Source: Psammoneis japonica
Taxonomy: Eukaryota
Direction of reading: 5' to 3'
Length of the DNA stretch: 64,000 bases
Assembly: GCA_008632985.1 (NCBI GenBank)
Contig: QPGO01000068.1
Location: 310,001 to 374,000, forward strand
In this document: positions 1 through 64,000 of the stretch, piece after piece
How positions within the stretch are numbered: position 1 is the stretch's first letter
Layout: each line of letters begins with the position of its first letter
Program-made: the position numbers and the translations under genes
The notes under the pieces: model-generated
What the model was told of the DNA's origin: nothing
Databases searched by the model: none
What the model saw: the letters and a program-made list of their open reading frames with translations, nothing else

Positions 1-149
1 GCCACTCTCAATGTCCAAGTGACCCTGGCCATGGGATTTGTGCTTGTGGCTGACCTTGCCACAGCACTTGCCACAGAGGCCATTGTCCAACCACTCTCCA
101 CATCAGTGACAGTGAAGAAAATGGGCTTTGCTGTCTTGGCATCAGGTGG

Positions 150-800
150 AAGGTTGTTCTTTGTGAACTCAGGAAGCAAAAAGGCCTGGGACAGGCAGAC
201 ACATTCAAGCAGATGAGCTGACACAGATGAAGAACATCTTGAGGCAATGGCAGGCATGAGATTTTTCAACAGCACAGATCCAGGCTCTTGTGGGTTGTAG
301 ACAATTGTTCAATCTTGGGTGGGAGCATTTCCAGCAATGGACAGAAGCTGGCATCAAGCTTGCAGAGACTGTGCATCTTGCCAATCTCAGGCAGATGTCT
401 TGCGAGTTTCGTGCAGCTGACAAGACAGAGATCTGCAAGACCAGCCAAGCTGCCAATGCCAGGTGACAACATCTCAAGCAAACCACAACAGCTCACATTG
501 AGAGTGCAAAGCTGCTTGAGCATTCCAGTCTCATTGGGGACCATTGTGAGCAACTTAGAAACAAAGGGCACAGCTTCTTGAGAGCTTTGCATGCACAGAT
601 CTCAGAAGGCATGGACTTGAGCTGTTTTCAATCAAAAAGACCAAGGCAACAAAGCACCATGAGATGCTTCATGTCCAGCATCAAGGCTGTGATGTCCGCA
701 TGTGAGAAATCAAGCAAAACAATCCTGCCTTGCTCATTGATGCTGCACAGGCTTGGCCCACAAGGCAAGAGCAAGTGCGGTGCTTGGCACATCAAACAAG
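150..800 (-). pseudogene. Degenerate leucine-rich repeat (LxxLxLxxCxxLxxLPxxIG-type) gene
   Basis: Minus-strand frames give MVPNETGMLKQLCTLNVSCCGLLEMLSPGIGSLAGLADLCLVSCTKLARHLPEIGKMHSLCKLDASFCPLLEMLPPKIEQL, plus flanking RIVLLDFSHADITAL and MPQDVLHLCQLICLNVSAC. Broken by stops and frameshifts; TpA-depleted. Confidence 0.7.
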
Positions 801-1607
801 GCTTGTGTGGAGCACTGGTGCACCCATGTGTGACAGGATGAAAGGGACAACAAAGTTGTGTTGATGACAACAGCACACAGCTCAATGAACAAACATTTGT
901 GGGAGCAACGCTGCACTCATTTTGCACTGACAACTCAATGCTCAAGTTGCAGTGTGACGCAATGACAAGTGCACGCATTGTGGACAACAACAAAGTGCAT
1001 TCATTTTGCATGTTAAAGACACAACTCCGCCACTGCACACTGTGCCAAAGTGGAAACAGTGCATGCTGGCATGCACTTTGAGCAGCAGTGTGATCTGAGT
1101 TGCCCCACCAATTTTCATGCCCCCAAATGCCATTGGCGGTTTGTGGAACCCGTGCATCCAAGAGGAGGCAATGAGCCTGCCAACACAAGCCTTGACCTCC
1201 CCATTTTAGGGCCCCACCCACTGCCAAGCCTGGAGCTGCAGCTGCGCCAGCACAAAGCATCTCAAACAATGAAGATGACAGGGTTGAAGGGCAGGAGGAA
1301 AGGGTCAAAAAGGACCAGATGCCTGCATGCATGAATGGGATGCACAAAAAAGGCTCATGAGGCATGCAAGTTTCATCATGTGCTCACAGCGTTGTCTTCT
1401 TTGGACTGCGCGCATGGCAAGGCTGGCTGTCTGACAAATGCCAACATCACAAGTGCAAACCAAGGCTTTGTGACATCATTTTGTTCTTGCAATGCATGCT
1501 TTTAAGAAAATGAGATGGATGAAAAATTGCACACTGTCACCACGAAGCAACCAAGACCACAAGAAGGACATCTGGCACAGAAAAAATTCATCTCAGCATT
1601 CACAACA

Positions 1608-2735
1608 ATGACTTGCCAACTTGCTGACATGCCAACATGCTGACTTGCTGACATGCCAACACACCAACTTGCCAACAGCAATGTCGACATGCCGACACGC
1701 TGACTCACCAACACGCCAATGTGCTGACTTGCCAACTCACCAACACGCTGACATGCTGACATGCCGACTTGCTGACTCACCAACTTGCTGACTGACTGAC
1801 ACACTGACTGGCCAACTCGCCAACATGAAGACCCACTGACTTGCCGACAGGCCGACTTGCCGACATGCCGACTCACGGACTCACCCACATGCCAACATGC
1901 CGACATGCCAACACCCTGACATGCCGACTTGCTGACTCACCAACTTGCCAACTGACTGACACACTGACTGGCCAACATGCCGACATGCCAACCCACTGAC
2001 TTGCCAACAGGCCAACATGCCGACATGCCAACCCACTGACTTGCCAACAGGCCGACTTGCCAACATGCCAACTCGCGGACTTGCCGACATGCCGACATGC
2101 TGACATGCCAACTTGCTGACTCACGAACTTGCTGACTGACTGACACACCGACTGGACAACATGCCAACATGAAGACCCACTGACTTGCTGACATGCCAAC
2201 TCGTGGACTTGCCGACTTGTGGACTTGCCGACATGCCGACATGCTGACATGCCGACTTGCTGATTCACTGACTTGCTGACTGACTGACACACCAACTGGC
2301 CAACACGCCGACATGCCAACCCACTGACTTGCCAACAGGCCAACTTGCCAACATGCCGACTCACGGACTCGCCAACATGCCAACATGCCGACACGCTGAC
2401 ATGCCGACTCACTGACTTGCCAGCTGACTGACACACCGACTGGCCAACACACCAACATGCCAACCCACTGACTTGCCGACATGCCAACTCACAGACTTGC
2501 CGACATGCTGACACGCCAACATGCTGACATGCGGACTTGCTGACTCACCAACTTGCCGACTGACTGACACACCGACTGGCCGACACACAGACATGCCGAC
2601 CCACCGACTTGTTGACAGGCCGACTTGCCGACATGCCGACATGCTGACTCGCGGACTTGCCAACCCGCCGACACACCGACATGCCAACACTCCAACTCAC
2701 TGACATGCCCACATGCCGACACTCCCACACGCCAA
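1608..2735. repeat. Tandem satellite of 8-bp GCCGAC(A/T)(C/T)-like units with higher-order structure
   Basis: Units such as gccgacat, gccaacat, gctgactt. The landmark (a/g)ctgactgac recurs at 1791, 1951, 2135, 2279, 2423 and 2559; spacings of 160, 184, 144, 144 and 136 are all multiples of 8. Confidence 0.9.
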
Positions 2736-3049
2736 CGGCAATGTTGAGGAAGTGGGGTCTGCAGAGAAGGAGCTCCAAAGCAACAATTTAAGAAAAAAAG
2801 ACTTCAAAATTAAGACAAGTGACAAAAGTGAGAGCAACTTCATTGGACATGGCAAAGCAGTCACCACACCCAGGCATCAGCAGCACAAGAGTGCGTGTCT
2901 CAGTGTGCACGCCAGTGGCAAAATGAGTGCAGCACGCATGGTGATTGAGAAGATGCAGCATTCTCAACCCATTTGTTTTGAAGAAGAAAGCTCCTCTGAG
3001 CAACAAGATGACAAGGCTGCTGAAAAGTGATTGGGCTCTCTGGTTTGGG

Positions 3050-3925
3050 GATGGACTGGGGTCAGGTGGGCTGCAGCACCAGCTTGATCCTCTCCAACAA
3101 CATGGCAAGAGCAGCAACTCTCTCCATGAACCAACTCATTGGAAAGGAAGAAGCACCACCAGTTCATTGTGGCCCACAGCAGCATCTCAAGTCATGCACA
3201 TTTGTCATGTGACTGACTCCAACTGGCTCCAAATGCCAGTGGTCAGTGGACATTTTTGCTGGGTCTGCAGTGCCACACACCACATTGCTTGCAGGACATT
3301 GGTTGCCCATGGCCCAGCAGTGCATGGAGCATTGGGGCATCAATTGCAAGAAGCCCCACAAGGACCCCACATTGCCCGCGCATCTCCATTTGGGCAACTT
3401 GAACAAGATGAGACCCCACCCAGACCCCTTGAGCTGGCTCTCTTGCTCAATTGCTTGCTTTCTCAGATGCTGCCTGTGGCAATGATCTTTGAAGCCATCG
3501 CTCAACTGCTGGACATGCCTGCATCATTTTGGCTCATGCTGCCATCTCTGCTGTCATTGCAAGATGCAATCTGTGGCTGCAACAAGCTTGACTGAGGCTG
3601 AGTTTTGTGCTGCTGGCAACACTGCCAAATGGGCTCTGAGCCTTTGATCCACAGCTCAGGGAACTTGGTTTTTTTGAGCTGGTCTTGCCCTCCTGCACAT
3701 TGACAGCAAGTTGGCTGTCAAGATTGTTGATGATCGTGCCCCAACCAAATGCTCATGCCACATTGACACTCAGTGGTCTGCTCTCTGATGGGGCTGGAAG
3801 GTCACAAAACACACTGTTGCTGGGCATGTTTCTGGCATCATTGACCCAAGTGATGACCTCACCAAGGCTGTTGGGTCAATGCTGCATGCCCATCATGCCC
3901 GTCAGACATGACGGAGCATTGCCAC
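3050..3925 (+). mobile_element. Ty1/copia (CoDi-like) RT/RNase H remnant
   Basis: Plus-strand translation gives CKMQSVAATSLTEAEFCAAGNTAK and LHIDSKLAVKIVDDRAPTKCSCHIDTQ...HVSGIIDPSDDLTKAVGSMLHAHHAR. This is colinear with the RNase H end of the copia pol at 56761-57150. The 5' boundary is approximate. Confidence 0.8.
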
Positions 3926-5199
3926 TGATGCTTCTGTGCTGCCCCATTTTGTGGCATCTGTGGAACAGCCTTTTTGCATGTTTCATCTGACTCTCTCCAG
4001 AGTCACCTGGTTTGGTCTGCATCCCTGTTGGTTGATTGTCACCTTTTCCTTTGTCGCATCTGTGACCCACAAAAAAAATGTCTCTGTCAGATGTGCTGGA
4101 TCAGAAGAGGGCATCAGCTGACCAGGCATGCTGTGTGCAGTTGCACCATTTGCAGATGAGATCTCTCTTAGATCTGTTTCTCACTCTTTCTTGCTGGCAC
4201 ATGTGGCAACAGCAGCAAATTGGAAGAATGGGCTGGAGTCATTGAGGAACAAGGAGGAAGAAATGCTCTTTGTGTGGTCACTTCACATCATGGGTGCAAC
4301 ACCAGTCAGACCTTTCTGCCATGCATTTCAAAGACAATCCTGTTTGAAAGCAAACAAATGTTGTTTTGATGGAATGTGCCAGTTTGATGTTGTCGACAAA
4401 ACTGTCTGGCAAGTTGCATGCACTTCATTCTTTTTTAACAAACTTGTGAACAATGCACCAGCACAAAAGTGATTCCACACAAGAGGTGCGCCATCAGCAA
4501 ACATTTGTGCCAACCAACAATTGCACAATCTGAGGAATTGGCAGAGCAAGACCATTCTGAGGAATTGGCAGAGCAAGGCCAGTTTTAGAAACAGGAACAC
4601 TGGTTGAGCGCAAAGCCTGAGGACATTGCTGGACATCACATGAAGTGGCACAAAATGCAATCACTGAAGAGTTGGGCTCAAGAGAAAATCTTGGACCAAT
4701 GCCTGGAGAGGCACTTGTCATTGACACCCACATGCCCCAGTCTTCACACACAGCTTTGGGAGGAACAACTTTGTGCCTTCCAATGTTGCAAACAACATGC
4801 TCCATTTTGTTGGAATTGGAGATGCCATGGAAGCAAGCCGTTGGTCTTGAGATGATGTAAATCCCAAACTGTGCCAGCTTGGGATGGTTGGATGAGTGAA
4901 GCTCACCTGGGTGTGAACAGAGAAGTGCTTTGCACAAGTGAGAAATTGAAGAGAAGGGCTGCAGTGGCTTGGAGACTCCAGCAACCAAAAGGGGACTCCT
5001 CGGCAAAATGCAAAAATCACCACAATGTCTGGCAGCTGCAGTGAACAAACTGGTTGCATTTGCTCAAAGGACAAGTGAAGAACCAACTGAAGAGCAGAAC
5101 AACCACACAGTGCAGAAGACAAAATCTTGCATGGCTGCCACTGAGAGAAAACATTTGGCCAGAGCTTCTTGGGAAAGACAAGCCAGAGCTGGGAGGTGC

Positions 5200-5640
5200 C
5201 CCAGTGGCAGGCAGATCTGTGACAACAAGCATGACAGAAGTTGGCCCATCCATTGATGGAGTTGCAAACAGCAAAACACTGGGAGATGCACTCACTCTTG
5301 GATCTTCTGAAGGAGTTGATGATGCAGCTGTTGAAGGCAAGAGGGATGGCACATGACCAGGTTCAGATGACAGAGTTGAAGATGGTGCAGTCACAGGAGC
5401 TGCACTTGGCACTGTGGTTGTCGGCCCATTGGTGGGTGGATTTGTGGGAGGTGGAACAGTGACAAAAGTCAGCAATGGAGAGGGTGCTGGAGCAAGAGTG
5501 ACTTGAGGAGGGGCAGTTGTTGGCGGCAGAGCAAGAGGGGCTGGAGCAGTCACAGTTTCAAAAAATTCACAGAAATCATGCATGAAATCGAAATTGCTTG
5601 CAATGGCTCCTCTTTTAAAATGTTGGCAAAGCACCCAGGA
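5200..5640 (-). pseudogene. Remnant of a Pro/Thr/Ser-rich (mucin-like stalk) surface-protein gene
   Basis: ORF 5017..5634 contains PPTTAPPQVT...PPPTNPPTNGPTTTVPSAAPVTAPSSTLSSEPGHVPS, typical of diatom extracellular proteins. It lies in the TpA-depleted block and has no intact gene model. Confidence 0.5.
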
Positions 5641-6249
5641 CAGGGAAACCTGCTGCCCACATTGGGGCAGCCAAGGGACACAGCTTCTTCTGAGAAAGCC
5701 CTGTCATTGCTGGAAAACTTGCAGAAAAGATCTGCTTGTGACTTGAAATTCAAGACCACTCACACCACACAAATTTCTGCAAATCCATTCCTGACAAGTC
5801 ACAAACCTGTCATCAAGTGCAAAAGTTGCACCAGCATGACAGAAATTGCACACAATGTTCAAGTTGCCATTGTTCATTTCATTCTGAATGCATCAAAATC
5901 ACAACAAAAGCTTCCACTGACATTGGGACAAGCAAGAGCATGGACTTTATCCAAAGCACCTGGGTTGTCATTGATGTCAAACTGGTGTGCATTGCCAAGA
6001 GTTCCAGCATGAAAGTTGAGTCCACACACACACACACACACCACAAACACCTTGGCAATTGGTTTCTTTGGTGACTGCACCAGGGTGCACAACTCTGCAA
6101 ACAAATGAACAACTCAAAGATTGGCACTTTTTGCACTGCCAAATGGCTTTGATGTCACCCAAAATTCACCCAACTGGCATGGATTGACCACATGAATCAT
6201 GAACAGCAAAGTTGAAAGTGTCCCACCCCACAGCACAAACATCAAATGT

Positions 6250-8900
6250 CATTGTTGGCACTCTGAAGCCAGCCCAGCATGAGTTCGCGTTCATGGCATT
6301 GTTGCTCCACTTGCAGTCATTGGTGAGATTGGTGGGCTGCTTCTACGTTGTTCAGCCAGGCTCAGAGGTGTTCCAGGGGGCTGCACAACAGCTCCTCTTG
6401 GGTTCCCTCAAATGACCTCCTGTTGAATTGTGGAAGTTGTTGAGGGCCCAGAGTAAACTCACCTTGAACCTGATCACAAATGGCTTTGGTTTGTGCTTCT
6501 GACAGCATCACATTAGCCGGGTGGACTGTGCCATTGTGGTGTTCCCATTGATCCCATGAAATGTTGCAGACCTTGACACAATGAGTGATCTCACCCACCT
6601 TTGTCCTTGTTTCCCAGAGTTGCCCATTGGCAGCAGGCATGCTGTGCAAATTTCCAATCAAGTGAAAGGCAGCCTTCAATAAATCTGCCCCATCCCATCC
6701 AATCTTGGGAGTCTGCAGCACACTGAACCAGCTCATCTCATGCTTGGATGTGCTGCATTGGGGTGCCATCTTTCCACATTCCCCAAGTCTCTGCAGGATG
6801 ATCTTCACAATTTCTGGGTTGGTCCCTGTCTTGCACAGTCATTTTCAGAGTGTGTCTGGGGATTTGTGCCATTTTTCCGCCACACTCTCTGCCTGGCACT
6901 GCAACACATGGGTCAAGTCTTCCATTGGGAAGAGGCACTGGGGACAAGACTGCACCAGGGATTTGCTCCACAAGCACAGCATTTTGTCAGCCCCACACAA
7001 CCCAGATGTGTGCTTTGCTGCCCATCATGATCTTCTGGATGGCTTTAGATCTGATGTTGCTTTTGCTTGGGAATGGTCAGTGAAGAGAAATGACCCTTGT
7101 CCACCCACTGCTGTGAGAGTTTTCTGCTGTTGATGGCATGGGGCAGAGTGCATCCATTGCATTGCATGTGACTTTCCTGTTCCCAATCCAAAGTGCCCAC
7201 ATCTCTCCTTTTGCTCTTTGTTTGGTCAGGATGCCTGGGGCATTGGCCATTTGCTCTTCGGCCATGAGATCCATGTTGACATAAATCCAGAGGGGCAATC
7301 CAAGTCCTCATGAGCAACATGGTCATCTAGATGCCCTTTGACATTGACCGTGGACCATTTGGCCGGCAACTTTCTCATCCATGAGTGAGCCGCCAACAAT
7401 GCATCACACTGTTTGTGGTTTGCAGTGAGTTCACAGTCAAGGTTGTTGGAGTTCTTCAGGGCCTGATTGCTGTTGCAGCCAATGGAGATGCATCCCTGGG
7501 TTGCACCTCGGAGTTCACAGACTGCACAAATCAACACTGCAGCAGCAAGTTGTCCCACAATCTCAGCCAGCTCAGCATGTGTTCATGTCAGAAGGGTTGC
7601 CTCTTGCTGCATTCAATCCCTTGATTTTGTGTGTGTCATGGATGCCCCATGTTGTCCATGCTGATGCTCCCATGCCATTCAAGTGTGACCCATCAGATGC
7701 AGCTGTGGCTGTCCCTTCAGAAATTGCCTGAGCACAATTGATTTGCTGTTGTCATCATTTTTGAAATCTTCTGCCAACCACTTGACATCTGGATCAAGCC
7801 TGTTGATGGCCTGTTGGAGGTTCTGTGGAGGGCAAGCTTCTGTGAGCTCTGCTTCCTGTGAGAGATGCCTGTTGAAACCACTGCAGTGTCATTTCCCTAG
7901 ATCTTGGTTCTTGTGAGGTTCTCTGGGGTTTTGTCAGTTCCCCCCTCAAAGGCGACAGCATCGGGTGCTGATGGCTCTGGCAGGATGACCCAGGACAGGG
8001 GTGCAGCATTTCCATGTGCCATCTGGGAGGCGTTCACAGACCTGTTGCACTGATGCCAACAGGAAGCATGGCCATTTGCTCAACAAGTTGTCTGTCCACT
8101 TCCTCAAGGGGTTGTGGATGATGGAGTTTTGTGGGTCAACTGTGGTTTCCAAAGCTTCTCTCTGCCATCTCTGGTCATCCTGTGAAGGATTCCCTTGCAC
8201 CGGCCAATTGAAATCCATGTGGTGAGGGTCATGAGTTGGCAGTTGTCCACTCCAGTGGTTTTTCAGGACTCTTCTTCCATTGCCTGTGATGACATCAGAT
8301 GATGCACTCACCCACAGGAACAACTAACACAGGTTCACTTGGGCCAATTTTTCCCCTTTGAATCCCACTCTGTGTGGAACACTTTGATGAGAAATTTGTT
8401 GTTTTCCCAGTGCAGGAGAAGGGTGGGCATGTTTGCTTCCATCTTGATGCTGTTCTGACACAGGAACTTTCACATGTCCTTGATCCAAGAGCAAGTTGCC
8501 AGGCAATGAAATTTGCCACAGTTGTTGTCAAAAAATTTGTCTGGGCATCCCAAGCTCCAATTGATGCTGTTGAAGGTTAGCCTTGACCAGATCCCCTGCA
8601 GTCATCCCAGGCTGAGAATGTTTTGTGACTGTGCTGGGCTGGGAAGCAGCTTTGGCAGTGAAAAGGTTGTTTGTCCCAAGGAAGCTCTTGGCATGTGGGT
8701 GGCCCTCAGACCATGTCCCTGGTCATGTTCCTGCAAATTCCAGCCCCGGCCATTGTGAACTTGGCCTGGTTTTCTGAGATCATGAGTGCTGGAAGTGGGT
8801 GCTCCAGGGTCTTTGTTGCAGTGGCAGTTGGGTTGAGCCACATGTCTTGGCAGTTTGGGTGACACCTGTCCTCACTTTTTCTGACCATGCTTGAGCTGCT
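6250..8900 (-). mobile_element. Degenerate non-LTR retrotransposon (post-RT region plus RNase H domain)
   Basis: Contains KTLEHPLPALMISE...AGICRNMTRDMV (8706..8912), AISEGTATAASDGSH (about 7680-7735), and ISIGCNSNQAL...VNVKGHLDD (7226..7558). These match LINE RNase H motifs (AVSDGS, GCDN, HVKGHQDD). Many stops and frameshifts; ends approximate. Confidence 0.8.
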
Positions 8901-9949
8901 GTTTGGAGGCATTTAACCTCTGTTCTGTCATTTCTGTCTGCTGCCAGCCTGACCCCAAGTGCCCATTCAGCCTTGTCAACTCAACCCCTGTCATTTGCGT
9001 GGGTTGCCTTTGCTGTTTAAGTCCTTGATGGCAAACTCACAGTTGATCTCATCTTCCTTCATGTTGCTCCAGTTGCCTTGCTTCCGTTTGTCAAACCCCA
9101 CCAAACAACACATTGGCTCTTTTCTGGGACTGTTCCTCCACCCGGCACACAACTCTGCAAGTTTGCAGGTGGCAACGGCATTCATCTTGTCCAATGTCCT
9201 TCTCATCTGTTTTTGAAATGAACTTGATGTGACCTGGAGCCATTTCTCAGGAGCAACAAATCACATCATTGCTGGCATCATGTTCAGAGTCAACATCCAC
9301 TGCAATTGTGGGATCAACAACATGGCCTCCAGTTGCAAAGCCTCCCACTGGATGAGTTGGTGGGTCATTGTTTTGCCTCTTGCAATTGCTGCGACTGATT
9401 TCCAAGGCCTCAATTCCTTGGTGGAGTCTGCTGTGCTGCCAACAGCTCCTGGGGCAAAGGCAGCAATGCCAAGTGCCAGAGTGCACAAAACAAGAACATG
9501 GTTGAGTTCCTTGTTGTTCCTTTTTGTGTCAAACAACAAGGCCTCATGGGGCAAAGGTGGCATTGCCAAGTGCCAGAGTGCACAAAGCAAGAACATGGTT
9601 GAGTTCTTCATCATTCTTTTTTGTGTCAAACAAGTGCCATGCCACCCCCCACTTCTTTGTGCCAAACAAGTTGAGGTGTCACATTGTGCCCTGCGGTTTC
9701 TCAGAGAAATGTGCAACCTCAATCATGGACAGTGTTGACCTTGAAAGGCTGTGGCTGTTTTGTCCCCAGAGAGAGCTCACGACTTGGGTGACAACATTGC
9801 AGCACTCTGTTGGATGAATGAACAACTCATGCACTGAGCTGCTGGCTCTCATCTGAGTGGAATGTAGAAAGTCCAATGTGGAGCTCAGTGGTGAGAGAGC
9901 TCCTGCTGCCTCAATGTTTTGGTCACAAAAGGGTGCCACAGATGTGCAG

Positions 9950-10010
9950 CAACCCAACAACAACAACAAGAACAACAACAACAACAAGAACAACAACAAC
10001 AACAACAACA
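9950..10010. repeat. (CAA)n microsatellite, imperfect
   Basis: Directly visible in the sequence. Confidence 0.95.
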
Positions 10011-10902
10011 TGACAAATGGTGGTCCTGAAATGTCCAACTGTTTTGTGTCCATCCTTCCATCAAATGTCCTGTGATGGCCCAATTTGCAGGGCCACCCAC
10101 AGTTCCAACAGCGAGGAAGCAGGAGGCACCACCTGCTGATGTCTTGCTTGATGAGAGCCAGCACATGCCTGATGAATCATGTTGCAACAAAGAACACTTC
10201 TCAGTCAACAACAGTCTGTGGGTGTTCAAAAATTGTTTGCCAGCAGTGCTGCTGCAGGTGCAATTTGCTGGGTCATCCAGCCCCATCTCATTGTCACAAG
10301 ATGAAGAGTGGACACTGCCAAGCTTGCAATCTGCTCAGCGGCAGTGCCACAGAGCAGTGCACCCAAGCAAGCCCCATCCGATGTCAACACGCTTTGTGAC
10401 AAGCTGTGAGCTTTCAACTGCTTTTCCTCTGATGCACAAAACAGCTGCACAAACTGAAATGATTCTTTTCAAATCCCACCCACGCAAAGCCAAAAAGCCT
10501 TGCAGCAGATCCTTTTCAAACAGTTTCCAAGGCCTCAATTCCTTGGCAGCGTCTGCTGCACTGCCAACAGCTGGGGCAAAGGCAGCATTTCCAAATGCGG
10601 TTCCTCATCAATCTTTTTTGCATCAAACAAGTGCCGTGCTGCATGCCCCCCCCCCACTTCTTTGTGCCAAACAAGTTGAAGCGTCACACTGTGCCCCACA
10701 TCAGGCAACCCCAATCGTGGGTGGTGTGTGGTGTCAACCTTGACTGGCTGTGGCTGCCCAATTTCCAGAGAGAGCTTGCTCAGGTGACAACATTGCAAAA
10801 TTCTGTTGGGTGAATGAAAAACCCATGCACTGAGCTGCCAGATCTCCAAAAGGAATCTAGAAAGTCCAAGGCGGCATTCAATGGTGAGAGAGCTGCTGCC
10901 TT

Positions 10903-10924
10903 GACAACAACAACAACAACAATG

Positions 10925-10978
<54 letters not shown>
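10903..10978. repeat. (CAA)n microsatellite
   Basis: Directly visible; paralogue of the 9950-10010 tract. Confidence 0.95.
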
Positions 10979-11455
10979 TGATGAATGGTGGTTCTGAAAC
11001 ATCCAATTGTCAAGTGTCCATCCTTCCATCAAATGTCCTGCGAAATCCCAATTCGCATGGCCACCCACAGTTTCAACGGTGAGGCGGCAGGAGGTGCCAC
11101 CTGCTGATGTCTTGCTTGATGAGAACCAGTGCGTGATGAATCATGTTACAACACGCAGCACACGTCCCGATCAACGACAGTTTGTGGTTGTTCGAAAACT
11201 GTTGGCCAGCAATGCTGCTACAGGTGCAATTGTAGTGTCATCCAGTCCCATCTTATTATCACAAGATGAAGAATAGATGTTACTAAACTTGCTATCTACT
11301 CAATGATACAGCTACAGAGCAGTGCTCAAGTAAGCCTCATCCAATGGCAACACGCACTATAGCGAGCTTTCAACCACTTTTTCTCTAATATACAAAACAA
11401 CTACACAAACTAAAATGATTCTGTTCAAATCCCACCCGTGCAAAACCGAAAAGCC

Positions 11456-14400
11456 TTACAGCAGATCCTTCTCAAAGGCAAATTCCTCCTCGTCACTGTC
11501 CAATGGCTCGTCGTTCTTGAGCTTAGCCTTGATTCTCTTGACGAGTTGCTTCTCTTCCTTCTTGGACATCTTCTTCTTCTGTCCCTTCACCTTTGTAACG
11601 TTACCGGCGGCGTCAGTGACTTCAGTGATTTGTTGTTGCTCCTCGATCTTGGTGTCCTGCTTCAACATCCAGTCGGCATCACCCTTGGTCTCGAGGTGGC
11701 CAGCATCCATCACCCAAGTCTCGGGGCAGAGCTTGGAGCAGAACTCGTTGTTGTGCGTAATCATCACGACACCGCCGTCGAATTCCTCGATAGCTCCGGC
11801 AAGAGCACCAAGAGCGTCGCGATCAAGGTAGTTGGTGGGCTCATCAAGAATCAAAATGTGAGGCTGGTTCCACATTGCAGCAGCCAACACCACCTTGACT
11901 TTCTGTCCACCAGAGAGGGCTGACATACGGTAGTGGGTACCAAACTCACGGTCCAAACCGCAGTCTTCCAAATGCTGTTCAACATTCTTGGTAGACAGAG
12001 GGCGGACGTAGAGACCAGCACGCTGAGCAATCTTGGCATCCACAGCCTTCATGGCCTTGTCCCAACCCATCTTCTTGAGAGTCTTTGCGGGCAAGTACTC
12101 TCCAGAATCAACAGTAGAGCCGGCATAACGGACTTCGTACTCGTAATCCTTGCTCTTGTTCGTCTTACGGCCTCCAACGAGTTCCGCGACAACCTTCTTG
12201 ACCTTGCTGATCTTGCCGGTCTCGGCATCGGTGAACTGGATCTCGTATGGAGTCTTCTGCAACTTCTCCTCCTCGGGTGTGAAAACCATCGTAACCTTGA
12301 CAAGACTCTCCTTGTCCTCACCCTGGTTGGCGTATCGCCAACGAATGTATTCATTGGGAGTCTTGTTGAGGTGACTCTCAATGTGGTGGAATGCGTGCTG
12401 GGCAACGTAGGCAATACGAGCGTTGGGGTGCTTCCAGACGTCTCCCGTCTGGGGTTCAATCTCTCCGACGAGAAGCTTGATCATGGTAGACTTTCCGGCA
12501 CCGTTCTCTCCGACGCAAGCAACGCGAGAACTGAGCGAAACCTGGACACTAATATCAAACAGAGTGGGCTTATCGTTGCCGGGGTACGTGAAGGTACAGT
12601 TGCTCATCTTCATGAGAGCTTTACCCTTGGACTTGACGCCCTCAATCACACCAGGCTGGGGGAACCTGAACTTCTGCTTCGATTCCGTGAAGGAGAAGTA
12701 AGAACGGGCGGAGGGCTTGATTTTGACAAACTCATCGAGGTTGCCCTTGAAGGTGTGGAGCTTCAAGTTCTCAATCTGGAGAATGTTGGTACAGCAGTCG
12801 TTGAGAAGACCAGAATCGTGACTGACAATGATGGAGGTCACGTCGGTGAGCGAGTTCAAGTAGTTCTTAACCCAGGCAACGTTGATAACATCCAAGTGGT
12901 TGGTAGGCTCATCAAGAAGAAGGATATCAGCCTTTTGAAGCATTGCACGAGCAAGGGCGAGCTTCATACGCCATCCTCCACTCAAGGTAGACACGGCGTG
13001 ATCGGGCTTGGCCTTACCGTCGGGGACAAAACCGACAGTTCCAAGAACCTTCCTGACCTCATCCTTCTCGATATTAAGAGCTTGGATCTTCTCATCGGCA
13101 AAGACGTAGTCGACGCAGGAAAGATGGGACTGTTCACCCTGGATATCGGCTTCGACGAAAACAGTACGGACCTCGGTCACATCAGGGAACCCCTCGACCT
13201 GGTTGTTGGCGATGGCACGCATAAGCGTGGTTTTTCCGGAGTCGTTACCTCCGAGAAGACCGTAGCGCTTACCACGCTTGAGCTTCATCTTAGTGTTGTG
13301 GAGGAGAATCTTGGTACCGTAGGCAAGAGTGAACTGGCAGTTGCAAAGCTCTTCAGCATCGTCATCATCGTCGTCCTCCTCCGGGATTTCGAGCATCTGC
13401 TCTGCAACCACACGAACGGCCTCGGTCTTTTCTTCACACTGGGCTGCATCAAAGTAAGCCTTGAAAAGAGGAGAAATGTTCTTCTTCCACTGGAGCTCGT
13501 CCATGAAGTGGAGATCCATCATGCACGTCGCAATGATCGAGGCGTGGCTCACCACGGTGGCGTAACCAGGACCGGCGTCCTCCAAAGCAAAGGCCTTCTC
13601 GAACTCGGTATTGAGTTTGCTAATATCTCCACGGACAGACATAGCCTTGTCAGCAAGACCCTTGAGGCGGTTGAGTTGCTCTACGGCCTTCTCAGTGACG
13701 CTTCTGGCCTCGGGATCAGCAATACTCTCTGCGTTGGTTTGGAGAGCAGGAAGAAGGAGGGGAAGGAAAGGAGCAGCGTCGAGAGGGTTGTCGACAAGCT
13801 TACTCATGTTGTTGATAATAACAGCGGACTGGCGCTTAGTGGCAGTCTGCTTTTCGCGGAGTCCACGGAGCAAAAGGGGCACAACCATTGCAAGAGCAGG
13901 CGACTCGACACTCTGGACGAACGTAACACCAGCCATCTCGTGCATGATCTCCGGAACCTCCTTGGGCTTGGTGATAGCCGTAAGGATCTTGTCCGTCATG
14001 TGCTCAATATCCTTGTTTCCAATCACGGACAAGGCACTTCTCATGGCAGCAGTAGCAGCAGCCTTGACCTGCTTCTTGGTGTCCCACATACAAGCGGTGA
14101 CCTCGGGGACAATCTCGGGAAGAGCGTTACCGAGCTGTTTCGGTGCGGTCTCGCCAAACGAGGCGAGACATTTCAGTGCAACTTCACGCGATTGCCATTT
14201 CTTTTCAACTGGGAGCTGTGCAAAAATTGGTGGGAGGAGTGATTTCATGGCGAATGGAGTGATCTTTTGACAGATGACAATGGCGCACTCTGATGACGCC
14301 TTACGGACATCGGCACTCTTCGAGAGTGCTTGCTCGATACCTGCGAGGATCGTACGACAAATGAATATAACGTGAGATTTCAGTCGGGGGTCGAAGTTAC

Positions 14401-14772
14401 GATGATGTTAAGTCAATAACACAATCCCGTCAAAGCTGCGATGACATAAAGTCAATAACACAACCCCATCGAAGCTGCGATGACGTAAAGTCAATAACAC
14501 AATCCCGCAAGTGCGTCATTGCAAAGTCTGAACTTACATGGTGTGAGGCATTCCTTGGTAAATGCTTCCGCTTCTGGGGCACCTTCCATAAGAGCCTTGG
14601 CAGTAGCGATTCCGGCAAGAGCTTCCTTCTCGTCCTTAGACGCACACTTGGCGACAAGAGCGCTGATGTTAGCAGCCAAGCCTGACTTTTCGACTCCATC
14701 GGCCTTCACGGCATCGACGATGGAGGCTTCATCGCCGACAGAAAGTGCGGCAAACTTTTCTTCAAGAGACAT
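11456..14772 (-). CDS. EF3: Translation elongation factor 3 (eEF3; HEAT region plus two ABC ATPase domains with a chromodomain-like insert)
   Basis: Exon 1 (14772-14538, MSLEEKF...) splices in frame over a GT-AG intron (14537-14341) to exon 2 (14340-11456). Motifs: KWQS, EELCNCQFTLAYG, GGNDSGKT, LSGGWRMK, GENGAGKST, AYVAQHAFHHIE, LSGGQKVK, and a basic/acidic tail. Confidence 0.95.
14390..14506. repeat. Three copies of a 39-bp minisatellite in the eEF3 intron
   Basis: Consensus gtcgaagctgcgatgacgtaaagtcaataacacaatccc at 14390, 14429 and 14468. Confidence 0.95.
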
Positions 14773-16657
14773 GTTAAGTATTACTCTGGGATCAACAGAT
14801 GTCGCAGAGATCTAGAAAAGAACGGATAAAGGGGACGGTATCAGGTGAGCTTAGGTGGAAAATTGATGAAAAGCTGAATGAATTCCGAGACATCGAGAAA
14901 ATGGTATCGGCATGTTTCACAATCGGCAGAGAGACGAACGCAAAACAGAAGATCACCAATTCCAACGTCAGAATATGCTCCTTTGGTAGGTTCTAGACCG
15001 AGACAGTAAACTCCATGGTCTCCGTTCCACACGATTGGTCATCCTGGACTTGCTTACCTGCTAATGACGGAATAGTGAGGAGGGTTTTGACAGAAAAAAA
15101 TCTGGCCGTGTGAATCTCGTGACCACCGATGGCTATCAACGGTTCACAGAGCGTGACGTGTACAACTAGTACGGAGCGCTACGGGGAACGTACCATTTTT
15201 GCCACGTGAACAAGTGGGCCGTACCTTTCTACGGCCATTTGCGCGCCAAAACAGGCACACGTCATTTCGCGCCAAGTGATGCAAGCCACACACACATTCA
15301 ACATCAGAAACCCAGGCAAGCAATGGACAGACGGTTGAGGATTAGCAAGTTAGTCTAGTTAGTTATTTAGTTACCGGTAGGGCCCTACTCGAGTACAGTA
15401 GCTACAATGCTAAATGGATAGTTCGTCTGCTTTGTGTATCGATCATAACTCTATTCTCTCCAAGCTACGAGACCAATTAGCTCTATCACACTGTACAATC
15501 AATTGTTGTCCACACTCTCTCTCTCGCTATAGCGTATCAATTGGATTGGACTTGCTTCGAATTTGATCACTTGTTCAGCACATTCATTTTCCAATGGTTT
15601 CATTTAGACTAGCTGTGATAAGTTATCCGATGATTCATGCAATCGAACCATACAGTGCCCGCTACACAGATCACAGATGATAATGTCCTGGCTATCCACA
15701 AGTCAACCTGTGGGAGTGAAAGCGAACACACCAAACAACGCGTTAGCCTCACAAACGACAAGTAACGGGACTCAGCGTATATTAAAGTTTGTTTGTGCAA
15801 CCTTCATGGAGACAATCAGGATTGCAGGTTGAGTGTCTTCACAGTCCCAATGCCGAAAGTGTTGCAATTTCATATCCCATCAGATTGTAGAACAGAATAA
15901 CATTTCATTTTTCTTCTCATGACACAAAAGTGTTCTGAAGGTGTCCTAAGATGAAAAATCATCACTTGGAAGTTGAAATCGAAAAGGCTAAGAGATGTTT
16001 TGATTGCGCCGGTGTATCGTCATTCACGCCTAAAAAATGTCGATCAAAAGGACATGAGGTCCCTCCGTCTCATTATATCAGTATGTTTGGAATCGATCAT
16101 TATGACTTGTGACACACAACGACGCACTCATAAAATACATCTTATGCTCAAGAGAGTTTTTCACTCGTACGAACAAGCGCCTCAGAGCACCACTTACTTC
16201 TTCCAGCAGTTACTGTAGCAACAAGCGGTATCTTGGAATATGAATTTCGCTTCACTACTTCATATTCTCCTTATTACGATCCGTAGATTGAAGAAACTTT
16301 AAGATTTACAGTAGAATCGTATATCTACCACATACTCATTTTCAAGTGTACCGTTCACTGAACAGGTGGAGAAACTTCCTCATGCGTACGGTATCCTTCA
16401 GGCGCCATCGTCTGCTCGCTTTTTGTGAGTTTTTTGGTGGATCGCAATCGAAATCGCGGACGGAGGACTGACGCTGCTATGGAGTCAGTCGAATGGGTCG
16501 AGTTGAATCCCGAACCTTTATTTCGCGCGCAATTTTGATCTTTTTGGCGCAAAGCCACGATCGGCGGGAAGCTCGCCAGCACGACGAACACGATGACAGC
16601 GACAACGTTATTCCGCCCATCTTCGTTCGTCCTTCATGCATAAAACTGAAACATAAA

Positions 16658-17786
16658 ATGTCGAATCCTCCTCCCGCCAAGCGACAAACAAAGCTGAAGC
16701 GTCATGAGTCTGTTCGGCCATACGATGAAGGTGATCCTATCGCTGAGGACCTTCCTGATCCCCGTAGCACACTCTCATTCTCGGATAACATGAGAAACGC
16801 CACTTCAGCCGCCTTTCGCGGAGGTACAGCAGGAGCAGCCGCCATGGGTACGTTGGGCGTGTTCGAAATCAATGATCGATACAAAATGTTTGCAGATTTA
16901 TTGCATACTTTATGACATACTGGTGAAATCTCAGCAATTATTCTCTCCTCTCTCCCACCTCACATTTCACCTTTCTTTCTGTCTTTCTACTCTATCAGCC
17001 GCCAATGTAGCTTGTCTGATGTGGCTAAGAACAACAGTCTACTATCAATACAGAAATGGAACCAGTTTTCCACATGCCCTTCGAACATTGTACTCTCAAG
17101 GGGGGGTCTTGCGTTTCTATCGAGGAGTTGTACCCGCTTTGATTCAAGGTCCGCTGAGTCGATTTGGTGACACCGCCGCAAACACTGGGGTTTTGACATT
17201 TTTGAATAGTATGGAGAGAACAAGAGATATGTCTTCTTTTTCTAAAACAGCCATTGCATCTCTGTCAGCAGGTTGTTTTCGCGTCATTCTCATGCCCATT
17301 GACACCACAAAAACGTCAATGCAAGTGAATGGAAGCATCAAACCACTGGTTGAAAAGATTGGAAAAAGTGGACCGTCTGTATTATTTCATGGTAGTGTTG
17401 CATCTGCCAGCGCCACCTTTGTGGGTCACTTTCCTTGGTACTTTACATTTAACTACTTATCAGATGTGCTTCCCACAAAGCCAGAAGGCGAGGAAAGCAA
17501 ACTGTTCGATTTGGGGAGACTTGCCTTCATCGGCTTTGTGTCGTCGGCGGTAAGTGACACGTGCAGCAATAGTATCCGTGTCGTCAAGGTCAACAAGCAA
17601 ACTAGCAGTGTGCCTATATCATATGCCCAAGCGACAAAGAACGTGATTGAATCGTCAGGTGTTTCTGGACTTCTTTTCAGAGGTCTTGAAACAAAACTGC
17701 TTGCCAACGGACTGCAAAGTATTCTCTTTTCGATACTCTGGAAGAACTTTGAGCAAGCTCTTTTTGGAAAGGAAATAAAAACATGA
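16658..17786 (+). CDS. Mitochondrial carrier family (SLC25) protein
   Basis: ATG at 16658 and an intron at 16848-16998 join GGTAGAAAM to AANVACLMWLRTT. Motifs GVLRFYRG, MPIDTTKT and GLLFRGL; three-repeat layout. Confidence 0.9.
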
Positions 17787-18164
17787 GAGAGTATGCGGTT
17801 GCAGGAGGGGTAGTAATTGCTCTGTGACCAGCTCGTCATTCGTATTCTGTTCAAAGTGCAGAACAGACCTGGTTCGGTTCGTCGATAGCATACCTATGAG
17901 AGCAAAGATGTTCTCTATCAGTTATCAGAGCAATTTCGAACCTATCTGTCTAGACTCTCTCTAGATGAAACATTCATCTACCGCGTCAGACAGTTCTCTC
18001 CTCGTTACATGCCCTAAGCTCTACGAGCCTGCATCTGCTACCGGTACTGTCCCCAGACGGTAGTCAAACTCTCGCCGCCTCTGCCGGTACTCTCTACAAG
18101 AGAGAGATCATCTATTATTACTAGATTTATCTGGCTCATTGCCCATCCCATCTGAGTTCTTGCT

Positions 18165-18252
18165 CTACTCTACTACTGTAGCTACTACTCTAGAGCTCTA
18201 GTAGCTCTAGTAGCTACTCTCTACTAGTAGCTAGAGAGTAGCTACTCTAGCA
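18165..18252. repeat. CTAG/CTAC/TAG-rich low-complexity tract
   Basis: ctactctactactgtagctactactctagagctctagtagctctagtagctactctctactagtagctagagagtagctactctag; similar tracts recur in other intergenic gaps. Confidence 0.8.
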
Positions 18253-18423
18253 TACAGATGACGTATTTTGTGTAAGAACCCGGAGGTTCTGACGTTTTGT
18301 GCTCACATTTTTTCCCCGCTCTTTTTCGCTCGTGTTGTGAGTTGTGAGGGTCGCGATGGTTGGATGTTGCTTCGTTGTCCTCGCCTTTGAGGAATAATCG
18401 CTCATTGCTGCTATCTTTAAACA

Positions 18424-20568
18424 ATGCGTGTTGTGTCGCTGTTTGCAGGTATCATCGCCGTATTTTTGGCTGGGGCTAGTGGCTTTGCTGCAATGCCACC
18501 ACTTTCAAAAGCAAAGGATCATTTGCCTCTCGCGCAAGATGCAATGACGTACCTCGACATGTCACCGGATCCCTTCCATGCTGTACAAACGTCCGTCGAT
18601 ATGTTGAATGCTGCGGGATTTAAGGAGCTTCGTGATGATTCCCCCTATACGGGGAAAATAGTGCCAGGTAAAGCAACTTGAGACGTCTCCTCTCCATCAT
18701 GGTCCTCGCTCCTAGCCAGCTGCCATCACCAACCGAAAAAGCTGCGCTCGCAACTAGTGTTGTATGTGCCGGACTCCGGCTAGAATATCGCTATCTCTTT
18801 CACCAGATTCCTTACAAAAGCCTTTTCGTGTTTGCAACGAAATTGTAAAACAGGTGGGAAATATTTCTTCACTCGCAACAAATCTACGATCGTTGCTTTT
18901 GCGGTTGGTGAAAAGTATGAGCCTGGAAACGGTTTCAAAGTCATAGGTGGCCATACAGATTCGCCAAATTTGAAGGTAAAACCAAGGTCCAAGCGAAAAT
19001 CCAGCGGAGTTACGCAGCTAGGCGTCGAATGTTACGGAGGCGGGTTGTGGCATACCTGGTGAGTTAGCTTTGTATATACACTTTCTACTTGAACGAAATG
19101 AAAGGCTTTGTAAAAGCTACGCAGTTGTCATATTAACAAAGATACACTGCGGCCTTGCTTTTTTCGTCAGGTTTGATCGTGACCTCGGGTTAAGCGGACG
19201 GGTGTTGGTGCGAAACGGCGAAAGGTGAGGAACTATAAACCAAACATACCCTGCAAGTCTCCCAGATATGAGGCATACGATTGCTTTGGTCTGACACAAA
19301 TCACCTTCTTCTCTTTTTGAAATGATAGTGGCGAAATCGAGCAGAAGCTCGTCAAGATTGACCGATCCGTAGTGCGCATTTCTAATCTCGCTATTCATTT
19401 ACAAACCGCAAAAGAAAGAGAGGCCTTTGCTGTCAACAAAGAGGATCACTTAAGTCCGATTCTGGCGATGGAAACGAAGAAGGTACGACGCGTTGGCTTC
19501 AGCAATTTCTTGCTGTGTCCGTTGCTAACCAAATTCGGTGTTTGATAGGCGCTATCCGGAGACAACTCAACTAATGCGAAGGACGGGTGGTCTGAGTATC
19601 AGGAGCCATTGTTGCTTCAGCTGCTTGCTAGTGAACTTGGTGTTGAAACAACGGATATTGCAGACTTTGAATTGAACCTATTTGATATCCAAAAGTCATC
19701 GTTGGGTGGAGTGCACTCGGAATTTATTAACTCAGCACGGTTGGACAATCTTGCAAGCTGTTTCCTTGCTGTTAAGGCTTTGGTCGAATACGTTGAAGAA
19801 GGAAAACTAGATGACGACGAAGATGTGTCACTTGTTGCATTGTTTGACCATGAAGAAGTTGGAAGCTCAAGCGCGTACGTGTTTTATCTTGTTTGAGTGA
19901 ATTATGTCCACGATTTCGTTGAATGCATGACTGACGATGAAGGTTGTCTGGTTTCTTTCTCTAAAGGACCGGCGCGGGGTCTCCAATCATGGGAGAAGCT
20001 GTAGAACGCATTTCTTCAGCTTTAAACGGAGGAAATGGCAATGCTGATATTTATGGATCATCAATTCGTCGGAGCTTTGTACTGTCGGTGGATCAAGCAC
20101 ACGCGATTCATCCAAATTACGCGTCAAAGCATGAAAAAAGCCACCAGCCAAAAATGAATGATGGGATGGTAATAAAGCGCAACAGTAACCAGAGATACGC
20201 CACAAATGGTATTACGGGATTCATTGTTCGCGAAATTGCTCGAAGAGCAGGCCTCCCTCCTGTCCAAGAGTTTGTGGTCCGAAACGACTGCGCTTGTGGC
20301 AGCACGATTGGACCCATCATTAGTTCTGCCACAGGAATTCGAGCAATCGACATGGGATGTCCACAATTGTCCATGCACTCGATTCGTGAGACGATGGGAG
20401 TTTGCGACTGTAAGTGGCGCGAGTCATGTTTTTGGCTACGGGCTTGTGCATTGCTTCATTCCTGACTGTAACTCTTTCTTGCTACTGCTTTTAGTATCAA
20501 ATGGTTTGGCGCTATTCAAAGCTTATTTTGGGATGTTTAGAGAGGTTGACTCGGCACTAGAACAATGA
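18424..20568 (+). CDS. DNPEP: Aspartyl aminopeptidase (peptidase M18) with N-terminal signal peptide
   Basis: Motifs [56 protein letters not shown] and QLSMHSIRE across seven exons with six GT-AG introns (first intron 18668-18853). Confidence 0.93.
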
Positions 20569-21059
20569 AGCAAAGGGTGGATAGAAAATGAAGCTCGGCT
20601 GCCCATTGTGGAATGAACCTGGCAGATCCATGAGAGGGTGAAAATCTTGAGTATCTTTTATAAGAAGAAGTATCCCCACACCATGCAAGTGTGCGTATTT
20701 TCGTTCAATGCCTCCTTAAATGTCGATCCGCAACATTTGCATGTGTGATCTTCCATCACGCTTCTCCGCTCTCTTCTCTCACAGCCCCTTGGTGGCTCCA
20801 GTCATTCCTTACTCTGCATGATGATCAATTTCGATTTTCTGTTCCGACGAAATGAAGTCACCTCGCGAGCATCACCTTTCAGCCAGCGACCTCCTCACTC
20901 TGGAGAAACTCGGTTGCACCACTGACCAAGCTTGCCTTGTATTGACGCCTCTGCTGACTCCTGTCTCATCAACTCTCCACGAGCTCATCAAGCTCATTGA
21001 ACTGTTTGAGCTCGGTCCTTGATGCCACAACAGCCACCACTACCCACTCCTCCAAACTG

Positions 21060-21990
21060 GTAGTTGTCTCGCTTTGACTACACCGAGATTCGGTTCCACA
21101 ATGCCGACTGGGAGTCCTCAATCTTTTACGCCTGGATCATCCAGATTCTACTCTCTGAGCGGGTTGAAGTGCCGGCAACAATCGAGTCAGTCGGCTAGGA
21201 AAATAAAGTTGCAAGTTTTTACCATCCCGATTATGTCCTGTGGTACTCAAACGAGACCTATCCGTTCAACGCTTTAAAAGTTGGCTCACGGCATCGGAGA
21301 CTGCCGCAAGAAACGCTCGAAGAAACTATGTGCACACATACTGCCAGAAGTTTGGAGCACAGAGCAACTGAGCTGGCTCAAAGCCATAGATGAGGGATAC
21401 ATCGAGGCTGCCTCTCGAAATGGTATGGTGGGTATGATCAGCTGATATAACCAAATTCCTTGCCATCAAGGACCCAGCCTTTGTATCGTACTTTGGCATG
21501 CATGGCGAGGTGAATCGAAAAAAGCTCGTTGGTACTTTTGGTACACCAACAACCTGGTTGGAGTGGTGTCGCAACCTGTCGCCGTCCGACTGTAATAACG
21601 ACGGAACAACAGCACGATGGTCAAAGAACGGCACGTCCGAGGAAGCTACTTACTTTGTCGAGGGGATGTGCACGGGGCATTTCAGGTTCACTAAGGAGAA
21701 CGACTGCTCACTGAATCCTAGCACATGCACGGGCCACAACGTCGATGCTGTCTGCACTTGGGGTGGCTTTTTGATGCGCAGGCTTCTTAGCCTGACATTG
21801 CGCTCAAGTCAAATGGGCCGTTGGAACCGAATGGGGGATACTCGTACGATATCATGATCGAAAAATGGAGGGCTGCCAATACAACACAGTCTGCTGTCAT
21901 TGGGTATTTGGTCGCGGCCGGATGCGACTGTTCAGGAATTTACAGACAGTTTGTACGAATTCCAGCAAGTTGTCCTCTCCGGATTCAGCA
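21060..21990 (+). pseudogene. Disrupted extracellular-domain fragment of a diatom class-C-GPCR / receptor-cyclase-type protein
   Basis: DWESSIFYAWIIQILLSERVEVPATIES*, then KDPAFVSYFGMHGEVNRKKLVGTFGTPTTW...CTGHFRFTKENDCSLNPSTCTGH...GGYSYDIMIEKWRAANTT, in shifting frames with stops. The family assignment is from recalled similarity, not a search. Confidence 0.6.
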
Positions 21991-22215
21991 CTTGAGTAAC
22001 GATGAAAGTACCGAATGCTTTCCAACGCCTTCCTTTTTTTTTTTTTTTATCTGTGCATCTCCTTGTTTATCAGGGTCAACTTGGGTGAATCTGGCCACTT
22101 GGCGAACCGGAGACGGCGATGATAATGTTGATGAATTCCTAAAGGATGATATCATATCACTCTACTACATCTATTAAATTATTAGCAAAGCAGCCTACAC
22201 CCGCAGTCTCAGTTT

Positions 22216-24192
22216 TCATAATAACGGAGAGGTCACGTCAATGCTGCCCGTATTCTTCCCAGGAGGCAAATCGTCTCCGACTGGTCTTGGTGTCGAGGCA
22301 CAGCCTTTGGCCTTCTGAGTGCGGTTATCGCTTATTTCCAACTGCTCAATCGACGCTGTAAGATTCTGCGTCGTATCAGTGTTCGTGTCCTCTGGCTCAC
22401 AATCATCAGTCTCTTCGTCCCAAGACATGACATAATCTTCAGCTTCTTTCGTACTCATTGTTTTGACACCCATCCGGTCAAAAAACTCCTTAATTCGAAG
22501 TATGTCACGCTGCAGGAACTCTAGTGATGATGGATGCCGACGATCAACTGCTTGACCAAAGTCAATGAGCACAATCTGAACGGCGCTTGCGTCACTTTCG
22601 TTCTCAGGATCACGGTTTTCAACTAGCTGCGACGGACACACCAACACGTTGTATTCGCTCAGGTCACCGTGGACTAGACGTGCCTCATTATAAAGCCTAA
22701 CAAGGAGAACACAAAGCCGGTTGCAAGGTTGAGGAATGATTGGTGTCTCTCACAAAAAGGAAACTTAATGGTTGGCCAACATTACAACTCACCGTCGAAT
22801 CGCCTCCATGGTCTGAGTGTAAAGAGTTTTGAACTTTTTGCTTCCCTTCTTGAGGTTGACTTCTCTAAGCTGAGGGGACGGCCATCCATCTTCTCCTAGA
22901 AAACGCATAAACAGTATATTCTCCTTCTGGAGCAAAGGCGTTGGCACGGGGACACCTGCTCGGTTGGCCCTGGTCAGATTCCGAAACTCCTTCTCTGCCC
23001 AAATCTCTAGCTGTTCTCGACTAGACGCATTGTTAAACTTCCGGTCCATGTACCTGGGATCACCGTCCACATACGAATACCTTTCCTTGAACTCTTGGAT
23101 GCGTTTAAAGACCTTTATCGCCACATCGTAGCCACCACTCTCCGCGCCCTCGTTGGCATGGTACACAATCGCTTCCTTTCCTTCCTTGACGACTCCGTTA
23201 CACATTTCAATAAGACCACTGTTGATGGCTTTCATAATCTGGGTTCGTACTCTGGAATCCATACCTCCCTGTTTGGTCTTATCCACGTCCGCGGTAGCTC
23301 GTCCATGTCCATGCGCGGCTACTCCCTTGTGGGTGCCGCGTTTCATGCTTTGCTTAAAGGCATTGTATGCCCTGTTCCCCACGTGAAGGGGTGCGTCATC
23401 AACCAGTCCCAACCGATGAGCGTTGGCTTGACTAGCAATCTCTGCATCATGCTTAGTCCGCACTTCCTGATTCGGTCCAACAATGGTGGCTCGGTCGAGA
23501 CGTGACCACTCCTTGGATGGCGTCATGGAATTCATCCTAAAGCCAGCCTCCTTAAAGTCTTCCTCTTCCTCATAGTCTACATACTGACGATTCTTGCTGG
23601 ATGCATGCTCTTGCCACATTTCTTGTCGAGTCATGACTCGAACGTGAGAATCTCCGTGGCTTCCAGAACGCTTTCGAGACAGAGCCTCTTCTTCGTTCTG
23701 CAAACGAATAGCCAAAGACAAGGATTCGTCTTCGTTCGCCTTGTCAGCTTCATTCAAGGCCTTTTCAATCTGCTCAAGCTCCTCTTGTGTGAGACCCGAG
23801 TCGGAAGGAAGTGACGCTGCTGCAGTAGCTGAAACGCTCGTGTCAGCTGCGGCTTGTTCAGGCAAATCGCCAGCATTCTCCTGCAGAGACAAGGCCATGG
23901 CCAATCGCATGTCTTCGTCCATGCCCTCCATGGAAGCTTCCATTGCAAGTCGCAGTTGCGCGTCTTCGTGTTCCTTGACTTCTCGTTCTGCTTGATCGAT
24001 TTTTGCTTGATTCTCCTCTTGCGCCATGATGGAAGCCAAGCTAGCGGGAGCACCCGTCGCTGTTGCAGACGGGGCCCACATTTTCTTCTTTGCTGGAGAC
24101 GCCTCCTCCTCCTTTACAACAGCAACTCGTTCGTCCTCTGTCACTGAGGGAGATGGATGAACAATAGTATCGGACGTTTCAGTTGCAGACAT
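22216..24192 (-). CDS. RIOK3: RIO-family atypical Ser/Thr kinase, RIOK3-like, with N-terminal UIM-like helices
   Basis: GKEAIVYHA, AIKVFK, WAEKEFRNL, VHGDLSEYNVL (after intron 22792-22697) and IDFGQAV. The N-terminus has LRLAMEASM, MRLAMALSLQ and a TKHD motif. Confidence 0.88.
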
Positions 24193-24619
24193 TGTGTTTA
24201 CTTGGTCAAATAATTGTGGCAAGCCGAAGTAAGTCCGAAGTGTTGAAAGTCGAAAGTGTTGTTGTGTTGAAACGCGCGCGCGTGGGATTCATTTTCATTC
24301 CTTATTCGATGCCCCCAAAACGTCATGACGTCATCTGGACGTCACCTTGAACGCCCTTCAGCAGCACTGCGCAGTGGTGCAGTTGCACAGTTTTGTTTTG
24401 TGTTGTTTCAGAGAATCTGCAAGTAAGGTTACAGCAGGTCCAGAAGTAGATGAGGAAGAGGACTGCTCTCCACTCTAGCAGGTAGAAGAGAGTGGCTTCT
24501 CTTGTCTCTCTGGTGGTGAGAGAGAGATGCCAAGGCAGCGGAGCGAGCAGAGCCAAGAACACTCGTGACGAGCCAAGAACGCGTGACGTTGGTGGAGAGC
24601 AGCACGTTCAAACAATTAA

Positions 24620-25700
24620 AATGGCAAAAGATTGTGACCACACTTGGCACTTTTGAAATTTCTGCATGTTGCTGGCACATCATCAAGACCATGTGTGCAA
24701 AATGGCGCGCTGCTGCCAACCTCGGAGCTGCAGCGAGGAAGGCGCGGCCAGTCGCAAAAGAGGCTGTTGGCTCTAACGGCAACTGTGTTTCCACACACAG
24801 CTGCTGAATCTCCAAAAAAGTCATCTCTGCCATTGCCACTGGGCACTGTCAGTTTCTCTTGCAGCTTCCAAATTCCTTTGGCATGAATGAAAACCTGGGC
24901 ACTTCTGGCTTTGCCTCTGTCTTTTGACTCATCTCCACAAACTCCAGCAACAATCATCGTGTCATTGTGGGTTGATGCACTGAAACCAAGTTGGTCATTG
25001 GCAGATGGATTTTGTGTGCACAGCTCCTCATCAAACTTCCGCTGTCTGCCGCTGTCTTGCTTGTGGTGCAGAGAAGCACTTCTTTTGGCCAATGTCCTTG
25101 ATCATTGTCTCTCATTGCCACAACCATGAATCAACTTTCATGAATTGAAACTCTTGAGCCAAACATGTTGCCACTTGGAGTGGTGTCCTGCACAACAATC
25201 TTTGTCTTTTGCTTCGCGAACCACACTTTCTATTTTCTTGCAGTCACACAGACACAAGCACTGCCAGAGTCTTTGCCACTGTGGTTGTCTCCACCATCAG
25301 CACCAACAACAAGGGTCTTGTCATGCATGGAGATGCTGGCGCCACTTCTGCCACTGTCGTGGTCGTTCTCGCGGGCACCAACGGCAGCGCTGACTCCAGA
25401 AATTGCCGCACACAGCAGCCAAGCACACGCCGCCTTGATCTCTGTCAGAAGAGGTGAGAATGGCCTTCTTTGCCCATTCAGTGCCAACATGGGCAAAAGC
25501 ACAGGCCTTTTTCTGAGGCAATTCTCATTTCTTGGAATTGGGTGATTGTCAATGTTCTTCCAATCTCCAGGAGCTCCCACAACAAGTGTGTGTTTCCTGA
25601 AAAAGCCAGTGCGGCCAAGCCAAATCGGTCCCCTGGTCTGCCATCTGAGCCTTGAATTTCAGCTTGCAGCTTCCACATTCTCCATTCTTGGATTGCAGGT
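24620..25700 (-). pseudogene. Degenerate FG-GAP (integrin-alpha-like beta-propeller) repeat gene
   Basis: WKLQAEIQGSDGRPGDRFGL, TLVVGADGGDNHSGKDSGSACV, WKLQEKLTVPSGNGRDDFFGDSAAVCGNTVAV. Frameshifted and TpA-depleted. Confidence 0.8.
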
Positions 25701-25992
25701 GTAAAAATGCTTCCACCACCGTCGTTGAAGATTCGGTGACGTTGGGGGCTTCAGAGACGCTGTGCGACGGGTAAGATCGTCGTAGGCTCATAACCTCATA
25801 ATGACTCGTTCCGATTCCCGAGTCAGTCACGAGTCACGAATTGCTCACAGCTCACAGCTCACAGCCCATGGCCCCTGGCCTCCGCCGCCGCTGTTTTGGC
25901 CGCCGCCTGCTTATATCGTATGGTCAGGTAGTTTTGTAATGATCTCCCTTTCAGGTAGCAGCTGTGTCATCAAATGCCGAGACTCATAGACT

Positions 25993-28900
25993 ATGGAAGC
26001 GACGAAATCAAGCAGAAAGCGACGCTCCCCAAACAAGGGCTTTCGGAGAGGATTTCTTCTTGGCCCTTCAGCCACGTCAAGAACACAACAGCAACGCAGT
26101 CGACGTACCGGGGGCTCTGTCCATTCCATAGAAAGACTCAAGAATCGAGACAACGATGAAGAGAGAAATGTGTGTAGCGATCTCTTGCAATTTGAAGATG
26201 AGGAGCAACGAGCAACTCCCAACGAGAAACAGGACACGCATCCCTTTTGGATTCTTTCAAGCGACGGTAACGACGAAAACGATCAACAGGACGAGCCGAT
26301 ACAAGAACAACAACCAATTATTCCCTTTATCTCATCAAATGATAGCAAGGATGATGGCTTTCGAATGGAGGTGGTCTCCACCAAATCGCGCAAGCGCCAG
26401 AGTAGCAGTTCTTCTCCGCTGATTCAAGAAGTATCTCCGCAGACTGAGAAAACACTTGAGCCAACATCCAGAAGCCCAAGCCATGATTCCACTCAATTAA
26501 CAAAGGAAGACACAAACGGTGGGCATCCGATGGCAAGTGGGCCCTTAATGGTTGAAGTACTGGAACCTGCTTCAATGCCGCGGGGAGCAACAAGAAACGA
26601 GGACGGTGAAGAAACAGATGACGGCCGAGTCGAAGCCACAGGACGACAACACGGCGACTCAACAGTGGATATTTCTTCCCTACGAGTAGCTCTTTCACGT
26701 GTTCTTTGGCAAATACAACGACAGTCCAATAAACATGAGAAGGAAATCATTGCTCGTGATTTTGTTTCGCAACAAGAGCTTTCGTCTCGTTCTCAACTCG
26801 AATACATATGGGATTCCATTCTAGAGGCTTGTGCTACGAGAGACGCGGATTCTAGTGTGCCTGAAGTGCAACTAGCCCTGGCCATAATACAAGGTGCACC
26901 GGATGGACTCTCGAGCCTCTCCGCCTTTCTTGCTCCAACAACCGAGGAGAGGTCAAGGGTTTTGGCCATGGGAGCTATACTTGTTTTGCAGTGCCAGCTG
27001 GATTGCATTACTACTGAAGAGCGTGAAGAAGATTCATCTACACGGCACATTGGTACATTATTGGATTTGATTTTTCCCAGCCTGATCAACGTTGTCGTAC
27101 AGTCGGCGTCCTCACAGCGGAAAACCGTCTTGTCTCATCATTGCACGGTGGTGAGCTCTGAAGTGTTGACTCTTGCCTCCAAAGTCGCATGTCGAAAAGC
27201 AGATGATGTCGTCCTATTGCAATCGGTGTACAAGACATTGTCACCGGTGGAGAAACTCGTAAAGGTCCACCAAAAGTGGCTAGGAGTGTCATCTTTGACG
27301 GAACATAATTTTGCGAACCTTTCCCACGATGCCTCTCGCAAGCACTGCACAATGGCTGTCTTCCAGGATTGGCTGCGAGTGATAAAGATTTGCGAAACTG
27401 AGTACCAGGACCTGTGCTTAGAGGGAAGTGACCAACAAAATTCGATGGTCAGCGTCGCACATTACTGGGCAGAACAAGCAGGCGGCGTTCAACTAGAAGA
27501 GATTGCGAGCGTGGGCAGTTTGGCTCAAACGTTTGGTTCAGACCGACAAAGACTTGCCCCAGGCGATGTGATGAAGTGTCTCGAAGCCGCCTGCGGTCTA
27601 ATGCAGTTGAGTCGAGAGGAAGAGAATCCGGACCAAGTCGAATCTATCCAGGATCGACTATGCTCAGTCCTTCGAGGAGTTACTGCGTGGCTGGGTCAAA
27701 GCAAAAAGAACTTGCGTCGGTTGGCCAAAATGTCGATTGCCGACAAATCTCACGACGAGAATTCAAACAGCATTCATCGCGCCATGGAGCTTTTAATGAA
27801 TCTTCTACGGTGCAACTCGGAAAAGAGCACGAACCTAGTTCTAGCTTGTTTGTGAGTCATCTCGTTGTGTTTGCCCCGTGACCTCCTTGTAGCAAGTCTT
27901 CTGATACCTTGCTGTGCATTTTCTCTCGCTCGTGCGCACATAGGAACTACTTGTGGGCCGACTCGGAAGGGCTTCCTCCGGATTTTCTGCAACAACCGGA
28001 CGCTGTTACCAGCAAAGGCGGAGTACCTCCATCCTTTGGCTTGTTGTTGGACGAATTGAAGTCGACAGTCTCGGCAACACATGACGTTATAGGCGAGGCT
28101 GATGCCAGCTTTGAGCTTGACCCGTCAACGAAGGCATTGAGTTTGATAGTTTCGCGGTGCATAATACGGAAAGGAAAGCCTCTTCTCGACGAAACAATGT
28201 CTCGAAATGGCGTAAATGACGCGACAGTGGAAGTGTTAGCTTTGCTGATTTCTCAAACTATATCCGCTTCAGCCGACCTCGAAGCAGAGGATTCACTAGC
28301 AAACCAAGCTGGAACAATACTTCTGAACGGAATACGATCCAATCCCTCTGTCAGAAGAAAACTAAGAAATTCACCTGCTCTGCTCTCCGGACTTCCGTTG
28401 AAGCTTACTGTGCCCAAGCTTATTCAGATATTGGCCGAGGAAATACAATCGGGTAAGGATGTTGTAGCTGTTGTTACGGCATCGCTCACACAAATTTTGG
28501 AAATGAATAAGGCACACTTGAAAAAATTGATATCAGTTTTGATTGATTCGCTTCTTCAGATCAAACCCATCGGTGAAGAATCAAATCTGATCGAAAAACT
28601 ATGCGCCAGCTTTGGCGGCAGCTGGAGGCGTTCTTTGCTGAGGGACTCAAGCTTTGGAGAAGATGGCTTATCAGTCGTCTTAGTTGAGATCGGTAAAACC
28701 ATGTTCTCCATGCCAGCAATCCTTGCACCTCTTACTCTGTTTGGGTCCATCGTTGGCGACGAACTCAGTCTTAGTGAAGCATCCAACACCGAGCGTCGAC
28801 GTGTTGACTTGGCCACTTTAGCCCTGTTAAGGTTGAGTTTGAGTGCGCTTGACGCACTGCAGGCTCCTAGTAGTATCGTGGAAGGAGAAGGGGGCGCGAG

Positions 28901-30290
28901 CAGTGAGTCTGTAGAGTTTGATCGAATCTCGCCTCTTTTGCTTCTGCGGCGCCTACCAAGCATATATTATCGAATTTCGTCACAGATGCATGCCAAGGAC
29001 AACGAGCGAGTCTTTGATTGTTTGCTTGACAAATTGTGCAACATACTTGAGCTCCGTCTTGAAATTGAATCTTCTGGTAACACTACCTTCACTGAAGATG
29101 AACGGCGGCTCTCTGCCGAAATAGCTGGGCGTTGTCTACCTTACTACGCTGACGGTGAACCAACACCACCTCCGTGTTGCTTTGATCGAATATGTACACC
29201 AGCTTTTGGTAAGGCACTGGCAGCGTTAGGAGATGTTTCATGTACCAGTCAAGAGTCGTTTCGGAGAGCAATGCGCGCATCAAGGGCCGCTGTGTATGCA
29301 ACTTGCCACTACTTATCCAATGCTCATGACGACGACAATGGAAAAGGCTTGCTAACAACCGCGTCCTTCGCTCTCAAGATGTTGGCGATGGAGCCGCATG
29401 GAGATAATTTGGGAACTGAATCGATAGATGACGAAGATATGATTCAGTTGCAAACTGGTTGTATAGAGTTCTTTGCAGTTTGCCTCGAATCTCTGCTCCA
29501 ACGAAACCTGGAGCACCAGCGTGCTTCGTCCGAACACTTGGTGATAGAGTTGCCGTCGCGAAGGATTGAGCTTGTACGTGACGGGAGAACTGGCACAAAC
29601 ACACTTCGTGCACTATCTAGAATTTCAAGCACCCTAATGGACATTGTGCGAACGGGTATTTCCGACAGCAAGTGGATCGACAGTTGTGACGCTTTGTTTG
29701 AAGCGGGGACGCGACGTTCAACTAGCAGAGACACTAGACGGCAGTTTTCTACTCCACCCCGAACCTGCCTATTGAATTCGTTTCTAGTTGTTTCGCAACG
29801 CATATCAAAACACGGTGGCAAACTCGACGAATGGGCATCCATGACTGGTCCATGGATACTTGAGTGGGGTAATGGAGGCAAAGTTGATTTGGATTTGCGT
29901 CATCCTCTCTGTATGGCAGCTGCGTTACAGATTACCTTTGTGCTGATAACAAGGACAAAGTCATTTGATTCTTTGTCTGGTAAACCACCCGACAGAGAAA
30001 AGCAACGCATTGTGATACGTCTGGCTTACAAGTGGGCATTGGAATCATTGAAGTCTAATATAAACGGCGTTGGTGAGTATTCAGCAAGTGCCATGAGGAC
30101 AGCTGCACTCAAGCTCATGCTTGCAATCGTTACGATAGATTTGATAGAGGATGGTAGCACGTGGCAAGGGTGTTTAGGTCCTGGAGATTTAGGCGAGAGT
30201 TTTTCGATCCTTCAGGGAGCGGCAAACATGGATTCCGACGAGAATGTTCGACAGCTTTCTTCTCAAGTTCTCGCACGTATGCTAGCGTGA
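25993..30290 (+). CDS. Large hypothetical protein (about 1400 aa; disordered N-terminus, Leu-rich helical remainder)
   Basis: The 620-aa and 793-aa ORFs join in frame over a GT-AG intron at 27852-27943. Normal composition; no recognisable catalytic motif. Confidence 0.8.
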
Positions 30291-30739
30291 AGACCAAGAA
30301 AGCTGAACGAATCGAAGATTATGCGATGAGGCCATGGACTTTTCACGCTAGCTACTAAGTAGACGAGCACGAACTAATGACTGCAGTGTTTCGGCGGACT
30401 GACGGCAACTGTGTACCTCTCTACTGTAGAAGTAAGTAGAAGTAGTCTCTTCGTAACCTGCCGAAGTAGCCGCTACTCTCTAGTAGAGCTGCCAGTCTGT
30501 TGACCACACACATCATGGCGCATACATCTACGCGAAAGCCGACATTGTAGTAAGAACGACTATCTAATGAGAATAAATAAATAGCCCTCGAGACCTGGAA
30601 CCTTGCAAGTCCTTTTGACTAATCGTTTTTCTTGTACTTTGGAAAAACCTATAGACTACCTTCCATGGATGCTTTAACCGACCCTATTCCAACTTCTGCA
30701 AAGCGACGAAACTATATCTTTGCTCGTCTTACTGAAGTT

Positions 30740-30985
30740 AACATGCAGACTACTGTTGTTCACGAGATCAAGGCCTCCCAGAGCGGAGGAGGTGAAACAG
30801 CACTATGCGATTTCCGCAAGGTATTTCGCGACGTTTCGCCCGAGCTGCGTCAAAAGATTCTAACAAAGAGAATCAAGTACTCCAGGAAGCACCACAAGGT
30901 TGGAGACTATTTCACGTACGATGTTGCCGCCATGCTTGGATGGCCCGAACTCTTTCAAAAGATCAAGAATGAAGGAAGAAAATAG
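30740..30985 (+). pseudogene. Fragment of a TauD/TfdA-like 2-oxoglutarate dioxygenase gene
   Basis: GGGETALCDFRKVFRDVSPELRQK...IKYSR...GWPELF resembles the central TauD segment. No upstream HxD or downstream His segment seen. Confidence 0.5.
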
Positions 30986-31081
30986 ACCAGCCCATAATTT
31001 CTATTAAACTCTTACGTTGAGCGTGAAAGCCCATACCGGCAGGTTCCAACATTGTCCCCCGAATATTTTTAAAACAGTTCA

Positions 31082-31684
31082 TTAGAGCATGACCCATTCC
31101 CCATTCATAAACGTTTGATCTGCCAGACACTCGGGATGAAGCTCCGCAAGCACTTTAGATTCCTTCATGTGTTTCCATCCTTCCTTGGCATGAACCATCA
31201 AGGGATCATCAGAAGGAGGGAATTCATCTTTCTCCAAGTGAGGAGCCATGAGCGACACAACTATACATGCTTGTTCGTCGGTCAAACCATGAACTTCCTC
31301 GAGATCTGCTTCCCACTTTCTGCCGGCGTCCGCTGCTGAGCGAATCTTGAAATGGATTTCCGTAGGCTTTTTCTCCTTACGCTGCTTCTTCGCCTTCCTC
31401 TTACTATCGGACTTGGATGAAGGCGAGGTGACGTTGGTACTCGAGATTGATAAAGACTCCGACTCCTTACTGCGTTTCGAGCGCGTTAGCAACGGCGGTG
31501 GCATCATTGAAGACATCGTTGGGCCCTTTGCCGTTGGCCCTCCAACAAGAGCATTGGTGCCTTGTCCAGCCTCGCTGCTGCAGCCTTCTTGCAAGGAACT
31601 GATAGACGCTCGAGCTTGCGTGTCCATTGGTCTCGATATGGTTGGTGCTGAGGTCGTACTGGAGGACATACAGTAGTTGGGCAT
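31082..31684 (-). CDS. Hypothetical protein, 200 aa, Ser/Lys-rich with possible NLS
   Basis: ATG-initiated ORF in normal-composition DNA; contains KRKAKKQRKEKK; no homology recognised. Confidence 0.5.
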   Translation of the reverse strand: MPNYCMSSSTTSAPTISRPMDTQARASISSLQEGCSSEAGQGTNALVGGPTAKGPTMSSMMPPPLLTRSKRSKESESLSISSTNVTSPSSKSDSKRKAKKQRKEKKPTEIHFKIRSAADAGRKWEADLEEVHGLTDEQACIVVSLMAPHLEKDEFPPSDDPLMVHAKEGWKHMKESKVLAELHPECLADQTFMNGEWVML

Positions 31685-32949
31685 GCCGTCGCCATCGTCA
31701 TTTTTGTTTTCTTTTTCTTCCGTTTTGGGTTTTGGATGGAGCGTTCTTTGATGATTTTCTTTGGAGAGTGCAGCAACGAATCATTCGACTCAAACACTTT
31801 GCTGACGTCACAGCCCGCGCGTCGACTTACTTACTACTCCCAACTGCCATACGGTAGCTGCTAGCTAGAGAGAGAGTTCACTTTAGTGTCTCTACTTTCC
31901 TGGGCCCACTAGAGCTAGCTGGGCGTTGCCAGCTGATCGATCAGTTGCATCTTAGATTGATGCCGAAATGGATCAACCTGAACCCCCTACACTTGGTTGT
32001 GGATGCTGAAGGATCGAGGTGTGGTTCATCTTTGTTGGTGTGTGATTTCACAATTTTGGGTGTGTTTCACCACTGTGATTTTTTGAAATCTAAATCCCAG
32101 CACGACTTTCAAGGGAGGACCATGGGTTGGTGCATTCATCCAGAGGTCTAAGGTGCTGCATGCACCGGAGGAGGGTCAGATGGCACATTGACTTAAGCAC
32201 ACTCATGCTGGCAGAGGCAACAGCGCCATGTCAGAGCTCTTCCAGGACCCTCCATGATGCCTCAAAGCCCTCTGGGAAGGTCACAAAATCACCAGGCTGT
32301 GCAATCACAACCTTGGACTTGGAAGATTTGAGTGTTTGTCAAATGATGCAGACAACAAAGTCACAACAAAGGTGCAAAAATGGGGGTGCCAGCAACAACA
32401 GCAACAGACGGGGATGATGCATCACATTGCTGCTGCTGCTGTCAGTGAGGTGTTGCTGTTGTCATTGTTGCTGCATGAGTGGGTGCAAGCTGCCAAGTTC
32501 TCACTCTGACACACTCATGCTGGAACACACTGTCCAGCAAAGATGGCAAATGTGCTCAACAATCATTTTTGTTGGTGTGCGTTGACACATTTTGTCATCC
32601 AAAGAATGCAGAAAGTGCCATCTCCGGCATCTGTCACAAATTAGCCCAGCACTGAAAACTGCATGGGAGTGCATGAGACAATCCAAAACCATTTCATCTG
32701 GAGCTGCAACATGTCATCTCTGGCACATCTTGAGGACTGTCACATTGCTTGGGTGCACACCATCCACCCACGCCAAACCTTGTGGGCACCAGCTGCTCAT
32801 TGGGACTGGGTGAAATGCAGAGACAAGAGAAGCATCAAAAACAGCAGCTGCTTCTTGTGCCTCCTTTTGCCACCTCCACAACCCTCTTTTGCAAAATTGC
32901 CCTCCTTGTCCATCAGCAGACTGCATTGGCACAGCTTCAAGGCAGCCAA

Positions 32950-33720
32950 TCTTCCTTCCAAAACAACCTGTGACAGGTCCATTGGCCCTGGGTCAGCCTC
33001 TGGCTACACACATCCATGTGATCACAAGCTGTCCCATGGGCTTGGCATTCAATCTAAAATTGAGTTCTCCTCCAGCCAAAGAGAAGCTCTTTGTCATCAA
33101 ATTTGTGTGTGTTCTTCCTGAAAAAAAGCATTGACGACATGAGGGTTGCCTCTGACAGCTTTGCAGCAATGGGCTGCCTTCTCTTTCATGGAACCAAGCT
33201 GTCATGGACAGAGTTGCAAACCAACAAGTGAAGGTCAGCCCAGTGACTGTCAGTGGCTGAAAATGTGAGCCACCACCACACTGTGGGCACTCCACTCAGG
33301 TCTGTCAAAGCCTCAAGCTCTTTCTTCTTCTTTTCCCACTTCATTTTTTTTCTTCTTTTTCTTCTTGCAAAAGCAGAAATCAATGCCACTTGCACTGAAC
33401 TTCTGCACATGTTGGAAACAATTTCTTTGAAGTGTTGTCCACTCTCTTGGACAATGTCATCTTTCAGTTTTTTCTTGGTGAGCTGGGTGTCATCTGGGCT
33501 CTCATGCAGGTGCATGTTCTTTTGATCCTGGCAGACACTCGCAACAATGCCAAGCAGCATTCTTGGTCCAGTGCATCCACTGCTGTGATGAGCAAATGGA
33601 GATGCACCCCACTCCCCAGCCTTGTTGTCAAAAGGCACATGCCACATGCAGACATTGGCAGGGTGACCATTGTTTTTCATTGACCTCTTGGACAATGGAA
33701 GTGGGGTCAATCAAATGCAC
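32950..33720 (-). mobile_element. Helitron Rep-domain remnant
   Basis: GVPTVWWWLTFSATDSHWADL resembles the Helitron PTxFxTxSxADxxW motif. IECQAHGT (about 33025-33055) resembles the EY/FQxRG Rep motif. Confidence 0.6.
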
Positions 33721-34659
33721 ACAGCACTTGAAACATTGACATGCTCTCGCTGTCTCCTGGATGAGGGCAAATCAGATGGTTGACACAACCCACCAGGTGA
33801 GACATCCTTGCTCTCCTGGTGCTGGTGTGGATTCTGCTGTGATTCCAACAGTGGTCAATGCATGTGGCAGATGACTTGAACAAGCTGCCTGGGCTGTGTT
33901 TTTGCAGCCTTTGAGCTGCCAGGGCTTGGAGACCTCACCCTGCAAGACATTGCAGCCAGGTTCTGTTTGTTTGCAAATTGGGAAAGTGCAAAAGAAGAAA
34001 ATCTGTTGCCACCAGAAACCCAACAACACAGTGTTGCCATCCATGTGCCCCATGTCCCATGTCCTCCTTGCAGTTGCAATTTTGTCAAGCACTGCAACCA
34101 CGCATTGATCAAGCACCAATGATGCAGAGTGGTGCATCAGAATCTCCCTGGGTGGTGCTGACACATCTGAAGAGAACAACATTTGTGCTTGGAGTTAACA
34201 TGTGCAGCACATCTCACCCAAGAAGGTTGACAAATTCCCAGTTTTCTGCCATGTGAGATTTGACAGAGCTTGCACTTGCCAGCAGGAGTGGCACAAATGA
34301 CATTGTTGATGGACCAGTGGGCAATGATTCAGAATCTGATTCAATGGGTGCAAGCCAAGACTCTCAGATGGATGCTGGCCAAACTTTGAAAAAATGGATG
34401 ATGTGTCTGCTTTCTCTGAAGGAAACAATCTATCAAGTGTGCAATGGTCAACAATGTTTTGGAGCTTTTGAGTGCAGCTGTCTGGAATTTGATGGGTGGG
34501 ATGAGAAAGCAGAGCAACAGCAAGAACGTCTCTGTCTGAACCTTGTTGATCAAGCTTCAAGGTGTCAAGTTTCTTTCAAGTTGCTCAATGAATGACAGTG
34601 TCTGGCTCACCATGTTTGCAGCTGCAAGTGCTGTTGTTGGCTTGGAGACAGCAAACAAA

Positions 34660-35260
34660 AGTGCACTCTCCTTTCGTCCAGAAGGGAGGGACAGGAAACT
34701 CTTTTGCAGTTTGTGCAGTTGTGCCAGTGCTCTCTGGGGCTGTGGACTTCCAGCAAGCAGAGCCATGCTCTTGTGACAACAACAGCTGGAATGGTGGCTG
34801 CAGTCATTGGCAGATCTGCAGCACACACTCTCATCAAGAGGGATGCTGGAAATGTGGCCTGCACATGGCAAGAAAAGGGCCACTTGATTGCAACCCAAAA
34901 TCTCACTTGAGCTCAAGACAAGTTTGTGAATCTCAAGCTTTTGATTCTTGATGAGTTGTGTGCCAAAGGAAACTTGTTTGTGTTGACCCCCCAGGTTGTG
35001 CAAAGTTGAAGGTGTCAACAAGCCATTCAACAGAGTTGTTGCAGTGTGTTGGCTGGTGATCCTGGGCAATTTGTCACTGACAAGGGAGTGTTGTTTGTGG
35101 GAAGTGGCTGGGTGTGTGAGCAACTCTGAAGTGGAACACAGGCAAGTTCAAAATTTCATTCTCTGCTCTTTTGTGACAAAGCAAATTGGCGTGCATGTTT
35201 TGACATTTTGAAAGAGGGTCCCTGCTGTCCAAATGGTTTGATGCAAGCAAATTTTGGTCC
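34660..35260 (+). mobile_element. PIF1-type helicase remnant (Helitron-like)
   Basis: In order: GGTGNSF (decayed Walker A), LVTTTAGMVAAVIGRSAAH, KFVNLKLLILDEL, KPFN...LAGDPGQ, with frameshifts. Confidence 0.7.
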
Positions 35261-35369
35261 TGGTGCAGCAGAAGACGACAATGGGCACAGAGCCCATGTG
35301 AGGTCATGAGTTGAGTCCATGGCATTGTCACTCCAATTGTCCATTGACAGCCACCCTTGCTCATTTTTG

Positions 35370-35910
35370 ATTGCCGTGGTGTTGCTGTGGCTTCAAGCAG
35401 GTCAGACGGAGGTGTTGGTGTTGCACCAGATGCTCAAATTGTTGCTGTCAAAGCTCCCTTTGGCTCAACTGACACCAGTGCTGGCTCCCTTGCATCCTTT
35501 GTTGCTGCATTGGATTGTGTCATGAATGACCCTCAACTGAATGTGAAGGTCACGTTGGGAGTGGTTTGCAGTCCAGTGTCTGCAATGACACAGATGCCTT
35601 GAGAACACTTGAAGCTGAGGCAAAATCAATGCTCTGTGCAACAAAGGAGTTGTTGCTGTTGCTTCAGCAGGAAACCAGGAAAGTTCTGTGGAGGTGTCAT
35701 TGCCAGCCTGCCTTGGTGACATTCTTGTGTCTGTCATGGCATCGGACAATGACAATGATGCCATGGACTTTACAAACAGCAACCAGCTCACCTGCATGTT
35801 TGCTCTCCATGTCAGGGTCTGACCTTCTGTGCCAGGAAACTTGCTGGCAAGCTTTGGCGGAACCAGCATGAGCTCTCCAATGGCAGCTGGCTGCACTGTT
35901 CCATTGACTG
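35370..35910 (+). pseudogene. Subtilisin-family (S8) protease remnant
   Basis: GVGVAPDAQIVAVK, GVVAVASAGN and GGTSMSSPMAAG in the correct order; disrupted and TpA-depleted. Confidence 0.75.
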
Positions 35911-37129
35911 AGGACACAGAAACCACTTCCCCACAAGAGATTGACAAGTTCTTTTTCCACTGTGACAGTTCCAGCCAGCGGTCAAACTTTTCCCTGACTC
36001 AACTGTGGCACACCCACAAATCCTCCTCTGGAGCCCAAGCCCCCATGTCCTTCTTGCTCCAGTGCAACCGGCTCAAAAATTAAAACATTTTCTGTGCAAG
36101 AAGAGACCCAACCAAATGATTCAAGATTTTGCACCATCAAGCTGCACAGCAATGGATGGAGCATCAGCAACAATGAGGATTTGGGGACAGTGGAGAACCA
36201 CAGTGTGCTGTTTTGTTGAGAGGGCAGTGAAAGAGCAGTTGTCAGTTGCAACCCAGTTTTGCAGCATTTTCAGTTTTCACCAGAAACCTGTGCTGCACTG
36301 CACAAAATTGAATCTCGTCTCACTGGAAATTTGCCATTCACCCTTGGACACTCCACATGCATTCTTCCACCAACATTCCTGCATGCTGGAAGTGCTCCAC
36401 ACTTCCTGTCCATTGCATGGGCCAACCCCCTCTCTCCATCCAACTCACCATGCCCTCTCAACACCTGATTGTGGTGCATCACCACCGCCAGCATCCACAC
36501 AGCTGTGTGAACCACATGCTCCACATTCCCAAGATGCCAAGGATTCTTTCAAGTTTGCACTCTTGGTTGCTTTGTTTTTTTTTGTCAGATGCTGATGCCT
36601 TTGCAAGATTCAACAGCTCTGTTCTTGTGTTGAGTTGCACTCCAATCATTGACAAGTGTGGACAAGTCACAGCAGCAATGCATGTTCTGGCAAAATGGTG
36701 TTTGTCATGGGCCCATTCACAACATTGGCAGTGACAAGAAATTGGTGTTTTGAGATGGTGCCAGCACCTGCAGTGTGCGACTGTTATATGCATATTCATA
36801 ATTATATATTATTTATGTCAATCGTACCACAGTCGTGGATGCGTACAAAGGACAGAACGATCACACAGAGTTGATCGGATGTCGAAAATTGCAAATACGA
36901 TCGATTGACGATGTTGACATCTTACGTGTCAATAGCAATCGTATCCGGACAATCTGTTGTCACGAATATATTCTCCGAAAGGCCTTTTGTCTGTAGAAGC
37001 AGTACAGAAGCTTTAGGCCATTGAGAACTCGTTCGGAGAAACAAAAAATCACAGAGCAAAATTTAATTTCATAATTTTCACTTTTCACACTTGATTTTAC
37101 TTTCGTTTATACTCGTTCTTCGAGCATAG

Positions 37130-38975
37130 TGCACACAGGAGGAGGGGCACCAGGGGCTGTCAAAGCAGTTCTTGCTGTGGGTCACAAGAAAAAATGCATG
37201 GTGTCCAGGCAAGACTGACTTGGTGGGTTGCACCTTGTGGGTTTTGGCAATGACAAACTGCTTCCACTCAAGCCAGTTGGCAAGGAAGCAGAGGCAATTG
37301 GCAAAAGAATGGCAGAAACCCAACACAGCTGCCAGGTTTGAGAGTTGATCCTGTGAGGAAGATTCTGTCATGAAGCCAGCTGTCAGATGTGAAGTTTGGG
37401 ATGCAGCCCCCAAATTGTGCTGGAGCCTCACATGCACAAACAAGGCTGCAAGCAATGAGTGGAATGGGGTTTAAACAAGCAGCAAGTGTTTTCACTCTTT
37501 CAGCCACTCTTCCATTGCTCCCAACCTTTTCTTGTGTGTCAACTTTTTCTCTTGATTTGGTCTTCTTCTCAACTCCACCCAACCAATGGGCGCCATTGCA
37601 TGCACCTCTGTTGCTTCAAACAGAGTGGCTGTTTTGTGCTTTGCCCATGTGTCTGGTTTGGCAGGCAAGGCTTTTTGTTCTTGACCATTGTGTCATCCCA
37701 CTCATTGTCAAAGCATTGCTCCAAAGGCTCTGCTTGTCAAATGCCAAGAAATGTTGTGAGATTGACCAGCAGTGCAATGCCAGGCAGTGTGCTTTGAATT
37801 CCTTGTCCAGAACCTCACATTGTTGGCAAAAGAAAGTGCGCAGCCATGGTGTCATCACAGCAGCTCCACCATGTCAACAACCATTTGGAAGGCACTCAAG
37901 GTAAAACCATCAAGTCCAATTTTGTTGTCAATTTATCCTGACGTGAGAAGGAGCATTGGTTGTCCTGCACCACCTGTTTTCTCATGCTCAGTGCCTTTCA
38001 GACATTGGTCTTGTTGATGGACCCACTCAGTGCTGCATCTGTGCAAAGGCACACAAGCACAAAGATGGACAAGCATCTGCATGAGAGGAGCGGCACTTGG
38101 GCGCACCACTTTGAGCAAAAATCCAAGCTTTTCAAGACAAGTTGCTGAGTGCAGCTCAAAGTTTTTTCAGCCTCTTTTGCTTTGTGCTGCACCTCATGTG
38201 TTGCACATGAGCTTTGCATGCTGCAAACAACTGCTCCCAAAGGGTGTGCCATCATGCACACATTTTGCTTGAGTCATGTGCTCCACACTGACAGATTGGC
38301 TTTCCATTGGTTTTGAATTTGCCACTTTGTTTTTTCTGCAGTGCTTCCACCACCAATGGCTGTTGTTTGCCCCACATTTGAGCAAATGTCAGAGCACATT
38401 CCTTCACAAAAATTCACAGCACAGCATGCCAGCCCAACTGCTGCTGCCGTTCCAGGACAGCGAGATTCGAGTTGATGGTGTTCTGGCACCCCTTCCTTGG
38501 GAGCACCAGGCATGCCCACTTTGGATGTGCCCAATCTTTGCCCCACCTGGGGCTCCAGCATCCCTTGGCCCTCACCAACCAGCCAATGTGGAAAGCAACA
38601 CTGGGGCGCTGCTGCATGCACCCACATTGAGCTGCATCATGTTCAGCAACTGCACAACACATGAATGAAGAGCAGTGTGGTGGAAACACAGCACAGCAGA
38701 GAACACTTTTCATTTGCTTTTGTTGCCATGAATTGGGGTGCAGGACAGCAACAGCAAGGCCAGCGGCACCAAGAACACAAAACGGACGATGCCAACCACA
38801 TCCCCATGACAGCCTCCTCTTTGCCATTTTTTCTCTTGGAGTGCACCTGTGTGTCATTTTGCTCACACTGAAACAAGCCACAACTGTGTGCGCACGGCAC
38901 ATGAAGCATTTGTAAAAAACACCCACTGCCAGCTTTTCCTGCAGGGCATGGCCAGTTGCATGGTTGCATTGAACC
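37130..38975. other. TpA/CpG-depleted degenerate block, probably decayed repeat or transposon, family unassigned
   Basis: Same composition as the other decayed blocks; no motif could be assigned confidently. Confidence 0.5.
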
Positions 38976-39307
38976 TCAATCTAAAAGTTCCGGAGAGACA
39001 GTACAGTAGACGCGCGCCACTCTTCTGCCCGCGGGGTCTGACGCACAAATGACATAGTTTGGTTATGAGCACTTCGCAACCACTCACCACTCATGACGAT
39101 CACCACCGACCACATCACCCATCACACAGAACCTTGCACATCGCATCCGTTGTTGTTCGTTGTTGCGACACCAACCATCGTCAGCACAGAACAAAACGTT
39201 ATCATTGCATTTGAAAGCGGCTTGGTCTATTCTGCTGTAGCGCAACTAAAAGTTTTGCGTTCTTGCGTTAGAAAACAACCCTCTTTTATTACCTTCAATC
39301 CGTTCGT

Positions 39308-42300
39308 ATGAGGCGGTGTGGTGTTATTTCAAGAAGAATACACTTCGTCATGGCGAGCGTGATGTTACATTTGTTGAGTTCTACAAAAACTGCGTCTACA
39401 CGATTTGCCGTAAGGGCTTTTACTACTTCAACAAGGACATGCGCGTCCATTCGACGTGCTACGTCAAGTAGCAGCCAAAGACTTTTTCCGCTGGTAGCAC
39501 GGACTTTCCCATCACAGCGCAGGTTGCTCTCGTTGGGGGATTCTTCCGCCTCGGTCGAAGAAGATTTGGATGCTGCCCTCGATGATATCTTGGATAGCGC
39601 TTTTTTGGAGGCGGAGAACCCCGCGGATATGGAGCCTGGTACTCATATGAAGGGATCTCGTCCCATTCCAGAAGCACTTGTAGCAGAGGTGAGATTATTT
39701 CAGCAGACTTCTGATTATCACCGAGCTTCTTCTGTGCTTACTCTGCCACATTTTTTTTCTGAATTTAGGATGATCCGATTGACTTTAAGGATCCCAAGTT
39801 CCTTTCTACTAGCAATCCCCGGTGGGTCAGTGCTGGTCTTTCTCAGGACGTGATTGATGTGTTGAGTGAAAAGGGGATCACCCGGTTTACGCCTGTACAG
39901 GGTGAAGCATTTGACCCTGTTGTTGCCGGAAGGGACGTGATTGGGCGCTCTCGTACAGGAACAGGAAAGACTCTTGCATTCGGACTACCCAGCATTACTC
40001 GATTGGTGGAATTGGCGAAGGAGAAGGGAACTGTAGACAGGAACGGACGCAGAAGAAGGGGGCGTCTCGTTTCCATGATTGTGCTGTGTCCTACACGGGA
40101 GCTGGCGCGGCAGGTACAAGAGGAGATTGCTGAAGTGGCTAAGCCTCTTAATCTCTTTTCTCACGTCTTTCACGGTGGAGTGTCATATGAACCGCAGGTA
40201 AGAAGATCTGCTTGTATGCATGCTTTCTGTGTACCAATGCTCTCTAACCCCCGGATACTGGCTTTTCTTTGTTCAGGCAAGAGCTCTTAGAACTGGTCTT
40301 GACATTCTCGTGGGTACCCCTGGACGAGTCATTGATCATATCGATCGTGGCAATCTTGATCTATCTGAATGTGACATTGTTGTTCTCGATGAAGCTGATG
40401 TGAGTAAAACTAGCCAAAAACAACGGCATCCTAAGGCAGTCTCTAACTGATACTTTCTTGTAATTTTTGCCGATGAAGGAAATGTTAAACATGGGCTTCG
40501 CCGAAGATGTTGAAGTCATTTTGGACGGTGTCGGTTCGAAGAACGAAGAAAAGACACAGTGCCTTTTGTTTTCCGCCACAACTCCTCCGTGGGTAAAGCA
40601 GATTGGTGAACAATACCAAGAGGACGTTCTCAGCATTGACTCCACGGCGGAAGAGAGCGGTGCTCGTACGGCGAAAACGGTCCGCCACATGGCTGTGCAA
40701 CTTCCACCCGGACCCGATGCACGAAAGGCAATTCTTGAGGATATTATTGCTGTGGAGATTTCCAAAGACGTCGTGGAGGAGGCGGAAAAGTCCGATGAGG
40801 AGGAGGAGGACGATGAACACTTCAACGCGATTGCTGCGGCTGCCGCAGAAAAGAAGAAAAAGAGCAACTCGGCGATGCAGCAAAAGATTTTTGGCAAAAC
40901 AATTGTGTTTACGGAGACAAAGAGGGACGCTGACGAATTGGTGTCTGGTGGTGTATTCAAGAGTCTCACTGCACAGGTAGGTCCGAAGATACCTTACGGG
41001 ATTCTACACCTCGCTTTTTTTTGCTGTTTCAAACTTATGCGATTCGAACACTTTTTCGTAATATAGGCCCTTCACGGTGATGTCGGACAGAAGCAGCGTG
41101 ACGCAACGCTAAACGCCTTTCGGGCAGGGGCTTTCAATGTGCTTGTTGCTACGGATGTCGCAGCTAGAGGTATGGACCAAAGACAAAAAGGCCTATCGCT
41201 GCTCACTCCACGTCTCCTCCTCACTCTTGCTTCCCTATCTGTCATGACCGTCAGGTATCGATATCAAAGACGTTGACTTGGTGGTGCAGTTTGAACCACC
41301 CCGTGATGTCGATACCTATGTGCACCGCTCTGGAAGGACAGGTCGTGCCGGAAGAAACGGAACTTCTGTTTTGCTGTTCCAACCTCGACAGGCGAGTGAC
41401 ATCGTTAGAATTGAGCGGGATCTAGGACACGGCTTTCGATTTGAACTCGCGGGGCCGCCATCGACTGAAGCAGCTCTCAAAGCCGCAGCACGAACATCTG
41501 CTATTGCCTGCGCAGGCGTTCCAGACGAAACCGCAGCTTATTTTAGGGATTCGGCGAAGCAGCTTCTGGAAGAAAGTGATGACCCCGCGGAGGTTGTTGC
41601 GAGGTGTCTCGCTGCCATTTCTCGCCGTTCCAACGAAGTCGAGAGCCGCTCTCTCCTCACTGGTGAGCTTGGCTTTGCTACACTCGAAATGACAAATTCC
41701 AGAGGTAGGCCAGTATCCCCGGGAGACGTAATGTTTACAGTTTCAAAGCTTGCCAGAATGAGCAAGCGAGATGGTGAAAACACATTTGACGGCGACGTTG
41801 GAAAAATTCAGAGTAACTTCGACACTGGAACAGCTGTCTTCGACATGGGAGTGAGTTAAAGCGAATGGAAAAGAGTGTATTTCTCCACCGGGCTGAAAAC
41901 TAATGTCTTCGTCTTGTACAACATTTTTGCTATATAGGTTGAGGACGCGAAGAAGTTGGTTGAGTTCAGCAAAGACATTGATGCTGGTGGCGCCGTGTTC
42001 AAGCAACTGAAGGAAATGGAGATTGAACGCGGACGTGACTTTGGAAGGAGGAATGATCGACGAGGCAGAGGTGGTGGTAGAGGTGGAGGATACAGAGGCG
42101 GAGGATATAGAGGTGATTACGGTGGCCGTGGAGGGTATCAGGGAGGCCGTGGAGGCGGAGGTTACAGGAAGACGCCAAATAGTTTCCATGGAAATCGTTC
42201 CCGTTCCAACTACGAAAACCGTCATAGAGGCGACGGAGATAATCGAAGTGGCGGCTATCGCGGTGGCAGAGGCGGTGGAAGCAGTTATCGCGGTGGCGGT

Positions 42301-42357
42301 GGATATCGTGGGAATAGATACCAAGGCGGTGGAGGCAGCTCCAGTAGTGGGTGGTGA
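39308..42357 (+). CDS. DEAD-box RNA helicase (DDX21/RH3/RH9-like) with organellar-type presequence and RGG-rich tail
   Basis: [50 protein letters not shown] and an RGG tail; about six GT-AG introns. The start could be 39308 or 39350. Confidence 0.92.
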
Positions 42358-42574
42358 AGACAGGCGTCTATCTCATTGATTCTGTAGTTCAGTACATAAT
42401 GCCTTTTAAATAAAATTTAAGAGACCGACCTGTTGGAGAGCTTGTCGAAGCTGAACAATTCAATTTTTGTGTTAAGCAGCGACACTGTCTAGTTTTAAGT
42501 CCCCAGATCTCTGGATATCTGCACAGTGACAACAACGGAGCAAGCTTTTTCATGGATTAACTCGTCAACCCCCT

Positions 42575-45500
42575 CTAATGCGCTGTCGCTCTAGCTACCT
42601 CCACAGTGACAGAAACCGCGTGTCTCAGAAACAAGAGGACGTCGCGCAGACATCTCAACTTGTCAGATCCTATCTTCTTTCTGTCCATGGCGAGAACGCA
42701 ATCCCTGTCTTTAAACCCGTGGCGCAACGCCCCGTTTACTGCCCCACCTCCCACAAATAGATACGGTCGTTGAGTCGAGTCTTCAACATCAACCGTAAAT
42801 GAAACGCCCCAAGGTTCCCGCATTGATGTCCGTTGCATCAAAATAGAATCGGTCTTTTCGCCTTGTATCGAACACGAAAGACGGCAACTCATGATATCAT
42901 CGCTCGACTCTTCGTCACTAGAAATTTCACTGTCAGCCACCCATGAAGCTTCTGAAGCATTCTTCAAGCCATTCATCCCATGAATTAGCATGCGACGATT
43001 GTCACTTTCCGCGTTGGACGGGAGAAACTCCTTCGTAGGTTCATTGAGCGTGTCACCATTCTCGGTTGCGATATTCGAACCCTGGAAAAAGAGAGCGTGC
43101 TGGAAAAGACTTCCACAAGGAGCATTGTCATTTCCGTCAGACGCAGTTGCGGGTTTGACGCTGGTCTCTCCATGCTCAGGACATTTGTACTGTTCCTCTT
43201 TGCGTATGTCCGCGCACAAGTAGTGAAAATACCGATTACAGCCTGCCTCAGAACACCGAATGCTAGCGCCTTTCTTTCCGCATTTCGAGCAGTCCCCCGA
43301 AAGTGATAAGGCCTCAGAAACATTCTTAAATTTTTCGGCGTCCTCGTCCTCGTTTGTTTCGATCACGGTCTCGATCACGTTTGTATGCCTCAAACAGTTT
43401 TCGTGAACGATTAGGTGATGCATGTTGCGCTGGAAAGCCAACATCTTCCCTCTTCTGTCGTCGTCACCGGTCGCACCGCAGAATGCGCACTGAAGCGCCG
43501 TAGAAGGATTCTTCGATCGAAAGAACCTGATGGATATCGTATTGTATTCAGATCCGTGATTTGGATTGATGTCCGGGCGAAGCGATGGCCGAAGAAACGA
43601 GAGTGAGCGGTGCAAGTCGCAATAGAAGACCTTGCCGTCTTTTTCGAAATCCCATCCGGTGTCCTCCCCGCAAGTGTAGTGAAAAGAACGAAAGCAAGTT
43701 TCATGAGAACAACCAACCGTAGCACCCATAGCACGGCACATGGAACACTTTATTTGTTTCCCCCGATTTGCCGCTTTTATTACATGCTTCCACTTCCCGT
43801 CTCTTACTTCGACTTCTGGCGATTTCTCAGCGCAGCTATTGTGAACAAGCACCTGCCTTGACCCTCTCTGGAAGGCGAGCAAGGGACCTTCCCTCACTCC
43901 ACTTCCGACGCCGTGGCACAGACTACATTGGAGCGGTATTTCAGGGTTGTTGAATCGGAATATAGGCATCGGTATGAGCCTGTCCCAGCCATACTCGGCA
44001 TAATCGACATGCATAGCAGCAATCACTTCTCTGGCAGCTCGAATTCCTGAAAGTAGAGCACCATGCGACATACTTGGATGCAATGCTGTGGTGTGCTCAC
44101 CCGCCCAAAACAATCGCATTGTTTCACTGCTTTCTAACAACATAGAATCTCCATTACCGTTAACTGGTGACTGTAGAATTTGAAAGTCTTGATCTGTGGC
44201 ACCAGGAGGAAGAAACGTATAGCAGCCACGAGAGAACTTTTCGCTACCCCAACGTGTCGTCTTGGAAGCAATAGGATTGGGAACGGTTGTGTTCGAGAAA
44301 ATATTTCTCAACGTATCCATTACGTCTTCAACGAGCTCAGTTTCAGTCATTAACTCAGACTCGACGGCCTCCCTTCCCGAGATTAACGTCATCAAGACAG
44401 CGGGAGGATCGTCACCCCCTTGTAAACTTTTCCCGATATCAAAGAACATGTAGTGGTGTGGATTTAATCCGGACACGTTGCCAAAAAGAATCTGATCTTC
44501 ACTTAAAGCCGACACTAAACGCCAGAACGCAACTGGAAATTGAAGGTAAACTTTATTCAGTAAACCAAACCCGACGTTTTGGATAGAGTCAACCTTTGAC
44601 GTCGGAAGAGGTGGTTCAAAGACCACTCCTGAAGACAATGAAGACTCTGCTGTCTGACCCTTTACACTTTCTTTGAGGACGCCAAGCGGGAGTGCGCAAA
44701 CGACGAAATCAAAGTAGTGCTTTTGCAAGCCATCTTGAGATGTTATACAACATTTGTCTGAGATTTCGATGGCCTTTCGAGATCGGCGATATTGATCCAG
44801 GTACGGCATTGATTGACTATTGTGCGCATATTCGATTCTGCCCACGGCGAAGTCGAGACAGCACGTGAATTTCTCCCCGCCACATTTCTTTATTTTCTCC
44901 ATCAAGTGATTCACCACAGTTGAATATCCTTGTTTAAGCAGAACATGGTCGCCTTCAAAAGCATGTCTATCGTCAGAATCCCAATACTTCATCGAAAGGT
45001 CAAGCACATTCGCACCCAGCGCGTACTCTATATTTTTTGTGTTCCACAAGAGCAGCGCATTTTCCACAGTCGAGAGTTTCGAAAAATCTCTCTTCTTGGA
45101 TTTTGATACAACTTTGCCAATGGCGTGGTCAATTGAAACGTCAGAGGAATGTCGGTGTTGCGGTGCATCTGTGCCGACGAGACCTCCGACCTCATATTTC
45201 TCAACATTTGCTTGAGAACCTGCTTCAGAATGACCGCCAAGGACGGAAGCGTACCATCGGACTGCTTTTTGATATCTCACAAGGTTTGCTCCATATTCTT
45301 GTTTATCCCAGCAATCCTCTGCCTGTTGACGGAGTATTCAATAACAACTAGAAATTAGGGAAAGTCAAACAAAAACACAAGCACAGCACGTGTGACACTC
45401 ACGGCTTGATCGAGAAGGTCGTCGAAAAGTTTTCCAGCGTTTTCGTCAACATCCGCATCTACTCCCTCCATGTTGGATCCAAACATCTTCACATCTTCGC

Positions 45501-46950
45501 TAGCCGTCACAAAGTCCACACCAGCTTCCTGAGCAAGCGTTGCCAGTGGATTGTGATCTATGCCGTGAATCCAAGAAGCGCCTAGGTCCACGGGAAATGC
45601 AGAACCGTCTGCGAGCTTGAAAGTAGTCTCATCCGTGTACACCCGACCTCCTATCCGCGATCTCCCTTCGAATAACGTGACCTCTATATCTACTTTTTCC
45701 TTTTCTGCGCTTTGAAACAATTCCAAAGCCGTTGCAAGACCTGCGATCCCCGCCCCGACCACTCCTACGCGAAAGCACGTTCTCGGCTTCATTGGTATTG
45801 CTGTTCCTTGAGGAGCTTCCTTATCATTGGATACATTGGATGCTGCAGTCGGGTCCCATTCAACGCTTCCTTTCGAGTTCTTTCTCATGTTCAGTATACT
45901 CAAGACTTTGTGATGGCCACCCTCAAGATTCGATAGGGGAAACCAAGTTGGTAAATTCGTGTTGTGTAAGAAGTTCTGAAACCCCATCGACGTGTGAAAG
46001 CCGACGTCGGTTCTCTTTTGCGGCTTCGAAAAAACAAGGGAACTGTCTAGGACTTGGTACTGATAATAGTAGTCTCCGACGAAATCCCCGCCCGACTGAC
46101 AGGCATTTTCAATCTCCTGGATCTTCGTAGGATTATCTTCCGCGGCTGCATTCACGTCAGCGTAAGTGGCAAGCAGAACGCGATACCCCAGGTCAGCACC
46201 TCTTGTCGAGCTGTTTTGCTGGAGGACATATCGAAACTTCTGCACAGGATGTGGGTTTGATAGTGCGTTCTCCGTTTGTTCCCGCTTATGACGCTTTGAA
46301 TCATTTTCTTCATTCAATTCAGAGTTTTCTCGTTTCGCGGAGCTCTTTTCGCCTTCTTCCTTTTCATATTCTTCTGCGCCCAGCACACTTTGTGTAGTCT
46401 CCGCTTCTGCTCTTTGAGCAGCCAACATCTTCATTCTACGATTCAAATCTAGCGAACTAGCTTCGTCATGGAAATATAGAAGTGAGGCAGCGCTCAAAGA
46501 AGCCTGATCAACTAGCAACCCATAAAAGCGACGGTTATGAACTGTTGCAGAAACATAGCACGCATCTCCAGCTTTCAACGGGTCGTCAGCATTTTCGTTG
46601 TTCCCAAAATCAGAGACGCTTTGTGCCAGTTGTGCCGCATCTTTCGGTAGCGACAAAGAGAAGGGCTCTTCAACGACGACACTGTCCAAGGTAGCGAAAC
46701 GCTTCAGAGAACCTCGTGACCCCGTAGAACGACGTTTCCTTGTCGAACGGCTTGGTTTCTACATTTTCAATTTTGGCGTTGAAGCAAAAAGTGAGTCCAA
46801 AAAGTCGACCAACTTCAACATGTACACTCTATCCATACACGTATAAGATAAAAAAGTCATGTACCGAATCACGTAGAAATTTACGTCGTATCAACGGACG
46901 CCGAAGCGAACGCGCCACACACCACCCACCTGCTCTCTTCTTTCGGCCAT
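42575..46950 (-). CDS. LSD1/polyamine-oxidase-family flavin amine oxidase with two C-terminal extended PHD fingers (putative histone demethylase)
   Basis: GAGIAGL, EGRSRIGGR, DLGASWIHG, GFGLLNKVYLQF, WAGEHT and HGALLSGIRAA, followed by two ePHD (HC5HC2H)-type Cys/His modules. The 444-aa and 901-aa ORFs join over an intron near 45325-45402. The first micro-exon (ATG 46950) is tentative. Confidence 0.85.
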
Positions 46951-47460
46951 GGCGGAGTTTTTCTGAAGGAGTTATGGAGTACTAGTAAGTTAACTCCGAC
47001 ACGAAGCAGCTCCCTTTTGCGTATCTTGAACTAATGGATAGTAAAGAGCTACTGAAACCAACGGTACGTATCATTCACTGAATACCGGTATCCTTGATGA
47101 AGCAATGAAGCGAATGAATCCCGCGCGCGTTGACAAGCGGCGTGGGATGCGCAAATGGTTCTAATGATCTTCAAGTACGGATGTTCATTATTTTGCTATA
47201 TTTGAGTACGAAAATATATAAATTGGACCCTGAAAAAACACTGTGGAACTTACTTCTACTCTAGCTAGAGAGTAGACGCTAGCTAGACTACTTCTATTTA
47301 GAACTAGTTAGAGTCTCTCTCTCTAACGAGTAGGACAAAAGGACGACACCTCACTCTAGAGAGACTTTTTGTTATGACAAGGTCAAATGATCTGTCACCC
47401 TGTAGCAAAGCAGCGCAGCGATCCACTCTTTCCTGGATAAACAGCAAACCTACCGAGGAG

Positions 47461-48622
47461 TCAATACATAAAGACCGGGTTGTCACGCGTCATGATTCTG
47501 TCGTCCTTGCTTAGCAACACTCTTAACGGCTTGGTAAGCGCAAACATTCGAATGTGGGTGACACCGTCATAATGGATCAGAGGATCTTGACCATCTGGGC
47601 GTTTGTTCTCGATGCGGCTTGCAATCATATCATCAATGAGTCCTTCCTTCGGCATGATCCAGTCTTTCATAGATGCAGAGTCGTCATACGAAGCAGCTTG
47701 AAATGCCATTACAAATCCCCAATCACCTCCAAAACTTGGAATATGAACAGAATAACTGGGCGTTGAAGGTGAGGCTACTAGAGACTACTGCGAAGCTGTT
47801 GTTTTTGTAATGGAGTGGTGTAGACAATAAGAACAAAAAACAAAACAAAAACACTCACGGGACAACGCAATCAAAGACATCTTGAAGTGTGTTTCGGATT
47901 GGACCATAACAAGATGAATCTTTCTCGCCCTCTTGCGCGTGAGCCGGTGGAACCGAGTCCGCGGTACCTGCCTGCGTAACGAAAACACCATTGGGAGTAA
48001 GAAGGGTCTTGGCGTGCTGATAGAACTCTTTCGTGTATAGCATAATTCCCGGGCCAGCCTCAATTGGATCAGAAATATCCATGATTATTGCATCAAACGT
48101 CTCCTTTGTCTTCAAAAGATAGTCATGCGCATCACCGATGACTAACTCGAACCGAGGATCGTTCATGACTACCTCACCTCCCCATTCTGGTAGATGCCTC
48201 CGACAGACTTCGATAACCTTCTCGTCCAAGTCTACCATGATTACACGTTCCACAGAAGTATGGCGCAATACTTCTCTCGCTGTTGCAAGCTCTCCTCCGC
48301 CGCCAATAAAGACACTTCGAGGCACGGAGCTCTTGTCGCCTGATAGGAGAGCAGACTTGAGCAGAGACGGATGGACCAAAGTCTCGTGATACACAAACTC
48401 ATCAAATTGAGTGCTTTGCGTTTTTCCATCTGTGACAAGCGTTTTCCCAAAGTACGTTTCGATCACATCAATCTTTTGATATTCCGACGAAGTGGAGGCC
48501 AGGATTGCCTTCAGATCCACATCCGTTCGAAGCCCAGGCGCGATGTCTTCGATGAAGGTGAAGTTGGCCTTGTCCCGCTGCGCTTCAATGCCACCGCTAC
48601 TGTCCTTAGCCTCATGTTCCAT
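47461..48622 (-). CDS. ACL5: Aminopropyltransferase (spermidine synthase family, thermospermine synthase/ACL5-like)
   Basis: SEYQKI, DGKTQS, YHETLVHP, IGGGGELATAREVL and MDISDPIEAGP..LYTKEFY, then an intron (about 47858-47756) and YSVHIPSFGGDWGF. Confidence 0.85.
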
Positions 48623-49038
48623 GTTAGTTACTGTGCTTCAGAAGCTTCTGGACTTCATTCAATCAATTGTTTTTGCATTTGTGCGACTACTCCTTCCTAC
48701 AGTGGTACTTCGGGCTTGGAGGTCGGAATGTTGTGGGAACGAAGTGTGCGATGTACTTCTATGTACGATGTGCGGTGCAAACGTCGTGCTTGTTTTGTTC
48801 GTTTGGCTTTGTGCGCGCGGGGGGGGGGGGCGGGGGGTTGCAAATAAGTTGGTCGCGCACACGACTGCTCCCCAACCTTTCATCTTTCATCCTTCGGTAG
48901 TTGTGCTTCCGCGCGGTGATTCGTTTTCTATTCTATTGTTTATTTCCTCGACTGTCACTCCACTGCTATCGACTCTAACGAGAGACTACTAGTAGTTTCT
49001 ATCTTCGTTAAAGGGATAGCCATCACTAAGACATTACT

Positions 49039-52000
49039 ATGGATGCTCTCGTTAAAGAAATATTTACTGCAGCGAACGTTGCGGAGGAAGAAAATTCCGA
49101 GAAAAAAGACGCGATGACTCGGTTGGAAGAGTGGCTGGATATGGAAGACAGCAGCGGCGCGTCGTCTGCAGCAATTACAACATGGACCCCGATGGATTCT
49201 CTAGCAACTTGCGACACTCCCCGCTTACTTATGGAAGACTGTGCACCGTTTTCTTGGAGGTTTTATCAAAGCGTTGGTCGCGTCGTCGTGGAGGCTTGGA
49301 ACCCGGCTGCTGGCATAACAGATGATGGAGATGGGAAAGCTTTCGTCAACCGCAGCATTTTCTCGCCGCCATCGCCCAGTGACGCAGAAAATGCCCCACA
49401 GGATGTTTCTCTGTTTCAAATAAAATCAGTACGAGTGACAAGGTGGTTAAGGTATTGGATGGACTTGAATGTGATGGGCGCAAGTTCTTCGGATACTGCA
49501 TTGACGACGTTTTCTCAGCTTCTGCTAAGACACTGCGAAGGGAATACATCGACCACAGCAAGTTCCAGTGATGACGTAAACGAGAAAGAGAAGAACACTA
49601 TGAATATTGGGAATGGGGGAGAACAACGCAAAGTACCCCGAGTTCATGTTTTGAAAGCACTGTTTCACCATATTGCAATGTTGCCTCAGATGCAACATCA
49701 AATCCATGTGTACACGCAGTCCCTACTCAAAAGCAACAGCAGCAGCCCCAACGGCTCGTCTTCCAAACTTTCCAATACTCGTCTGGAACAGCTTCAAGCT
49801 GCCAACAAAATGACAGATAAGCTGACAGCGGAGTTCGACCTGCATCGTCAACACTTAGAGGATATCTTGGGTGAATGGTATTCAGTCTGCAACTCCACTC
49901 TACGAGCCTCTTGTAAGGCACATCTTGGTCGTATTTGGCAAGAATTTATTTATGTTACCTCGCATCGAAGTGGTGGCGTGGGTATGGGAAGAATGGAAAA
50001 CACAAGTGCATGCGGGATAGATTTGACGTTGAGAGTTCTGAACCGTATTCTCCTCGGTGGCACGGAATCGTCGTCGCTGAACTCATCCACTGAACATTTG
50101 CTTTTCGATGTACTTATTCCACTACACAAACCGTCTGGAATGATACTTTGGCGAGACCAAACTCCTCTTTTGGATCTCTACCACAAACCTCTGGTTCAAT
50201 GCATCGGAACCATCCTTCAGAGAAACACTCTTCTTATTCCCAGGGTGGTGTCGCAAATGTTGCAACCCGACATCTGGCCCTCGAGTCAAGGCGTAGGCTC
50301 TGCTTCGGCAAACACACCCAAGGTTGTACTACTATTGCATGAAATCGACACATTTCTCAGTCTGCTATCAGTGGAAAAAGACAAGGCTGTGATTGATGCC
50401 TTTGGCGAAACCGTTGGACCTCTGACGGTGCGCTTGGCGAGCTGTATTTCATCGGACAATTCTCGCATGTCCGAACAGGCGTTGCAATTTTTCAAGAATG
50501 ATGTATTTGCGTTTGTGATCAAGCATCATCTATTCGAGACTCTTCCGACACTACTCCGAGCGCTTTGTCGGACATCTGATCAAATGCAGTTGCCTTGGAA
50601 CCCAACGGTGCGAAAAATGACTCGACTGGTTCTTCAGGAATTAGAGGGATACGACGAAGATGCCTTTGCGAAAGCTTGTCATTCCTTGTTCTCATCGGAT
50701 CTCCCAAATCGAGCTCCTCCCAACGAGGATAAGAAAGAGGCTTCAATTAAACCAGCTGCTCGAGAAGGGACTGCAACGACAATGAACGAAAAGCAAGACA
50801 ACGTAGCACCAGTCAAGGACTTTTCCTTGCGTGCAGGTATGGGGAGCTGGAAACCACCATCGCAGACACGTCGAAGTCACCCAATGAACAAAATGCTACC
50901 GCCTCCCGCTAGGTCACCCAGAAGTGGCGGAAAACAGCAACCACCATTGACTGTTACCGGCGTTGCACCATGGGCCGTGTCCTCCCAACCACCGGGTAGA
51001 GATTCTTCGGGTAATCCTCCCCTTACTGTAACGGGCGTTGCGCCTTGGGCAAGTCATCCACCACCTTCAGGCTCTATGCGTCCTCCCAGAAAACGAGCCG
51101 TGGCTGCGAACGGATTACCACATCGACCAGGTCGCCCGCTCACGGAACAAAACAGCCAGTCAGCTACGCCCACACTTGATGATTCCGTGCCAACCCCAAT
51201 CATAGAAGAAGAGGAGGAGGAAGTTGACAACAAGGAAAATGCCGGTCTGGCCAAGGTTCACTGGTACATGGACAAGCTCAAGCCAGATTCGTCGTCCGAT
51301 CAAGACGAGGAAGGAACTTCGTCATGGGCACTGGCACAAATGTCAGAATCACCCACACTGCTACCCACCTTAAAGTTTCACGATTTGGTGTTTGGTCAAG
51401 ACCTGGGAAGCGGCGCTTTTGGAATTGTCAGATATGCGCGGCAAATTATCAAGAGCAAGACCCGCTCACACTGGCCCGAGTACGCTGTCAAGATTGTTAG
51501 CACTCAACGTATCGATGAAATGGGGTACGAACAATCGATCAATCGCGAAATCGCAACGCTGCGGCAAATGTCCCATCCAGGTATTGCTCGGCTCATTTCG
51601 TCCTTTCGTTTCCGTGATGGAGCCTACCTTGTGTTGGAATATGCCAGTGGCGGAGATTTGCACACGCTTCTAAAGAATAGTGGATCGCTGGATCAAGACT
51701 CTACAAAGTTTGTTGTTGGATCCATTGTAGCTGCATTGGGTAGCATACACGACATGGGCTTTGTCTACGGAGATTTGAAGCCAGAGAACGTCCTTATAAC
51801 TGAGACAAATCATATCAAGCTAACTGATTTCGGTGGCTGTCGACCCGTGACATATCACGCTAAGGAACTGATCCGTTTCAGTGGTAAGAACGCTCTCAAG
51901 GAACTGCGCGATGGAGATTGGAAACCGCAAAACAAACCAAAGGACGGAAAGCCCAGCAGCACTTGGTCTGCTGGCAATGATAAAGATACAAACAATATGG

Positions 52001-52641
52001 ATTTAGAAGAAGGGGAGGACGAAGAAGATCATAGAATAGAAGGCACCACGGCCTATCTTCCTCCCGAAGTTGTGATTGGTGCCAGACCCACACTCGCCGC
52101 GGATTCCTGGGCTCTCGGCTGCGTCATGTATCAGTGCCTCTCAGGCCGTCCTCCGCTCCTTGAAGACGACGATGAAATGACTCGAAACAAGATTGTTGCA
52201 TTTCACCTGTCTCAGCAAGAGCATCATACCCGCGACGCTCTTTTTGAAGATGATCAAACGACCTTTACTCCGGAAGCACGAGCGCTGGTACTAGGATTGT
52301 TGCATCGCGAACCAGCCAGTCGACCAAACATGCCCCAAGTAGCCGAAGACCCATTCTTTGAAGGCGTGGATGTTCTTTCGTTGCACAAGCACCCTGGCCA
52401 CCCCCTCGACGTGGGTAGTGTGGCACCCGTGGCAGACGCCAAGTGGTCCCGCAGGCAATTCAGCTCCATCTGGGCACCTCAGCCCGAGGCCTACATTATC
52501 AGCGCACCATCGAGTGACAAGACAATGGGCCCTTCTCAGAACGGCCCAATCCCAGAGGGAGAAGAAGCTAATGCGTTCTTCTCCAAGAGCCATCAACATT
52601 CGTCGTTTGGCAACATTCCAGAAAATGTCCCAGTTTCATAA
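49039..52641 (+). CDS. Ser/Thr kinase (AGC/PDK1-like) fused to an N-terminal PP2A B56-like domain
   Basis: 1200-aa single ORF. B56-like segment LIPLHKP...LYHKPLVQC...WP...CISSDNSRMSEQAL...WNPTV. Kinase motifs GSGAFG, YAVK, YGDLKPEN, DFG, GTTAYLPPE and DSWALG. Confidence 0.9.
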   Translation: MDALVKEIFTAANVAEEENSEKKDAMTRLEEWLDMEDSSGASSAAITTWTPMDSLATCDTPRLLMEDCAPFSWRFYQSVGRVVVEAWNPAAGITDDGDGKAFVNRSIFSPPSPSDAENAPQDVSLFQIKSVRVTRWLRYWMDLNVMGASSSDTALTTFSQLLLRHCEGNTSTTASSSDDVNEKEKNTMNIGNGGEQRKVPRVHVLKALFHHIAMLPQMQHQIHVYTQSLLKSNSSSPNGSSSKLSNTRLEQLQAANKMTDKLTAEFDLHRQHLEDILGEWYSVCNSTLRASCKAHLGRIWQEFIYVTSHRSGGVGMGRMENTSACGIDLTLRVLNRILLGGTESSSLNSSTEHLLFDVLIPLHKPSGMILWRDQTPLLDLYHKPLVQCIGTILQRNTLLIPRVVSQMLQPDIWPSSQGVGSASANTPKVVLLLHEIDTFLSLLSVEKDKAVIDAFGETVGPLTVRLASCISSDNSRMSEQALQFFKNDVFAFVIKHHLFETLPTLLRALCRTSDQMQLPWNPTVRKMTRLVLQELEGYDEDAFAKACHSLFSSDLPNRAPPNEDKKEASIKPAAREGTATTMNEKQDNVAPVKDFSLRAGMGSWKPPSQTRRSHPMNKMLPPPARSPRSGGKQQPPLTVTGVAPWAVSSQPPGRDSSGNPPLTVTGVAPWASHPPPSGSMRPPRKRAVAANGLPHRPGRPLTEQNSQSATPTLDDSVPTPIIEEEEEEVDNKENAGLAKVHWYMDKLKPDSSSDQDEEGTSSWALAQMSESPTLLPTLKFHDLVFGQDLGSGAFGIVRYARQIIKSKTRSHWPEYAVKIVSTQRIDEMGYEQSINREIATLRQMSHPGIARLISSFRFRDGAYLVLEYASGGDLHTLLKNSGSLDQDSTKFVVGSIVAALGSIHDMGFVYGDLKPENVLITETNHIKLTDFGGCRPVTYHAKELIRFSGKNALKELRDGDWKPQNKPKDGKPSSTWSAGNDKDTNNMDLEEGEDEEDHRIEGTTAYLPPEVVIGARPTLAADSWALGCVMYQCLSGRPPLLEDDDEMTRNKIVAFHLSQQEHHTRDALFEDDQTTFTPEARALVLGLLHREPASRPNMPQVAEDPFFEGVDVLSLHKHPGHPLDVGSVAPVADAKWSRRQFSSIWAPQPEAYIISAPSSDKTMGPSQNGPIPEGEEANAFFSKSHQHSSFGNIPENVPVS

Positions 52642-52750
52642 GATTAGACTAGAGGGTCGCTTCGAGCTATCTACTACCTACTAGTTACTAGAAAGCGCAC
52701 ACAATACACCAGTCATTCTTTCTTTTTCAGTTTTACTTATTATTTGCAAG

Positions 52751-53302
52751 TTAACCAAAGTAGGTGGTGGGCCTGACAGTCGTAAAGGTACGATCAGAAA
52801 GAGCCTTTTGTCCGCGCTTTCCTGATGCCACCCTGTGGCTGAGAGGGAACTTGACCTGACTCTTGGCAAACTGCATACCATTCGTACGCTTCAAATCCTT
52901 GGCTCCCAAGACACTCGTCCTAATGATTTGAATAGAACGGGGACGAGTGCGGTGCCTTCCCGCCATTTCATCGTACAGCTGCGACACGGCGCCCGTGATG
53001 GACACGTCACGATACTCTCGGTACATATTGTGCGTGCCGGACCGAGACGAGTAGCGGAGCCAAATGCCGTAATTCTTGACAATGCGCGAGTTCTTTTCGA
53101 CAATCTCCACAACGTCCAGAATTTCACCAGTCGTCTTTTTCATCTTGCGAAATTGATGGAGGTAATACCAGAACTTGGACTTGGCAATCACCTGGTTGGG
53201 AGCAAAGATGATCATGCGGTAAGCCTCGGGGTTGGCATCGTCTTCGGTGGGGGCTTTACGGCCCACCACCTGATATTGGCGCATAACTCCTGCAACAGTC
53301 AT
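52751..53302 (-). CDS. RPL18A: 60S ribosomal protein L18a (eL20)
   Basis: RQYQVVGR, FAPNQVIAKSKFWY, KNYGIWLRYSSRSGTHNMYREYRD. Confidence 0.97.
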   Translation of the reverse strand: MTVAGVMRQYQVVGRKAPTEDDANPEAYRMIIFAPNQVIAKSKFWYYLHQFRKMKKTTGEILDVVEIVEKNSRIVKNYGIWLRYSSRSGTHNMYREYRDVSITGAVSQLYDEMAGRHRTRPRSIQIIRTSVLGAKDLKRTNGMQFAKSQVKFPLSHRVASGKRGQKALSDRTFTTVRPTTYFG

Positions 53303-53936
53303 TCTGGAAAAGAGAAAAAATTAAAGTAAGAGAGGGTCAGCTGTGAATTGACTTTTGCGTGTTGTTGTGAGGGAAAAAAGTGGGCTCAGATCCAGATCAT
53401 GATTTCTGAGCAGGTTGTTCGAGAAAACAATCACAACGACGGTGTTTCTTTTCACATTGTCATCAGAGCGACTCAGAAAAACACACGCCATGAAGCATAC
53501 AAGAACGACTGACTCTATATCAGCGAGTTTTCAACAAACGTCGAGCCGTCGATATAAACACAGTCATGGTCGCACCTTGCAGAGATTTGCGTCTCGCAGT
53601 TCGAGCGGCGATGTGAAATCTCGTGTACAACTCACGTAGAACCAGTGTTGAACAGCGCAAGTAAGCGGTAACCTGTTGCTACCATACGCGCGTTCCTTCC
53701 AACAAAATCGCGCTTGAAGAATCATCAATCTGTGTGTCAGTTTGACCATTTTGTGGTGTTTAGTGACCGTTCCACTTTGAGACAAAAAAGCGGCGCGCGG
53801 ACACCAAAAATCTTCAGAAGCACATGGCGTTCGCTGGTACAAAAATGACGTAGAATCTACGTAGGCACTGAAAAGTAAAACTCTTTTTCAATCCATATTT
53901 TTGTTGTTGCTGAAGTTGTTGTCAAGCTCTGTTACC

Positions 53937-54359
53937 ATGTCGGACGAAGCCGCTGTCGGAGAAGAAACCAAAGCAGACGGATCTGAGCCCATTACGATCC
54001 GTGTCCGTGATCAGGTATGGCGATACGGTAGAGAGCGCGTTGTGCTTTGGCTACGAACTACCGATGAGAAGCTCCATGACCGTGGACGCGATTTTAGGCG
54101 TGAAACACTCACACACACGCGCTTGCTTGTTTGCTTTTTTCTACTGTAGACCGGCGAAGAGACGTTTTTCAAGATCAAAAAGACGACGAAACTGTCCAAA
54201 GTCTTTGATACCTACGCTTCGCGAAAGGGCGTTCAATCCACATCGCTACGCTTCTTGATGGACGGCGAACGTGTCGAGGGAGATCAAACACCCAAAATGC
54301 TCGAGTTGGAAGATCAGGATCAGATCGATTGCATGTTGGAACAGACGGGTGGAATGTAG
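53937..54359 (+). CDS. SUMO: Small ubiquitin-like modifier SUMO
   Basis: Exons 53937-54014 and 54150-54359 give ...ITIRVRDQTGEETFFKIKKTT...LRFLMDGER...TPKMLELEDQDQID...EQTGGM*. Divergent from RPL18A. Confidence 0.96.
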
Positions 54360-56465
54360 AGAATACGAGAGTATGTTATGATGTGGTGTTGTGTGGTTGT
54401 ACGGTGATTGGTGGATCAAGCACACAGCGGTAGTTCTTTGTAATGCTTATTGTAGTCGGGTATGATTTGCAAAACAAGCTCTGTGTTCTTGGCTATCCTT
54501 TCCGTATGATTGCGTGTTGGTGGAATACAAGACTTACGCCAGACATGTATAAGTACCCTTGTTGCGTTGCTCGAATCTGCAGCGCTATTTTGAATTTTGA
54601 TTCGAATTTGGCGTCGTCGAGAGCAACGCTAGAAACGAAAGACCGTTGTGCGCTATGTTAAATACTTGAGGGTTCAGATCCTTTTCTCTCACGTCCAACT
54701 AACCGAGTCAATGTATTACGAAAAAATGGAATCCAGAAGCTAGAGTATGCCGTGTACGGGTAGAATCTACTGTGGTTATTTCAACCTGGAAGAGGTCGTC
54801 CTGTGAACGGCACTTGTAATCTTACGAAAGTACAAAGACCAACTTTTCAAAAGAAACAGGAGTAGGCGGAATCAGAGAGTATTTCCGTACATGTTGAGTG
54901 ACTTAAAACCCTCTCAAAAAGAAGATAGGCAGGCGGGCAAATCCCTTTGAACCAGAATCCCGGACTCCTATAATCTAGAAAAGTGACGACACGGCAGAAC
55001 GAATCTAACGCTCTCAATCTTAAAAGAAACATTGACACTAAAAATCCGCATCAAGCTTGCGGCCTCGTTGAAGGATGATGTATAGCTGGGGTATCTCTAC
55101 TAGCCCTAGAGCTTGAGCTGCTGTACAGACGATGGACAGCAGAAGTAGATGAATTACTTCTGTGCAGGTGCACAAATCAAGCAATGCTTCCGATGGATTG
55201 TGCTTCTGTAAAACGTCAGTGTTGTTCTTATTGTAGAGCATTTGACACTCTATCTACCGGCAGTAGCTAGCTACAACTGCTCTAGAGCTCTACTCTCTCT
55301 ACTAGAGCAGTAATAGAGACAACATAGAGTGGCGCAGCACGCTCCTTCTTGTGCGCAGTTTCCCGACGTCACAGCTCTTCGCCTGCAATTTTTTGCCTCA
55401 GTGGCTGGAAGTGGCTCTTGCAGCTTGTTGGCTCTCATTTCTTAGTTCTCACTTGCATCTTCTGAGTGTTCCAACCATTCGGTTTTGTCATGGGAAGCAA
55501 ACAACTCTCCAGCTGGCTCTTGGGTTTTGCCTGCTCACGTGTCGCACCCACAATTCCGTGGTGACCCCCTGTCACTCCAGTTGTGTTGAGAGCCCCTGCA
55601 ACCAACATTTTTCCTGGCCAGCACAGTGAGATCTTTCGTTTGTGCATGTCAAAAGGGGGTGGGAAAATGAAAAATTGATGTTTTACAAGTCTGGATTTCT
55701 TTGCTCTGCCTTGAATTGCTTGCATTCTGTGACCATGCACCGCATGATTGTCCATGTGCAACGTGCGCACTCAGCATTTTTTAGCCTTTTCATTGCCCCA
55801 GCTCTTCTGTCACTTGTTGCTTCAGTGGCTGTTTGATGCAAGTGCTTGAGACACTGAGGTCAAAGCCAGAAGAATGAGGGGGCACTCTTGCCAACACAAA
55901 CAGCAGCCTGGTTTGTGGGGCCAGCCACACCACACTCTTCCTTGAGCTTGCATTTTGTCAACAAGACACCACACATGCAGCAGCTTGCCTCTGCTGCAAT
56001 GTTTCAAAGCAGGAGGCTGTTTTGATGACAGTTGTTTGCTGAGAATGTGACATTTTGTGAGATTGCCCAACAACTGGGAAATGCACCTTGCAATGCTGCA
56101 AAGGAACACCTGGCAAAAAGACCCCCTGTTCTGGGACAAAAAGTGGTGTGCATTTTCAAAATTTTTGTGCTCTGGCCCATGCTGCTGGCTGGTTTTAATT
56201 CGTTCAAATGAACTTCAATCACAACTTGCACACCCGCTGATGCTGGTCCCTTCACTGTTGTCAAGGTTGCTGTGGGGCCATCCATTTGCAAGTCAATGTC
56301 ATGACACCACAGGCAGCGGGGAGAGGGGCTGGGTGGAACATTTTCACAGTCCAAGCAGTCTGGGCAATGCTCTTTTTTGATTTTGGGATGCACCTTGTTG
56401 TGCCTGACAGGATGCCGAAGGTCAATGATGACAGATGCATGAAAGACTCCCCAAGCGCCAGGGAC

Positions 56466-56592
56466 TGTGATGACACGAGCACTGGCAGATGAGAAAGTGA
56501 GAGGCAGATCTCAGAGAGATCTGCTCGTCTGTCTAAATGGTCTGGTCATCATCCATGTGCAGTCTGTCCATCACATGACATGCAGACTGACA
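56466..56592 (-). repeat. Putative 3' LTR of the copia element, preceded by a polypurine tract
   Basis: On the minus strand, CAGGGGAGGG (56602-56593) is followed directly by TGTCAGTC. A candidate ...ACA end lies at 56466. The second LTR is not in the window, so the distal end is unverified. Confidence 0.6.
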
Positions 56593-56760
56593 CCCTCCCC
56601 TGATCTGCAATGTCTCAAAATAGAAGACAGTGTAGATCAAAACAAGAACAGGGATGATGCAAATGGAGCAACCAGAAGAAGGACACCAAAGGTGTCCAAG
56701 CCCAATGCGCATCAAACAACGGGGCAATGCGCAGCAGGAGAGGCTGCCATGGAAAAAATG

Positions 56761-59700
56761 TCAATGGCAGTGTCCCATCACACGTTGAGTGTGGCGAGTG
56801 TGGAGCACCCACCCAAGAGCCTTGGCAAGGTCATTGCTGGGGTTGACAATGCCAGGGATGTGTCTGGTGACAATCTTGCCCGCTTCCTTCCATTCTTGAA
56901 TCGCGAAGAACTGAACCTCAATGTGGTGCGAACGCTCAGTCGGAATCGAATGATTGATGATCTTGATGGCCGATTCGTTGTCAACATGCAAGGGGGTTGG
57001 CTTCATTTGGGAATGACCAAGGTCATGCAGCACATGGCGGAAGCAAAGAACATGCTTGGCAGTGGCACCAGCAGCATGGAATTCTGCTTCTGTAGAACTC
57101 GCAGCGGTCACCGACTGCGTCTTGCAATGAAAGGAGATGGCAGCACCAGCCAACATGCAAGCACATCCCATCATAGAATGTTGATTACGAAGATCATTTC
57201 CACACACAGCATCAAGGAAGGCAACAAGTTGATGGTCACACTCAGGAGTGGGGAATGATGGGAGAGGAGCGGGGAATGACGGGAGAGACGGATCGGGACT
57301 CAAGCATTCACACGGATGGGCAGGGAGGCTCGGGTCACGTTTAGATTTCTTGTGGTTCAATTCCCAATGTTTGGCACATCGGAGACACTTGCGTGCACCC
57401 TTGAGTGCATCGCAGTGCACTGCCGCAGGGCAAGTGGAGAACTTGGAAAGGGCAGTGATGGCATGGCCAATGTCGAGTCGACAGACAACATGTGCATGCA
57501 ACAGCTCACCAGGGAGGGTGTGGCATCCAAAACCAGCAGCTTGTTGCAGCTCCACATGTTCCGGTGTACCTTCAGCAGGACCAATGTCAGTGTAAAGATC
57601 TCGAACAGAATCCACCGGAATTGGAGTCGCCTTGAAGTCATCAAGCAGTTCTTCATCACTTGGCGCAGACCAACCGCATGAGAGGCAAACACGGTCAATG
57701 TAATTGTAGATGGCGACACCAATTGAATCATCATGCTGATGGACATCCACACCATTGAATTCCTCCAGGAGGCCAAGGTGCTTGAAAGGCGGAGCAGTTT
57801 CCGAGTCCAGTTGAAGGGCTTTGCCAATCCTGTCACAGATTGCATTGGCAATGGACTCCCCGGGGCAAGCAATGGCAAAGTCATCAACCTGTTGAAGGAG
57901 CAAAATTTTGTGTCCTTCAAATGCAGCAGAGCAGATGCATTTGTCGTGAGCAGTGTTCCGGAATAAAAGATTCACATCAGATGAGACACCATCAATGTGA
58001 TTCTCCCAGAGCATGCCGGCTTCTGGGTGTCCTTGAAGAGCATGTTGCATGGGAAGTGCCATGCTCCTGTCCAACTCCTTTCCAAAGTGAGACTCATGCC
58101 AAGTCGCATGTGCATCGTCAACAGCAACATGGACAGGATGTGACGGGCAGGGAGAATGGGCACAGGCATCGCGGGCATCACTGCCATGTGCTGGACAACC
58201 CATTGCAGCTGCCAGGGCAAAGAACATCTGTTGGATGGGTTGTTCAACACAGGAGGAGCATGTTGAACAAAGATGATGGAGAACAAATGCAGCACGAGGG
58301 GATCCGTTGCAACACTGACGAGAGCACCGCGCACTGTCATGTTTGAGGTCATGTTGCCAGTGTGGTCTCAGTGCAACTGCATCCTTTGGATGTTTGATGG
58401 GAGCACCAAACATGCCCAACTCATGAAACTGGTCAAGTTGTTTAAATTCACCCATGCGCCATTCAGGCCAAGTGTCCAATTGCTTGAGTCGATGGCGAGT
58501 GAAGGTGCCCAAGGCTTGTTCCTCTGGGGCAATTGCGCGGGAGGAGATTGCATGGACTTTGACGACACCATTGTTGTGGTCAACATGTGCAGGTGGCAGG
58601 ACGTTGTCATCATCAATGGCTTCGAAATCAGCACTGGGATGGCGCACCGCAGCAATGGCACGTGTGTCGGCCTGTGCAAGCTCCGGGACATGTTCATCAT
58701 CAGGGTCCAGGGTGGGGGAGAAGATGTCATGTTCCATCAGAGCATGTTGGAGAGCTTGAGAGTCCAAGCAACGTTCTGGCGTGAATTCAATTTCAAAATG
58801 TGTCTTGCCAGACTCACGCAACTGCTGGAAATGCTTGACAGCATCATCACGGGTAAAAACTGGTTGATGATCAATCGATGCAACACACGCGCCTTTGATC
58901 TTGTTGCGGGTTGCCTTCAAGTTCGAGAAAAGATGATCAGTGGGGGAACCACGTTTGATGTCCGAGACGAAAACACGTTGGCACAGATCATCCACAGCCA
59001 ATGAGAAGCCATGAGAGGGATCCGTGAAAGGTCCTTTCATGGCACGTGTGATGGTCTTGGCAAAAGGGTTACCATGAAAGTGAAATTCATCCACAGTGGT
59101 CTCTTCAGTGTCGGCAGGGAGGGCATCACCAGCCTGAGCACGTTGCAAATGAACAACATTCGGGGGAATAGAGTCGTGGGGTAAATCATTCATCCCCTCA
59201 TCACATCTGATGTGCTTGGCCAGCTCAACACGCGATGTCTCAGTGTCGCACCACAAAATGTTCTTGGTGGCATCCGGAAGGCATCCCAAGAAAATCCCTT
59301 TGCGTGATGCGGTCCGGAATTTTGCCGGACGGTGATTCAAAGCACGCACCCAAACGCGACAACCAAACGTGTGGAAGTTCCGAAAATCATCCTTCTGACC
59401 AGCAGCAAGTGCAATCGGAGCAGCAGTCTGCCCCCGGGATGGCATGGCATTCTTGATCCGAATGAAGTGATGGAAAGCATGGGGCCAAAACTTGATGGGT
59501 AAATCCGCACCAACAAGCATCACCTGAATGGCATTGGCAATGGTCAAATGACTCCGTTCAACTGGGCCACTCTGATTCGAAGCGTCTTTTCCAGTGGGAC
59601 GAATTGCACAATGAAAGTCATCCTCGAAGAGTCGCCGAACTTCTGGGTTCTGACATGACTCACCTCCTTGATCCACAAATGCATGTTTGTCTGGACATTT

Positions 59701-61806
59701 TGGCGAGTGCTCTTCCAGAAAGTGGCGAATCCAATTCAAAGGGGTTGCCTTGGAGACACGAGTCGCACCATGGAGATGCTTCGTTTTATGATCATAAATG
59801 GCAATCCAACAAGTCTCGCCATTCAATCCAACACAGTCCTTGGTGCGCTCCGAGTTCTTGGAGCGTAGGCCAGAGAAGGAAAAATCAATCGTAAGGCCTT
59901 GGCATGGTTGGGTGGCAGTGAGAGTGGTGTTCGGACCGGCAGGTTCCTTCGTCTGCTTGGCTCGCATGCATGTGGGACAAGTGTCGAGAGGAGAAGTTCC
60001 GTGGGCAAACTTGGGGACGCCATCAACATGTTCATGGGCATGATGAAGGCAGTGATCACTCGGATGACCAAGTCGCTGATGCCACAAAAGACGTTCCGTG
60101 TCGGCCTTGAGAGACTGGACAGGAATGTTCTTCTCAGCATGCTTCTCGAAAGGAACATCTTGACAGACACGGGGGATCAACTTGCATTCATCACGAAGAG
60201 CTTCATGTTGGTGGGTGCGACAAGTCTCAATCACACACGCAGAGACCGCTTCACACTCATTGGCAAAAGAAGGATCAGCAGTCTTGAGGCGCTCGACAGA
60301 TGCATCCAGTTCGTCGTTAGATTCCGGGAGAATGAGAGGGTGAGCAAAACATTTTCCATTGATCAATTTTCCATGAATGACAACATCCTGACTCTTGCGC
60401 AATCGGTGTCGTGCAACAAACTTGCAGGCACCAAGATCATGGAACTTGAGAATGCAATCGACATTGCAATCTGTGAAACGAGAACCATTTTGACGAAGGA
60501 GGAGTCGCTCATCGACCAACGTAGATTGGATCTGTGGGTGGCAGCATGCACGGACCTCAACATGGCCATCAGAGTTCTCTGCAGGGATGCGAAGACAGCC
60601 GAATCCAACTGGGACAGCTTGGTGGCCAAGGGCCGGGTTGACAGCAAGGGGACAGGGATGGGACGGAGTGAAGTCTTGGCAGCAATGGAGGAGGTCACGG
60701 TCGCCTGCACATGCAATGTTGGCACCTGCATCCAACTGAGCACAACGTTGATGCCACAAAAGGCGTTCCATGTCGGCCTTGAGGGATTGGACGGGAATGT
60801 TCTTCTTGGCGCACTGCTCAAATGGGACATCTTGAAATGCTCGGGGAATCAACTTCCTTTCCATGCAGAGAGCATCATTTTGGCATGCACGATGTGTTTC
60901 AATCATGTGGGCCGAGACTGCTTCACATTCATCCACAAAGGAGGGGTCACTTGCCTTGAGGCGCTCGACAGATGCATCGAGCTCATCATGGGATTCTGGG
61001 AGAATGAGTGGGTGAGTGCAACACTTGCCATTGGTCAATTTCCCATGAATGACGACATCCTGACTCTTGCGCAAATGATGCCGTGCAACAAACTTGCAAG
61101 TGCTGAGGTCATGGAACTTGAGGATGCAACCAACATTGCAATCCATGCGACGGGCACCATCCTGTTGGAGCAGCAATCGTTCATCAACCAAGGTAGATTG
61201 GAGCTGTGGGTGGCAATGCGCACAAATCTCAACATGTCCATCAGAGTTCTCCGCAGGCATGCAAAGACATCCAAAGCCAACTGGGACAGCTTCATGTCCA
61301 AGAGCTGGATCAACAGCAAGCGGGCATGGGGCAGAAGGAGCAAACGCCTGGCATCAATGTAGGAGATCACGATCTCCAGTGCAGGCAACATCAGCACCAG
61401 TGTCAAGTTGAGCACAGCGCTCATTTGGGGCAAACTTGACACCATTGACAGCGCAGGCAGTGCGGAGCAGATCTGGTGGATCCAAGTCATCATCATGCAG
61501 TGAGCCAAGCGGGGCAATGCAGACAGAATTCACTGCGGTGAAACCATCCTCAACAGCAATGTCGTCATGGGTGAGATCAACGAACTTGGCAAATTCACAT
61601 CCCTCTAAATCTTCCCTCCCCTGTTCTAAAGAGTCCAGAACAGGATCAATCTCCAATGTGCCATCAGGGAGAACAGGATCGTCATCAGGCAACTTGGTGG
61701 TGTCAGGAGAGACCTTCGAGTCGGGGGTGCAGTCCGCATCAGTCGTCGAAGAAAGAGGCAGCACAGTGGCAGATGACGAGACGGTTGGTCCCTCTTTCAC
61801 AGTCAT
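56761..61806 (-). pseudogene. copia pol (protease-integrase-RT-RNase H), open for 1499 aa but saturated with missense changes
   Basis: ORFs 56761..61260 and 61354..61806 are in the same frame, separated by a TGA. Conserved Tyr residues are replaced by Cys/His. Confidence 0.85.
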
Positions 61807-63433
61807 CCCGCTGACATTGGTCTTGTCTCAGTGGGCAGAGAATGGGCTGCATCGGAGATCCGAAACTAGCTGCGACGGCCCGACTGAAAATCTGAAGACT
61901 GGACACCAGCACTGGGTGGAGAATCAGATGGGGCTTGATGAGGCGGCAACAAACCTTGTGGTCCTTGAAATTCAGAGGCTTGCATGGCCGCTTCGCGCTT
62001 CAAAAATTGACAAAAACGCACATGGAAGCCCTCATTGTATGGGTTGTTGTTCAAGACAGGACAGTCATGGAACAAGTGCTCGTCAGAACAAACAAGGCAT
62101 GGTTTCTTGGAGGCCTCTGTGGGAGCAACCTTGAGTTTGTGTGCCAAAGCTGAGCAGACATGATGAAGGAGACGATCTTCATCTTCTGTGGAAGGTGCGT
62201 CAAGGTCATTCAATTCAGCACAGAGGGAGTCAAAGGTGTCCTCGGGGGAGTTGTCGATGTTGGTGGCTTCAGGCAGCTCGTCTGCATCCTCTGCAATGGG
62301 AGGGACATCCGGAATGGTCAAGGAATTGACATCGGCAGTGGTGCGACGCGCATCGCCTGGGTGTCGATCCCATGTGCGGCATGGATTGCAAGGAGTCGCA
62401 CGGGTTGCAAGAGATGGACTGTCCAACTGACGAAGGAAGTCAGACAGAGTCTCAACAATCTGTGCACCCGTGTGCTTCTTGAGCATGGCAGGAGACTTCC
62501 TTTCGTCCCTGGCAGCACGGGATAAGAACTTGGAGCATTTGGTGTTCTTGATAAAAACAGTCATCTCTTGAGAGTCATCCAACGTAGAGTCCGCATTAAA
62601 GATGTGAGCACGCAGCTGTAGAAAATCCTTGAAACACAAGCGACAGTCCGTCAATGACAGATTTCCTTGAATGGGGCAGGAATCTACCAAACCAGCAGCC
62701 TCGTGATTGAAAGCCGGGTGGTTCTCGCAGACAATTTGCTTGAGAGCCTTGCAGCCATTGCCATGGCATGAGGCAACAATCCGATGATGCTTGCTGTTCT
62801 TGGGGAACACATCAGACTTGGAAAGGATCTTGTGAAGGGAACTTTGTGCTTCTTTACAATGAACATACATTCGTTGGGGCAAGTCATCGTCTTTGCCATT
62901 GCCAATCTCAAAACCCTTCTCACCACCATGGTCCTTGGTGAAGCACCACAAAGGATGCACGCAGCATCCTGAGTCAAAGGAGTGACGTTGAAAATTTTGG
63001 TGCCATGCACGTGTCCCAGCGGGAGAATCATCATGGCAGATTGGAGGTTCCCTGAATGGCATCTTCTGGTCAGGGGCCGAGCTCATTGTAAACAGGGCAC
63101 CATCATTGAGAATGATGCGGTCAGACGCATCAACATGGTGGCGGAATCCATGGCCACAATGGACTGGGGAGCTCTTCAGGGTGACGGCACCATGTTCTTT
63201 GCAGTCGTAGCATGTGCAAACATCAGGAGGCAGGGTGTCAGGATTGAAGAGACATTTGAATGCTGTGGAAGATGCAGGAGTTCCAGAGGTCTTGCCAGAG
63301 GAGTCACGAGTCAACAACCGAGTCTGATTCATGGATGACGCTTCCGGTCATGGATCTCTTCTTCCGGAAGAAATGTCTGTTGAGTCTTCTAGCGACAGTA
63401 ATCGGAGTGACACACACGACCGTTAGGTCATAA

Positions 63434-64000
63434 TGTCATCTCCAATCCCTCGTGAGATCTTCTCACAATTCGTATCTTTGGCGCATCTCATTGTCCCAAA
63501 ACTGCTTCTTGTCATCCTCTGTTGCATTGTACAACCTCAAGAGAGTCCTGAACTCTCCATCCTACACAGTGCATTGTTGTATCCCAAGTGGTTACGACCC
63601 CAATCCACGCACCGGTGTCAACTCGTAACGGAGTTGCTGCCACTCGTTCGTCTCGTTACAGACGACATCCTGTCCAACGGCGATCTTCTACATCGCAATC
63701 CAACGGCGATCATCTATGTCGCAATCCCCACCTGCTAATCGATCCTCTATGTCGAATCATCCACAACCATGTCCATGGATCCTGATGCCGTCAAGATGTT
63801 TGCTGAGGCCTTCGCCAAGATGCAAACCTCGACCAACCCTCCTACGATCCCCACGCCGCTTCGCGGCGGTATCCACCACTCTCATGGAGTGCATCTGGGT
63901 GGTTCGGCTCTGAACAACAAGCACGAGCAGACCGACACCCGCACCCACCGTTTTGCCTCGCAACGTCGCCATCCGAAAGCTGTCGACTCTGTCGAGCAAT
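63434..64000 (+). mobile_element. Possible 5' end (LTR, PBS-like site, gag start) of a second, oppositely oriented LTR element
   Basis: TG at 63434 ... CA at 63586, followed by TGGTTACGACCC (resembles GGTTATG-type iMet PBS). An open frame from ATG 63775 (MDPDAVKMFAEAFAK...PTPLRGG) runs off the window. Confidence 0.4.

Follow-up and report, generated by a model that had tools for sequence, protein, structure and literature searches.

The 64-kb window that constitutes our Psammoneis japonica data holds genes and five blocks of altered DNA, which as delimited comprise 26,849 nt and leave a remainder of 37,151 nt (Table 1). The organism is a diatom, and the fungal frame of reference adopted in an earlier sequence-only reading of this DNA therefore does not fit. 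Block 1 also includes one copy and the left part of a second copy of a tandem duplicate from the 3′ flank of the EF3 gene. Block 2 is made up of a minus-strand fragment from an FG-GAP_2 repeat gene, now decayed, with a normal gene on either side, and a domain search of block 4 recovered nothing recognisable. Block 5 is a full-length Ty1/Copia element of diatom type, with its coding part at 56743-63254 (-). Three of the five blocks are without an identified repeat, and remnants of cellular-type genes (FG-GAP, subtilase, LRR), in a decayed state, lie within blocks. Decay of the old blocks shows in other ways too: reading frames are broken and duplicates differ by indels.

Table 1. Coordinates of the blocks and of the features within and between them
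Feature	Position	Strand	Remarks
Block 1, old, TpA- and CpG-free	1..11140	.	27 TA in 11.1 kb
LRR-like ORF in block 1	269-601	-	
8-bp satellite in block 1	1610-2736		
Copia RNase H fragment in block 1	3276-3971	+	
Tandem duplicate copy 1, ~0.9 kb	9603..10520	+	wholly within block 1, fully converted
Tandem duplicate copy 2	10600..11476	+	left part converted, right part unconverted
Block 2, young	24620..25700	.	2 TA; CpG obs/exp about 0.5
Block 3, old	32000..36780	.	10 TA
Subtilase (Peptidase_S8) fragments in block 3	35619-35819, 35823-36080	+	colinear, one frame
Unconverted island, 349 nt, between blocks 3 and 4	36781..37129	.	26 TA, 19 CG; base-sharp edges
Block 4, old	37130..38975	.	4 TA
Block 5, young	55350..63350	-	44 TA; CpG 0.4-0.8
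Copia ORF, open, 1530 codons	56761..61353	-	4 Tyr
In-frame tandem duplication, 672 nt, inside Copia ORF	60074..61419	-	

The sequence-only reading had described these blocks as sharply bounded, poor in TpA and rich in TG and CA, with normal genes, and dinucleotide counts bear this out. The blocks contain 87 TA (obs/exp 0.05; range 0.04-0.08), where about 1062 would be expected at the rate of the outside DNA, together with 3101 CA (1.81), 2928 TG (1.79) and 468 CG (0.28). Outside the blocks there are 1469 TA (0.59) and 2092 CG (0.97), with CA at 1.14 and TG at 1.12. Bins of 500 nt mostly hold 0-3 TA inside the blocks and 10-41 outside (one bin with 7), and the hand counts of that reading, 0 TA in 60001-60300 and 9 in 17041-17340, were exact. 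Block borders are sharp to about 100 nt or better; for instance, the final TA of block 3 lies at 36081 and the next 11 fall within 36785-36825. The spared zone consists of the genes plus about 200-330 nt of flanking DNA. AA does not drop in the blocks, and their GC content is the same or slightly higher. The obs/exp values of the four pyrimidine-purine steps sum to 3.82 outside and to 3.89 and 3.97 inside, a constancy expected from pure transitions among these steps.

The direction of change can be read from the EF3 duplicate. Spanning the EF3 3′ UTR and the final codons, the right part of copy 2 (11230-11480) escaped conversion and served as the ancestral reference, while the left part is converted up to about 11140-11220. 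At the 19 TA retained by copy 2, copy 1 carries TG 11 times, CA six times, another dinucleotide twice and TA never. The copies differ at 49 of 249 columns; toward the block copy, 34 of these differences are A>G or T>C and 7 are G>A or C>T.

A second comparison comes from the Copia protein. The peptides cited earlier as altered transposon motifs were all recovered exactly, GIFLGC, ILWCD and PLHVDN in the Copia ORF and TATAASDGSH at 7683-7712(-). Tyrosine makes up 0.3% of the ORF (4 residues), as against 2.2-5.0% in 99 of 99 homologues, while histidine reaches 7.3% and cysteine 5.1%. A set of 40 homologues gave 546 columns with at least 80% conservation, and the window Copia matches 441 of these. 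Only one of 21 conserved tyrosines is retained; the rest are 9 cysteines (TGY), 9 histidines (CAY) and 2 phenylalanines. Among the 105 replacements, 34 fit TA>TG/CA, 23 fit CG>TG/CA and 7 are other transitions. The ORF is still open since TA>TG/CA is unable to make a stop codon. Further substantiating this direction, the two 672-nt duplication units differ by 19 CA/TG doublets, which indicates that conversion postdates copying and affected each unit separately; CA/TG doublets also separate the window Copia from other genomic copies in sequencing run X1. The three independent comparisons agree, and on sequence grounds the direction is TA>TG/CA on both strands, as had been claimed.

These comparisons also bear on an origin in intrinsic composition or selection, by which the blocks would be foreign or selected against TpA and never have been TA-rich. 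Many viruses avoid CpG and UpA. However, a TA-bearing, host-derived paralogue adjoins its own TA-free copy, conserved tyrosine codons were replaced at functional cost, copies are separated by CA/TG doublets, and the depletion within the blocks is far below the TA avoidance of the window genes. The paralogue and protein comparisons refute this explanation, to which we assign next to no probability.

The bases themselves appear to be real. In X1, one contig (7658 nt, word depth 60) extends from the gene side over the border at 55350 as far as 56487; it differs from the window by 7 substitutions and 4 indels, none of which restores TA. X1 is the only DNA run containing the stretch, is possibly the assembly's own sample and has no library type on record, all of which leaves some room for an artefact in which TG/CA would be a misreading of base modifications at TA and CG in heterochromatin, the actual DNA still carrying TA. 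The long open Copia frame, resembling that of an intact young element, would fit this too. Such a basecalling artefact is nevertheless unlikely, and its chance very slight, because exact-word contigs from a public run repeat the TA-free sequence over the block border. Moreover, in accurate polymerase-based reads 5mC, 6mA and 5hmU appear as C, A and T, the same signature occurs in unrelated metagenome assemblies, and the old blocks carry the broken frames and indels noted above.

An independent data set is provided by related metagenomic Copia copies, whose host would be a diatom, judging solely by the protein names of their relatives. Across 80 loci, TA obs/exp ranged from 0.09 to 0.86, with 11 below 0.40; the loss was graded between copies and even along their length. 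The aligned family comprised 43 copies, 9 depleted and 34 normal. Low TA was the basis on which the 9 were chosen, so the loss of TA in them is itself partly by construction; TG/CA as the product, the dominance of transitions and the TAY preference lie outside this selection effect. In the depleted copies, A>G affected 211/539 sites in TA and 251/3565 outside TA, and T>C 115/475 and 272/3284, respectively. The corresponding values in the normal copies were 138/1865 and 396/11915 for A>G, and 149/1557 and 483/10463 for T>C. By context, A>G reached 0.43 at TAC, 0.42 at TAT, 0.22 at TAA and 0.18 at TAG. The window survivors imply the same 5′-TAY preference, as they are mostly YTAR (39 surviving versus 270 outside the blocks, compared with 3 versus 419 for RTAY; odds ratio 20, p 1.6e-12).

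This spectrum disfavours one of three chemistries proposed earlier, error-prone repair synthesis of the Pol-eta type at WA motifs, as might accompany mismatch repair where 5mC has been deaminated. WA is a Pol-eta hotspot, the mutated A follows T, and the heavy CpG decay in the blocks would yield T:G mismatches. Against this, AA is spared: A>G was 0.321 after T but 0.082 after A, 0.085 after C and 0.063 after G. Transversions at TA were just 0.06, AA obs/exp shows no drop within the blocks, and the metagenomic copies lose TA with little extra CpG loss. We consider this route very improbable. The other two chemistries proposed earlier were a TadA/ADAT-like deaminase and deamination of a modified adenine.

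Both strands were struck about equally, again as claimed. TAY changed at 187/421 sites on the sense strand (0.444) and 52/141 on the antisense strand (0.369), and TAR at 0.203 and 0.189. TG and CA outcomes were about equally frequent, and a runs test for strand-coordinated TG/CA tracts detected none (z -0.8 to +2.4). This symmetry bears on RNA-level editing, in which an ADAR-like or fungal TAD2/3-like A-to-I activity would act on retrotransposon transcripts and be fixed by reverse transcription. The best-preserved block is indeed an LTR retrotransposon, and RNA editors of this type favour U before the edited A, according to a preprint (bioRxiv 10.64898/2026.01.13.699255). Yet antisense changes match sense changes after context control, Tyr>His equals Tyr>Cys, and non-retroelement DNA was converted (the EF3-flank duplicate, satellite, FG-GAP and subtilase fragments). 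Strand symmetry and non-retroelement targets refute RNA editing as the main cause, and we find it scarcely credible.

The suggestion that the process was undescribed did not hold. According to a 2026 preprint (Mettrop et al., bioRxiv 10.64898/2026.01.13.699255), DNA of giant viruses and virophages integrated in the rhizarian Bigelowiella natans is hypermutated almost exclusively by A>G and T>C, at TpA alone, with TpG/CpA as the products. The preprint describes a long-term footprint in which TpA is lowered and CpA+TpG raised, an enrichment of reverse transcriptase and DDE domains among low-TpA predicted genes, de novo rates measured in mutation-accumulation lines, and a proposed ADAT2-type adenine deaminase. 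The diatom phenomenon belongs to this type. The two cases differ in lineage (Rhizaria there, Stramenopila here), in saturation (obs/exp 0.45 for the B. natans viral region, far above the diatom blocks) and in the diatom targets, namely an LTR retrotransposon, satellite and cellular-type pseudogenes with co-located CpG decay. The TAY>TAR preference and strand symmetry were measured in the diatom, de novo rates only in B. natans. Our literature search found no report of TpA hypermutation in diatoms; to judge from that search, a TpA-erasing A-to-G hypermutation has so far been reported only once before, in this unrelated alga.

Comparison with better-known systems supports the earlier statement that neither fungal RIP nor 5mC decay caused the TpA loss. 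As in RIP, dense transitions occur in repeated or silent DNA with sharp borders, transposons are inactivated and each copy acquires its own mutations once it has been duplicated. RIP in Neurospora crassa is C>T, mainly CpA>TpA, and depends on RID/DIM-2. It thus makes TpA and stop codons and lowers GC, whereas the diatom process destroys TpA, makes no stop and leaves no strand-coordinated tracts; homology dependence is unsupported at the single testable duplicate. Deamination of 5mC shares the blocks, the borders and the products TG and CA, but is incapable of removing TpA. APOBEC3 and ADAR likewise hypermutate mobile or foreign nucleic acid by deamination, but their targets are cDNA or RNA in the course of replication and a single strand bears the mark (G>A or A>G), whereas the diatom changes lie on both strands of resident chromosomal DNA, including non-retroelement DNA.

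Taken together, the evidence is probably best read as TpA-specific mutation at the DNA level, through site-by-site adenine deamination, that has reached saturation in the silent DNA of this diatom chromosome (transposon, satellite, pseudogene). Each TA was altered singly, A>G yielding TG when it fell on the top strand and CA when it fell on the bottom strand, with 5′-TAY converted first and YTAR the last to survive. A putative enzyme would deaminate adenine to hypoxanthine, and the hypoxanthine would be copied as G. TA is palindromic, and A-directed and T-directed chemistry therefore look alike in sequence. A thymine-directed process, in which silent chromatin carries a modified T at TpA (5-hydroxymethyluracil, base-J-like) that mispairs with G to give T>C, would fit all sequence evidence equally well, the TAY preference becoming RTA on the opposite strand; the 5hmU of dinoflagellates also favours TpA. 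Nonetheless, 5hmU opposite A is only weakly mutagenic, near-complete conversion favours a lesion that miscodes efficiently, as hypoxanthine does, and our analysis found no support for such a modification in diatoms. We regard it as improbable.

For adenine deamination, a TadA/ADAT2-like enzyme is a tentative candidate, proposed by analogy because its natural substrates have U before the target A, followed by C in the TadA core. The bacterial core motif is UACG, which matches 5′-TA with a 3′ pyrimidine (PMC11472039). DNA can serve as a substrate for evolved TadA and for amphioxus ADAT2, although the adenine preference of the latter in DNA is reported as GAA rather than TA (PMC10354150). Natural TadA and ADAT2-3 also target hairpin loops or single-stranded substrates, unlike the conversion here of essentially every TA in a duplex domain.

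How the targets are selected is a separate question. The sequence-only reading called the process repeat-restricted, and part of this stands: the blocks are silent and repeat-bearing, genes are spared, and the block 5 family has a depth of ~15-75x single-copy in X1. The same family depth, the tandem duplicates and satellite of block 1, and the base-sharp edges of the unconverted island, as expected if a block is one repeat unit, would suit homology-triggered, RIP-like targeting of the same TpA chemistry, perhaps in a sexual phase. But the block 1 border falls inside the duplicate, sparing the right 260-330 nt of copy 2 while the copy 1 homologue is fully converted. In addition, the first ~650 nt of block 5 (55350-56006) are TA-free at near single-copy depth (87.9 versus about 60), cellular gene fragments are affected, and the graded, even conversion of the metagenomic copies fits slow accumulation better than a burst. 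We therefore consider homology-triggered targeting rather unlikely. That repressive chromatin, in diatoms also bearing 5mC, instead sets access for the deaminase seems to us about evenly balanced between true and false; the term silenced chromatin is based only on CpG decay here and on published diatom methylomes.

CpG depletion co-located with the TpA loss was absent from the sequence-only reading. CpG obs/exp is 0.11 in the older and 0.53 in the younger blocks, and the decay shares borders with the TpA loss and is uniform across all NCGN contexts. Repressive chromatin bearing 5mC would explain this slower CpG>TpG/CpA decay. TpA loss is the faster process, given that the young block 5 Copia has lost ~95% of its tyrosine codons while its CpG is only about halved; the metagenomic Copia copies lost TA with little or no extra CpG loss. 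In terms of the genetic code, TA>TG/CA turns every tyrosine codon into one for cysteine or histidine, alters ATA, GTA, TTA and CTA codons, and erases TAA and TAG stops as well as TA-containing signals (TATA, AATAAA). As no new stop arises, dead elements keep long open frames.

Dinucleotide counts across the window confirmed that five TpA-poor stretches first picked out by a sequence-only reading (blocks 1-5, at 1-11140, 24620-25700, 32000-36780, 37130-38975 and 55350-63350) are real and extreme, and the hand counts and all four peptides quoted in that reading were exact on recount. The pooled blocks (26,849 nt) contain 87 TA (obs/exp 0.05), compared to about 1062 expected at the rate outside, and are enriched in CA (n=3101, obs/exp 1.81) and TG (n=2928, 1.79). 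Outside the blocks (37,151 nt), obs/exp was 0.59 for TA (n=1469), 0.97 for CG (n=2092), 1.14 for CA, and 1.12 for TG. Most 500-nt bins within blocks hold 0-3 TA and those outside 10-41 (one bin 7); at their edges the change is abrupt, taking about 100 nt or less, and the genes are normal. The same blocks are depleted in CpG (n=468, obs/exp 0.28), on which the sequence-only reading had not remarked. CpG obs/exp was ~0.11 in blocks 1, 3, and 4 (hereafter old blocks) and ~0.53 in block 2, block 5, and the satellite part of block 1. The obs/exp values of all four pyrimidine-purine steps sum to 3.82 outside and to 3.89 and 3.97 inside, as predicted for pure transitions of TA and CG to TG/CA. CpG loss was uniform across all NCGN contexts, which fits ordinary decay of methylated CpG to TpG/CpA regardless of flanking bases. 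Deamination of 5mC accounts for the CpG loss only and was rejected as the cause of TpA loss. TpA conversion outpaces CpG decay.

The host is a diatom, and the fungal frame of reference adopted earlier was wrong. The elongation factor 3 (EF3) ORF, assigned by Pfam, is 82-88% identical to the 120 matches listed, and the named ones among those are diatoms (Thalassiosira exigua, Mediolabrus comicus, Thalassiosira sp., and Odontella aurita). The remaining genes of the window are ordinary nuclear genes, the short introns of which are skipped by contigs of the public run X2. X2 thus behaves like RNA; it leaves 54673-64000 uncovered, which we did not take as evidence on expression. The further run X3 yielded nothing on the window stretch.

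Features of the window, with strand and position relative to the TpA-poor blocks
Feature	Coordinates	Strand	Location	Remarks
8-bp satellite	1610-2736		block 1	
Copia RNase H fragment	3276-3971		block 1	
LRR-like ORF			block 1	
Tandem duplicate of EF3 3' flank, ~0.9 kb	copy 1, 9603-10520; copy 2, 10600-11476		mostly within block 1	
EF3 ORF	11456-14407	-	outside blocks	
39-bp tandem repeat, 2.5 copies	14410-14507		outside blocks	just upstream of EF3 ORF
Decayed FG-GAP repeat gene fragment			block 2	
Subtilase fragments			block 3	same frame
TA-bearing island, 349 nt	36781-37129		between blocks 3 and 4	
Flavin amine oxidase gene	42575-46758	-	outside blocks	
B56-kinase ORF	49030-52641	+	outside blocks	
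Ty1/Copia element, full-length	56743-63254	-	block 5	homology to diatom Copia polyproteins
Copia ORF	56761-61353	-	block 5	
672-nt (224-codon) tandem duplication	60074-61419	-	block 5	in frame, N-terminal (gag-side) part of Copia ORF

The Copia element in block 5 is 27-56% identical to its relatives, which are diatom polyproteins (named ones from Nitzschia, Fistulifera, and Cylindrotheca). Many copies of the family exist in the genome: contigs lying on the element from X1, a public DNA sequencing run, sum to a word depth of 870-4600, compared to ~60 over the genes. Self-BLAST of the window returned three repeat pairs only and no LTR pair for the element. A Pfam scan of 95 block ORFs of at least 90 aa and 117 ORFs of 55-89 aa matched LRR, FG-GAP_2, and Peptidase_S8; four other matches (E 0.004-0.009) were all under their gathering scores and were discounted. 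Sensitive tblastn of 99 Copia proteins against the window gave noise apart from the RNase H fragment and block 5, with no support for a lead from the peptide TATAASDGSH at 7683-7712. Between the Pfam scan of block ORFs and this tblastn search, no recognisable domain emerged in the rest of blocks 1, 3, and 4. A search among longer proteins returned no homologue of the block 2 FG-GAP fragment. The satellite comprises ~110-140 copies of the 8-bp unit GACATGCC and its variants, in which higher-order periodicities of 16, 40, 80, and 144 are seen; TA is absent from it, yet its CpG obs/exp is 0.5-0.65. Since pieces of LRR, FG-GAP, subtilase, and EF3-flank sequence lie within blocks, the target is silent DNA of several kinds, transposons and more. 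The earlier description as repeat-restricted therefore holds for the repeated block 5 family but not strictly, as gene fragments and other silent DNA are also converted.

The direction of change was derived from three independent comparisons. The tandem duplicate of the EF3 3' flank straddles the block edge, and its two copies were compared over 249 aligned columns in which copy 2 lies outside the block (11230-11480, EF3 3' UTR and last codons). At the 19 TA of copy 2, copy 1 reads TG 11 times, CA six times, another dinucleotide twice, and never TA. Their 49 differences comprise 34 A>G/T>C changes towards the block copy, seven the opposite way, and eight transversions. Secondly, the Copia ORF contains Tyr at only 4 of 1530 residues (0.3%), compared to 2.2-5.0% in 99/99 homologues, with His at 7.3% and Cys at 5.1%. 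The window retains 441 of the 546 columns at which at least 80% of 40 Copia homologues agree in the alignment, and 1 of 21 conserved tyrosines, the others being replaced by TGY Cys (9), CAY His (9), and Phe (2). The 105 replacements divide into 34 fitting TA>TG/CA, 23 fitting CG>TG/CA, seven other transitions, 22 transversions, and 19 needing several steps; the 34 TA-type changes compare with four other AT>GC changes. Intrinsic composition or selection, which would leave the blocks TA-poor from the outset or keep them so, is excluded by the TA-bearing paralogue and by the loss of conserved tyrosines.

Thirdly, the two units of the 672-nt duplication within the Copia ORF (76% identical, gapless) differ by 19 CA/TG doublets, 13 CA/CG, and seven CG/TG. 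Of the differences that separate the window from the other Copia copies in X1, the 40 best supported include three CA>TG doublets; at a fourth adjacent pair (62033-62034) the next base is also altered (TCAT>TTGA). At some sites TA in other copies stands opposite TG/CA in the window, and at others the reverse is seen. Together, the doublets and the mixed TA states between copies indicate that the copies had already separated when conversion took place, and that descent from a master element without TA does not account for it. The CpG decay of the Copia ORF seems to differ between strands (coding strand CG>CA 19 vs CG>TG 4), conserved Arg having changed 11 times to His/Gln and once to Cys. CpG losses private to the window relative to the X1 copies show no such bias, and the asymmetry may therefore predate insertion.

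Partly converted relatives were found in metagenomes. A scan with a single Copia protein found no relative; when the element was aligned with 29 homologues and the alignment used as the query, 80 Copia loci were returned. Judging by what related proteins are called, the contigs are probably of diatom origin. The loci range continuously in TA obs/exp from 0.09 to 0.86, with 11 below 0.40 in which CA/TG is raised in step. These 11 (L027, L065, L026, L068, L010, L023, L067, L030, L016, L040, and L014; 0.09-0.38) have almost normal CpG and mostly come from one group of mat metagenomes, in which close relatives have values of 0.55-0.76. As a set, they amount to a ready series of copies that are converted in part. 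Along any one copy the depletion is even, and its extent is graded from one copy to the next, which fits gradual accumulation.

One family among the loci (n=43, ~78-95% nucleotide identity) was used for a substitution spectrum, polarised by the majority of 34 normal copies, with normal copies scored leave-one-out. In nine depleted and 34 normal copies, respectively, A>G in TA occurred at 211/539 and 138/1865 sites and T>C in TA at 115/475 and 149/1557, compared to 251/3565 and 396/11915 (A>G) and 272/3284 and 483/10463 (T>C) outside TA; as the nine were selected by low TA, their TA loss is partly by construction, and the TG/CA product, the transition character, and the 3' context rule are free of that selection. 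CpG transitions in the depleted copies (C>T 0.175, G>A 0.142) were just slightly above those in normal copies (0.129 and 0.128).

The metagenomic copies also revealed the sequence rules of the process. The rate of A>G was 0.321 after T, 0.082 after A, 0.085 after C, and 0.063 after G, so that the 5' T is strict, and transversions at TA amounted to 0.06. Error-prone synthesis of the Pol-eta type at WA motifs, a chemistry proposed earlier, is expected to produce hotspots at both AA and TA along with a share of transversions and is disfavoured, given that AA is not elevated and transversions are few. The 3' base had an approximately two-fold effect, with C and T alike (TAC 0.43, TAT 0.42, TAA 0.22, TAG 0.18). 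The window bears out this rule independently: the TA surviving in the blocks, compared to TA outside, numbered 39/270 for YTAR, 32/373 for RTAR, 13/407 for YTAY, and 3/419 for RTAY (YTAR vs RTAY, odds ratio 20, p 1.6e-12). In the three old blocks, YTAR made up 27 of 41 surviving TA and RTAY none.

With context controlled, both strands are used alike: TAY was converted at 187/421 sense and 52/141 antisense sites and TAR at 24/118 and 63/334. Editing of RNA before reverse transcription, by an ADAR-type or fungal TAD-type enzyme, would leave A>G on the transcript strand of retroelements alone and is excluded by these similar rates, by the balance of Tyr>Cys (9) and Tyr>His (9), and by the conversion of DNA other than the retroelement. 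In the blocks, TG and CA are equally common and unclustered (runs test z -0.8 to +2.4), which indicates that sites are converted singly, without strand-coordinated tracts. The process is a TpA-specific transition that prefers TAY and acts on both strands, site by site. Among surviving TA on the plus strand of block 5, RTAR outnumbers YTAY by 24 to 6 (p 0.0014), meaning that conversion has gone less far at sites needing the A of the minus (coding) strand; a strand effect tied to replication or transcription may be the cause.

A basecalling artefact is unlikely. One X1 contig (7658 nt, word depth 60) starts in the genes at 48832, crosses the 55350 border, and reaches 56487; it differs from the window by seven substitutions and four indels, none of which restores a TA, and contigs of the gene region show no differences. 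This check is limited in that X1, for which no library type is recorded, may be the sample behind the window assembly. Accurate polymerase-based reads do not miscall modified bases. In addition, the same signature occurs in unrelated metagenome assemblies.

Fungal repeat-induced point mutation (RIP) changes C to T, mainly CpA to TpA, and thereby raises TpA and AT content. It is triggered by duplication, mutates both partners over the duplicated length, and needs a RID-type cytosine methyltransferase and a premeiotic stage. The direction here is opposite, with TpA lost and GC at 0.49-0.51 in blocks vs 0.48 outside, and RIP proper, which creates TpA, is excluded. A targeting rule of the RIP kind, in which the repeat unit itself is recognised, could still apply to a different chemistry; we consider it unlikely, even with block 5 repeated, block edges base-sharp, and an unconverted island separating blocks 3 and 4. 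At the only duplicate open to this test, copy 1 is converted throughout, and copy 2 has its right-hand 260-330 nt unconverted. The spared part belongs to the end, transcribed, of a gene that is highly conserved, and this speaks for a boundary set by chromatin or transcription rather than for sensing of homology; the TA-free stretch 55350-56006, which is at near single-copy depth, does likewise. The island has 26 TA and 19 CpG, both normal, and base-sharp edges; tRNA and Rfam scans of the whole window gave no match, and the island has no clear ORF. Candidate origins are intergenic DNA that was there before insertions on either side, an insertion that arrived later, or an element that is protected.

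The process works on resident chromosomal DNA within sharply bounded silent blocks. Access would be set by repressive chromatin, which in diatoms bears 5mC on transposons; this is suggested by published diatom methylomes (5mC on transposons, as cited in PMC12344493) together with the co-located CpG decay. The chemistry is probably enzymatic deamination of adenine to hypoxanthine, which would be read as G at the next replication. As TA is self-complementary, the sequence is blind to whether adenine or thymine is attacked, and we regard a thymine-directed chemistry as very improbable. The agent of the favoured adenine deamination may be TadA/ADAT2-like, given that the motif resembles natural TadA/ADAT2 substrates, a likeness of motif only. 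To our knowledge, U33 precedes A34 in all tRNA substrates of these enzymes. The core motif of bacterial TadA is UACG (PMC11472039), and amphioxus ADAT2 is able to deaminate DNA, with GAA preferred for adenine (PMC10354150). The TadA core has U before and C after the target A; here the 5' T is strict and a 3' pyrimidine is preferred about two-fold, C and T alike. Within the 64-kb window, no candidate deaminase gene with an HxE-PCxxC motif was found.

By the genetic code, TpA conversion removes every Tyr codon, alters ATA, GTA, TTA, and CTA codons, and erases TAA/TAG stops and TA-containing signals, and no stop codon can be created. Loss of two of the three stop codons with none made explains the 1530-codon open frame of a dead Copia element and the excess of long ORFs in blocks (4.32/kb vs 2.58/kb outside for ORFs of at least 90 codons in all six frames), many of them long chance ORFs. 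Gene finders run on the blocks would call tyrosine-free orphan 'genes', and in diatom genomes converted DNA will mislead the prediction of genes, the counting of orphan genes, and the dating of transposons.

Contrary to what had been proposed, the phenomenon is not undescribed. In a 2026 preprint on Bigelowiella natans (bioRxiv 10.64898/2026.01.13.699255), two integrated viral regions gained 231 single-nucleotide mutations, of which 230 are A>G/T>C and all 230 lie on TpA, at ~6e-7 per site per generation, about 1000-fold above background, and in some lines only. According to the same preprint, predicted genes with low TpA are enriched in reverse transcriptase and DDE domains, and an ADAT2 homologue is proposed as the agent. 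Both cases share near-exclusive A>G/T>C at TpA, giving TpG/CpA, and the same kind of target, represented here by five sharp blocks, one with a Copia element and the others with gene fragments and unassigned DNA. In contrast to B. natans, the host here is a diatom, conversion is saturated, CpG decay is co-located, and the process has hit an LTR retrotransposon, a satellite, and pseudogenes of cellular type; new elements here are the strand symmetry and the rule on the 3' context. The graded metagenomic copies are compatible with a gradual process. Our literature search returned no account of diatom repeats losing TpA or undergoing A>G hypermutation and no case of this TpA hypermutation besides B. 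natans, and the passages checked in the SPLASH paper and the viral-methylation paper (PMC12344493) contain nothing bearing on TpA. The earlier interpretation was right in substance, once corrected for novelty, strict repeat restriction, and the fungal comparison.

We tentatively propose, as a possibility we still hold to be rather doubtful, that diatoms and chlorarachniophytes have in common an old, enzyme-driven DNA adenine-deamination defence. It would be a natural adenine base editor guided by repressive chromatin, clearing silenced transposons, endogenous viruses, and dead genes of every TpA, TAY first; as an A-to-G counterpart of RIP, it might be widespread in SAR and overlooked since ORFs stay open. 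The window would represent a second, phylogenetically distant case of TpA-specific A:T>G:C hypermutation of silent or invading DNA, and would lift the phenomenon from a curiosity of one species to a candidate principle of genome defence, widespread among marine algae. The present case makes the phenomenon cross-lineage and gives it a sequence rule. Three features offer concrete handles for hunting the enzyme: the saturation of the blocks, the gradation among metagenomic copies, and the preference for TAY over TAR. A natural DNA adenine deaminase would be of interest to both genome-defence biology and base-editing technology.

Two genes outside the blocks deserve mention. The flavin amine oxidase gene carries PHD-like zinc fingers in an architecture like that of the histone demethylase LSD1, and X2 contigs skip 45322-45401 and 46759-46929, which are intron-like. 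The B56-kinase ORF is a single frame of 1203 codons with an unusual fusion of a PP2A B56 regulatory-subunit domain and a protein kinase domain, and one X2 contig covers it end to end.

Follow-up and report, generated by a model that had tools for sequence, protein, structure and literature searches.

Structure of the eEF3 3' flank

The window, as we call the whole 64-kb stretch of DNA from the diatom Psammoneis japonica that was analysed, contains a complete eEF3 gene of normal composition (TA o/e 0.45, CpG o/e 0.85), and the 3' flank of this gene is present in two tandem copies of ~1 kb. The duplicated piece takes in the last 21 nt of the eEF3 coding sequence and ~950 bp of DNA behind it, and the locus is made up of the following features:

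11456..14772, minus strand: complete eEF3 gene (exon 1 14772-14536; exon 2 about 14365-11456)
11456..11458, minus strand: functional eEF3 stop codon TAA (TTA on the plus strand)
10524..11480: proximal copy (B), full extent
11147..11455, minus strand: portion of proximal copy B that escaped mutation, the 309 bp that follow the eEF3 stop on its 3' side
10524..11146, no strand: mutated part of proximal copy B, with 1 TA that is also in the distal copy; CpG o/e 0.30
9399..10523, no strand: distal copy (A), TA-erased end to end (1 TA in 1125 bp); CpG o/e 0.07-0.21
10500..10502, minus strand: former stop codon of the distal copy, now CAA (TTG on the plus strand), a TpA>CpA change on the coding strand
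9446..9633, no strand: internal tandem duplication of 97 bp, in the distal copy only; 88% identity, 99% when purine/pyrimidine-coded
9955..10010, no strand: (CAA)n microsatellite of the distal copy, at which the Logan contigs break
10904..10978, no strand: (CAA)n microsatellite of the proximal copy

The duplication of the flank, which the original prediction had put forward, was confirmed to be real. Independently built Logan contigs, made from run X1, which is possibly the source of the assembly itself, bridge the copy junction at 10520/10524 and cover positions 8200-9944, 10019-10896 and 10993-13000 with 0 differences to the window. Contig word depth is 60-65 in both copies as well as in the gene, and the contigs break at the two (CAA)n microsatellites only; a misassembly of the duplication is unlikely. 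Identity between the copies rises from 77% to 89% once they are purine/pyrimidine-coded, as fits mutation after the duplication, and the 4-5% of transversion differences between them indicate real divergence. A purine/pyrimidine-coded self-comparison revealed no older copies of the duplicated unit upstream, the sole extra match spanning 108 columns at 84%. The stretch 11147..11455 is probably the 3'UTR and terminator of eEF3, judging from the 3' tails of related eEF3 genes (median 108 nt; <=288 nt in 60 of 62).

Loss of TpA in the distal copy

The unmutated part of the proximal copy, together with the stop codon, carries 21 TpA (TA o/e 0.74) and 9 CpG and represents the state before mutation. 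In agreement with what had been predicted, both a global alignment and MAFFT placed 21 TpA in the proximal stretch 11140-11476 (337 bp) and none in its distal counterpart 10175-10523, and the example strings quoted in the prediction were recovered at 11383-11417 and 10427-10461. From the unmutated non-ORF density of the window (713 TA in 14,790 bp), ~17 TA would be expected in 349 bp, and a chance origin of their absence is excluded. In the global alignment the 21 sites face TG 12 times, CA 6 times, CT once and AA once, with one gap-adjacent site that faces TG in MAFFT, raising TG to 13; the earlier count of 11 TG, 5 CA and 1 AA had been made on 17 of these sites. Thus, a single transition in the distal copy accounts for the difference at 19 of the 21 TpA, while in the reverse direction none of 60 proximal TG/CA dinucleotides faces a distal TA.

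A context-resolved substitution table, which had been proposed as a check, showed an excess at TpA: A>G was counted at 19 of 42 adenines in TpA, and at 19 of the 155 adenines in other contexts (p = 9e-6, Fisher test). CpG changes had also been noted, and 5 of the 9 proximal CpG indeed read CA in the distal copy. Of the additional AA/AG differences, estimated beforehand at about seven, we counted 8 of the type ApA>ApG, but the weaker WA context that they were thought to hint at is not supported, ApA>ApG (8/60) being no more common than GpA>GpG (6/36).

The direction of change had been read from the stop codon, TAA in the gene and CAA in the copy, and both sequence and outgroups support that reading. 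The distal stop relic is preceded by 7 relic codons (LFEKDLL), and 120 of 120 eEF3 homologues among the matches listed end at the same residue. As outgroups we used 80 related eEF3 loci on metagenome contigs (coding identity <=85%), of which 75 have TAA exactly at the stop position, so that the polarity is TA to TG/CA. The alignments to these 80 loci end at the stop, with one extending 18 nt, and the distal copy has no match in them; polarity from outgroups was therefore obtained for the stop codon only. In the best 12 of the 80 loci, the longest TA-free runs measured 180-487 bp, and most of them fell within the match to the eEF3 coding sequence or before it; since the fetched flanks were also short, these runs are uninformative on a spread to other diatoms.

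Order of mutation and duplication

The view of the proximal copy as "before" and the distal copy as "after" holds for the last ~300-340 bp, and fails for the first ~620 bp, which are TA-free in both copies (1 TA each). Both copies are changed over 600 bp, and one copy only over the last 337 bp. In the TA-free part that the two copies share, 12 sites among 600 aligned columns are discordant, with TG in one copy and CA in the other; hence the copies were mutated independently and after the duplication. This shows that mutation ran to saturation separately in the distal copy, over its full length, and in the proximal copy, over the two thirds farther from the gene; the 97-bp sub-duplication adds 3 discordant sites of its own. 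Since the discordant sites 11278 and 11375 fall inside the "unmutated" proximal stretch, this stretch may not be entirely pristine. The flank classes of the discordant sites (4 R..Y, 4 mixed, 3 Y..R and 3 differing) are too few to test the context rule described below. The locus is therefore the edge of a mutated domain that cuts through the proximal copy, rather than a pair of one mutated and one unmutated copy: the 240-360 bp adjoining the eEF3 stop kept TpA and CpG, while the homologous partner 956 bp away is saturated.

Depleted blocks across the window

The domain that ends in the proximal copy is one of four blocks in the window that are depleted of TA and CpG, of which the following are referred to below:

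1..11146, no strand: block I, 27 TA in 11,146 bp, right edge inside the proximal copy
32194..38913, no strand: block III, same signature and sharp edges, enclosing an unmutated island at 36785-37128
55443..63390, no strand: block IV, TA erased and CpG partly lost (o/e 0.34-0.71)
56761-61260, minus strand: copia-type retrotransposon ORF in block IV

Together the four blocks (26,559 bp) hold 86 TA (o/e 0.05) and 462 CG (o/e 0.28) at a TG/CA o/e of 1.8, as compared to a TA o/e of 0.58, a CG o/e of 0.97 and a TG/CA o/e of 1.1 in the rest of the window, and the gain of TG and CA in the blocks approximately equals the loss of TA and CG. Each block begins and ends abruptly, within 50-100 bp, with TA and CG stepping at the same places. 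The loss of TpA runs ahead of that of CpG, as seen in block IV (TA o/e 0.03-0.15 at the CG o/e listed above), and the reverse was found in no bin. The TA o/e of the unmutated proximal stretch is ordinary when compared to the unmutated non-ORF DNA of the window (0.67), and the TA-free state is confined to the blocks.

The affected DNA is a copia element in block IV and host DNA in the duplicated eEF3 flank. In the copia ORF, 17 of 22 tyrosine positions conserved in 20 copia relatives are occupied by Cys or His. No transposon domain of Pfam was matched among 30 stop-to-stop ORFs of positions 1-11146, and a scan of 60 such ORFs in blocks I to III for transposon domains returned only a weak LRR and FG-GAP repeats; the only transposon link of block I is a 183-bp match of 70% to the copia element. 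Rfam and tRNA scans of the window gave no matches, and no inverted repeats were found flanking the unmutated island 36785-37128.

Sequence context and strand of TpA loss

Relative to unmutated DNA, TA survival in the blocks is 1% in RTAY, 8% with mixed flanks and 20% in YTAR (chi-square p = 1e-10), and the effect of the flanks persists against a non-ORF baseline (p = 2e-8). By next base, survival is 16% for TAA, 9.5% for TAG, 5% for TAC and 3% for TAT, and the surviving TAs suggest 5'-TAY as the target. In the eEF3 pair, sites with one favoured strand lean weakly towards this rule at 10:3 (p = 0.09), and of the copia tyrosine codons 4 became Cys and 3 His, although Cys should predominate under the rule. 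Hits on the two strands are interleaved, the mutated strand changing back and forth, and no strand-coherent tracts were found (9 runs versus 9.8 expected). UV photoproducts at TA were also considered and set aside by reasoning only, as these would not stay within sharply bounded blocks.

Proposed mechanism and alternative explanations

The locus probably marks the point where a silenced chromatin domain containing repeats comes to an end; inside this domain a DNA mutator would turn TpA into TpG/CpA. This mutator would cause A:T>G:C changes on either strand with a preference for 5'-T-A-pyrimidine, and a slower, methylation-type decay of CpG would proceed in the same domain. After the ~1-kb piece from the end of eEF3 had been duplicated in tandem, its copies were mutated where they lay inside this domain, with the sequence next to the eEF3 stop lying outside it; the duplication itself may have nucleated or extended the silencing. 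Targeting would follow a chromatin or methylation domain bounded by a highly expressed transcription unit, and not homologous pairing as such. The untouched state of one copy beside a saturated homologue argues against a RIP-like pairing trigger; it favours a domain with sharp bounds, which we take to be silenced. Chemically, the change may be a deamination of adenine (A>I, with I read as G) by a DNA deaminase, TadA/ADAT-like or of another type; in sequence alone, a change centred on the thymine of the other strand would look the same.

RIP (repeat-induced point mutation) in Neurospora and other ascomycetes changes C>T, mostly at CpA, thereby creating TpA, lowering GC and killing genes in duplicated and transposon DNA. 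It is set off by sequence duplication and mutates both copies along the duplicated length, it depends on the RID/DIM-2 cytosine methyltransferases and on a premeiotic stage, and tandem duplications are affected while adjoining single-copy genes are spared. A mirror image of this process, in which homology between the tandem copies would have been sensed as it is in Neurospora and each copy mutated for being a repeat, is an unlikely alternative, in which the 300 bp next to eEF3 would look spared because mutated alleles were purged by selection on an essential gene. Mutation later than duplication would also suit such a repeat-induced trigger, and essentially all TA erasure in the duplicated unit is of that later date: if the two outcomes are near equal, the 12 discordant sites correspond to ~24-27 independently mutated sites, where ~23-37 ancestral TA are expected. 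The same pattern in the 97-bp sub-duplication is in line with it, and of the two codons that the stop could turn into, CAA would be harmful. However, the other codon, TGA, is harmless, and selection would have to guard all 21 TpA of the 3' flank, even those 240-310 bp from the stop. Moreover, the same homologous 337 bp differ grossly, with 19 of 21 sites changed in one copy versus at most 2 in the other, and the retention of CpG restarts at the same place (11041 onward), which fits a domain edge better than site-by-site selection.

Far less probable is error-prone patch repair, in which deamination of 5-methylcytosine in methylated repeats would recruit mismatch repair and a polymerase-eta-like enzyme making A>G errors at WA, as polymerase eta does in phase 2 of antibody somatic hypermutation. 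While this would account for the shared domains and edges of TpA and CpG loss and for the alternation of the mutated strand, the polymerase-eta signature includes ApA, and no excess at ApA shows either in the comparison of the copies (the 8/60 given above) or in the 26.6 kb of blocks, where AA and AG frequencies equal those of the rest of the window (AA 1.14 vs 1.13, AG 0.99 vs 1.02). Furthermore, the loss of TpA is complete in block IV although most CpG survive there, indicating that it is independent of prior CpG deamination.

Least credible are a reverse polarity, by which the proximal copy gained TpA through C>T changes at CpA as in classical RIP, and an artefact, by which the TA-free state stems from misassembly or from miscalled bases of modified DNA: the pairwise comparison alone gives no direction and the only run with this stretch may be the assembly's own source, but the ancestral TAA of the relatives, the ordinary TA content of the proximal stretch against TA-free blocks, the replaced copia tyrosines, the match of the contigs at every base and the transversions between the copies count against these readings. 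Exact 31-letter words at depth 60-65 point to accurate reads, in which modified bases would have been called as their parent base.

Comparison with known systems

Like RIP, the process at the edge of the proposed silenced domain saturated duplicated and transposon DNA with transitions at one dinucleotide and spared the neighbouring single-copy gene. Unlike RIP, it runs in the opposite direction, destroying TpA by A:T>G:C, and does not lower GC (49.8% in the blocks vs 48.1% elsewhere); the sparing of one of two homologous stretches is also unexpected under the pairing trigger of RIP.

A-to-I editing by ADAR/ADAT and hypermutation of retroelements via RNA or cDNA are further known routes to such changes, and ADAT/TadA enzymes naturally deaminate A34 of tRNA, after the conserved U33. 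The A>G changes with a 5' T described here resemble such editing, ADAR preferring an upstream U (as quoted in the preprint 10.64898/2026.01.13.699255). The eEF3 flank is, in contrast to products of the RNA or cDNA route, a tandem DNA duplication of host sequence and not a retro-copy, and together with the interleaved strands this makes that route a poor fit for the locus.

DNA methylation of diatoms is described as occurring mainly at CpG (PMC5124317), and the loss of CpG to TpG/CpA in the blocks and at 5 of 9 CpG in the flank resembles decay of 5-methylcytosine. In contrast, loss of TpA is beyond the reach of this decay, which in block IV is the slower of the two processes; CpG decay is thus a companion process and not the explanation of TpA loss.

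Full-text literature searches returned no report of TpA hypermutation in diatoms, and targeted A:T>G:C hypermutation of nuclear DNA has, as far as these searches show, been reported so far only for Bigelowiella natans, an unrelated alga, in a preprint of 2026 (Mettrop et al., bioRxiv 10.64898/2026.01.13.699255). According to that preprint, TpA>TpG/CpA hypermutation struck integrated giant-virus and virophage DNA in mutation-accumulation lines, at a directly measured local rate about 1000-fold above background; the long-term signature consists of clusters of TpA-poor, CpA+TpG-rich windows in particular regions only, and the authors suggest that an adenosine deaminase, for which they name an ADAT2-like candidate, defends the genome against invading DNA. 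Our data share with this report the confinement of A:T>G:C transitions to TpA and the regional restriction, here to four sharp-edged blocks. They differ in the host, a stramenopile instead of a chlorarachniophyte (the word "diatom" is absent from the main text of the preprint), in the degree of erasure, which is saturated here (TA o/e 0.02-0.06) as compared to 3.3% TpA kept in the described viral region, and in the affected DNA, which includes transposon blocks and a duplicated host flank and not only the viral inserts that the preprint describes. In addition, CpG loss coincides and a preference for a +1 pyrimidine is visible here, while "CpG", "flanking", "trinucleotide" and "heterochromatin" do not occur in that main text.

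On a wider view, we tentatively suggest that diatoms might naturally defend their genomes by editing adenines in DNA, as RIP in mirror image, whereby the adenine in 5'-T-A-Y would be deaminated on either strand of silenced, CpG-methylated chromatin, erasing TpA from transposons and from any host DNA in the domain and coming to a stop over ~100 bp where an active gene borders on it. If true, this would point to a naturally occurring deaminase that acts on DNA adenines within a defined motif, and, together with the Bigelowiella report, TpA editing would be an old defence common to SAR lineages. Were an enzyme behind the changes, nature would have supplied an adenine editor of DNA that is specific to TpA, of relevance to genome defence and base-editing tools.

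The value of the eEF3 locus is that one copy of a host sequence lies within the mutated domain and another beyond it; direction, specificity and saturation can therefore be read without assuming a transposon ancestry, with outgroup-backed polarity supplied by the stop codon. The sparing of one homologous stretch informs on target choice, probably by domain and not by pairing, and the sharp edge next to a highly expressed essential gene shows how precisely the process is contained. Finally, blocks devoid of TAA or TAG stops give rise to long spurious ORFs, and these, along with the loss of tyrosine from transposon proteins, confuse the annotation of the blocks.

Results

The window is diatom nuclear DNA, and the long ORF at 11456-14248 on the minus strand (Pfam ABC_tran, HEAT_EF3) encodes elongation factor 3 (eEF3). 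The gene is complete, with exon 1 at 14772-14536, and over the C-terminal 431 residues its product shares 89-95% identity with 120 listed homologues, of which the named ones are all from diatoms (Thalassiosira exigua, Mediolabrus comicus, Thalassiosira sp. and Attheya sp.). Repeat finding, global alignment and MAFFT agree that the 3' flank of the gene is tandemly duplicated:

9399-10523, copy A (distal)
10524-11480, copy B (proximal)

Since copy B ends 21-25 nt within the eEF3 coding sequence, copy A retains a remnant of the final seven codons together with the stop. Contigs of the sequence run X1 showed no differences from the window across 8200-9944, 10019-10896 and 10993-13000, with breaks solely at two (CAA)n microsatellites. 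A single 951-nt contig spans the A/B junction, ruling out two haplotypes placed in tandem, and the equal word depth (64-65 in the copies, 60 in the gene) rules out a collapse. A misassembly is thus unlikely, although X1 is possibly the assembly's own data, so that the match represents consistency rather than independent proof. The duplication is not recent, as the copies differ by 4-5% in transversions.

The original prediction was that every TpA of the flank had been lost from copy A, and this was confirmed over the last 337 bp (B 11140-11476, A 10175-10523), where TpA occurs 21 times in B and never in A. Opposite these 21 sites, the global alignment places TG 12 times, CA six times, and CT, AA and a gap-adjacent site once each, the last being set opposite TG by MAFFT; conversely, none of the 60 TG/CA of B lies opposite a TA in A. 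Altogether, 62 mismatches (49 transitions and 13 transversions) occur in 335-337 aligned columns, and with B taken as the 'before' state, adenines in TpA changed far more often than other adenines (Fisher p = 9e-6).

Table. Context-resolved changes from copy B ('before') to copy A, both strands pooled on the purine
Change	Changed/sites
TpA>TpG	19/42 adenines (19/21 dinucleotides)
ApA>ApG	8/60
GpA>GpG	6/36
CpA>CpG	5/59
CpG>CpA	5/16
TpG>TpA	2/59
ApG>ApA	3/43
GpG>GpA	1/20

The direction of change was proposed to be set by the eEF3 stop codon, TAA in the gene and CAA in copy A, and the relatives bear this out: all 120 listed proteins terminate at the same residue, and TAA stands at exactly this codon in 75 of 80 related loci, the other five having their stop at this codon or no more than two codons away. 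This makes CAA the derived state, produced by T>C at TpA. These 80 loci align only up to the stop, and no DNA outgroup was found beyond it. The TA observed/expected ratio (o/e) of the unmutated end of B (0.74) is ordinary, being 0.67 in unmutated non-ORF DNA of the window, and the TA-free state is restricted to four depleted blocks:

1-11146, block I, 27 TA, with the duplicated locus at its right edge
24617-25702, small block
32194-38913, block III
55443-63390, block IV

Table. Composition of the blocks and of the rest of the window
Measure	Blocks (26,559 bp)	Rest
TA o/e	0.05 (86 TA)	0.58
CG o/e	0.28	0.97
TG / CA o/e	1.79 / 1.80	1.12 / 1.15
GC content	49.8%	48.1%

Per 1000 trinucleotides, the blocks have lost 36 TAN and 39 CGN and gained 41 TGN and 41 CAN, gain and loss being about equal. 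GA and TC are lower in the blocks (0.99 and 1.00 vs 1.17) and the GC dinucleotide is higher (1.17 vs 1.02), while AA and AG are the same and the remaining dinucleotides differ little. The absence of AA depletion, together with ApA rates that do not exceed those of GpA (8/60 and 6/36), speaks against the weaker WA context that had also been suggested; non-TpA A>G differences are in modest excess (19/155 vs 6/122, p = 0.04), but are unpolarised and have no block-level counterpart. Block edges are sharp to 50-100 bp, with coinciding TA and CG steps; in copy B, CpG density is back from 11041 and TA from 11147. TpA is lost sooner than CpG, as in block IV (TA o/e 0.03-0.15, CG o/e 0.34-0.71), and the reverse was seen in no bin.

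A second polarised test was provided by the copia-type polyprotein ORF of block IV (56761-61260, minus strand, 1499 aa). At 22 columns where at least 60% of 20 relatives have Tyr, this ORF has Cys nine times, His eight times, Trp three times, and Ser and Tyr once each. Its overall composition is 0.3% Tyr, 4.9% Cys and 7.4% His, and Tyr makes up 2.4-6.4% of the relatives, with one exception at 0.7%.

The reading of A as mutated and B as its 'before' state applies at the gene end of B but fails at 10524-11146, where B is as TA-free as A, each having one TA, common to both. In 600 aligned columns of this part, 12 sites have TG in one copy and CA in the other, and three more lie in a 97-bp sub-duplication found only in A. 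Such sites are the footprint of ancestral TA (or CG) mutated independently in each copy, and if both outcomes are near equal, the 12 imply roughly 24-27 independently mutated sites. This matches the 23-37 TA expected in 600 bp from the densities of unmutated DNA, indicating that the duplication came first and that nearly all erasure followed, in both copies.

Discussion

Our analysis shows a directional, TpA-specific A:T>G:C process that acted after the duplication and to saturation, with both strands interleaved (9 runs in mutated-strand order vs 9.8 expected), within sharply bounded blocks that lose CpG too. One 337-bp sequence was saturated in one place and left untouched 956 bp away.

The 86 TA surviving in the blocks are a non-random sample. 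Taking unmutated DNA as the reference, 20% of YTAR remain and 1% of RTAY, with mixed flanks in between at 8% (p = 1e-10; p = 2e-8 against the non-ORF baseline), and by following base survival is 16% for TAA, 9.5% for TAG, 5% for TAC and 3% for TAT. The flank classes of these survivors, on which the motif mainly rests, suggest that a pyrimidine follows the mutated A, i.e. a 5'-T-A-Y target motif. Strand choice backs this motif only weakly, being 10:3 for the favoured strand at eEF3 sites with one favoured strand (p = 0.09), and 4 Cys to 3 His at copia Tyr codons where Cys is predicted, with 5:5 elsewhere.

The natural target of TadA and ADAT enzymes is A34 following U33 of tRNA, and the chemistry here may be adenine deamination by a DNA-acting deaminase. 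The nearest described process comes from Bigelowiella natans, where TpA>TpG/CpA hypermutation in integrated DNA of viral origin was measured in mutation-accumulation lines; TpA-poor windows are clustered there too, and an ADAT2-like candidate enzyme was suggested. Diatoms, CpG, flanking bases and heterochromatin do not figure in the main text of that preprint (bioRxiv 10.64898/2026.01.13.699255). Full-text literature searching found no paper on such a TpA process in diatoms. In place of adenine deamination, the opposite strand may have undergone a modification centred on thymine.

Judging from the edges, a chromatin domain that is silenced or methylated would define the targets and would stop where the eEF3 transcription unit begins. 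The mutated domain ends 240-360 nt from the eEF3 stop, and among the relatives, 62 loci have a 3' flank that runs to the end of their contig; the median of these 3' tails is 108 nt, with 60 of the 62 no longer than 288 nt. Fungal repeat-induced point mutation (RIP) has a similar outcome to the diatom process, in the opposite direction, and a RIP-like pairing trigger combined with selection shielding the eEF3 flank could be envisaged; this is less likely than a chromatin domain, because none of the 21 TpA sites was hit and CpG, too, is retained again from the same point. A polymerase-eta-type repair model is argued against by the lack of an ApA signal.

With TA erased, TAA and TAG stops disappear, and dead elements retain long ORFs as a result. 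The copia-type ORF is open though Cys or His replaces 17 of the 22 conserved tyrosines, and the element carries an internal 674-bp tandem duplication within 60074-61419 (76% identity, 92% when purine/pyrimidine-coded). For want of TAA and TAG, the blocks hold 79 stop-to-stop ORFs of at least 110 aa, many of them overlapping, 110-250 aa long and on both strands; 56 of 60 scanned had no Pfam match, and such spurious ORFs are a trap for gene callers.

In block I, a Pfam scan of 30 stop-to-stop ORFs found no transposon domains, and the sole sign of transposon remains is a 183-bp, 70% inverted match (3447-3628 vs 57056-57232) that ties it to the copia element of block IV. The block also contains a minisatellite (1610-2736; 8-bp base unit about GACATGCC, higher periods 16, 40, 80 and 144) with a strong excess of TG over CA (o/e 2.7-2.9 vs 1.4-1.5) and more frequent surviving CpG than its surroundings. 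The small block at 24617-25702, with 3 TA in 1.1 kb and CpG only partly lost, lies between a divergent RIO-kinase gene and the ORF 25993-27855; its two ORFs match FG-GAP repeats and have zero tyrosine, and the block may represent a fragment of a host-type gene hit by the mutator. Within block III, an island of about 345 bp (36785-37128) has normal TA and CpG density and two sharp edges; no inverted repeats or Rfam match were found. This marks it as a very recent insertion or else as a protected element. Finally, two adjacent ORFs at 42575-46689 on the minus strand together resemble a single gene for a histone demethylase of the LSD1 type, in which PHD-like zinc fingers accompany an amine oxidase domain and an N-terminal FAD-binding part; it is an ordinary gene for a chromatin enzyme.

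Follow-up and report, generated by a model that had tools for sequence, protein, structure and literature searches.

The 64,000-nt stretch of DNA analysed here (the window, to which all positions refer) carries a dead Ty1/copia-type retrotransposon on its minus strand, and within Pol of this element a 672-nt unit with the protease occurs twice, in tandem and in frame. The two copies diverged before hypermutation, and their TpA steps were then changed to TpG or CpA independently in each. The element as a whole is very probably the product of an out-of-register join between two diverged members of one family, followed by TpA>TpG/CpA hypermutation with a slower decay of CpG alongside.

A copia element with a tandem protease unit

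Read along Pol, the D-T-G motifs are followed by integrase, RVT_2 and RNase H, which is the copia domain order. The element is made up of the following parts.

55501..63390, no strand: sharply bounded TpA-poor domain, comprising the element and 1.26 kb past the Pol stop
56764..60075, minus strand: remaining Pol, with integrase (gag_pre-integrs, SH3_retrovirus), RVT_2 reverse transcriptase and RNase H, 52% identical to the diatom copia Pol P0001
60076..60747, minus strand: copy 2 of the 672-nt unit, from RCAQLDAGA to LLWHQ, running on into integrase (RLGH...)
60744..60751, minus strand: WHQR/CAQLD junction, with 2-4 nt of microhomology (A[G/A]CG) common to the three boundary sequences
60748..61419, minus strand: copy 1 of the 672-nt unit, 5' in the element, beginning shortly upstream of the protease active site (RCAQLDTGA) and ending at LLWHQ
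61420..61824, minus strand: N-terminal stretch of Pol upstream of copy 1 and in frame with it, aligning to P0001 residues 22-154
61878..63254, minus strand: gag-like region, in frame -3 as opposed to -2 for Pol, aligning to residues 179-655 of Fistulifera solaris protein P0026

The Pol frame measures 1530 aa from stop to stop (56761-61353, minus strand) and extends upstream to 61827 through a TGA at 61354-61356, the sole in-frame stop, which lies inside copy 1; the gag-like open frame occupies 61866-63347 (minus strand). Within the Pol ORF, Pfam places gag_pre-integrs at 412-467, SH3_retrovirus at 652-720 and RVT_2 at 986-1223, the last with a profile score (28.8 bits) under the cut-off of 31.6, as would be expected after hypermutation. 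The best of 107 protein homologues matches with an E value of 3e-177 and 53% identity over the matched part. Named homologues come from the diatoms Fistulifera solaris, Nitzschia inconspicua and Cylindrotheca fusiformis, which suggests a raphid pennate diatom as the probable host lineage.

The two copies of the unit form an ungapped tandem pair, identical at 513 of 672 nt (76.3%) and at 175 of 224 residues, the 159 mismatches being divided into 108 transitions and 51 transversions. A blastn comparison of copy 1 with copy 2 gives an E value of 4e-142, and a repeat search also recovers the 672-nt spacing. With tblastn, the single-copy homologue P0001 aligns collinearly in two overlapping parts, residues 22-385 to 61824-60739 and residues 155-1464 to 60741-56770, so that its residues 155-385 are matched twice in the window. 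The sequence-only reading had described an in-frame 672-bp duplication with an equal offset at both ends, a WHQR/CAQLD junction and two protease domains, and all of this is borne out, the protease motif being LDTGA in copy 1 and LDAGA in copy 2. The LLWHQ at which copy 1 ends is the start of the integrase zinc-finger motif. The boundary sequences read GAG CGC/TGT, CAA CGT/TGT and CAG CGA/CTT, and their short microhomology leaves the exact limits of the unit ambiguous.

Around 61824-61878 (minus strand), where the frame changes between gag and Pol, P0026 covers both as one chain; a frameshift mutation and a programmed shift are the two candidate causes of the difference. A direct repeat flanking the element (an LTR pair) was not found within 53001-64000, the window ending about 650 nt upstream of gag; likewise, there was no match near gag to a copia-type primer-binding motif, and a Pfam scan of nine flanking ORFs found no domain. 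The 1.26 kb past the Pol stop (55501-56760) are as TA-poor as the element and more CpG-poor (observed/expected ratio, o/e, 0.21-0.47), with no Pfam domain and no partner repeat upstream of gag; this stretch may be a 3' LTR, an older repeat or flanking DNA.

Loss of TpA and ancestry of the Cys/His pairs

The element as a whole has a TpA o/e of 0.10, and its duplicated part one of 0.05, with CpG at 0.59, CpA at 1.75 and TpG at 1.47, compared with 0.5-0.75 for TpA and about 1 for CpG in the gene-like parts of the window. Counted per 500 nt, TA occurs 1-5 times over 55501-62500 and 7-8 times over 62501-63500; outside the domain, the counts are 14-31 in the bins of 53001-55500 and 12 in 63501-64000. 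Long open frames occur in all six phases, including an antisense frame of 497 aa (59869-61362, plus strand), and are a by-product of TA loss, which rules out TAA and TAG; by the same token, the 1530-aa Pol frame is not a mark of intactness.

The direction of change was read from an alignment of Pol, minus copy 1, to 49 homologues (those of 1250-1700 aa among P0001-P0060, leaving out 11 of the 60), with columns taken as conserved where at least 60% of the 49 agree. At the 35 conserved Tyr columns the element has Cys 20 times, His 12 times, Phe twice and Tyr once, whereas at the 55 conserved Arg columns it has R34, H8, Q6, K3, C2, L1 and M1. Loss of Tyr is therefore near-complete (32 of 35 columns Cys or His) and comes from both strands, while the CpG-type loss of Arg is partial, 34 of 55 columns being kept; CpG depletion with a gain of TpG and CpA is present in the element, yet partial. 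Thr has become Ala in 12 of 46 columns and Ile has become Val in 8 of 43, both being A>G at the first codon position. Over the whole of Pol, Tyr has fallen to 0.30% compared with 3.67% in the homologues, and Cys (4.74% compared with 1.54%) and His (7.45% compared with 4.25%) have risen. Judged against the homologous proteins, an active element could not natively have such residues at its conserved sites.

Two asymmetries within these columns deserve mention. Conserved Arg has gone to His or Gln 14 times and to Cys only twice, which neutral CpG decay does not predict, so that some of the changes may have been fixed earlier, under selection; the pattern may also reflect avoidance of the stops that CGA>TGA would create. 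Among the Tyr>His outcomes, 11 of 12 are CAT and 9 of 12 lie within CATG; the Tyr>Cys outcomes comprise 11 TGC and 9 TGT, and a 3' C accompanies A>G on that strand 11 to 1. This may be a neighbour effect on strand outcome, with CpG decay as a possible confounder.

Five Cys/His pairs between the copies had led the sequence-only reading to propose Tyr codons as their common ancestors, and all five are present in the copy alignment. Of the 107 homologues, 69 match the unit over its full length and supply the column counts given here; they are proteins about 40% identical in the unit, with no relative more than about 54% identical overall.

Unit residue 68 (His in copy 1, Cys in copy 2): F36, Y27, R0, a Tyr/Phe column without Arg
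Unit residue 171 (His in copy 1, Cys in copy 2): Q10, F8, Y7, R2, variable and weakly Tyr
Unit residue 176 (His in copy 1, Cys in copy 2): Y20, R0, Tyr
Unit residue 179 (Cys in copy 1, His in copy 2): E10, D9, A8, R7, Y0, variable and leaning towards Arg
Unit residue 203 (Cys in copy 1, His in copy 2): Y28, R0, Tyr

The proposed Tyr ancestry stands for residues 68, 176 and 203 and is weak for 171, while at 179 the outgroups lean towards Arg.

The same pairs could in principle come from CpG decay alone, that is, from Arg (CGY) in methylated DNA, with CpG lost on different strands in the two copies. The Arg that this explanation needs was not the prevailing state at most of the sites in question: none of the 69 homologues has it at residue 68, 176 or 203, columns that are mainly Tyr or Tyr/Phe. 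Sorting the YR steps of copy 1 against those of copy 2 gives 19 reciprocal TG/CA steps, 20 in which CG faces TG or CA, 12 CG/CG and a single TA/TA. Each of the 19 reciprocal steps was then judged by whether the homologues have the residue expected from a TA or from a CG ancestor. Eight are clearly TA-derived (residues 7, 14, 27, 68, 107, 135, 176 and 203), the CG-predicted residue being seen 0 times; of the rest, one is weakly TA, two are clearly CG (residues 11 and 106), three are weakly CG and five are uninformative, so that 8 of the 10 clearly resolved steps derive from TA. An arithmetic estimate from a simple decay model of the YR matrix (12 CG/CG, 20 CG against TG or CA) puts about 4 of the 19 steps down to CpG, which agrees with the outgroup sorting. 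Divided by origin, the CA/TG mismatches are thus mostly of TA descent, as had been proposed, with about a fifth (two clear and three weak cases) going back to CpG; put differently, roughly four in five reciprocal steps come from TA, not CpG.

CpG decay does have a visible share in the element, in the CpG o/e of 0.59, in the 16 of 55 conserved Arg columns that are now His, Gln or Cys, in residues 11 and 106, in the Arg-leaning residue 179 and in the 20 steps with CG in one copy only. As the sole cause it is refuted, and we give it almost no credence: it cannot yield a TpA o/e of 0.10, and it does not fit the conversion of 32 of 35 Tyr columns next to 34 of 55 Arg columns kept. It remains a minor contributor, to about 2-5 of the 19 steps. 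When CG in one copy faces a decayed step in the other, the partner is TG 13 times and CA 7 times.

Between the copies there are 27 adjacent double-transition steps, of which 19 are reciprocal (binomial p 1e-7 against a 22% share). The raw count is no evidence by itself, because circularly shifted, out-of-register alignments of such TG/CA-rich DNA give a mean of 14.9 reciprocal steps (range 6-27); it gains meaning because the alignment is homologous and the outgroups fix the ancestor.

At the Tyr columns within the unit, the copies agree five times and are reciprocal three times, which fits the reciprocal share of 0.47 expected for independent outcomes (p 0.73) and upholds the earlier proposal that the copies were mutated independently, on either strand. 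Along Pol, the order of Cys and His over the 32 Tyr sites shows 19 runs, compared with 16.0 +/- 2.6 expected; strand choice looks like a coin toss made site by site, without runs. Paralogous contigs from one public run have the opposite outcome at several positions (59226/7 and 62033/4 are CA here and TG there, 59656/7 is TG here and CA there), which indicates that separate genomic copies were mutated separately.

A different way to obtain A>G changes of this kind is editing before integration, on RNA or cDNA, either by an ADAR-like activity on double-stranded RNA or during reverse transcription. A>G with a 5' T or U is the ADAR neighbour preference given in bioRxiv 10.64898/2026.01.13.699255, and the locus has no LTR pair that would prove a post-integration origin. 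We nevertheless consider editing before integration very unlikely, given that the strands are finely intermixed without runs, that the TA-poor domain continues 1.26 kb past the Pol stop and has sharp edges, that other blocks of the window are stripped as well, and that the same preprint documents the comparable process in Bigelowiella natans in real time, in DNA already integrated.

Age and origin of the duplication

Outside YR steps, the differences between the copies fall mainly on third codon positions (positions 1/2/3: transitions 8/4/38, transversions 8/7/36) and are spread fairly evenly along the unit. With YR steps masked, dS is 0.68 and dN 0.063, a dN/dS of 0.09. It follows that the copies diverged as working coding sequence before hypermutation, in agreement with the earlier suggestion of an old duplication or a recombinant. 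In a tree with 35 homologues the copies are sisters with 100/100 support, a grouping that is helped by their shared Cys/His convergence.

Such a history of selection on both copies raises the question as to whether the unit was duplicated long ago within one active lineage and both units were kept by selection, possibly as a covalently linked protease dimer. This would account for the D-T/S-G motif in both copies, the masked dN/dS, the in-frame join and the fact that the copies are each other's closest relatives. Relatives with two units were looked for in several ways: none of the 107 long homologues matches the unit twice; the four mid-length matches of a 426-aa two-copy query each cover one unit only; a junction-spanning query of 160 aa had no match among proteins of 88-280 aa; a degenerate junction pattern hit 12 loci in JGI metagenomes, all chance matches without copia homology; and a HMMER search of 1.84 billion representative sequences listed no match above 60% identity. 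The junction moreover cuts the integrase WHxRLGH motif, which looks accidental. Of three public runs of one sample, two gave no aligned contigs; short contigs of the third add a little to this picture, 1236 of them aligning to 59000-62500 at a likeness of at least 80%. Their summed depth, about 2190-3830 across copy 2, drops at the junction to 660-1470 across copy 1, although contig depth cannot rank parts of a gene and the step is a weak hint only, and one paralogous contig of 426 nt ends its alignment at 60746. Where contig alignments jump forward or back by a net 672 nt, they are hopping between the copies and are uninformative on duplication in relatives. Taken together, a lineage with two selected protease units seems unlikely, and on the basis of the dN/dS and the contig-depth step we favour a join of two subfamily members out of register as the source of the duplication.

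The join could also have been made by the assembler, out of two family members placed out of register, and a family with this many similar contigs is indeed highly repeated. At 76% identity, however, the copies are much too different to be alleles, the join keeps the frame and sits at a microhomology, and TpA and CpG levels are alike on either side of it, so that an assembly artefact appears highly improbable.

For the out-of-register join, the following course of events would fit. The 5' part (gag and protease, up to WHQR) and the 3' part (protease, integrase and RT) would stem from two sequences of one family that had diverged under purifying selection and were joined 672 nt out of register at the microhomology of 2-4 nt, most likely by template switching between co-packaged RNAs in reverse transcription, the textbook route to such a join; we think it less likely that a deletion between two adjacent copies brought them together. 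The whole element was then hit by a local hypermutation that turned TpA into TpG or CpA almost to completion, the change being A>G on either strand, chosen per site, with a slower CpG>TpG/CpA decay alongside. With each TA in each copy hit independently, about half of the homologous TAY pairs have split into TGY in one copy and CAY in its partner. The duplication, the direction and specificity of the changes, the independence of the copies and their divergence ahead of hypermutation are shown by the sequence; we infer this mechanism for the join, as well as action on integrated DNA and an adenine deaminase as the agent.

Among the 1236 contigs, 269 are 95-99% alike to the locus, closer than we estimate two independently hypermutated copies to be; they may be alleles, or copies made after hypermutation. 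As a bolder side reading, the element lineage might have transposed for a while with its two linked protease units, replaying the origin of the bilobed pepsins from a homodimer.

Relation to known hypermutation and recombination

The only published case of TpA erasure to TpG or CpA is that of Bigelowiella natans, described in a 2026 preprint, and the present locus is a further instance, in a new lineage and with an internal replicate. In B. natans, Mettrop et al. (bioRxiv 10.64898/2026.01.13.699255) describe TpA>TpG/CpA changes on integrated giant-virus and virophage DNA in mutation-accumulation lines and propose a DNA adenine deaminase. Shared with that system are the change itself, with TpG or CpA depending on the strand, and its confinement to local domains of foreign DNA; the TpA-depleted coding sequences of B. 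natans are enriched in reverse-transcriptase domains. Unlike in B. natans, the process here affects an LTR retrotransposon in a diatom, and erasure is near-complete rather than in progress. CpG is decaying as well (o/e 0.59; 16 of 55 Arg columns), whereas GC>AT is about 0 in the B. natans regions, and the CpG loss here may be a separate, methylation-driven decay. The B. natans process was measured in real time, whereas the diatom case is known from sequence alone. The preprint (bioRxiv 10.64898/2026.01.13.699255) has 0 mentions of diatoms, and our literature search found no paper on TpA loss in diatom transposons.

It is tempting to go further and propose that diatoms defend their genome with a dedicated system in which adenine is deaminated wherever TpA occurs in silenced mobile DNA, a system shared with the chlorarachniophyte Bigelowiella and possibly old in SAR, with strand choice per site, no processive runs, about 97% erasure and CpG decay lagging behind. 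We hold this broader proposal tentatively, at somewhat less than an even chance. If TpA erasure is a real host defence of diatoms, a mechanism known from one preprint would gain a second eukaryotic lineage; dead diatom transposons would keep long open frames, with TAA and TAG unable to arise; and LTR-divergence dating and Ka/Ks of such elements would be unreliable. The duplicated protease is of particular use here as a clean paired test within one locus, with independent outcomes at homologous TA sites.

In ascomycete fungi, repeat-induced point mutation (RIP) changes C to T at CpA and so makes TpA. Like RIP, the process seen here is a dinucleotide-specific transition hypermutation that affects both strands, lies in bounded domains and ruins mobile DNA; unlike in RIP, TpA is destroyed by A>G, and the indices are the opposite (TpA 0.10, CpA/TpG 1.5-1.75). 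The fungal signature of raised TpA and lowered CpA/TpG was looked for in the element and rejected. A second known class of hypermutation involves ADARs, which are metazoan proteins. RIP is named in the discussion section of bioRxiv 10.64898/2026.01.13.699255, and ADAR hyper-editing and APOBEC editing of retroelements are covered by PMC4866542 and PMC3197674. ADAR and APOBEC editing also leave deaminase-type transition clusters fixed in retroelement copies, and ADAR prefers a 5' U; these enzymes act on RNA or single-stranded cDNA and give strand-coordinated clusters, whereas strand choice here is without runs.

Diatom Ty1/copia-like 'CoDi' retrotransposons were described by Maumus et al. 2009 (PMC2806351). 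The element resembles them in its copia domain order and in having its best homologues in Fistulifera, Nitzschia and Cylindrotheca, and differs from its diatom copia relatives in the duplicated protease unit; a literature search found no paper on duplicated proteases in LTR retrotransposons. Chimeras of two family members that arose via template switching are known among recombinant or complex LTR retrotransposons (PMC5668417 and PMC1950507). Compared with these chimeras, the switch that we propose would be 672 nt out of register and would have produced an in-frame tandem protease. A join of two diverged family members would document recombination among diatom copia elements.

Finally, two other blocks of the window, 1-11000 and 32001-38000, are stripped too, with TpA o/e of 0.02-0.06 and TpG/CpA of 1.8-2.0. 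Their CpG o/e is 0.08-0.24 over 1 to about 10000 and over 32001 to about 36000, and the first of them contains a copia RNase H fragment at 3327-3908 (plus strand). These blocks look like a later stage of the same erasure.
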